Of a stretch of 64,000 nucleotides of DNA, positions 1 to 64,000 are shown one piece after another. The stretch is taken from NCBI RefSeq assembly GCF_033153115.1, contig NW_026889782.1:20026001-20090000 (forward strand), in the 5' to 3' direction. A program made the translations under genes and the position numbers. This DNA is from Saccostrea echinata. Taxonomy: Eukaryota. The notes beneath the pieces are model-generated. The model saw only the letters and a program-made list of their open reading frames with translations. It searched no databases and was not told the DNA's origin. Position 1 is the stretch's first letter. Every line of letters begins with the position of its first letter.

Positions 1-105
1 TCTTATAATTAGTTTAAATGTTGAATACAAGGACAAAAGTTATAGCAGTCAGCATTAAAGAGCAAAAATAAATTAAAAAAATAAAATAAACAATAAATAA
101 ATAAA

Positions 106-250
106 TAAAATGAAATATATGTAAATAACGAACAGTATTCAAGTTTAAAAGTCCATTAAACAATACAAATTTTGGAGCAGAGCAAACACGGATTTCTAAA
201 ACATCAGAGGCGGGATAAGGTGCCATGGAGGAGTGAACATCCCCTGAGTG
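106..250 (-). mobile_element. Solo 3' terminal motif of the Penelope-like family
   Basis: Reverse complement of 19955-20091; further copies at ~9339-9408(-), ~11735-11812(-), ~42465-42560(-), ~58000-58148(+). Confidence 0.75.
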
Positions 251-309
251 AATCAACTGAGAGATATAAACCCCGTATGCAGGTGATGAAGGTATATTGC
301 TGCAAAAGT

Positions 310-547
310 AAGGCCGAGTTTAAAATAATGTTTGCTTGCCCTCTCCCGACTCAGGGTGAAAAAATTGGGTCGGTATTTAGGTGAGAAAAAAATTCTCAGA
401 AAATTTCAATTTCAATGCTAAATATTTAAAATCTATTTTATAGAATACATAAAAAAATTGCTTCCTGGAGGTTAAAAAGTCTTGATTCAGGCCATTTTTA
501 GTCAGTCAGTCGGGACAGGGCAACCAAACATTTTTTTAAGGTGGCCC
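310..547. mobile_element. Small TIR MITE
   Basis: GGCC..AATGTTTGCTTGCCCT..CCCGAC / GTCGGGACAGGGCAACCAAACATT..GGCC. Confidence 0.55.
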
Positions 548-927
548 AAGGGAAGTTGACGATTGAAAAGTTAAAGTCACCACGTTTATTTTAAAGCTTG
601 GTTGTAAGATAACCATTAAGTCTTTTTCTAGTAAAATATCCAAATATGAAACAGATGTGTCAGACTCTGTGGTATCTTTTATTTAAAGCTCACCGGGATA
701 TATCGTATCGACATAAGAATGAAAATAACCATTGTTAATTGACAATGCGTCGTCGATATATCTAAATGTTAATTTGAAAGCCTCAGCAAGTGTTTTCTTC
801 TTTAATTTTCACGTATAAGATTTTGAACAAATTCTGCTTTATATGAATACAAATATTTGTCTGCTAATAACGGGAAGACCTGGTTTAAAAAAAAAACACA
901 TATATATTGTCAATCATCAACTCAAGC

Positions 928-1459
928 ATCTGGTTTCAAACTGAATGAATTATTTAAACTATATTTGCTTACACGTCATTTATTTTAGAGGTTAAGGATG
1001 TAAAAGATCATATTTTTCTTTCTTTTCATAATTGTACAATTTGAAATAGTTATGGTAAACTGACTTCGAAATCAAGCAGGGGCTAAATTTTTGGCGGAAC
1101 GGCGGCGTATGAAAATATCTCGTTTTCTGCTTCTTAAAATTACTAAAAACAATGAATTTAAAAGGTATTTTCAAAACAATCAAAGGCTTAAGGATATTTT
1201 TGTAGTATCTAAAATTAATAATAATGGACTGAAGTTTTAAAATAAATCACCTAAATATAATTTATTAGACAAATGGTAATCTTATAGCTTTTAAATTTAA
1301 AACACCGCCATTTCGCCTAAAGTCACTTTACCATTACTATTTCAAATTGTACAATTATGAAAAAGAAAGAAAAATATTATCTTTAAAACCCTTAACATCT
1401 AAATATAAAAGAGATGTAAGCAAATATACTTTGAAGATTTCATTAAGTCAGAAACCAGA
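928..1459. mobile_element. Foldback MITE with ~140-bp inverted arms
   Basis: ~930-1066 is the imperfect reverse complement of ~1320-1459. Confidence 0.7.
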
Positions 1460-1529
1460 CAAGAATCCCTCATTAAATGGATAAACATTGTTTATGATTT
1501 ATCAGATGGTTTATCAAAAATATATTTCG

Positions 1530-2820
1530 CACGCAGGTATTAAAGCAGCACTCAGACCATTATTCGGAAAATTAACTTTTCTTAGTAAAGTGTAATATTG
1601 ATAATTCAGAAAATCCACGGATAAAACATTTACTTTTATTATCCATTATATAGACGTTAATGGGCGTGGTGGATTTTTCTTAACTTTGTGTACACCAGTG
1701 TACATCGGTGTGAAAGGTGGTGGTGTATAATCAAGTGCATTTTACGAGGTGTATATAGTATAGTATATGTTTTGCATCTTGCCAGTGTGTGACTAATTTT
1801 TTTGGTTTAAAGTGAAAAAAATTAATATACATTGAGAATTGACTAAATTATTTAAAATGGCTAAAAATAATTTCAATGTCTCCACTTACATACAAAAAAC
1901 AACTTGAATGTGATTTCATATCCTTTATATTACATAAAATCATTTCTTAAATTTTCAATCTTACCATTCTCCGCCATATTGGATTCAGTGTACACCTTTC
2001 AACACATGCCCTAAATTTGGTGTAAGAAAGTGTACATCGAGTGTACACCAAAAGTCTACACCTCTGCACTTGATTACGAAAGGTGTACACTGTGTAAAAG
2101 GTGTAAGTAAATCAAGTTCGCCCTATGAGTCTTAGACTAAGAAAAGCACTCCACTACGACGGCATCACGTGACGTCCATAAACAGAAGAAAAGGCCTTAA
2201 CAAAAAGTGAAAAGTTCAACGATACCCCCTGGGATAATTCATTTTTGATTGTAAAAAAAAATACAATTTCTAGATAAGATCGAGGAATTTTCATAAATTC
2301 ATTTTAACTTCACGATTCAAGCAGGTCCCCTTCGTTGAGCAATGGTTAGAGCGTCTGCTCTAAAGTCGCGAAGTAAGGAGCCGATCTTAACGTCGCGGGT
2401 TCGAATGACACCATATAAACTGAGGTCCCCTGTCGCAGTAGATGTTGGCACGAAAATGATCACTCACTGCTCAAGTGCCGAGTGAGGGTATAAATTTGCA
2501 GCCCTCCACAGGCGAGTGGTGGCGTCTCCATATGAGTGAAAAATTCTCGAGAGGGACGTTAAGCAACAAACAAACGATTCCAGCAGCACTTTCCAAGTAC
2601 TATGGAACAAAAACTTTTATACCATATAGAAATGTCATGATTTAGTTTTTATTATGTTTTGCATGTTTCAATTTTATTTTAGGGCTTGAAATAAATCTTT
2701 AAATTTCAATATTTAAGACATCGATATCATTAAAGTTCCGTCAAATAGCTAACTATGACGTCATATTGCATGCATAGGTAATATAAAATATCTGAGTGTA
2801 GCCTTAACATACCCTGACAG
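1530..2820. mobile_element. Inverted copy of the same TIR element with nested insertions
   Basis: Reverse-complement match to 18432-19429, interrupted at ~1662-2123 (TGTACAC-rich element) and 2325-2573 (SINE). Confidence 0.65.
2325..2573 (+). mobile_element. tRNA-derived SINE, internally deleted
   Basis: A box TGGTTAGAGCG, B box GGTTCGAAT, (AAAC)n tail; 13-bp TSD ACGATTC(A/C)AGCAG at 2312-2324 and 2574-2586. Confidence 0.85.
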
Positions 2821-3341
2821 AACTGTTAAGTGTACATAAAGGAGGTGTTGCCTAATTTATACTGGAAATGTTAATTGTGACATTATGCTAAAATAACAAG
2901 TCTTCGAAATACCAGAGAATTATTGAATTTGCAGTTTTAAACTTTTTAAATTTATCATTTACAGATGTGTAATAGATCGTTAATACCAGTGCTTTAAGTA
3001 AGTATAATTGTCATTATTCAATTGTTATCTAGAGAAGGTATTCAAAAAATTCTACCTTGTTTTTTTTTTTTTACAGGTTGGCATGTTTTGCATCGGGGTG
3101 TCTCGCTAAATCGCCTTTTCGCAAGGGTATACACTTAATAGATCTTGAAAATCTTTTAATATAAATAAGGGAAATATTCCTTAATTTAAAGAAATCAAGA
3201 GAAATGCTTAATAAAACATAAAATATTTCAATTTGGGCCCATTCATTTTTAAACGAATAAAATGCTAATTTTTTTCAAGCAGCAGAAAACTACAACAACG
3301 GGTATGCCTTGCGATATTGAAATTTGTTTATGACCTCCATC

Positions 3342-4373
3342 GCAGCTAGGTTAAGGACTCCCATATTTACATCAGCCTATGCGGAGGCTCGTGAAAGCTA
3401 TTATGACGTCACGTTAAAAGAGTACAAATGAATTTCGATGAATAAATACTATATGTTCTTTTTAAAACACACTCAGAAACGTTCGTGTCTCAAAAATATT
3501 ACAAAGATATGTGAATGTGCAACTTATCTTGCAAAAAAGCACTTAGCGTATGTAAAATAAAAACCAGATTGATCTCGCTGAATTTACTGAGATGACGTCA
3601 TTTCTTAGTTTGACACGCAGTTTCTCTGTACTTGAGGCGTGGATCAATCTTTTATCATAGTTTGTAAGAATAAAAATAAACGAAACAAGCTTTATTGGAC
3701 AAAAATAAAGACATATTCTGAAATATATTAATCCATATTTTATTCTATAACTAAATTGATAATGTGTACACTTTAAATATAGCCGTAGGGAGCACATTTG
3801 TACAGTAACGTGCTAGAATGAGGGGTCCAACACATCGAAAATATCAAAGCTCAACGATACCCGCTTCACTATAATTTTCTGAATTTTTAAACACGTGTAG
3901 CTTTTATTCCTACTATTCTGAAAAGTGCTGGGACCTAGTTGTGCATTGTTTATATATTCCTAATGTAACATTATTCCAATGCGTATTACATCTATGTCTG
4001 GAGTTTATAGAAAGAGGGCGATATTTTACACAATTCCCGAGCATGAGGAAGTTGCTTCCAGCACTTTTCATGTTAACAAATTTGTCTCAAACAAAACAGA
4101 ATAAATTTTATAGTAGAAAGATTCCCGTATATCGTTTAACTTTTAATCTTTCTAGTAGTACATATATGTTCTAATTTTAAACCTATCACGTGACAAACAG
4201 CTGATGTAAGCGATGTCGCTTGGGCCGAACCTAGCAGAGATCTGATACATACAATGCAAACACCATAATTCACATTCATCAAAACTAATGCTGTTAAAAA
4301 AATATTAAAATTGTATTCATTTTCTCTGAATCTATTAAGGGGTATATTTCATGGGCGTCCTTAACCTAGCTGC
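3342..4373. mobile_element. TIR MITE
   Basis: GCAGCTAGGTTAAGGACTCCCAT ... ATGGGCGTCCTTAACCTAGCTGC. Confidence 0.7.
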
Positions 4374-4747
4374 GTTGCAGTTAAAAATATATGCATTTAT
4401 CACGTGACTTTCAAATCAGGAGACCGAACTAAATTCAATACAGAGTGGGATATATTACGTCAATTCAATTTAAAGGTCATGTGGTAAAAAATGACTTTAC
4501 AAAAAATAATTCAGTTTGAAAAGGGATCTATTTATACACTTCTTTATTCCTTTGATTTCTTCATAGTACGCTTTAACAGTGCTGCATTTTGCAAATTGTA
4601 AATATCCCAAACAATGATCCGGGTATAGCATGAACACACCCGTTCTGCCAAAATGAAACTGAATCTCCGTTCCAACAGGGATATATTTAGATTTTGTTGT
4701 CTTTTAGAACATTTTATTACTATTTTTCTGATATTATGTATACTAAC

Positions 4748-7700
4748 CAGCAATCACCATACAACATATCAATGCATCGAAGTTGCGTAAGTCATACTGA
4801 ATATCATCCGTGGACGAAATTTCAAACTCGTCGTCTTTGAGCTTAGTATGTGTATTGTAAAACAGGCGTGCCTCAAATTCCTTTTTTACTCTCCAGGGAA
4901 TTTTAACATCAAATAAATATTCCTTTACTAGTAAAGGCATTTTAAGTCCTTTCTTGTAATCATCAATCAAGAATACGCTGGCATCCTTGCTAGATTTCTT
5001 CAGAAGAGTAAAATAGAATTGCCATTTCAGTACAGCCTAATATGAAACATTTTTGAGTAATTATGAAAATTTGGATATATCATAAACGTAAAATACGAAG
5101 TACAATTAAACTAAATACGTCATATGTTACTGTTATTATTTGCAGGTCAAATATCAACTTAATTTTGAGTTGTCAAATTAATGCTTAAAGAACTATATGT
5201 GTTCTGTTCAATTTTTGTTACCTTAAAGGAAACAATAGGGTATGATTTGACAGCACTTATAAGAATTTCTTCTTTAAATCCACCATTCCCAATGGATATA
5301 ACAACAGGCAACACCTTATGTCTACAATGTGCTGGTTTAAATGAAAAAAAAAATCTGTATCAGATTGTAAGAAAAACTGTGTCCATAGTGATATTAGTCT
5401 TTGTCTTATATTTTCTCTTTATTTTAAAGCATTAGTAATAAATGATTTATTTCTTATTTTAAGTGGTAAGAAAATAAATATCACATATTGTATTTCGTTC
5501 TCAACATATACCTTCAATCATGCGTTGAAAGTACTTAATTTCAGTCTCCTCCTCTTTGCAATCACCTCTTTCAAACGCATATTCACCCATTTTGATAAGT
5601 ATCTAAGAGATCATATTAAAGATATAAAACAGCACACTTAAAATTGCATATAAGGAGGAGGAGCATAATTTATACGGGAAATGTTTACTATGACATCCCA
5701 CAAAATTAATAATTCTTCCAAAAGTAAGAAAATAATTCCAATCTTAATTTTATTTATTGATTTCCTGTGTGTTGATTGAACAAGAACAAATTCAAGAAAA
5801 AGTTTACACATCGATAAATCTCTCAACCAGAACAAGTTTCTAGCTTTTATTGTAAAAAATTGAACCAAATCGTTACTTCTAGTCTGTTTTAGCTAAACGA
5901 TTACAGAAACTTTAAATTAAATAAAAACAATACTGACTACATACAGGACTGACAGACGGGAATGCTATGTCATTGTCAGATCACGAGTTAAATCTCTCAT
6001 AGGATATTATCGTCGTTCCTATTGCTAAGCAAATCAGCTCATTTCTCAGTAGCTGATAGAAAAGAGAAACGTGGCCCCTCAGACTCTTGCCTTATTAGCA
6101 TCAAATTCATATTTCTACATCCTATATTCTGTCCCGTTTTTAAACAAACCAGAGCAAATCATGGGTGCCGTCGGATTGCTACTTTCATTTTAGAGCGTTT
6201 GTCGTTAATGTCAACATGATCAAGGACGAATTCTTCTGAAGTCTACTTGTATTTAAGATATTCGTTGACTTAAACAATATTTGAAGAGGTTTTTTAAGTT
6301 TGTTTTATTAAATGTTTTGACAATTTAATTTAAACTTTATTGATGTTCATCTCGATTACGTTTCATTTCCACATCGGACATAAAGTATTCCTAGGCTGTA
6401 TACAGAAATAACGGATTGTATGGAGGCTTCAAAGAGAAATAATTTTAAAGCTTCGCAATTGGAATTATAAGAATTAAACGTTCTTTTTAAAAATTTTATC
6501 GATGTGTAAACTCTTGACATTTTACTCACAAACTTAACATAAAAGTGCTTCGCACTTTTATTTAGTTTGTGAGTAAAGTGTCAAGAGTTTATACATGGAT
6601 AAAATTTTCAAAACGAACGTTTAATCCTATAATGAAAAAAAAATGTGATTCTGTATAAAAGAAATAAAGAACACATCAAAACCTACTAATGTATGCAAAT
6701 TTATAGTTAAAACTAGCAAAGCGAGATAAAACAAATAACTTAAACTTTGCACTTGTCGACATGACGTCATTATGGTAAAATCGGACACTTTAGAGTGCAG
6801 TGAGGGGATCGTCTCCATTTTTTCAAAGTGAAAAATACATTTTATGATTAAATAAATAAATAATTAATTGAAGAGAATTAATTTACATGCGAAGTCTTTT
6901 TAATAATTTTATTCCTATATTTTCTCTACATTGTCTATTATGCAGCTGGTAAAGTGATACAGTCTACTGGCGTATATTTATATGAAAATACACGAACAGA
7001 TCTTAATTAAACGATTCATTGCAATGAAACATGATAAGCTTTTAAACATAAAACTAATAGGCATTATGAAGTTCAAAAAGTGCCGCGAACCTGCGAAAAT
7101 CTTGCAGATGAATTATTTATTTCAAATTTCATTGCAGTTGTCCAGAAAGAAATTCACTACGCGATTTTATAAAAATGTTTTTTTAACATTTAAATAGTAT
7201 TATCTGTCTAGGTTTGTTGCATTTGTTATAAACTACAAAAGATGTTGAAGATATTTCTGAATAAAACTCTTAATTTAAACTTGATTATGCCCTTGTGATA
7301 TTCAAGTTTATAGATGACCACATTACTATATGGGTATTAGCTAAATCACGTGATTGCTCCATCATGTGACCAGTTTAGATATAAAATCTAATCGTCTTCA
7401 ATATTTCGTTCTATCCATATTTTACTTGTCTAATATTAGCCCTTACTAAACAAAAATGAATTTTTTATCACCACCATCACCACCACAAAATAGGTGTTTT
7501 AAACGTTTTGGAATGCATTTTACGGTTCTTTTTGGCTTGTCAAGAAATTTTCTGGATAGGGAAAGGAATTTAGTTTTTTTTTGTTTTTGTTTTGACTGGG
7601 TTGGACCCCCCCCCCCCTCCCCGAAAAAAATACTTGATCCGCGCCTGTAACTACACTGCGTTAGCTTTCTCTTATTATGCCCTAAAGATTATAACAACAA

Positions 7701-10700
7701 TTATATTTTCTTCTCTATGCACATTCTACTGATAAATCATAAATATATGTTTCTAAACAGTGATAAATTTCTTAATATCATCATCTTACATGTATAGTAT
7801 CTTTGGTCGTTTTTTGATGAATGATCACTTTATCCTGAAAGAACAAAGTTTTTTCAACGATGTCCAAACACGGTAATCCGGTTTTCTCTACAAAAATTGC
7901 AAGTAGTATTTAATGAAAAGAAATGCCTTTACAATGAAATTATTCTGGTTTTTTTAAATGATATTTTATAACTCCTAACCAGTTTACATACTTGAAATAC
8001 TCCTGATATTGCCTAGAAGCTTGCTTCTGCTATCCATCCTCTCGTTTTTACTTTCTATTTGGTCTCTTTCTGATTCTGTATCTGGGTTATTTGCAAATAA
8101 AAGATACGGTATGACTTTTTCTTTTCTAAGTTTAACATCTCCCCCATCATCGAACCAAAGATCGACGAAAATCTAAAATAGGAAAAGCTTAATATATTGT
8201 AAGTATTCTGTAATCTTCGAAACATCGTACAAACGACATTATTGTACATTATACTGTTTTATTTTTAATAAATTTATTCCATTAATGCAGAATGACCTCT
8301 TAAACCTATGTTCACTTATCTGTTCAAAGGACTAACATAATTTCTGGATAGAATAATGTTTCCACTGGAAGCTGTTTCAAAATTAAGTGGCCTACCTTTT
8401 TGTTTAACGATTTTCCCAAATATCGTATTTAGAAGTAAGCTTAAATCTAGAATTCCATGTAGTATTATACGAAGGGCCTGCTGAGTATATTAAAGTACTT
8501 GAGAGAAAAATGATTAATAATAAATTTAAGAGCAATTTATATTTTTAAAAAAAATACTACAATGAGTTCTTATTAGTAAATGTCCTACGATCAACTATTT
8601 AAACAAATCATCAATATTGGTTACGAATCTCTATGCAAAGTGATTGCAGATTAAGAAAATTGGTATCTTTTAGCAATAAAGAGCCTTCATTGAAAAATAT
8701 AGTCTATCTAGTAGCTCAATCTGTCTTCAAATTAAAAACACATGTTTTTCTCGTATTCTAATGCAGGAATAATCAAAATTTGCCAACAATATGAAATAAG
8801 AATTCTCATGTTTGAAAGCATGTAAGGGACATAAATAGTTCAACGACGATTATAATGGTACAACCAGCATTTAATTTTCAGCAAGCAAGCAGAATGACCA
8901 GGTAGCAATCCTAGTTTTTCTTGATAACGATCAAGTACACAAAAGTGGCGTTCAAAAGTAATTAAGGCATGCAGCGTACTTTACATGCTTTTTGTTTGAA
9001 TGGTCAAAGACGAAAGGAGCTTATCCCTAATTAAAGCATTATGTGTATCTCTTCATTTAATTGTTTTTTTATCAATGACAATGACAATATGAAACCCTTA
9101 CAATTTCCTCAGGTTACATAAAACTTGATATGCAAACACAGATACGAAAGTTTGTCTATTGAAGGTTGATTAAGATAGATTGAAACGGATAAATTGTGAT
9201 CTCCTCTAAGAAACTAGCTGTTTTCAATATAATCTTAAAAAAACCCAAAATCAAAGGATTTGAAAACATCAATCAAATTTGAAGATATCTTACAGTAGTC
9301 AAATCTTACATAATAATACAGTTAAATCAGAGAAAAAACAGAGGTGAAATCAAGTGCCATGGAGAACTGTACATCCCCTGTCGACTGATCACACTGGCGG
9401 TGTGTCCCTTCTAATAAATAGACAATACGAAAAATCCGTGAGCAATTTGGTGTGGAAATTGTCGAAGGATCATGGCTATGCATGAGGGAGATAATCCTTA
9501 AGTTTGAAATAAATTTCTTAATTTTACCCCAGCATTTAAATATATATCCGTATTTTCAAGCTAGTACCGAAGTACTCAGCTAGTGGACTGTAGAGACTCT
9601 CGGGGACTAACAGTCCGACAGCAGAGTCGTCGACCCAGGGGTCATAATGTTAATCATATACGGTACTAATTTTGATGCACAAGATGCGCATTTCGATAAA
9701 TTATGTTTCTTCAGTAATAAATAGACAGAAACCACTCTTCAATATTATTCCATGCTCTTTTACGATATAACATTCAAGAAAAAGATGTTCAATTCACTCA
9801 ATGTGAGTTTTACAGAAACTGCAAGCTGGGGACTCCCATATCTTAAGTTTAATAAGATATGAATTTGTTGGAACTATTTTATGTAAAATTTGAAATTGTA
9901 CCCCTAAAGTTTTGATTCTTCATCAGGCCATTCAGGCAAAGTCATTAAATATCCATCCTCGTTTAATTCTAAATTTGAAGTACTTGTTCTTTTCTGTCTA
10001 TTGATAAGATATTATACATGTCTTTATATCCTTTCATATAAATATAAAACATCTTCACGGAACTGGGAATATTTGTTCTATATGAATAATCACATTCCTT
10101 TGGTTTTTGTTAAAAAATCTTACACTGCCTGTTTAAAACCAGAATATTCAACAAAATTTGTTTTTACACCGAGATTTTCAAAGGTGTCAAGGCTTTAAAA
10201 TTATTAATTAAGTCATGCAAGTCACTTATGAAAACGAAACCAGCATTGAAATGACTTTTAAGAAAGACAGAAGACTCTTCCATAGTGATTTTGGGATTAT
10301 ACCATGTGTTCTTGGAATATATTTGTATTTTTCTGTGGTTCTACAAAACATATGCTAAGCCCAATTCTTCAGGATTTCTATCCAAAAAGTGTTTGATATT
10401 TTCTTACATAAAATAGCAGTAAAGTCTGAACCCATAAACCAGAGAATTTTAATGTCTTTATGTAGTTGCGCTTGAAGTAATTTCTGATAAAATATAAAAC
10501 GGCTTCTTTTGTTATTGGTCCCTCTAAACTTGTCGATTCCCTTCAACGTAGTCTGGGTATATTATAATCTTTTAACCTAGTGTAAATACTATCATCTGTT
10601 TCAGCATTCTCTCTTTTTATATAAATTTTCATAGAATCTTTTTGTTTCATTTAAAATGTCCTCTTGATTGGATATCGTTCGTCCATCTTTTTTAGTAATA

Positions 10701-13700
10701 TTTGGAATTTGTATACTGATATAATTTCTAGATTTTAAACTTACAAAATACTTTGTCCGTTGTTCTCCTACATGTGACCGTGTCTACAAGTTCTTTTTGT
10801 GGATAAAGAGTAATAATTTTTATGCTTTTTTTAAGAAACAAAGCTGAAATGACATTTTTATAATTTACGTCTACCTTTGTTTTTCCGTCTCCGGCCTTGA
10901 TATATCCATGCATATCTGAAATCAGAAATACCTATTTATAGCTTCAAATACAATGTTTTAAAGGCTTAATAAATAAAATTGTTTTTACTAAAATTAAAAT
11001 AAATGCAGAGAATTTTCTCAATTTATGGTTTTCACTTTCTGTGTTTCTTATTTATCTATTTACGTATCATTTTTATGTTTTGTTTGTTTGTTTTTTGTAA
11101 GCCCTAAGCAACGCCTGTGAATCTACTTGTGATAATGCAGAACGAAATACATGCTATGTCAAACTTTAAAGAATGAAACTTGTTAAGACATCACTTGGTC
11201 GATTTTTCTACAGGAGTTTTGTTTCGTAATTTTTTTTTTCATAGATGGCACTTAAAATGCAATGTATTCCAAGATATCTTGGATATGGTCTTCATATCAT
11301 CACATTTTTGTTCAAATGACCTGTAGTACCTCCGGAAATAAAGATAAAAAAGCAAAACATCGATGAATAGAATAAAATGTAGTTTGTTAAGATCAACAAA
11401 ACCTATGTAGCTAACGTGTTCAATCTATTTATCTTGTCTCAAGATAATTTAACTTGTTATTTGGTCTTATTTTTCTTACCATCTTGGAGTTTCGGAAGAT
11501 GGGCAGGATAATAAGTAAACGTTGGCAAAAACTTCAGACACTTGAGATCTGTAATTTTCCATCCATTCCTAGCAAATGACGAGTCTTTATCCCATACCAC
11601 AGTAACTACGTTTCGTCCAGCGTTTACTTTGTAGTTGGTTATTTTGGAAATTTTTCCCCGTTTTCTTCCTGGATATGTAAATTAAAGATAACAAACATTA
11701 ATCAAGTCCATTGAAACAATACAAATCTGCTGCAAAACTAACACGGACCTCTTAAAAGACGTGAGATGGGCAGGTGCCATGGAGGAGGTTAGCATCGCCT
11801 GTCGACCGGTCGATTTCATATTGCCCCCCCCCCCCCAAGTCGCTGTATTCGCGATTTCAACATCATCTTTTACTAAAAATCCATTTTGGTAAAGTATCAA
11901 TGTCTATTTTTTTTATATTTTGCCCATCGTTGCCGTAATCTTTGATAGAATAAAAAATATTTATGAAATTATCGCATCAATTCAAAGATCGAGGTTTCCT
12001 AATTCTTGGCCTTTTTAAAATAAGTGATTTAAGGTCCTCATAATTAACTATCTTTATGTCACCAGAAATGATGTATCTAGCAGGACTATAGTTGAGGGAT
12101 GAAAACGAACTTGAACATGTAGGAGGATTGTCTCTGATGTTCGATATCTATGCACTGTAAGAGCTTCTTTTGTAATAAAAAAAATTGAAAGCAATAGTCA
12201 ATGTATATTTGAAGTACAAGGTGTGGATTTCAACTTAAAGAATGTTGGAACACAGACTGGTCCCTTTTATGATTAAGAATATCACTAATATTTATTTTTT
12301 CAATTGCTTTGTTGGTAAAATGGAGTTAAAGGAACAAACGGGGTTTGTGAGCAGTATCTTCTTCCGTAAAACGCGGCGGTTTAAAAGCCTATTGTTTGCA
12401 ATATCCATAACACACATCTAATCCTGTATGATACCGAGGAATCCAAATAGGGACTTTCTTTGACCTTTCAAATATTCCATTTCAAATTTAAAAGAAAAAA
12501 AAAACATAGTAAAGATTGGTTCAAATGTGATGAAGACCTGTCTATTTACATAAGGTAGTAGAGAGTCAAAAAGAGACATCGTATATAATATATTTATTGA
12601 AAGACCGATGTCCATGACTTCTCTTACGTCTTTGTGAGTTGTTAAAAAATTTCATCACATCCACATTACTACACTGTGGATTTGAAAGATTCCCAACACT
12701 ATCGACATTGGAGGGATACCGCCGTGCCGTTTCCTAATCCATATTCTTCTCGTTGTCGACAGAAAGATGTACTGCATGATAGGCAATTAGCATGATGGTA
12801 AATCTTATAAATGATATAAAAAGCATCAATTTTAAATAAGGAATGTGAATTTATAGAGCACCTTAAGGAAACTTACCATTGGAACTTCCAATTTCACTGA
12901 CATTTGCGCCTTTAAAAAGTCCAAGTGCTTGTACTTTATTTTTTGAAGCAAGTGCGGATCTAGGCTGATCTAATCTTTCACTGAAAATTATTATCATATG
13001 TATGATATCGTGAAAACATTTATACTCTTATTTTTCATGAAGTTAAAAGAATATCAATTATTTTTTCACATTAGTGCTTTTCTTATTATAATCAAACGTT
13101 TGTTCAACTGCAAGGATATATATATTTCATTCTTGTCCATAATGTTACAGACATGCTATTCTTTTTGGTAATAATTATCATACTGTCAAATGCGTACGTG
13201 AATTTTAAATATATACACGATGATCCAGTAAATGTAGAAAAATGAAATCAGTTCACACAGTTTTTACGAACGTTATAGGTGTAAATGATTTGCATATGCA
13301 AGCCAAGTCTGACGTAAAGCTTAATTAACATAAAAAAATAGGGATTTAGAATTTTTATGCCACACTGCTAAGTGTGTTTGATAACTCTTTTTAATATAGA
13401 CAATAACTGAGTAAATTTTTCAAAAATCAAAATAAGAATAAACGATTATGTACGAGCTTCATACACGTAAGTATAAACATTACGTATACGTATACAAGGA
13501 CTGCACAACCCAATCCGACTTTGCGCTAGATTTTATAAATTTTATAAGAATGTCATGAATAGGGATGACCTATTTTAATCAAATAACATGGTTTACCAAT
13601 TGTAAATCAATGACTTAAATGTATTCCGCCACTTTTCATTTATATGGATAATTATCTTGTGTCTGACTCCTTTGAATTATATTCAAATATAACTTTTAAA

Positions 13701-16700
13701 AAAATTGGACGTTGTTTAATTCGGATGTCCGACATTGCTTTTCAATCGATTTTAGAAACATATTTCTTGCTTTTAAAAGTATATTATTACTATCTATCGA
13801 GTAATTGATAGAAAATATATCAAAGAATAAAGACAGTCACTTTATATGCAAAACAATGATTTTTTATTAAGCTTTGACTTGTTTAATGAAAAATATAATC
13901 ATTTTCATCCAAACAATTTATTTCAAAGTTCATAGAATTTAAACCCTAGGTCATGAACACTATCTGCAAATTTTAGAAACCGCGATTTTACAAAGAAATA
14001 TAAGTTCAACCAATCGAAACCAAAACATTTTTATGGTATTCATAACAAATACTTTGGTATGAAACAAGTATTTCTAGTGCCATTTAGTTTGACGATAAAC
14101 GTCATTGTCCAGGAACTCTATGGACAGCCGTCGTATGCTTGATAATAATATGACTAAAAAGTGAAAAAAAGTGATAATTTTACTGTAATATACTTTCATC
14201 ACATATTTTTTTTTCTTTTTATCTAAGGAAAGGTAAAATAACCAACAATTAATCATCAGCACATGTCAGAAATCTAAAATTCGAACACGAAAAGTTAATT
14301 ATACACATTTTGTTTCTTATAATTAAAGTGTTCTTCATGATAATAGTATTTACTGAAAGTTTCAAAGATGTAAACTTGATATAGTCGTTAGCTTCTAGTC
14401 TTGTTCCTGTCTTTTTTCAGGCAAATTTCATTTCATAAGGGATAAATACCTTTCAGAAGGATCCACCATTCGATAGAATATCATGCCCATTTCTCCTTTA
14501 TCAGACATGTAACAATCACTACAAAGGTCATAATCTTTGTTTTCACACTTCCATCGCACGCCTCTAATTTTTCTTCCACATTCATCACATAATATTCTAT
14601 GATCAACACCTGTTAAATCCAAACTCTTGACAATGATAACATTGCTAAATCATTCCAGATATATAATTTTTTCCTACTGTATTTAAAAGAGATTGTAAAA
14701 AAACTAATGAGACAGAACGATACTGACAAAATAGGTTCCTGTAAGATCGCGTGAAAGGTGCAGCGTACGGATTTATGGCGTTCGGATTAACGTGGCGCCA
14801 TTTATCTAACTAATCTGGGTTATCATATAAATGTGTGTTTACCTATTTGACTGGAATCATAAAGTAAGATTGTTTTGTTTTTTGAAATAATTTCCTCATT
14901 CTTTTTATTATCCCACTGCACTGTGAGTTTCGAATCTTTCTCAGGCATTTTCTGACCACTATCTATTTCGGACCACCTGAAGTTTCGTCCTCTGTTCCTT
15001 GTCTGGTTGCTGTCCTCATCTGTTATATCTTGCAAAGTGTCCTGTAAAAATTGGAGTTGAAAAAATAGCTGATTTATGATATTATGATATAAGGATACAA
15101 AAACAATGGTTTTATAATATAAAATCTGTAAATAAAAAAGATTTATACGTGTTACATGCATAAGATGACCCCCAAAAAAAATCTGTATTGTGAAAGCCAG
15201 TTTCTCTCTCTTCGCCGCCTCTCCCTCCCCATCGTTAATTAACCCTTCTTACAGATTTTGTTAATTTGTATTGATGGCATTTCAAACATATGATGTTTTG
15301 TATCTTATCTTATATTGACAGAATCAGTGATTTGGTCGTCCCTAAATCAGGAAACCTTGTTCTTATCGATTATATTTAAGTAAGATTAACATAAACAGCT
15401 GATTAACCATTGTCACTTTTGACGTCACTCGATCACGTGGTAGCTGTCTAATTAACTTGGTTTTTTAATGCAGGGGTTTTCATTTGACTTAATAAGTATT
15501 GAGAAACCGCGATTTACCCGCAGTTCGTGTATTGATACCGAGTATTGTCAGTTTTATGGAACCTAACTTAATGTCCCAAGGAGCACTATTCCAAACAATC
15601 AATTCTGTATATCATTGAAATTTGTGTATCATTTTAGAAATCTTAACTTGTACACGTGCTGTGTGTTTTTCTTTGTGTGTTATGCTTCATGTTCTAAAAT
15701 TGCAGAAAAAGCAATCCAATTAAAAATATGGATAAAATATATTTTAGAAATAAGAATGCAGTTCAAAACTCTTCAATTTGATAACAAGGGTATTGAACAT
15801 AAGTTGCGTATTTCATATTTTTATTACTCTTTCATTGCACAGGGTGTACTGTCCTATGGCGGATGACAAAAAATCGGGGCCTTATCAGGGAATTGAAGAG
15901 TATTATTTCGAAATAAAAATATTAAATATAATAAGTGGGGCAAAATAATCATATTTTCAATTCATTATCTTTTATGTCTTCAATTAGAAAATTGCAAAGA
16001 ATGTTCCTAAATTTTTGGCTGTTCTCCGAGACTTTTAAATGGGGAAGTAATAAACGCAACAAATGAAAAATGGCAACGTTTGATGACGTTACGGCGCACC
16101 AGAGAGCAAAACAGTTATATCTTGATTGTATTAACGCTTTAAGAGACTTGAAGATAATTAGAATACAATTGGAATTGGCTTTTTTTAAAGAGAAGCCTTT
16201 TGGTCGAGTAATCAACTATTGGCAATATTGAAAGGTGCTGTCTTTGCAGATCGACGTAAAAAAGAGTACATGTTTAAATCAGCGAAAGTGATTATCAATC
16301 CCCTGTACAAGTTTTTATAAGGGCCCATGTGTGTGCTAAATTGGTCCTTCGATTTTTATTTATTTATTTATTTATTTTTTTTTTTGAGAAATGAAGGGAA
16401 AGTCGAGTGTGTGTATCAGTAAATTTCTCGGTTTTTATGTGGGGCTTATCCAACTTGAAAACACGAACGTGACAATGCTTTTGAAGTAATCATCCGTGCA
16501 CTGTACGTCGATACCGCACATAACATAAAATCCAAATTCCCTTGTTTGAGCTTAAATTCTTCAAAATTTGCTATATATATTGATGAAAAATGGAAAACAG
16601 TGTTGACTTTTTTTTTTACTCCAGACTACTTGTCCACAATTTTACCGGATATATATATCGAAAGGGGGTGTAGTTATTTGTGCAATGATATTTGAAAGTG

Positions 16701-19700
16701 CGATAAAATACTGTCGCTTTGCTATACTTGCACTGTAGCCTGTGTTAATTTTTTTTATCACATTTTATAAAAATATATAAAAATTTTATAAATAAGAAAT
16801 ATTCAATTTATGATTTTTTTTCCTCCCTCTTTTCTTACTTCAATTGAAATAACTGTGCCAACATATTGTTCTTTTTTCCCTTCTCTGTATTTTTCAACCA
16901 CTCGCATCCCCGGTTTTGCATTTTCTAATCAGAAAAAAAAATAAATTAATATGTTTTAAATGAATACATTCCTAGATGATATCCTGAAAAAATAACAAGT
17001 AAAAAAAAAAACACACGAACAAAATCGAATATGAAAAATGTATGTTTCATTTTAAAAAGTAGGTTCTCAAGAACACAGGTTGAAATTTTGCTAGCCTTAC
17101 CATTTGTAACAATCTGTAAATGTTCTTCATAATATTTTAGTCCTTTTCCTGGCGTCACACATTTCAAATCAACCCTTCCTTCTCTTCCAACTCTGAATCT
17201 TTCCTCACTCTTGCCATCTTCCCATTTCACGAGTGCATCGCAGTTGAATAAACTCGACTGTTCGTCATTTAATTCCTTTACTTTGCCTGTGCATAAAAGA
17301 AAAACAAATCTCTATAGGAAAAGAAAGCTTTTCAAATCTGACAAGAAAATATTTTATTGATTGATTGTACGGTGTTTCACTCCGATTCGAGAATTTAGCA
17401 CATAGATAGAGACTTCACCGTATACCGGTTAAGGGCTTCAAATTTAAAGCTATGCACGGCATTCCTGACACGGTATTTTTAAGGTCTCATCCGAAACATT
17501 CGTGACCCTCACCTTTGATACCGTGTGCTTGCCGAAGGAACAATCACTATGGTATCAATATTTGTCATCTCCCTCGGGAGATGACACATCAAATTTGAAA
17601 CCTGGAAATGAAGTTCTAGTGTAAGCTACCATTGATAAACTGGTGGTCTGGCAAATGTGATCTGATACTGTCTTGATTTTGAATATAGAGATGTAAACAA
17701 TGAGCGCCATGTCTTGTTATTATTAAAGAAAATGGGCCATCTTTTAGAGAGACTGTTTGGGATGCATCAAGGGTAAGAGAGGAAAGCTAACTTCTTCAAA
17801 ATACACTGTATTAAAATAAGACATACCACAGAGTCTGATCCATCGGTTCAAATTTGAATATTTTACGAGAAAAACACTTTAATGGTAACCGAACAACAAA
17901 GCTTTATGATACAAGTGATGGCTTCAATTTTTCAATCGTCAACTCCCCTTACTTATTAAGCAATATTCCTTTATCAACTGCATGTGGGGCTTTTGTTTCG
18001 CGGTTGATTCGCTACGCAAGCGCATGCTCTACTTATAAACACTTTTTAAAACGATGCAAGCTATTGGCAAACAAGTTGATGAAAGTTGATGAACAGTCTC
18101 GTTTGAAGTCATCATTTCGTAAGTTCTATGCTCGATACAATGACCTTATCAGCAAATACAATGTATTATTAGGTCAAATGCTGACTGACTTTTTTCATAC
18201 TAATGCCTAGGACATTATTTACACACTGAACTATCCACGGATTTTCTTGTTTTTACTCGATCATTACAAGGAGCACAAGGCGGGTGCGACCACTGGGTAG
18301 GGATGCTCACTCCTCCATGGCACCTGATCCCACCTCTGATGTTTTGGAGGTCCGTGTTTGCTCTGTTCCTGGATTGTCATTGGTCATTTGCAAAACTATT
18401 TTGTTAAAAAACATTCTGATTGTACACACAAGTACGCGGGTATGTTAAGGTTACACCCAGAGATATCCTACTTGCCTTCACAATATGGCGTCATAGTAAG
18501 CTGTATGACGTGAACTATAGAAATAATGATTTCTTAATATCTATCTTTAAAGTTTAATTTCAGGTCCAAGAAAAGAACGGAATCATTCAAAACATAACAT
18601 AAACTAAATCTTGTCGTTTTTGGGTGGTATAAATAGCTAATTATTTAGCACGGGGGTTAAATACCAAACCCATGACGTCATAACCATTGATCAAATATTT
18701 GCCGAGTGAAATGAAATTCATGTAAACAAATATATGAAATGGGAGTTTTAAGGCATATACCATGAATGTTATGTGTGATTCATAAGGAATTAAAGATTAA
18801 GAATCAGGTACGCTGATATATTCTTATCATGTTTTCTTATAATGAACATAGTCAGTGCTTTGAAATCCCAATCAGCCTTTCCTCTCTCGTTCTATAACAA
18901 CAAGGATGCAAAAGTTCAACACTACGCCGCATACTTTGAAATATAATTTTTGTTTGTATCGAAAGCTTGTATTCTATAGTACTTGGAAAGTGCTGCTAGA
19001 ATCGTGTGGTTAACATGAATTGATAAAAATTCCTTGATCGTATGTATAAAATGTAAAAATTTTGGTAAGGTTTCATGCGAAACTTTGGAATATTTTTTTC
19101 TGTGTCAGGAGAGTAGGATTCTAGCAGCACTTTTCATGGCCCAGTGATGTTTTTACATAATTATTTTCACTAAAAGAAATGAATTATCTCCGGGGTAGTG
19201 TTGAACTTTTCACTTTTTCATTAAGGCGATTTTTCTATTTATAGACGTCACGTGATGACGTCGTAGTGGAGTGCTTCTTTTAGCCTAAGACTCAATGACG
19301 TCTATACAATGGATAATAATAGTAAATGATTTATCTATGGTTTTTCCGATTTATCAATGTTACATTTTACGAAAAAAGTCTAAATTCGCCGAAATATGAT
19401 CTGGGTACTGCCTTAACATACCTGCGTACTCTGAAGTTAACATTTAAAAGATGCTTGAGTTGCTGATTGACAATATCTATGTGGTTTTTGGAGACCAGGT
19501 CTTCCAACAATCTATTGGATTCCATGGGTACCAATTGCGCCCCGTTATTAGCAGAACTTTTTTTATATTCATATGAAGCAGAATTTGTCCAGAATTTGTG
19601 AAAAGAAGAAAACACTTGCTGTGGCATTCAACTCGACATTTAGATATATCGACGACGTATTGTCAATTAACAATGGCTATTTCCATTCTTATGTCGATAC

Positions 19701-22700
19701 GATATATCCCGGTGAGCTTGAGATAAAAGATACCACAGAGTCTGACACAGCTGTTTCATATTTGGATATTTTACTTGAAAAAGACGTTAATGGTTATCTA
19801 ACAACCAAGCTTAATGATAAACGTGATGACTTTAACTTTTCAATCGTCAACTTCCCTTACTTACGCAGCAATAAACCTTCATCACATGCATACGGGGTAT
19901 ATATCTCTCAGTTGATTCGTTACGCAAGAGCATGCTCTACGAGTGTGATCGGTCGGCAGGGGATGCTCACTCCTCCATGGCACCTGATCCCACCTCTGAT
20001 GTTTGGAGGTCCGTGTTTGCTCTGCTCCTATTTTGTATTGTTTAATGGACTTTTGAGCTTGAATACTGTTCGTTATCTCCATATATTTCATGGCTTATGA
20101 GCTAGATTACTGTTCGTTTTCTCCATCTTTCATGATAATTTTAATAAGTAAATTAACATACCTCTATTGAAATCAGCTTGTTTCTTTTGGTAAGCTATAT
20201 ATATTAAAAGTAAGCTATATGTGTATTGCAAGAAAAATACATTGATTTTTTTTTCACTTCCCTATCCTATTTTCGAAGTATTGTGTACATATACATGTAT
20301 GTTATATAGCGTTTGATCCTGAGCAGCAGAGGGTATGATGCAGGAGGGGCTCATTTTTCCCTTTATATTCCACGTGCCTCGATGGCCAAGTCACATAGGA
20401 GTATAAGATTAAGGAAAGTATTTGGAAATCAATTTAGTGCTTGTGTAATTTATTATAGCGCTTTAAAACTTCTTGGCTGCTAAGCGGCTTTAAAAGAAAG
20501 TCGAAGAACGCTAAGGTTACCCAGAATAATTCTTTGCTAATTTTTACGAATATTGATCAGTAGTTTCAATCTTATCCACAGTCATTGTACTAGAAAAGAT
20601 ACTTAAAAACAATTTAAAATGAATTAAGTATATTTTCAAACAGGCATTTAGCATCAGGAGGGCAGCCCCCTCCCACTATTTTCATAACATTAACTTTTAC
20701 TGCTGAAAATATTCATTTAAAGGCGGCTGCCTCCACCTTTTTGCAGTAAAGTCAAATCGTCCCATGGGAATGTATTAATAAAATATTTCTGTCGGGAAAA
20801 AAATATTACAATCTCCCCTCTCCCCCTCCAAGTAATAGCATTTTTGAGTTTGGACCCCCTTTTTCCTTGTTAAAAGTTGTTCAGGTACGTTGTCAAATAT
20901 TTTTTCTGTCCCCTTTTTTTTCAAAAACGATACTACTGTCTGTAAATTTGAGAAACAAATTACATTTCGTTGTTTATTCAGGGACAAGAATGAAGCCAAA
21001 CAGATGATATTTCAGGCTTTCTAGAAAGCCAATCTTGTTACTCCTCACGTTTGACGCGGCGCAGCGAACGGGAATCGAACACGGGCCTCCCGATCACTAT
21101 GCGAACGTCCTACCACTAGGCAACCCTGACTGGTATTTTTTTTTAATATTTTCAAAACAAGTTGTCCGTTATAAAAAAAACCGTTAAATTTGCGACTGCA
21201 TTTCAGAATATGTCAAGTTAATCCATATTACACATCTCTGTAGCTAAAGTTAAACTTTCTTTTACAAATTTCTTGAACAAGCAATGCATCATTGATATTT
21301 GAAATTACTTTTAATTCAATTAGATATGTACATGTAGCAATGAATAAAATATCAACCCTTCGAAGTCCCTCTTTATATGTTTAAAATAAAATTAATAAAG
21401 ACACAAATCAAAATTTTATCTTTAATAAAGTGCTTACCTATTTTGCTAGAGTCTCTTCGTAAGGCCACCTTAGCACCTTTAAATATTCCATCTACTGATT
21501 TGTAGTTATTCTCCTTGAAATCCATAGATCGAACTCCTACCTCGACACTAAAACATTCAATTTAGTAATTCATATTTTATAAATAAGCTCTCACTCCTTT
21601 TTAACACAACAAGATCATGGTGTACAACGTCAAGACTAAAGAATTCTTCCTCTTTGATTTCAAAAATTGACTCCATATGGTGGACCAAAATATAACCCTT
21701 ACGGGGCTATAAATAATCAAAGTTGAATCCATTCATTACTGAAATTCTTCACTATAAATACCATCAGCGTGTTCTGGTTGTTACGGAGAGGATTTTTTCT
21801 GTAATACATGTGAAACGTAAGTCTCTAAATTTTGGTCCAGCATAACGTCAACGCTCTTAATTAAAAAAAACCCTGATCTATACTAATGTCGTATGTTTTG
21901 CTTATAAATGATTTAGTGTGGTATTAAAAAGATTTTTTGCTTTATAATTGTATTATAATTGTATAATCTGATCCCCTATTTTAACCTAAACCTATTTCTA
22001 AGGATCCTGATCTGAACACACATTGGTCTACACTACCCTAACATATCATCTGGATAATCTATTAGGAATTAAAGTTTCTTACTCGTGCATGCTGATTTTT
22101 TCATCAATTATTTTTTAATACGTACAAGAAGTCATTTTAAATCCAAGCCTAGGCTTTTCCTCTCTCATTCTTAAATACAAAGATGCAAAAGTTTTACACA
22201 AAGTTGCATACTTTGAAACTGTTTTGTTCAGATGTAAAGATTGTGTGTTTATAACACTTGTAAATGCTGCAAGAATCATGTAATATACACGAGTCGGTAA
22301 AAATCCTTAACAAATTGAAGTGTGGACTAATTATTTCTGTAATTGAATAGTTCGATTCTAGCAGCAACTTTAAGGGCCCCGAGATGTTTTTACATACTTA
22401 ATCTTACCCGAACAAACAGTTATACACAAAACTTTTCACTTTTTCTTATTAAGGCATACTATTTGTTGTATGGATATCGCCTTATGATGTCATTGTCGTT
22501 AATCTTAGACGATCTGGCGCCTATACAACGAACACTGCCTGTCTTCTTTATTAAAAAAATGATGAAAATAAATCAGCATACCTCACATGAAACACTGTAT
22601 TTGTTTTTTAACTCCCATTTCATATATTTGTCTATATGAATTCTCGTTCGGTTTCATTTTCACTCGGCAAATGTTTGTTTGATAATTGTGAAGTCATGGG

Positions 22701-25700
22701 TAAAGGCCCTTTCACAATTGGCGCACGAGCACTTAACAACACTTTTGCGATCGGAATGTTTCAGTTTCGCGCGAGCTCTCGCATACGTTGCACGATGTCT
22801 CGCATTCGTTGCATGCGTTTTACTGGTCGCATCAAGTCTCCTCAAAATAGTGGACATACACACTATTCAGACGCGACCGAATGAGATCCAAAATACCGAA
22901 ATGCAACGCATGAACATTATTACGAACGTCTTACAACGTTTTGTGTACTCGCAAGAGTGATGCACGATTTCCAAAGGTCATAAGATGAATCGCGGCTGTC
23001 TATGCGTGTGTTTTGCGACCATGAGACTGTTGCTCAACTGTCTCATTTAATCTTGCAACGTTTTACTTTCATTGCACGATTTATCAGCTTCAATTTGCCA
23101 CGATGTCCTTGTACCAGTAATCTAGTGATATTAGTGCTCCACTAACTTCTGACCAACAGTACCTTACTGCTTTCCAAAATCGGAAACGGGATGTATATAT
23201 ACCCCCTCTGACTCGCACGAGCATTCGTACCATGGAACGCATGATCGCACAAGAGCCGCACGTCCAATCGCACTGCCGCATGTTCAATCGTCCGATCACC
23301 TGATCAGTCGCGCGATCCTATCGCATTATCTTACAACACTCGCTTTCATTGTACAACAGCCGCATATAGACACAAGATTTAATGCTTCTGCATCGCACAA
23401 CGGTCGTTTTAGATCCTGCGAATTTCGTACGAATACTTTTTCATATGCGATTATCTCGGCAACAGCTTACGATCCAAATCAAAATTTCTCGGTCGCACGA
23501 ATATTTTGTCGCTTCTGCTCGTGCGCCAATCGTGAAAGGGCCTTTAGGTATTTAACCGTTATGACAAAAAATTATATATCATCCACAAATGAAATGATTT
23601 AGTTTATTATATGTTATGCTTGTTTCTATTTATTTATAGGACTTCAAATAAATATTTAAATATATAACGAAATCGTCATCTTTAAAGCACATTTCGTATA
23701 TATAGCTTACTATGACAACATAAGGTATAGACAAGTAAGACTACCTGGGTGAGGCCTTTACATACCTGCGTATTCCTAGCGTCATCAACTTGAGTTTAAA
23801 TAAAATTTTGGTCTTGGCCCTTGGGTCAGGGCCAAGTTTAAAGATCAAGGACAAACTTTATGGTGATTTTAGTAAACAGCCTCTGTCAACTTTTACTATA
23901 GTTTAAAATGGATTCTACCCTCGATCTTGACCAATATTCAAAGTCCAAGGTCAAATGTCCTATTCTAGGCGTCACCATTAAAAAGTTAGTTTTGATGAAG
24001 AAAGCTCAAGATTTGAAGGGGAAATAGCTGTCATTAGAAGACGACAAATCTTTTCGTGATAAGTAGATTTGAAAATCACTGATAATAATAGGAGACAGTG
24101 GCCAGAAGAGTAGCGATACCAAGGTCTTTTGTGCAAAGTTCAGGAACTTTTGAGTTTGAACTTTGAGTCTGAACTTTGAGTTTGAACTTTAAGTTTGTAC
24201 GAATTCAGAGTTGCAAAAGTCATGTGGCTTTATATGTGCCGAGCAAAGATGCAAAGATCTATAATTTATGTTGAAAGAAAAAAAAGATATAAAAAGAGCT
24301 GGATATCTAACATATGCAATTTAAGAGGTCTTTTTAACGGAATTTATAAATACCTTATAATCTAGGTGTTGCCTTTACATATCTGAGATGTGTCCCCTTC
24401 CTTTTAAACTTGAATCCCGTTCACCTAGGGATACAGGACCCAAAAAAGTATATTGATATGAACAAAAATTCTGACGAGAAACGAAAGACGACGGTAGACA
24501 CTTTTCGATCAGAAAAACTGACTTGAACTTTGGCTCAAGTGAGCTAACAAGAATGTCAATCAACACTTCATTTGTATATCTTTTATTTCTTCCTTACCTG
24601 CGCGAATAATTGTCTAGTTTTCTATGAAAAGGATGGTTGATATTATGCTTATCAAGCATGTAACAACGCGTACATAAATCACAGTCTTTGCAGAGAAGGC
24701 ATCTCCATTTTATGCCACGTATAGGACATTCCTCGCATTCATCACATTTGTCGATGTCGTGTTTGGCACCTATAAATACGGATAGTATCAGACATTTAGA
24801 AAATATTTTAAAATATATTTGACAACTATATAAAATTTTTCAGCAGATTGTTAAAAGACCTGGTGTCCAAAGACTATATGACAATTTTTGATTGGGAACT
24901 CATGTATCTTTTATAGCAATCCGTGGAATTTCTTATGGGTTCTATTTGTGTACCTTTTATTAGATGACCTATCTTTGTATTCGGAAGTGGAATTCATCCA
25001 AAATATTCTTATAAAGATGAAATGTATTAAAATGCCTACAAAAATTAGTTCCTTGATGTTGTTTAAAAAAAAAAACTTCCAAACTGGTTTGTGGATTACA
25101 GACTAGTTTATTTATTTCTTTAATTTTTTTTCCTCTCACCTTGGTCATTAAGACAACTATTGCTTTTTTGAAATTTGAACATTTATTTTCTGTGGGCGTT
25201 ACAAGATTAAATATTTACGATACCTTAACAATCATTTTTTTTTAATTTTAAATCTTTTTGAATTATTCATGCATGTCTTTCAAAATTTTAAAATAGAGAT
25301 TTTTCTTTACAAAATGTACATGTGTAACAAAAAGGTGCATAGATACTGTTCTATTTTAATTGCTACTTAAACATATTGCATTTTTAATTTATCAAATGAG
25401 TGTAATTATTATGGTATCTTATCTATAGACTGTTTCACGATAACTGCGGTACTGCTCTATTGCAGGGCAAAATGATGTATTTTTGTGAAATATGACATAA
25501 AAGCAATTGTTTAATATACCTCATTTAATTATCTTTCGTCAAAAACTTCGCCAAACGTTATTAATTTGCCCTGCAAAAGAGCAGTATCCCAGTTATCGTG
25601 AAAGGGCTAATTTCTTCAATCTATAATGAATCACGCAGCCTACTATCAGTCTGTCAACCTTACATCTTGTGCTTCTATTCGATATAATTCTTGATTTATC

Positions 25701-28700
25701 TTGAGCTTTTAAACACATATTTTTCATTCCCTTAAAAACTTACTTAAATTTAGGTATTGACTAGATGTTGCTTTTAAGTCCCATTCGAAATTTTTTCACG
25801 CATAAAGAGACGCCATCATATACCGTTCATGGGCTTCAAATTCAGACCTTTACTCGGCACTCTAGATCTGGGCCACTAAGCAGTGAGGTTTCTTTATCAT
25901 ACCAACGCCTTTCACTTCTAATGGTTGGCGCTTGGCGATCAAGGAGGTAGTCCTTATCAATGTTTACGTCTTAGGTTTGACGCAGGGTGACGAACGAGAA
26001 TCGACCCTGGGCCTCCCGAACACTAAGTGAACACCATACAACTAGGCTAACAAGACAGGTATTTTAAATTTGGATAGAATGCGTATGAAATATTGTTATT
26101 ACATTACCTGTTTGAGCATTGTCCAGTAATAACAAGGTATTGGTCACATTTCCCCCCATCTTTTCTTGCACTTTATATAACTTGGGCTTGTCTTCTAAAT
26201 CCCAAAGTACGTGAACTTCGTCATTCTCTGCTTTGACCACGGTTCCAACACAGTCTTTTCCTTTACAATCAATGTCTTTCTTTGCATAATCCGGACTTAA
26301 CACCACTCTTTGTCCTTGTTTAATTTTATCTAAATAAATGAAAAAGACGATTCGTCCTGTTTAAAAGCAAATAATCAAATTCTACAAATTTTAACAATTG
26401 GTGTTCAATGTGTTAGAAATTCATTGTATAATACACTAGTAAGGAATTTGGTAAATTAAGCTTACCTCCTTCGTAAGCCTCTTTAATTGTATATCCAGCG
26501 AATGTTTTACACTCATAAATTTTGTCTTTGATGGTTGGGTGATCTTGGATATCCTGCCATATATCAAAGCATTTTTATTCAAACATTAATGAATTTTTGT
26601 TGATAGGAAGATTTGTACAAAAAGGTCTATTGGTAAGTTATTGAGCAAAAATATAAAAGCACACCCCTATGTCCCTATAATTTTTATTTTGATTTAAATT
26701 AAAGAGACAAATTAATCTCCGCTTTCATAATAAAACAATATAGATAAACTATAAACTGGTGTATATGTAGCACCAAACACAGATAAGGAAATACCCCTTT
26801 CTTTTCTTTATCTTCATCGTCTTCAGAATCCATCCACACTTTTAACCAATTCTATAAAAAATAAATTGTACAAAAGTGAATGCGTATTTAAGGATTTTAT
26901 TTTTTTTGTTTCAGATTTTATCACAATTCATATACCTATATTATTTTAAGGATCGTTCCTTTTTTATCTCACTACATGTCTCTCTTTATGATTGATTAAT
27001 TGTTATTGTTTAACGCCGAGTCGGCAATATTTCAGCCATATTTCCGCGTTTTAAGTTTACGTTTCGGGTTGAAAGTTTTTTTGGTTTCCCTAGCGGCCCC
27101 CATGAGCCTACTCTTTTTCGAAAACCAGAGAAACGAAATTTTGCATGCAAAGGGGGTTGTAATCCTTGACACTGGGCTTTATGACGAAAGAAATTAAGAA
27201 AGAAATTAAGAAAGAAAGATGGATTAATAGATAGATAGCTAGAAAAATAGAAAGAAAGATGGATGGATGGATAGATAGATAGAGATAGATAATTGATAGA
27301 TTTTTTTTACATTGATAAAGCTGTGTTGTGATACTCTTTTTTAGATGATCTTCAGGAGTGAACATAATTAAACACTACCTCATTATTTGACATCCTCAAG
27401 GAATCCTCTTTTTTTCTACCTCCATCACCTTTTTGTTGTGCCTCATTTTCTTGCTGAAATAAATTTTCTTATTTTGTTCCATTTTTCATTGACTTAACTT
27501 TGTAAATATTCTGAAGTCATACGAAGTAATGTCCAGTGCATATTGGGTTATATATGGCAATGAGTGCATCTGACCTAATTTAATAGGTCTAAAGTTATAT
27601 TTTGTTTTTTTTTTATGTAAGGTAGCGGCAGCGCACTCGATCGAAATAATTAGATCACAAATAAACTTAGACTAAAGTGGCATATCTCCCTTTGCCTATA
27701 TGTTACTGTTCGAAGCTTTGCAGCGAACAAACATGTGTACAAATGACCAAGTTATTATAAAGAGTAATTTTAATAAAAAATGCCATAATAATGGCAAAAA
27801 CCTCGCAAATGATGCAATCAATAAACAACAACAACAACAACAAAAACTAGTATTTCTAAACCTCTCTCAGCACATATATAAAATTATCAAAACAATGAGA
27901 ATGAAAAAAGTAGAATATTTTTATACGAGAGCCGTTCAAAAATCAAAGGGACTTTGTCATTATTTACTCTTACAAACGTCAATTCGTAATGAAATTTTAC
28001 ACAAGCATACTTCTTAAGGTTCTAGTGAATTTTTATTACTTTAAGTAATTTCTCCTAAACTTATTGTTGGTTGGAAATTGCTGATGAAGAGGTAAGGACC
28101 ACGGCAAAAATTTTGAAAAACAAATGTGCAGATTCCAAAATTGTACTCATTTTTTTCCTATAATTAGCGACATAATTCAACGATTTTTTTTTCTCTTAAG
28201 TTTCTTTTTATTGTTTTATATTATGTATTTAAATTTCTGATGTAATACTTAAGTACTAATAGAAATATTTAACTTTCAATTTTTAAACATTTAAGGACAT
28301 CCGATCCTCAGCCAGGAAGGATAACTCTTAAATTTATCATTTTATTTAAAAAGTCTTAAAATGAAGCTTGAAATTAAGATCTTTTTGTGCAACAATTTTT
28401 TATTTTATGCATCTTCATATGATTCAAGGTTCTTTGAAGTCTTAGAAACGGTATTGTGAAAAGTTAACATTTTTACCCATAAAAGAAAAAAAATGAATTC
28501 ATTTTAGAGAAATTGAATTTCCTTTAGTCTAGCATTAGATATCACTGCTTATTAGCATTATATGAAATTAGATGTGATATGTGATGTCTAGCAATGACAG
28601 CACAGGCTTTTTACACTATGTATTATATGACAATTAAAGTAAAAAGAAGAACTTAAATACTTTATAAGCGTAAAAAGGTGCAAATTTCTCCAAATGGCTG

Positions 28701-29062
28701 GAAACCTATATTTTTATGCCCCTGTATCGAAGATTCGGGTTATATAGTTTTTTCCCTGTCCGTCCGTCTGTCTGTTTGTCTGTTTGTCCGCAAAAGCATT
28801 AACATTGCCCATAACTTTTGATTGGTTGGAGCTATGGTTTTCATATTTCACATGTGTATTCCTGTATTCCTTGTGACAAGACCTTTCTTTGGGTACCACC
28901 ATATTTGTCCTTTTGACCTTGGAGTTTGACCCAGTTTTGCAAAATTTATCCAACTTTAACCTTGGCCATAACTATTGAACAATTGGTGCTAGGGCATTCA
29001 TACTTCGTATATGTAATCCTTGTGACAAGACCTTCCTTTGGATATCAACAACTTTGATCCTT

Positions 29063-29093
<31 letters not shown>

Positions 29094-41800: not shown

Positions 41801-43359
41801 TTCGAAGCATTGCTTAGAAAAAATATGGCATTTATTAAAATCACATTACTCAGAATGTCAATAAAAATATTTACCTCCTTTATCACAAGGATCAGAATCG
41901 GATTCTGAACGAGATCGATGAGATATTACCGCTGATCCTCTTTTTTGTCTTAGAAGCCAAGATTTCACCCTTTCTTTAGATTCTGATTTTCCATTACCTA
42001 ATGTAAGTATAAAACAAGAGAGAATAATCAACATTTCTTGTCAGTCTGTGAATTAATTAAACGCCATATTCACCAAGAGTTAGGTTGTAATGTACGTATA
42101 TATTATATAAAAGGTCTGATAGAGATGTCATGAGGTATAAAGAAAACAAGGAGTATTCACAAACACGAACTATTAAAACAAATTATAAAGTGAAATAAGG
42201 GGAGGGGGTAGTGAATCTTGTTTAAGAAAAGTAATATCATTTGAATAAAACATATTATTGATGATGTCATAAAGAAGACTTACCACCTTCGTCATCAGAA
42301 TCAGATAGGGTTTGGCTTGGAGGTCTTTTGGATATTATCGGTGACACTCTTTGACTTTCTGGAAGCGAAGCTTGCAAACTCTCTTCGGATTCTGATCTTT
42401 GAATAGCTAAATTAAATATTAATGTAAAACATTGCAAATAAAGAAAAATTAATATGTGTCAAATAAAATATGGAGATAACGGACAGTATTCAAGCTCAAA
42501 GTCCATTTAGACAATACAAATCGGGAGCAGAGCAAAACGGACCTCCAAAACATCGGAGGTTTCTCGTTATGTGTCAGTTTGTACAGGAATTAGATGTCAT
42601 TTCACCAAGTGTAAGAATCAAATGTACACATTACATGTATATGAGTTCATGTAAAGATGTGATGACATCTCTGTCTTAATGACTGCTTTATACTTTTTTT
42701 GCCTGTATTGCATGCATATTATTGCACGTATACTTCTATTAAGAATATTCAAATTTGACTGGCTTGTTAGAAGGCTTTTAAACTCAATAATGACACCAAA
42801 AAGTACCGTTTACAGCAATAATGACCCAGTCATTATTAATAATGACCGCTAAAAATGACCTTTTAATCAAAATTCCATTCAAATTAAAAAAAAATTATGC
42901 ATACAGAAATGATTGTTTATTACAAAGAATGCTGTTATAAAAATATGCATAGTCTTTTTATGATACGCATTAGGAATACGATTGGCCTTTATAGACAGTG
43001 TTACATGCATCATAAAATTTATCGTTTTCATTGAAACTTTCGTTACAATGTCAAATTCAACGAATAGAGGCTCGGCTCTTTTATACAGTATAAGTCTGCA
43101 CCAGATTGTCATTGTACTCGGGAATGGTAATTGTGAATTTATAAAAATGCATGTTATTGACAATCACGGAGTGTTTTAATAACTCGGCGGTGCAAAGACT
43201 TACAAGACTTGAAGGGAAAGGTAAACAACTTCATTAGCGAATCTCGAACCCGATAGACACTGATAATAACAGTTCGTAGGTCTAATACACAATTGATTAT
43301 TTTAGCAATTAAGCCTACAAAAATTGTCTTAACTGATATCGCCATAATAAAACAATTGA

Positions 43360-43519
43360 TTACCCCTTATGAGTTCAACATGGTGAAATGAGGACCCTCG
43401 ACCTGCCCACTCGCTAATCTGACCTGACCTCGGCCGCTACGCGGCCTCGGTCAGGTCAGGTCACCTTGTGGGCTAGGTGTCGGGTCCTTATTTCAAAATG
43501 TTGACCAAATAAGGGGTAA
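43360..43519. repeat. GC-rich imperfect palindrome
   Basis: TTACCCCTTAT..CTGACCTGACC..CCGCTACGCGG..GGTCAGGTCAG..ATAAGGGGTAA. Confidence 0.7.
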
Positions 43520-44027
43520 TTTATTGTATGTTATGTTTATAATGTAATATATCATTTATAGAATTACACGTTCTCTTCTGGAATGAAATCAGAAATACAC
43601 AGGATAGGCAAATCACTGACGCTAATATGATCCATAAGGTTTATATTAGACAGAAAAAATGATTATTAAAAAATGAAAAAAAAAATTAAGGAAAATCTCT
43701 TTTAAAAATTGTGTTAATAAAAGTGCAGTATACCAGTATTCAAATTAAGCGGATTCCAGTAAAAATAATTACGGCCTTCATCTTCAGACTCAGATAATAA
43801 TTGTGAGTGAGGTCGTCGGGATATTATCACTGACTCTCTTAGAGGTCTTAGAAGCGTATATTTCAAACTTTCTTCAGATTCTGATTTTTGAATAACTAAT
43901 ATAAATGAATAATTGAGAATAATAAAAATATTTATGTATCAAAATGTAAACGAATTAAACACTCTTTTCACCGAATCTTGTGTCTAAACATAAATATTAT
44001 AACAGGCCATATAGAAATGTCATTTAA

Positions 44028-44344
44028 GGTCTGACGACATGTTGCTCGAATACCTGTTTTGTATCTCTTCGTAATATACCACAAATTAATCATAATAATC
44101 ATTGTCTTGTGATTTTAAAGTGTTTTTTAAATGTTTAAGTAGGTAAGACACCATAAAAATTGTGATATTTGCAATGTTAGTGATTTCCAATAGGATTATA
44201 TATGAAATAGCATCCTCCGGTATCTTGCTCAAATGCCTGGTAAGGTACCTAAATTTTTTGTGAGGAATCTTGCTTAAGTATCAATACTTCAATGAAAACT
44301 TCTTGGAAAAAATTATATATTGTTAAGGAACATGTCGTCTGACC
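44028..44344. mobile_element. Kolobok-type MITE, copy 1
   Basis: TTAA-GGTCTGACGACATG ... CATGTCGTCTGACC-TTAA. Confidence 0.8.
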
Positions 44345-46532
44345 TTAACATCTATTTACTACACACACACTCTTTCTTTTTACTAAAGTTTTTACTTATA
44401 TAATATTGCAGAAATATATTATAATAGAATATATAATCAATAAAATTATTACTTTCATCAAATAAGAATTATACAGAATTGTCCAATAACCGACGATATT
44501 ATAATTCAAAAATAATTGTAACGGACAAAGAAAGAACAGTATGTACGATTTTAAATCCTGTATAAACTGGGTAAATCGTTTTAGAATTAAAAAAAATATC
44601 CATTTATTTAACTCACATCATTCATGATGTGAAAAAAAAATACATACCTCCCTCATCATCCGTTTCAGATGCAGATTCAGACAGAGAATGTCTGGATATT
44701 ATTGCTGACACTCTTTGAGATCCTTGAGGCGAGGATCTAAAACTTTCTTCAGATTTTGATCTTCGATTAGCTAATATGAATGTAAAAAAAATGAGAATAA
44801 AGATTATTTTTTGTGTAAATCTGCAAATGAATAAGACGTTTTCACCAAGTGAAAGGTTTAATCATACATAAATATAATATTTATTGAATCAAATGATACA
44901 TATACGTTATAGTCCAATAACAGCTATAATATGATCCATAAATTAAACAACAAACCAAGGTTACTGCTTTTTAAAAAGATCGGACATGCAATAACTTGCA
45001 GCCTTGTGTAAAGTTAAACAAATTCAAGAAATGTATTTCAAAGAGGATATTTCAGAACTTCAAGACACCACTGATATATTTCCCAGGAATGGAAACAAAG
45101 GTAATCAAGAATCGTCGTGTTTTATCAGGGATGTCTTCTGGTGGGTACATTGTTTTTTTCTCTTTAAAACTGAATTTCAGAGATTCATTTTTAAAAGTTT
45201 AATTTCAAATACATAATCTTATTTCTAAAAAAAAAGCTTTTTAATTTTATTTCATGTTTTTTAAATGTTATCCCCCCTTTTAAAAAAAATTGAATACACT
45301 ATTGATCTTCTCACTTTTCAGGCTCTCTTTCTTGGTATGTGTTCATGTATTTGTATGATAAATAACAGATAAACATTGTGAAATTTTTAAACCGGGCAGG
45401 GGACCGAAATAATACAATGATTGGCTCAGATCTGAACTCACCAATGGCTTCATGGTAAAGTGATATTGAAGGGTAACCTTAAGATAAAGCTCTAGAGAGC
45501 CATTAGGGGACTTTTTGCGCTTAAGAATATCTTGATGTTAGTAAGGCTCTGGAGAAAAAAAAATATTTTCGTTCTTCCTTTAAAACTAACCATGTGCTTT
45601 AATACATGAACATATTGAAAATCAAATGATTGTGGTGTTATCCAAAGGGCTAGAATAGTCAGGTGTACTTTCAAAAGTTAAGAAAAATTACTTTTTAAAC
45701 TAAATATTGAATAAAAAGTAAATATGATATTGAAAAATTAAAGTTCCGTTTTAAACTTACATTCTGATCTAAAATTCAGCTGCATCTGTGACCAAAATAA
45801 AAGAAAAAAAGTTTATGCAAATATATTTTTATGATAGCATATATTCTCTTCAATCAAAGCAATTGTTTTTTTTTTCTTGTTTAGTATCCATTTCTTCTAA
45901 AAACAACGACAAAGTCAGGTTTTTCAAAAATTATTATTTTTTTTTTATGAAAAGGAAAACATCATGAAAAGGAGGGGCTTTATAATATCAACACAACACT
46001 TGAAGCCTATTACAATTCATTTCTATTGTTATTGGGATTCTCACTTTTATTAAATTTTGGAGTACCAGTGAAAATGAGCTAAAGTTTTTCTTTAACTTGG
46101 GAAATATTTATATAAAGAGAAATCTTTCTCAAAACACATTTGACCTTGACGTTTAATCTTCCAGGCAATCAAAATGAAGACATTATTTTAAAAATCGAAT
46201 GAATAGTATAAAGTTTGTTTTCTACTTAACCAAACCTGGTAGTCCAGTAATTTACTTAATTGTAGAGATGGAACTACATATGAGGTCTTTTGATAATTTG
46301 GATCCCAAAATAATCGGATAATGCATACTTTTTTTAAACAAGTTCAGTGTCTCATACATAAACATGTACATGTAGGAGGGAAAAAGTGAAAGGGAATATA
46401 TATGGTTGTTTTCGCTTGTAGCCTTCATCTTAAAGTCAAAATTCTCTGTCAAATTAAAGCAGGAAATCAACTCTCATTCCTATTAATAACTCTTAAAATA
46501 CACGTTTGCTAGCATTTGCGCCCAAAATGAGA

Positions 46533-46812
46533 GTTTGTTTGTTTGTATGTTGTTTTACGTCCTTCTCGAGAATTTTTCTGTCATATGGAGACGCCACCAC
46601 TTGCCGCTGAAGAGCTGCAAATTTTGTCCTATACTCGGCACTTACGGCCATTGAGCAGTGAGGGGTCTTTTTCGTGCCAGCACCTACTGCGACACGGGCC
46701 ATCGGTTTATACGGTCTCATCCGAAGGACCGGTCTCCATGTCCCACAGTGGGATTCGAACCCGCGATGTAAGGATCAACTCCTTACTTCGCGACTCTAGA
46801 GCAGACGCTCTC
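46533..46812 (-). mobile_element. tRNA-derived SINE, same family
   Basis: Closely similar to 49165-49461. Confidence 0.85.
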
Positions 46813-48135
46813 CCAATGAGAGAAATAATATTACATGTATGACCAAATTTGATGATATAAAAATTGCTTACGATTCATGTATAAAAAGAGCTCATTAAGA
46901 AAAGCATAAAAATCTGCGTGTTATATATTCACTAAAGTTTTTTTTATGAATATATTTAATTTATGGCATTTGTAAAGCTAATTGAATATCAGAAACCTCA
47001 TCAGAAATTCATTTCTTAATTTTAAAAAAAGCTTTATCATACCAAATTTTATACTATTAATGCTGTCTAGCGCACAGTTATAATGCTTGTTTTTCCCATA
47101 ATGTAATGAGAAACACATATATTATATATGTGTCACACGTTACTCATTGCACTAAAAATTACCTTTTTAATATTTTCGTTTATACTTTTTTGTAACTTCT
47201 TCTGGTGCTTTATTAACTTTCTTTTCAATTCCTGTGAAAGTACACAAAAATAAAGTATAAATTGCACTTAACCCTTTTAAAACACAAATTTAAAGAAAGT
47301 ATTGATACAAACGAATTCTGTCTGGTTCAGAAACGTGAAAAGTTAACAAAAACTCTATATTATATATACAGTCAAACTTCATTATCTCTTCTGCGAAAGG
47401 GTAGATGAAAATCTTTGAGATATCTGAGGAATAGAGATAACAAGGGTAAAATACATTAATAATTAAGTGATTGGGACTTTAAGACTTCTTTGACATATCC
47501 ATGGTATTCGAGTTATCGGTATTCGAGATACCGAGTTTCAACTGTTATTGGTCCTTACCACAATCTTATCTTCTTCACTTATATCCATTTCACTGAAAAC
47601 AATAATGGAGTGTAAGTAAAATGAATTGTATAGTCTAAATTGATAATAAAACATTCCTCATATTTTTATTGCAAAGTATGTAACCGCTTACCCCTTTGTG
47701 ATCAGAGCAGCCTGACCCTCAATTTCTCTAGTTTTTCTTAGTTTTAAGTCATAGTTACTGTCATATATGAAAACTGTTCAAAATAATTAAAAAAACAAAA
47801 ATATCACAATTGTACATGTATTGCAAGGAATAGAAAAAAAAACAATACAATCTTTACCGAATTCACTTTATACAGTAAAACACGTTTATGACGAAGTGCA
47901 CAGACGGAAAATTTTGCTTTTCTAAGCGGTATACGTCAATGTATCTTAAAGTCAAGAGGAATGAACTAATCACTTCGCTAGAAGTCAATTCATTGTAAGC
48001 GTGTTTTACTGCAGTAGGCAAAACAGTGTTCAAAATTTATAGATGAAAAAAGACATCACAAATGTACATGGATGAAAAAAAAACAACATTATCCATTGGA
48101 CGTTGTACTAGCAACAACAGTGTACATATACTGAC

Positions 48136-51100
48136 CTCGTATAAACATGGGAATTTTGTTAAACTTTTTGATATCATCTTCATGAGTATATGGGTTATGA
48201 TGAAGATTAGTTTTGTCATCTTCATCATTGACATCATCATCATCAACAGAGTTGCAGCATTTGACCGTCCTATAACGAATCTTTGACTTTATATCCCACA
48301 CGACGGCTTGTGTGATAAAGAATGGAACTGCAAGAAGCTGCATGTGTACAGGGAAAATACTTTTAACACTGAACTCCTCCAAGAAATCCGTTTGAAGTTG
48401 TCACCAATAAAATTTTGATTGCTCATGTACCTCAGAAAATGTGCAACTGTAAACGAAAATAATATGTCCATTTATTTTTTTTATCTTTATAATATTTGTG
48501 ATGATTACTTTGGTGGGAGAAATGCTCATTCTTACGTTCAAATTGCATTGCATTTCTCTGTTTATACACTGTAACGGTATATATATTCAAAAATTCAAAA
48601 CCAACGTCATTTTACTTTTTTCACTTCATAAAAACAAATAAAACAATGCAACATCCTCATATGACAAAAATCTAATTAAAAAACTTTTTATAGGAAGTAA
48701 TACATAATTATTTAATATACTGAGGTCTTGTTATAGCACTAGGGATTATAGTTTTATCTTGCATATATCGTTTTGATAAGAAGCTCTATTTTTCAACTTT
48801 ACCCTAGTTGAATATTACTTGATGAAAATTAAATCTTATCGGTCTAGAAAACTGAGTAAAGGACTAAATGTTAAGCTCTTTATCGGTATATGTTGATGTC
48901 TCAATACCTAAACAGTTCTCGAATGGGACGTTAATCAACATACAATCAATAAATCTTACTGAACATAATCAATTGTTTACTAATCCCGGTCGCCATTTCC
49001 TCTGTTATTACTGACAACAATCGGGGAGATCGAAAGCATGCGTTCTATTCTACTTGGAAAGTGCTGCTAGAATCGTTGAATAAACACGGATTAAAGAATA
49101 TTCTCAGTTCATATGCATAACATTTCAAACATGGGGTAAGGTTGCATGCATTAGTGGAGAAGATTGATCGATAGATTGTTGTTTAACGTCCTTCTCGAGA
49201 ATTTTTCACTCATATGGAGACGCCACCACTTGCCGATGGAGGGCTACAAATTTTGACCTATGCTCGGCACTCAGGGCCATTGAGCAGTGAGGGATCTTTT
49301 TCGTGCCAGCACCTACTGCGACACGGGACCTAGATTTATATGGTCTCATCAGAAGGACCGGTCTCCACGTCCCACAGTGGGATTCGAGCCTCAACGTAAG
49401 GATCAACTCCTTACTCCGCGACTCTAGAGCAGACGCTCTCAACACTGCGCCACGCGGGCGACTACTGCAGAAGAAATATTTAGTGGAGGATAAATAATTT
49501 CACTGAAAAAAAGGATATTAGCAGCATTATTTTAGGCATGTGAGGTTTTTTTCCGTTATATCTTTTATTAAAGAAAATGATTTAAGCCTAGTGTTTTGTT
49601 CTGCTAACTTTTTGATAAGGAATATTTTGCTATTCGTAGCAGTCACCTGATGAATTCAAATCTAATATATTTTGGTTTAGATAAGGTAAAGTTCATACCT
49701 GTACATGGCAATCAGCAAATATAAAAGCAATATGACTGCGATAAGCACATAAACAGCTTTCAGATAGGGGGCCAGAAAAGTCCCAAGAGATGACGGACAA
49801 CGTTCTTTTAATTCCGCTCTATATATAGTTTGGTTGAAGGTACAGTCAGGCTCTTTCACTGTAATTTTTTAGAATACACCTCTCTTTTTTCTCTGTATTA
49901 GTAAGTTAATCTGTTTTTTATGTTAAATATAAGAAAGTTCAAGCAAACGCGTGAGATCAATTTCTGCCATACAAACTACAAATTCATTTAAATTTTGTGA
50001 TAAACAAGCATATACATTAAAAAGATATCATCCAACTAGTGTGTTAATTATATGCTTAGGTAAATTTACAACTGTCTGTAAGACTGTGAAATCAAATATT
50101 TTCGTGGGGTCAAATTTTCGAAGTTTGCGGAAAATATATTAGTTTGTAGGGATTTAATTTCGTGGTTGGAGAGGTGTTAAGTAGTTTTGTATATGAAATT
50201 TTACATTTCGTGTTGGATATTAATCTGTGAGACTCTGCATACCTAGACGGCAACGACCCCCCCCCCCCCCAAAAAAAAAAAAAAATTAATGATTTCACAG
50301 TATACATGTATCTAATGCTTAAATATCTTACGTTTTTCTGTATCCAACTCAATTTCGAATAACAACCAATACCCATTCCTTGCAATTCTCTCCAATTCTT
50401 TAAACGTAAATTCAGAGTTGTCTGCATACAGTATCGCATGATATGATATGTTGTAGCACATCCCGATCACAATCATGATTGACATCAAGGCAAATGTGTC
50501 TAAAAACTACAAACAAATAAATCATTATGATAGTGCATTTCTTTCAATAAAAAAGAGAAAAGCTTTGCATTGTGTTGTGATAGTAAGATAACCTACCAAT
50601 ATAAGTTTGTTTTCTCCTGAATATGGGAATAAGTTAAAGTAAACGTTTTACTGAAGTCTTTCTTATTAATTGAAAATTATTAATGTGATGAAACCAATAC
50701 TAAAACTGTCCCTCATATTTAGCTGCGTTTATTACTTTTTGAGTCAACAATAACAATAGTTATAAATAATACGGATATGTATTAATTAATATTTCCATTC
50801 TGAATAAAGCTGTTTAACACAATTTTTTTTAAATACATGATAATGAAATATTACGTTTCACTACGTTTTAATTTTAAATGAAGAATTTTAAAATTTATCG
50901 TATCAACTTATTAAGGCAGCATTCATCTGATTGTTTAATATACATAAGAAGTAATAAATGCTTTTATTTTCTAAATAAGCAAGTATTTTGAATGAAGATT
51001 TTAAAATTTATTGTTTCAACTTATTAAGGCATCATTCATGTGATTGATTAATATACATAAGACGTAATTGATGCTTTTATTTTTTAAATCAACAAGCTAT

Positions 51101-54100
51101 AGATTATTTTTGTCTTACGATTCGATATTTACCATTTTACGGATCATAACCAGTTTTGGACCGAGCAATTTTGACATGGAAAACATATGGAGTATTCGAA
51201 TGCTCAATATGATGAATCCTGCGACAAGCAGCACCTTTGATGCGTTAATATAGAGACTTCCCTCTCCCAGTTGCATTAGCATACCACTTGTATAGGTAAT
51301 CACAGACAACCAGTCAAGATAATTCCAAGGGTCAGTAAAATACTGCGACTTCCTTCGCCTAATTACGGCAACAATAACCTTTAAAGATAAACCGTCTAAT
51401 ACAATTATACCAGTATTACTAAAGCTAGATATCAATCGAAGTTTTATCAGACCTAAGTGTCATGCATTATTAAAGCACCACAAAAAAGTTACTAATACGA
51501 TACATATTCCATGCTAAAATTTAATATAAAGTGAGCTTTGTTCTTTATCGTTAAAGAATTATGGAAACGAATGAAGAGTTTTAAACAAAATATAACACTA
51601 AATGAAAAGATATGAAAATTATCCTTCAGTTTGTATAGCCAGAATGCATATTAAAGGCAATGTTTGTTTTCAATTTAAGCAATCCTTAAGCTTGCTTTTC
51701 TTCCAAAAAAGTTGGTGAAAATAATGGACAAAATGTCATAATTTCAATTATATATACATGAAAAACTTCATTATACAGAATATTTCTTGCGCGGGTAAAT
51801 TTTAATTACAATGCAAAATTTCGTTTACAAACATATTTTGCCTTTTTCCAAGCACACAGCAAGTACACTAGGACACAATTACTTCATTTATTTAATAAAT
51901 AAATGTTGTACTAAACATATGCAACAGAACAATTTTTGAGCAACATTTATATAAAAGTGCATTTTTTTCTGAAATAAAGAACGATAATTAGCTCAATGAT
52001 AATAAATTGGATATGCAATAATTGACAAATTCGTTCAGAAGTACCTGCTTCATTTCGTCAAGGAAAAAACTAGCCATCCAAAGAATGAGAAACATGTCCG
52101 TGTTAGAAATCTCTCTACCAAAGTCAAAAAGGAGCATATATGCATACCCTGTCTGTAGACTAAAGAGACTCAGCTGAAAATATAACATACCCTGTCTGCA
52201 GACTAAAGAGACTCAGCTGAAAATATAATTTTAAACTGTGTTTCCTATGTATGCATTAAAGTTCTGTAATAGCTTATTATTCAAATATCTTTAGGACGGA
52301 AGTTTAGAAAAACACATGAATCCAATTTAAAAAATTACAAAACAACAACATTGGATAATATTATATTTCAGCAGTAATCTTAACTTTAACTGAAAATAGT
52401 AATGCAATGTTTGTTTTTATTTATTTCTGTGAATTCAACATATTTTAACGTTGCATAAGCTACAACATTTTATCAAAACGTAGAGAGGTATCCCATTTTA
52501 AGTGATAGAATCAATTAAAAAACATGAAGTCAAGCCAAAGATTCTAAACAAACAAAGAAAGAAAAAATACTTTAAAGACAAAACAATAATAATAATAATA
52601 AAACAAAACAAACAAACAACCAACCAAACAAAAAAAAGAGATTATGTGATACGTTTGCTCTGCAAAACTAACACCAGTCATTGATGGATGGAAAATATAA
52701 AAGAGCAATTGTCGTTAAAAAATAACGAAAGAGGAAATACTTTTTTCATATATTAAGTAAAGGATAAGGTGTATTAATTAGAAATTTCTAGACGAATTTA
52801 ATCCTGATGTACTCTTAATATTTGGAGAAGTACCCTTTACCCTTAAATAGCAAAACTCCAGCTAATCTTAATCAAATGATTCACATTTTCTAAAATGTAC
52901 CTTTTATCAGGAAAAAATATATACATCACTTACCACGTTCAGACAGACCTTCATGAATGGAATTTCATATTGTTTGTACAACCTTAAAATAATAAATAGA
53001 ATATATAATCACGCTCTCATGAATTCTTATCTGAATCTACTAAAACAAATTTACTTGACAAAAAAGAGATATGTATATGTATAATGGTTACCATTTAAGA
53101 GGTTTGTTGTCCATTGTTTTCATCAGAGGTGGTAAAAGTATGAAATGAAAAATCGCCAATAGCAAAAAGCCAAATATCTGCAAAATAAAAAAATAAAAGC
53201 AAATTGAACTGTGTACTTCCAAATCAGTAATAAATTACAATATAGAGAGTATAGATGCTTTTAATTTGATACAAAAAAATCAAAAAATATAACTTTACTA
53301 ACTCGCTTCACTGTAAGCTTTTCTCCCCCGTACCACATTAGGTTAAGAATGTTTTTCACAACTTCGTTGTCAAGAAATACTTTGTTCTGGGTTCGAATAC
53401 CATCCGTAAGGTAACCATGATTGAGAAGAAGTCTGCCAGAATGCTGAATGTTTGCTTTTGCTTCTTTCTTATCGTTTTCTTCCTTTTCTTTCTTTTTATT
53501 TTCCTTTTTTCGCAATTTAATATCCTTTTGTTTATCGGTTTCATTAACGCAGCTGATGATTCGAAGCGCTTGCTGGGTAAATTTTCTGTATAAAAAATGC
53601 ATGTAAATCAAAAACTCAAAATTTTCACGTTAATAAAAGGCTGTACTTTCTGCTACCCTCTGTAGCACCAATTGATATATTGCTATTCATATGTTAATGT
53701 TTGAGGTTTTTTTCTTATTCTTATAAGTTTTTAATGCTTTGGAATATGTTTAGAAGACTATTTATCAGCAGAGGGAAGTGATACCTTATAGGCGCAACTT
53801 CAGTTCTGTAACCAGTTTCTTTTTTTAATGAATATCTTATCGGTTAGCATCATAATGTGAAACTTAATATTAGACAGCAAGTTTTCTTTTTATGAATCAA
53901 GTGTGACAGAGAAGATGTTTGTCAAATGGTTTTTATGATTATAATTTTCAGGAAAAAATTAAAAACATATAAAAATGGATTCTCAGTTTAATACTTTTTT
54001 CTTTGATTTTTTTTCATTTCATACCTGATTTCCATATTCAAAAATGTCTTGAATTTGTTTTACGTAAAAACCATATCATCTGAAATTATTTATCAGATTC

Positions 54101-54793
54101 CTTTCTATCTTTATCAAATTTGCTACCATTGAATATTTACTTTATCATAATTTGAAATATTTGTTTATCCGCTTCATTTGTCCTCCAATCATCTTCAGCT
54201 TCTTGTAGAATTACACAACCAACAAGAATAAAGTGAATACGCACCTGTCGAAAGAAAAAAAACATGTTTATAATGTATTACCTCTTATACAAACTATATT
54301 GTCAACCCACAAACCGCTGTCTGACGTATATGAGGTTTTCCCTTGAAAATAAACGCTTTTCGTTAATTAAAAAACAGACTGTACTTCGACACGATGCCGT
54401 TAAGTGTAAATTACAGGCCATCAGATTTATGCAAATTTCAAAGAATTGATTAATATATTGTTTACTCAGCAAATGTCTTCTTTTTTATTGGCAACTCTAT
54501 ATGAGTGAAAATTTCTCAAATTGGATGAAAAACAACACAAGACACGAACATTTTGTAGGAAACAGGTCCAATCACTAAAATTCTTTATTGTGATGTTCAA
54601 AAAGAATTAACAAGCTTCTGCTAAGGAACTTTACTAAATAAATTCATTTTCAACGATCAATACAAGATAAACATTCAATAACTTACACATCCTGTTTCAA
54701 CGAATTGCTTCGCGCCGGTGTAAAATTTTTCTTTCAACAGAGCTAGAAAAATCAGTCCAAACAGTCCGGAGATTGAGACTTTAAGTTTACCAT
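48136..54793 (-). CDS. TRPM-like MHR4 + transmembrane S1-S6 + TRP helix exons of gene B
   Basis: LIFLALLKE; FTQQALRIISCV; VVKNILNLMWYG; YEIPFMKV; FLDEMKQ (S2); YFTDPWNYLDW (S3); IRILHMFSMSKLLGPKLVMIRKM (S4 and S4-S5 linker); YWLLFEIELD (pore); paired pore-loop Cys; ILLLYLLIAMYSCTFSEV (S6); FYW*QLQ..LEEF (TRP box). Confidence 0.92.
49165..49461 (-). mobile_element. tRNA-derived SINE, near full length (Deu/Nin/Meta-like core)
   Basis: tRNA-like head; core GGTCCTTC.GATGAGACC..GGCACGAAAAAGATCCCTCACTGCTCAA; tail TATGAGTGAAAAATTCTCGAG. Confidence 0.85.
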
Positions 54794-56292
54794 CTACAAA
54801 CAAAGTAATATATATGTATAAACTCATAACTGATTATGTAAAAAAAAAATACCCACAAGATTCAATTCAAAAAATGCTTGTACAAAAAGATTTAAAACCA
54901 AAGGATATGTGTAGAGAAATATTGTTATAAACTTACCCTTCCAAACAGGTGGCAGGTAAGCATTTCTGGTAGATTCTTGTAAATCTCTCCATAGACCTTT
55001 CTCGAACTCAAACGTCATTTTCTATAAAATATTTGTCATAGATTCTATTTTTCATACCTGTCATAATGTGTTTCCTTTTTTCAGAAATCCACGTAAATAA
55101 CAATATGCAATGCATGCTCGCATATATTGCAATTTGTGATTTAGACTACCTCCCCCTTCATTCTATTGCCGTAAAATATCGGTAAATTAATATCCCCTGA
55201 GGAAATTTAGCAATTATATTGAAACTCACAAACCGCTATTAGCCACATTTTTGTTAATCAAATATTACCGAGATACATAAAGTTTTCATTTGAATAAAGC
55301 TTTTTCGGTAAATTAAAAGTCAGACCTGTTCTTCGACAAAATGCCGTGAATTTTACATGATTATTCATCAGATATATGCAAATTTCAAAGAATTGTTGCA
55401 TACTCAGCTATGTTAAGGAAGGAAATGAAATATGCGATCTTTGTACATTCTTAATACGTATTATTTTTAAAAACCTTTGCACAAAGTACTTGTAAATACG
55501 TAGGAAATGTAATATTGATATCCATAATGGACAGGTTTGTGGCTTACTCAGTACCAGTTACATCGCATGTATCAGCTCTGTGTCACGTGACTTGTATAAA
55601 ATAGAATTGTTCAGCTGAATGTAGAAAATGAGGTAGTGCAAGGGCATACCCATGTTTTTGGAGAAAAAGATGATACATATTAAAACAGATTTACATCGGC
55701 TTCCTGAAAAGTGCTGGGAGCTAAAAATCTTGTGTCATAAATGACGTCACTAGCCTTGACTTGACGCACACAAGTGATCCAGAGGAGTGGATCCATTGGT
55801 TTAATAATTACAAAAATGCTTAAATAAATATAAAACCAACGCCGATGTTTAAATCAAATCAATAAAATTAAAAGGAAATAATTTATTTAAAATAATAATA
55901 ATGTAGATTATCAATTTATCTAGGTGCTATAGAGCTGCACATAGAGAGAGAATGTAAAGAATATCGCTTACACCGTAAGTGAATATCTGATTAACCTCAA
56001 AAGTGCAGGGGCATAGATTAGATTGTTTGAGCTGAATATGGAATAGCAATTGCTTATCTAATAACTCGGCAGTATTGTTATCAAGTGTTGTGATTTTACA
56101 TGCTTTTATAAATAATTGATAAAATAAATGAATGCAAGTTGTTATTTACGCATTATCATGTGGTTAAATAGATTTTCGTCGCTTGTTAAATTTTTAATGA
56201 CGTCACAGTGAAACTTCCCATACGGTGCATCACAGATATGAACTCATATCATTAATGTCGCCCATATTATTGACGTCTCTATATGAATGTTT

Positions 56293-56508
56293 TTGTTTTG
56301 TTTGTTTATTGTTTAACGTTCCTCTCGAGAATTTTTCATCCTATGGAGACGCCACCAATTGCCAGTGGAGAGCTACAAATTTTGACCTATACTCGGCACT
56401 TAGGGCCATTGAGCAGTGAGGGATCTTTTTTGTGCTAGCACCTACTGCGACAGGGGACCTCAGTTTATACGGTCTCATCCGAAGGACCGGTCTCCATGTC
56501 CCACAGTG
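56293..56508 (-). mobile_element. tRNA-derived SINE, 5'-truncated
   Basis: Same core and tail as 46533-46812. Confidence 0.8.
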
Positions 56509-57392
56509 AAAAAATCTTGAATGTACCGTTAAACCATAATGTTTTTGTATTTTGTTAGATAAAAGACATCTATATATATCTACATGTAAGTTGCAATTCT
56601 TTCTTTTATCATAAATACTATCTGTTACTTACTTTTTCAAAAATGTGTTCAATGGAGTGGTGATCGAAAAAGTCTTTGATTGTGTCCTTTGGAATTTTCC
56701 ATTTCCCTGTTTTAAGAAGGTACATGCACAGGGCATTGGGGTATATATCCTATGTATATGAATAATATTGAGGTAAATATGTGGTTTTTCATATCTTTTA
56801 CATATGAAGTAAATTTAAAGTTTATCTCAAAATTAAACATCATACCTTAACTTTGATTTTTGCAAAATATGATAAAACTGAACAAATATTTTTTTTTTTT
56901 TAAAATGGAAATTTTGGAGAAGAGAAAAACGTATACATAAACATGTCTAGAAAAAGATGTCAATAAGAATATATCATTCTGACCAAAACTAGATTTGAAA
57001 GTATCCAATTGATAGCGCAGTGATTTATTATTATCATACTAAAAAAAAAACTGCAAAATACCTTAAATTTCTTTGGAGTTCTTTCTACCATGCACACTAA
57101 AAGGAAAACGTGCATAAATCAATACACGGGATTTTGCAGATCAAAATAAAATAACTAAATTTAGTTTTAAATCAGAATCGAATTGATATAAACCTATAAA
57201 GAATATCATGCTCCAATATTTAGTCATTTAAATAAGATCTATATAATGGCTCTATACGTTGAATAAAATGTCTAAGAAATGCAAAATTGAGACATGTCAA
57301 TCGAGACTATGATTTGTGTTATTTTTTTTTTCATAGGAAGTGAATTATCTAAGACTAGAAACAAAGGAAGTGATTCCTTTTGAAGGGAAAAA

Positions 57393-57521
57393 NNNNNNNN
57401 NNNNNNNNNNNNNNNNNNNNNNNNNNNNNNNNNNNNNNNNNNNNNNNNNNNNNNNNNNNNNNNNNNNNNNNNNNNNNNNNNNNNNNNNNNNNNNNNNNNN
57501 NNNNNNNNNNNNNNNNNNNNN
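57393..57521. other. Assembly gap
   Basis: Run of N. Confidence 1.
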
Positions 57522-59324
57522 ATATTAATCAATATTCGAAAAAAAAAAAACAACAACAACATTAAAGTAGATTTCATTATTCTTTAGGCCATTTTCTTAC
57601 TGGCTAGTCCGTATTTGATAATCTTTTTAGGAATACTAACCAGCTATTACCATACAGCATATTATTGCATCGAATTCTCGAATGTCATGCTGAATATCCT
57701 CTGTAGATTGAATTTCAGCCTCGTCGTCTCTGAGTTTATCTCGTCTATTGTAAAACAGGCGTGCTTCAATTTCCCTTTTTAACTGCCAAGGAATCTTGGC
57801 ATCAAATAAATAATCCATTGCTAATAAAGGCGGGGTACGTTCATCTTCGAAAGTTTGATTTTGTATAAGTCAATCAGGGTTACGGTTGCATCCTTGCTAG
57901 ATTTCTTCAGAAGAAAAGAAAGGACAAAATTGGATTATAAAATTGATATTGTAATGAAGTACAGTGAAACGGATCTAACCTGGACAGCACACAAGTAGCA
58001 AAGGGCGGGTGTGACCGGTCTACAAAGGATGCACTCCTCCATGGCACCTGATCTCACCTCTGATGTTTTTTAGAGGTCCGTGTTTGCTCTGCTCCATTGT
58101 TTAATGGACTTTTGAGATTGATTACTCTTCGTTATCTTCATATTTCATTACACAATACTTAAATCAATTGAATTTACTGAAAGGGACGAAAAGTTAAGAT
58201 CGTATTAAACAAGCTTTCGGAATACACAACATACAGATTAAACAAGTTTTACTGTACAAAATATTTTTGAAATAAGCCATATTTAAATAATTAATCATAC
58301 AAAACTTAATCAAGTGATAAAAAATCAAAGTAGAATAGGTTCTATATTCTATAATACTGTTATTAGTTACAAGTGAACTATCAGTCTTATTTTGAATATC
58401 ATAGTAAATGCTGAATGAACCATTTATATTTTTTTTTACCTTTATGGACACAATAGGGATTGATCCGACAACTGCATTTGCAATAATTTGTTCCTTGAAG
58501 CCGCCATTTCCAATGGATATAATAACAGGCAGTAATCTATGTCCACAGTGGGCTGGTTTATATAATTTTAAGCTTAAATAAGTTCTGTTATTTTATTGGT
58601 TTGTTCATTCGATGATTTTGTGTTAAAAAAATATTTTCTGAATGTGAAAAGACATGATATGTCACAAAGTTATTTTAAACTTTACAAATACCTTCGATCA
58701 TGCGTTGGAAATATTCAATTTCAGTCTCTTTGCCTCTCGAATCACCTCTTTCAAACGCATATTCACCCATTCTTATTAATATCTAGACAAAGGTATTAGC
58801 TTTCTCATTATCATTTCTGGATCACAATAGTACATGTAATTATATCCTTTCTTTGATGTACCTTTGTACATATGTTTTTCAATTGAATCATTGAATAGAT
58901 TTCTATAGATCATAATCCTACTTGTATAGTTTCTTTGGACGTCTTCTGATGAATGATCACTTTATCCCGATAGAACAACGTTCTCTCAGCGATGTCCAAA
59001 CATGGCAGTCTTGTTTTCTCTGAATATATAGTAAGAAGTACTTCATGAAGGAACGGTTCATCAATATTAAATTTTATCTTCTGTTTCGATTCTTTGTTGT
59101 TGTTGTTTTGGCTATTTCATGCATTTTTTTCATTCAGAATCATTTTACATTCCTGAAATACGTTTAATATTGTTAAGAAGCCAGCTTCTCTTCTCCAACC
59201 GGTCCGTCTTGTGTCCTCTTTGTTTTCTTTTCGATTCTTTATCAGGGTTACTTGCAAACAGAAGATAAAGCGTGGCTTTTTCTTCTTTAAGTTGAACTTT
59301 ATTCCCATCATCGAACCAAAGATG

Positions 59325-59643
59325 AATAGAAATCTATCATAGAATGATATACATAAGTTGTATCAATGGAAATCTAACATAGAATGATATAAATATATTG
59401 AATCAATATAAAATTATCATAGAATGAGATAAATATATTGTATCAGTGGAAATCTAACATAGAATATGATAAATGTATTGTATCAATTGAAATCTAACAT
59501 AGAATGAGATAGGTGTATTGTATCAATGGAAATTTAGCATTGGATGAGATACATATATTGTATCAATAGAAATCTAACATAGGATTAGATAAATGTATTG
59601 TATCAATAGAAATCTATCATAGTATGAGATAAATATATTGTAT
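59325..59643. repeat. 40-bp minisatellite, ~8 copies, built on a splice acceptor
   Basis: Unit AATAGAAATCTAACATAGAATGAGATAAATATATTGTATC. Confidence 0.9.
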
Positions 59644-60642
59644 TTGTACATCGTACTGCAAACAATGTCCAAGTACAACATACCATTTTTTTTTTACAAA
59701 TAGCTTCTATCATTGTAAAATTACCATCATAATTTTTTCAAGTCAATATATTCCTGAACAGAAACACCCTAAATTAGATCTCCAAAATATTTGAAAACCA
59801 TAATAAAAATGAAGTTCAATGTTTTTAGAAATATACAACAATAAATATGCACATGTGTCTAGAGTGAAAATTACTATCATAATTCTAGGATTGAGGGGAA
59901 TGTTTTAACTTGTTGATACAAAATTAACTAGTAGCATAATTTTTGTCAATTGAATATAACATTGGTAATCAAAACATTTTGATTAAAAAAAAGTTAAGTT
60001 TTGCCAGGATTTTTGCTTCAATTTTAGATGCTTTTAATGCCATCTATGCAAGGTCCTACGATCAGCCATTTTTAAAAACAATATAATAAATTCTGACTAC
60101 AACTGTCTACGCTAAAAGTTTTAAAGAAATACAACTACAGAAGAAACAAGTTGGTATCTCTTGGCAATGACAAATCTTGACTGGAAATATACAATCTACC
60201 AAGTAGCACTTTTTAGCTTGAAATAAAAAAAAAATTGTTTCCTAATCCAAGTTTCAACCAATATTTCTAACCATATAGAATAAGAACTTTTATGTTAAGG
60301 GTTACTCAGTGGTAAAAGTAATTTCAAAATCATCACCGTTCAACAACCATCAAATGATTAGAGTTGCCGGCAATCAAACAGTATGTATATATAGAATATA
60401 TAGCTTTTATACATATACAATTAGATATTATACAACAGTAGCATTCGAAGAAAGGTACATTTATGAAAGGGTTTTACTTCCTCTTCGACGTTTCCTGCTC
60501 ACAGACCAGATGAATTTATCCCTTACAAGGTCTTCAGTTTGGTTTCTGTATTTCTTTTTCTCTTGAGATATGATTTGTTTTGAAATGCGACCTTTACAAA
60601 ATATTCAGGCTAAGGAGGAATGCTACTCTGAATTTCATTTAA

Positions 60643-60950
60643 GGTCTGACGACATGTTGTTAAAATGTCTGTTTTGTATATCTTCGTAATATACAACAAA
60701 TTGATTATTATTATCATTGTCTTGTGATTTTTAAACTGTTTTTAAATTGTCTAAGTAGATAAAACACCAAAAAATTGTGATATTGGCAATGCTAGTGATT
60801 TCCAATAGGATTATGTAGTAAAAAGCATCCTCTGATATCTTGCACAAATGTCTGTACTTTAATTTTTGTGAGGAAAAATGTTAAAAAAGCAATACTATAT
60901 GACAAATTCTTGGGACAAATTATATATTATTAAGAACGTGTCGTCTGACC
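60643..60950. mobile_element. Kolobok-type MITE, copy 2
   Basis: Same TIRs, TTAA flanks and interior as 44028-44344. Confidence 0.8.
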
Positions 60951-61734
60951 TTAACAACTCTTTAAAACATCTCTTATGAGGTATGTTTTTAACACTGAAA
61001 GACCAAAACAAACATTGGATTTTTTAAAGATGAATATTTAGTTATAATTTTGCCAGAGAAAATGATAAAATATGTATGTATTGCAGAAAGGAGGCTTAAT
61101 ACTTTAAAAGTTGCCATTTAAATGCATTAAATATCAATATCTAATAAAACATGTCATGAAAGGTCAGAAAGAAAAAAAAATTTAAAAATATTGATGAAGT
61201 TAAAAAAAGTAATATTTTACAAATTTACGGATAGAATCCTAAAAGTCAATTTACAAATTACATAATAGAGCAAATATCATACAAATGTATTTATTCCACA
61301 TATTTTAGTGGAATTTAAGAGAAATTTCGATTTTCAAATGTGGACCTATCTGTATCGAAATTAAAATGATCGCAACCAGAAATAAAGAAAATGGAAAATA
61401 GAACAATCACACAAGATTAATAGGTTGCTTGAATATTATAATTAACGTTTACCTTTGTTTTTCCATCACCCGCCTTGATATATCCATTCATACCTGAAAC
61501 ATAAAAAAATTACGATTTTTAATTCCTTTAATTCTATTCAAAGGTTAAAATTGGCTTAAATAAATGATTTGTTGATTGAAAAAGAGTAAAATTAAAATTC
61601 AAGCACTTATCTGATGTTTTTTTTCTCATATTATTTATTCAATACATAGGTTTTGGTGTTTTTATTCTTTTTTTTTTAATCCTATATTTTATTTTTAAAA
61701 TTTTTGTGTTTTTTCCTTTTCTTTAGGTTCTTTC

Positions 61735-63010
61735 ACGGTAGCTCACTCGGTAGAGCGCTCGCTCCGTGATCGGGAGGTCGTGAGTTCGAATCTCGGCCGC
61801 GACTGACCCAAGTCGATATAAAATGGGTAGCAATTGTTCCTTCGACATGCGCTCGGCACTTTGATGTGAAAGTTGCGGGTCCTTCGGATGAGACCTTAAA
61901 GACTGAGGCCCCTGTCACGGCAAGCGTTGGCACGATAAAGATCCCTCACTGCTTAATGGCCATGAGTGCCGAGTATAGGTCAAAATTTAAGGTATGTCAC
62001 TCGTCAGCCTTTTAGAAAATTTCAGTCAGAACCTCTTACTTAAAAACTATTTATTACAATTCAATCTTTATGACATATTTAAATTAAACAATGTAAAATG
62101 TTCAACATTCAATTAAAAAACTGCTCAAAAATTCACAAAGAAGCAAGATTTATAAGGGACTATTTCTTGTGGCGGAAGGATATTTAGCAGAAAATTCTGC
62201 AAATCTACACATTTATTAAATTTAATATCTTGGAACTTTAGCCTCACATACTTTTACTCAGAGAATATTTTCCGTTATGATATGCCTGGAATATTAAATA
62301 TAGGTCTCAATTTATATTATTATAACAAAATTTACACCTTCGCTCAACAAACATTGCCAAGAAATGAAGATATATTAAGGAAGTCGAGATAAAATTTACA
62401 CAGTTTTTTGCTTGAAAATTGCATATTTTGACCAATATTTCAAAATTTACATCACTGACCCCAACTTTTTCTTTCATTATTTTAAACTACTCGATACTTT
62501 TCACTGATCAGCACTTAAGTCGTAAAAAGTTTGATACAAGAAAATATTCTATTGCCTATTTAGATTTTTAATACCCCAAATATGAAACTTTTTTAGTGCA
62601 AAAAGGTCACACGATAATTTACGCGCATCAATTTGCATGATTTGTTCAATGATAAATATTATTCAAACTATTTTACGTATAATAAGATTATGTTTATTGC
62701 CATGGTTACATCTTATAAAATATGATAACGGTTAAAGTGATTAACCAAAGAGTTACAATTTAAGTGCAAAAAGGTCAACTTAATTGTACTGTAGCTCAGT
62801 TAGATGCACACTGACCCCCCATTTTCTCTGCGATTTTGAGTCATACTATATGAGTACTTATCCAAAATACACTTCTCAAAAAATCCTTGATATAGCAAAT
62901 TTCACGAGTGACATACCTTAAAATCTTTAACCGGTATATGGTGACGTCTCTATATGAGTGAAAAATTCTCGAATGGGACGTTAAACAACATACAATCAAT
63001 CAGTCAATCA
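61735..63010 (+). mobile_element. tRNA-derived SINE split by a TTAA MITE
   Basis: Head and core at 61735-61990 (GGTAGCTCACTCGGTAGAGCG..GAGTTCGAATC); tail resumes at 62922-63010. Confidence 0.85.
61991..62917. mobile_element. Non-autonomous Kolobok-type DNA transposon
   Basis: TIR GGTATGTCACTCGT / ACGAGTGACATACC; TTAA on both sides; removing it restores the SINE. Confidence 0.85.
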
Positions 63011-63588
63011 TCCTTTTCTTTAGTTTTCTTTCTATTTTTGCTATTGTCTTTGGTCATAATATTTTAAGATATCAGTATTTCCGTACTTGCTTGTAAGATA
63101 TATAAAGATTAAAAGGGATTTACGGATCTTTTATAATATATAAAGTAAATTATGTTTAGGACAATGAAAAAATATGTATAAAGGTGTGAATGCGCTTTCC
63201 GTTAAAAGCTACCTTGAATTTTCTACTAGGGAAAATGTTCAAAAAGCAAAAGAATTAAGCTGAAAAAAATTATATATTTTTTGTTTTTTGTTCGTTTTAT
63301 ATGTTTATTTATTTGTTTGGTTTTGATGTTCTTTTACACCTGGAATTTTCAACCAGGGAAAAAGTTTAAGGACAGCAGTTTTAAGTTTTAAAAAAACTAA
63401 TTTTGTGTTCACTCTATAGAATCTTTCTTGGTTTTTTTTCCATTACCGTCTTGTAGTTTCGGAAGATGAGCAGGATAATAACTAAAGGTTGGAAAAATTT
63501 CAAGCACTTGAGATCTGTAATTTTCCATCCGCTGCTGGCGTATGGAGACTCTTTGTCCCATTCCACAGTGACCATATTTCGCCCAGCG

Positions 63589-63829
63589 TTTACTTTGTAG
63601 TTGGTAATTTTGGAAATTGTCCCCGATGTACTCGCTGTAAATGTTATCAAGAGCATCAATTAAAAATATGTGCCTTTTACTTTGTATTTGGTAATTTTTG
63701 TAAATTGTCCCCGATATGAAAATGTTATCAAAAGCATCAATTAAAAAATATGTGCCTTTAACTTTGTAGTTGGTAATTTTGGAAAGTTTTCCCATTGTGT
63801 TTTGTAGATTATATCAAAAGCATCAATTA
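63589..63829. repeat. ~80-87-bp tandem triplication spanning an exon start
   Basis: Three copies of ACTTTGTAGTTGGTAATTTTGGAAA..ATCAAAAGCATCAATTA. Confidence 0.85.
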
Positions 63830-64000
63830 TAAAAGAAAAAGGAATGCATGCCTTATCTTTTCAACGAGCACTTTGAAGATGCTTACCACTTGAACGTCCG
63901 GTTTCGCGGACGTCTGCGCCTTGAAAAAGTCCAAGTGCTTGAATTTTGTTTTTTAAAGCAAGGTATGATCTAGGGTGAGCTAATCTTTCTCTAAAATTAC

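Follow-up and report, generated by a model that had tools for sequence, protein, structure and literature searches.

The window, the whole 64,000-nucleotide stretch of DNA that was analysed, carries on its minus strand parts of two tandem genes, A and B, which we take to be members of a lineage-expanded family with one transcription unit per gene. Both include exons for Mind-bomb-type MZM modules (MIB/HERC2-ZZ-MIB/HERC2) and exons for a TRPM-like ion channel. An earlier note had regarded this architecture as a composite, with the N-terminus read from A and the channel from B, a description that can be set aside since each gene holds both halves when flanking DNA is included: for gene A the S1-S6 and TRP-helix exons are found 10-18 kb beyond the left edge of the window, and for gene B both MZM modules 0.4-5.5 kb beyond its right edge. 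The 5' end and the start codon of the proposed MZM-TRPM gene were not located. The motifs quoted earlier are all on the minus strand where they had been placed, and the exon anatomy, read directly and by comparison with two paralogs, C and D, is listed below.

Gene A
26108..26329, minus strand: first MIB/HERC2-like domain, in one exon, conserved in A, B, C and D
24598..24769, minus strand: ZZ1, in which the eight zinc ligands are all present (Pfam ZZ E 1.7e-8, above cut-off)
17101..21547, minus strand: second MIB/HERC2 domain, exons 21547-21438 and 17286-17101, conserved in B, C and D
14843..16924, minus strand: third MIB/HERC2-like domain, exons 16924-16839 and 14951-14843, conserved coding blocks against C, D and B
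14450..14609, minus strand: ZZ2, with a degenerate second zinc site (Pfam ZZ E 8.4e-9, likewise above cut-off)
11480..12980, minus strand: fourth MIB/HERC2 domain, exons 12980-12877 and 11668-11480 (Pfam MIB_HERC2 E 0.019)
10875..10915, minus strand: 41-bp linking exon, entered in phase 1 and left in phase 0, with an in-frame ATG, AG acceptor, pyrimidine tract and GT donor
4748..8172, minus strand: cytosolic exons 8172-7992, 7887-7790, 5602-5512, 5331-5222 and 4997-4748, conserved against B, C and D

Gene B
63447..63634, minus strand: last MIB/HERC2 exon; DNA alignment with A shows one base pair deleted near 63493, and two reading frames are visible
61453..61493, minus strand: 41-bp linking exon, same layout as in A
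57641..59333, minus strand: cytosolic exons 59333-59162, 59019-58922, 58782-58692, 58552-58440 and 57904-57641, the last frameshifted near 57870
57393..57521: assembly gap, in the intron flanked by exons 57904-57641 and 57096-57062
57062..57096, minus strand: 35-bp exon with AG/GT sites, entered in phase 1 and left in phase 0, also conserved in A and C
52928..56749, minus strand: helical cytosolic and pre-S1 exons at about 56749-56633, 55021-54937, 54793-54687, 54244-54141, 53432-53291 and 52984-52934, conserved against A, C and D
49690..52173, minus strand: transmembrane core, with S2-S3 52173-52045, S3-S5 51378-51133, S5-pore 50506-50332 and pore-S6 49858-about 49690
48248..48448, minus strand: exon for the TRP helix, interrupted by TGA at 48403-48401 (YWSQLQ in A, C and D, YW*QLQ in B)
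39735..44861, minus strand: serine-rich repeated exons downstream of the channel part (from the ORF list)

MZM modules and channel exons

Homology of the ZZ exons to zinc fingers of the Mind bomb type is clear from both Pfam and the top PDB matches, ZZ1 matching residues 71-121 of Mind bomb 1 (MIB1; 4xi6) at E 1.8e-13 and ZZ2 matching the ZZ of the MIB1 MZM at E 3.2e-8. The Pfam MIB_HERC2 matches (E 3e-6, 0.019 and 0.043) all fall below the cut-off, the domains being split over exons; the best of them, for the second domain, scores 27.5 bits against a cut-off of 33.5 bits because the exon holds just half of the domain. For the first MIB/HERC2-like exon, neither Pfam nor PDB yielded a match at the sequence level, and its AlphaFold model (pLDDT 77) is weakly matched in fold to MIB1 MZM-REP (4xi7; E 0.05, TM 0.55, 31% identity), the best PDB match. 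The third domain gave no Pfam match of its own and no sequence match in Pfam or PDB; its splice phases are identical in A and C. Both of the modules proposed earlier for gene A were found; in the second of them ZZ2 has lost its second zinc site: the second Cys of the MIB1 'CAEC' and both His residues are missing in all four copies read (A, B, C and D).

The channel is identified from the S3-S5 exon of gene B, which matches Pfam Ion_trans at E 1.2e-5, just over the cut-off (25.1 against 25 bits), and TRPM2 in the PDB at E 1.8e-12, with further matches to TRPM8, TRPM4 and TRPM5; the best 45 or so matches are all TRPM. The motifs WN.LD, in S3, and LGPK..(I/V)R(K/R)M, in the S4-S5 linker, align between this exon and TRPM2. 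This identifies a six-transmembrane ion-transport domain with a TRPM-type S3-S5 region and places it in the TRPM/TRPS superfamily as a whole, across its alpha, beta, beta-like, gamma and TRPS clades. By eye, a TRP-helix motif, ...SKFYWSQLQTDFLE..., and an FGE-type pore motif, ...GYWMLFGEL..., can be made out in exons conserved among A, C and D.

For the cytosolic region a resemblance to TRPM MHR1/2 had been proposed, which is left without statistical support, since the 10 exons between the MZM part and S1, searched one by one (24-60 aa), gave no Pfam or PDB match even at E<=10. A profile of exon 4928-4746 run against 1.8 billion proteins retrieved a single match, a 142-aa fragment, and a word-indexed protein search found no cross-species protein with the MZM-TRPM architecture. 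Two of the exons on which the resemblance had been based need correction: 'ICCMVIAG' lies where it was described but its final G is intron read-through, the exon ending at 4748 in phase 1 and joining a 35-bp exon just left of the window (the counterpart of 57096-57062 in B), and the FEARL exon exists but starts further upstream, at 4997. The demonstrably TRPM-like part is the transmembrane region alone.

The frameshift reported for the last MIB/HERC2 exon of gene B is confirmed as a 1-bp deletion present in the assembly. A second frameshift lies near 57870, in exon 57904-57641, and a third lesion, TCA>TGA at 48403-48401, interrupts the TRP helix. With three disabling lesions gene B, from which the channel half had earlier been read, is probably a pseudogene; decay would be recent, since dN/dS is about 0.2 in both halves of the gene, the comparison of A with B included. 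The assembly gap lies between exons with a phase 1 donor and a phase 1 acceptor, in the same exon order as in A and C, whose corresponding introns contain no further coding block that is conserved. Gene A, which is intact, is the better exemplar of the architecture.

Family copies and selective constraint

Searches of the organism's own genome revealed exons for the first MIB/HERC2 domain, ZZ1, the second MIB/HERC2 domain, ZZ2, the fourth MIB/HERC2 domain, the N-terminal exons and the transmembrane exon in this order and on the same strand at at least eight dispersed loci (four on contig C33, two on C6 and one each on C29 and C48), and this synteny bears out the earlier description of a lineage-expanded family. 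Contig C32 has a further, related TRPM-like locus, with matches to the N-terminal exon and the transmembrane exon and none to the MZM exons.

Intron phases of A and C agree at 19 of 21 junctions, the other two not having been placed in C; one of these, together with the choice made there for A, was settled by direct reading. Agreement in phase among paralogs is partly inherited and not wholly independent. Every exon read in A, C and D has an open frame. Selective constraint is evident in both halves of the gene: A compared with C gives dN/dS of 0.20 (MZM exons) and 0.16 (channel exons), and A compared with B 0.28 and 0.26, respectively, values that are biased downward because they were computed on blocks chosen for conservation. 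They point to purifying selection on the MZM and the channel parts alike.

The junction between MZM and channel exons

Frame continuity across the junction can be followed directly. In gene A the fourth MIB/HERC2 domain ends at 11480 with a phase 1 donor (G|GTAAGA) that is not preceded by a stop codon, and the proposed path 11480 > 10915-10875 > 8172 holds, the linking exon taking up phase 1 and restoring phase 0 between AG and GT sites. Gene B has the same layout (63447 > 61493-61453 > 59333). The linking exon has the same length of 41 bp and the same phase on either side in A, B, C and D, even though D shares no more than about 40-60% protein identity. When joined, the fifteen GT-AG exons of gene A between 26329 and 4748 give an open frame of 702 codons that runs through the MZM/channel boundary. 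No exons for the REP, ankyrin repeats or RING of a Mind bomb E3 ligase were found where the last MIB/HERC2 exon leads in frame through the 41-bp exon to the channel exons, and comparison of A with B, C and D revealed no extra conserved coding blocks between the two parts.

The claim of two MZM modules, lacking ankyrin and RING parts, joined to a TRPM-like channel is therefore upheld by frame-continuous splicing in A, phases in all four copies, selection and exon order. We consider it likely that in this bivalve-type genome one gene family joins two MZM modules N-terminally to a TRPM-like channel, and the MZM and channel exons are probably spliced into one mRNA.

One point against this reading is an in-frame ATG in the linking exon (M-H/N-G-Y-I-K...), which is kept in all four copies read and which would allow a channel isoform lacking MZM modules, or a separate channel gene, to start there. 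The G-Y-I-K-x-G motif of this exon may, we presume, be the equivalent of the point where the melastatin region begins in other TRPMs. Both features would suit a pair of distinct neighbours that were duplicated together, an MZM-only adaptor and a TRPM-like channel beginning at this ATG. We regard such a pair as unlikely, because the linking exon has a strong acceptor and pyrimidine tract in all copies, which argues that it is internal, while the MZM part lacks a conserved terminal exon or stop; the read-through stops after the last MIB/HERC2 exon differ between copies, so that an MZM-only gene would lack a terminal exon here. Moreover, the frame is continuous in every copy read, and order and strand are kept at at least eight loci on four contigs, which would be unexpected for unrelated neighbours.

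The conserved ATG is also compatible with the use of both forms, a full fusion from an upstream promoter and an MZM-less channel produced from an internal promoter or by translation from the linking exon, and the C32 locus, with its N-terminal and transmembrane matches and no MZM matches, fits the same idea; we consider this possible, although less likely than not. Finally, the three lesions of gene B might suggest an exon-shuffling accident that is eroding into a non-functional locus. This is highly improbable for the family, given the open frames throughout the exons read in A, C and D, dN/dS values of about 0.2 in both halves, A against B included, and a count of at least eight members.

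Comparison with known systems and possible function

The protein favoured here, an MZM-TRPM fusion, would consist, from N- to C-terminus, of a short leader, two Mind-bomb-type MZM modules without REP, ankyrin repeats or RING, the segment encoded by the 41-bp linking exon, a divergent cytosolic region of about 450 residues, and a TRPM-type S1-S6 pore domain followed by the TRP helix.

Mind bomb 1 and 2 (MZM-REP-ANK-RING) have in common with it the contiguous order MIB/HERC2-ZZ-MIB/HERC2, and it is MIB1 that both ZZ exons match best in the PDB and that the first MIB/HERC2-like exon most resembles in fold. Each module here is about 220 residues long, and the MZM of MIB1 is also of about 220 residues. 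The differences are that the MZM is tandemly duplicated, its second ZZ being short of one zinc site, and that the C-terminal partner is an ion channel in place of REP, ankyrin and RING exons, the absence of which implies that the protein would have no ligase activity.

Among TRPMs the nearest known channels are of the beta type (TRPM2, TRPM8, TRPM4 and TRPM5): the S3-S5 exon aligns at E about 2e-12 with TRPM2 from zebrafish and from Nematostella, and by eye the likeness extends to the FGE-type pore motif and the W-containing TRP helix after S6. The cytosolic region, in contrast, has no LSDAT_euk/MHR match exon by exon, and the loop of 'GG.G' type that follows 'VIA' in SLOG is missing from it. 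The accessory domains known from TRPMs (NUDT9H, alpha-kinase) are enzymes at the C-terminus that set how those channels gate. The 'chanzymes' (TRPM2-NUDT9H and TRPM6/7-alpha-kinase) similarly combine a TRPM pore with a module borrowed from another family, although theirs are C-terminal enzymes or ligand sensors whereas here the module is an N-terminal protein or peptide recognition unit; downstream of the gene B channel no NUDT9H or kinase exon was seen, serine-rich repeated exons being present instead. The N-terminus also differs from the Cys-rich pre-MHR segment described for most TRPMs (PMC13143021). The TRP-family surveys consulted do not mention the MZM-TRPM architecture, nor does a recent account of how TRPMs gained and lost domains (PMC13143021). 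Bivalve 'TRPM2-like' expansions are large, with 21 copies in Crassostrea gigas (PMC8004665).

If the channel tetramerises like other TRPMs, it would display eight cytosolic MZM modules. The MZM of MIB1 binds the Jagged1 N-box (PDB 4xi7) and, by analogy, the modules could recognise short sequence motifs in the cytoplasmic tails of partners, binding that would either tether the channel to these proteins or couple it to gating. We suggest, tentatively, that the family represents bivalve-expanded, true TRPM-like fusions in which the two MZM modules dock onto specific membrane-protein tails, Notch-ligand-like or other, and thereby gate or position the pore.

Were this correct, direct peptide recognition would control a TRP pore in a way that has yet to be described, and two substrate-recognition modules taken from an E3 ligase and placed at the N-terminus would set these channels apart from those with C-terminal enzymes, with the eight copies per tetramer letting a cation channel read, or anchor to, specific protein tails. 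It would also supply a testable function for part of the unexplained bivalve 'TRPM2-like' expansion, add one more domain gain to the TRPM history (PMC13143021) and reveal the MZM module at work outside ubiquitin ligases. Ca2+-dependent gating is probably retained in these channels, since they preserve the WN..D motif of S3, which belongs to the Ca2+ site of TRPMs.

Structure of genes A and B

The window (A+T 69%), which belongs to a 923-Mb assembly, carries the tandem paralogs A and B, and every MZM (MIB/HERC2-ZZ-MIB/HERC2) and channel feature treated here is on the minus strand. An earlier note had proposed that MZM modules are fused to a TRPM-like ion channel, with a full architecture composed of the N-terminus of A and the channel of B. 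Examination of the flanks, over 50 kb left and 40 kb right of the window, located both missing parts: the pre-S1, S2-S3, S3-S5, pore, S6 and TRP-helix exons of A lie 10-18 kb left of the window and the two MZM modules of B lie 0.4-5.5 kb right of it. Thus each gene has both halves and the composite can be abandoned. For the most part the original observation holds, with further support from the flanks and from a family census; amendment is needed with respect to gene B, the second ZZ domain and the ICCMVIAG and MHR1/2 assignments. Every motif quoted was found at its position.

Exons of A were defined as blocks conserved with paralog C, a further copy on the same contig, combined with a search for frame-keeping GT-AG sites.

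Exons of gene A (conserved with C, GT-AG sites; MIB1-MIB4, ZZ1 and ZZ2 numbered from N- to C-terminus)
26329-26108, minus strand: MIB1
24769-24598, minus strand: ZZ1
21547-21438 and 17286-17101, minus strand: MIB2, two exons
16924-16839 and 14951-14843, minus strand: MIB3, two exons
14609-14450, minus strand: ZZ2
12980-12877 and 11668-11480, minus strand: MIB4, two exons
10915-10875, minus strand: 41-bp linker
8172-7992, 7887-7790, 5602-5512, 5331-5222 and 4997-4748, minus strand: post-linker exons

Intron phases, found independently in A and C, are equal at all junctions placed in both (19 of 21); for the other two none was placed in C, and 5222>4997, including the choice made in A, was settled by direct sequence reading. 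An alternative exon, 4928-4746, starting at a "CTAG|TA" acceptor, was rejected: in all four copies the donor before it is in phase 0, which is matched by the acceptor at 4997 (26531 in C), likewise of phase 0. A weak candidate donor at 5257 was dropped because it is not conserved. The 15 exons, joined only to count stops, yield 702 codons with no stop. The two MZM modules together comprise 446 residues, about 220 apiece; the MZM region of the Mind bomb 1 protein has about 220 residues. The 5' end of the gene was sought and not found, and an exon at about 26.8 kb carries a Met in A only.

Gene B carries the channel exons for which it had been taken as the source, but its frame is broken in three places. 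The frameshift noted earlier in the last MIB/HERC2 exon was confirmed as a 1-bp deletion adjoining a T5 run near 63493. A second frameshift, near 57870, lies in the exon homologous to A 4997-4748 and leaves it one base out relative to the open A and C sequences, and in the TRP helix TCA is changed to TGA at 48403-48401, the residue being Ser in A, C and D (a fourth paralog on this contig). A homopolymer artefact is an unlikely cause of this substitution. With dN/dS at 0.27 for A versus B even so, the decay must be recent unless some of the lesions are assembly errors. For further study gene A is preferable to B, which represents the family poorly. In the intron just upstream of the last MIB exon of B (63650-63813, minus strand), the first 36-38 bp of that exon recur as two additional partial copies in tandem, at 63676-63713 and 63758-63793 (...ISKITNYKV...-like); A has neither.

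The one gap in the window falls in an intron of B, and its coordinates need not reflect a true length or continuous DNA.

Assembly gap and flanking exons in gene B
57393-57521: gap, between an exon ending at 57641 (donor phase 1) and the following exon (acceptor phase 1)
57096-57062, minus strand: that 35-bp exon, recognised by paralog comparison

Exon order on either side matches A and C, and no further conserved coding block was seen in the corresponding introns of A (4.8 kb) and C (1.6 kb); with its intronic position, this means that the gap interrupts no known exon.

Domain homologies

ZZ fingers score above the Pfam threshold in the exons at 24.7 kb and 14.5 kb, and partial MIB_HERC2 matches occur at 17.2 kb, 11.6 kb and 63.5 kb. 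The best PDB match of both ZZ exons is the ZZ of the Mind bomb 1 MZM structure (4xi6, 4xi7), ahead of HERC2, KCMF1 and p62. For the first MIB-like exon, neither single-sequence nor profile searches of the PDB gave a sequence-level match to MIB/HERC2; its AlphaFold model (pLDDT 77) has Mind bomb 1 MZM-REP as its best, weak, fold match (E 0.05, 31% identity). Both modules described earlier as complete in A are present, but ZZ2 has a single zinc site: in A, B, C and D the first site is kept, while the second CxxC is without its second Cys and both His are absent. ZZ2 is thus a conserved "half-ZZ". No ankyrin, REP or RING exon was seen between the MZM and channel halves in any paralog comparison, which bears out the earlier view on ankyrin and RING.

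A Pfam Ion_trans match lies at 51.3 kb in gene B. The best PDB matches of the S3-S5 (TM) exon are all TRPM channels, headed by TRPM2 (E ~2e-12), an alignment that takes in the S3 WN.LD motif and the S4-S5 linker; against a protein-cluster atlas it matched generic channel clusters only. The TRPM Ca2+ site is probably kept, to judge from the retained S3 WN..D motif and from an E...Q pair seen by eye in S2.

The cytosolic exons had been described as MHR1/2-like. None of the ten between linker and S1, searched singly, gave an LSDAT_euk or other Pfam match even at E<=10, and PDB searches with one cytosolic exon, the pre-S1 exon and the S2-S3 exon gave no match. The likeness is at present a resemblance of motifs (G.I...G, L-P-V-V-I-S-I-G-N-G-G) rather than an established homology. 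In the ICCMVIAG motif, ...ICCMVIA is coding and is followed by a split codon, and the last G comes from reading on into the intron; the next exon, of 35 bp, encodes V-F/C-M..., and not the GG.G loop of SLOG domains.

Downstream of the channel part of B, five or six similar Ser/Glu-rich exons (...SESEESL...) occur at 39735-44861 on the minus strand, where no NUDT9H-like or kinase-like ORF was seen.

Linkage of the two halves

On indirect evidence, to which the lack of any intervening ankyrin, REP or RING exon contributes, it is quite probable that the MZM and channel halves are fused in one gene product. The last MIB exon ends at a good phase-1 donor without a preceding stop, and the stops met on read-through differ in position between copies, so that a gene of MZM modules alone would lack a conserved terminal exon. 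The next conserved exon measures 41 bp and has a pyrimidine-rich acceptor. It is entered in phase 1 and left in phase 0, and neither this pair of phases nor the length varies among A, B, C and D, although the exons of D show only 30-66% protein identity to A or B. The two halves are also under similar purifying selection, with dN/dS values of 0.20 (MZM) and 0.16 (channel) for A versus C, and 0.28 and 0.26, respectively, for A versus B (dS ~0.6).

The strongest evidence comes from a census in which single exons or an exon profile were searched against the species' own genome. The order MIB1, ZZ1, MIB2, ZZ2, MIB4, N-terminal exons, TM exon, always on one strand, recurs at eight loci, of which E, F, G and H are known from match coordinates alone.

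Family loci detected by exon searches
C33:20.01-20.05 Mb: locus A
C33:20.08-20.10 Mb: locus B
C33:20.70-20.73 Mb: locus C (identical-scoring copy on C81)
C33:21.48-21.53 Mb: locus D
C6:12.53-12.56 Mb: family locus
C6:12.84-12.93 Mb: family locus
C29:8.27-8.30 Mb: family locus
C48:2.83-2.89 Mb: family locus

All four copies, A to D, carry an in-frame ATG within the 41-bp exon, and therefore an MZM-less product may exist or, in the worst case, the channel may be a separate gene. Against a separate gene, the order and strand of MZM and TM exons are kept across dispersed loci whose TM exons have diverged to between 39% and 76% identity to B, which is not expected of unrelated neighbouring genes, and fusion in one transcription unit is the reading that we favour. 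In a cross-species search for the architecture, exon 4928-4746 and its counterpart in B, combined in a profile, retrieved among protein representatives one 142-aa genomic ORF fragment only, and the last MIB exon yielded no candidate in a search whose length filter leaves out full-length proteins.

The copy at C81:476667-499450 repeats locus C (C33:20704777-20727768), each exon searched scoring the same in both; it is probably a haplotig left uncollapsed and is therefore not counted as an extra gene. A TRPM-like paralog at C32:7494223-7517744 (plus strand) matches N-terminal exon 7891-7787 at 44% and the TM exon at 52%, and the census gave no ZZ or MIB match there; it may be an MZM-less relative, in which case it could serve to date the fusion. 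At C9:50309234-50357731 (plus strand; five or more ZZ exons inside 50 kb) and C54:55080434-55081294 (plus strand), ZZ and MIB/HERC2-like exons are clustered but lack a nearby TRPM exon. These clusters may represent the Mind bomb genes proper or another family that contains MZM modules.

Possible function and earlier reports

The best-supported reading is that a TRPM-type cation channel has gained two MZM modules at its cytosolic N-terminus. The N-box of the Jagged1 tail is a ligand of the Mind bomb 1 MZM region, according to the title of PDB 4xi7, and other ZZ fingers among the matches take N-terminal peptides: histone H3 or SUMO1 in the case of HERC2, degrons in that of p62, KCMF1 and PRT1 (PDB titles). 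From these structures we infer that the modules could recognise short peptide motifs of partner proteins, that such recognition would localise or regulate the channel, and that a tetramer would display eight MZM modules. Argued by analogy, this functional reading may be considered a reasonable hypothesis.

No paper pairing TRPM with MIB_HERC2 was found in the full-text literature, and wider terms gave nothing relevant. MIB, HERC2, Mind bomb and zinc fingers are unmentioned in a study of TRPM domain gains and losses across metazoans (PMC13143021, 2026) and in TRP surveys of scallop (PMC8539334), oyster (PMC8004665), cephalopods (PMC13402157) and abalone (PMC12980990). The oyster survey lists 21 "TRPM2" copies, and thus a bivalve TRPM2-like expansion is already known; some of these genes may carry an MZM N-terminus unnoticed, and the arrangement may already be present in automatic annotation.

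Two repeat families were also observed. A unit of about 325 bp at 549-875 occurs in more than 40 copies of about 91% identity on many contigs, and a second element, with the translation ...HCGTWRPVLRMRPYK..., recurs in introns of A, B and D. Together their sites in the window are 549-875, 2325-2608, 46541-46811, 49167-49462, 56300-56483 and 62927-63002.
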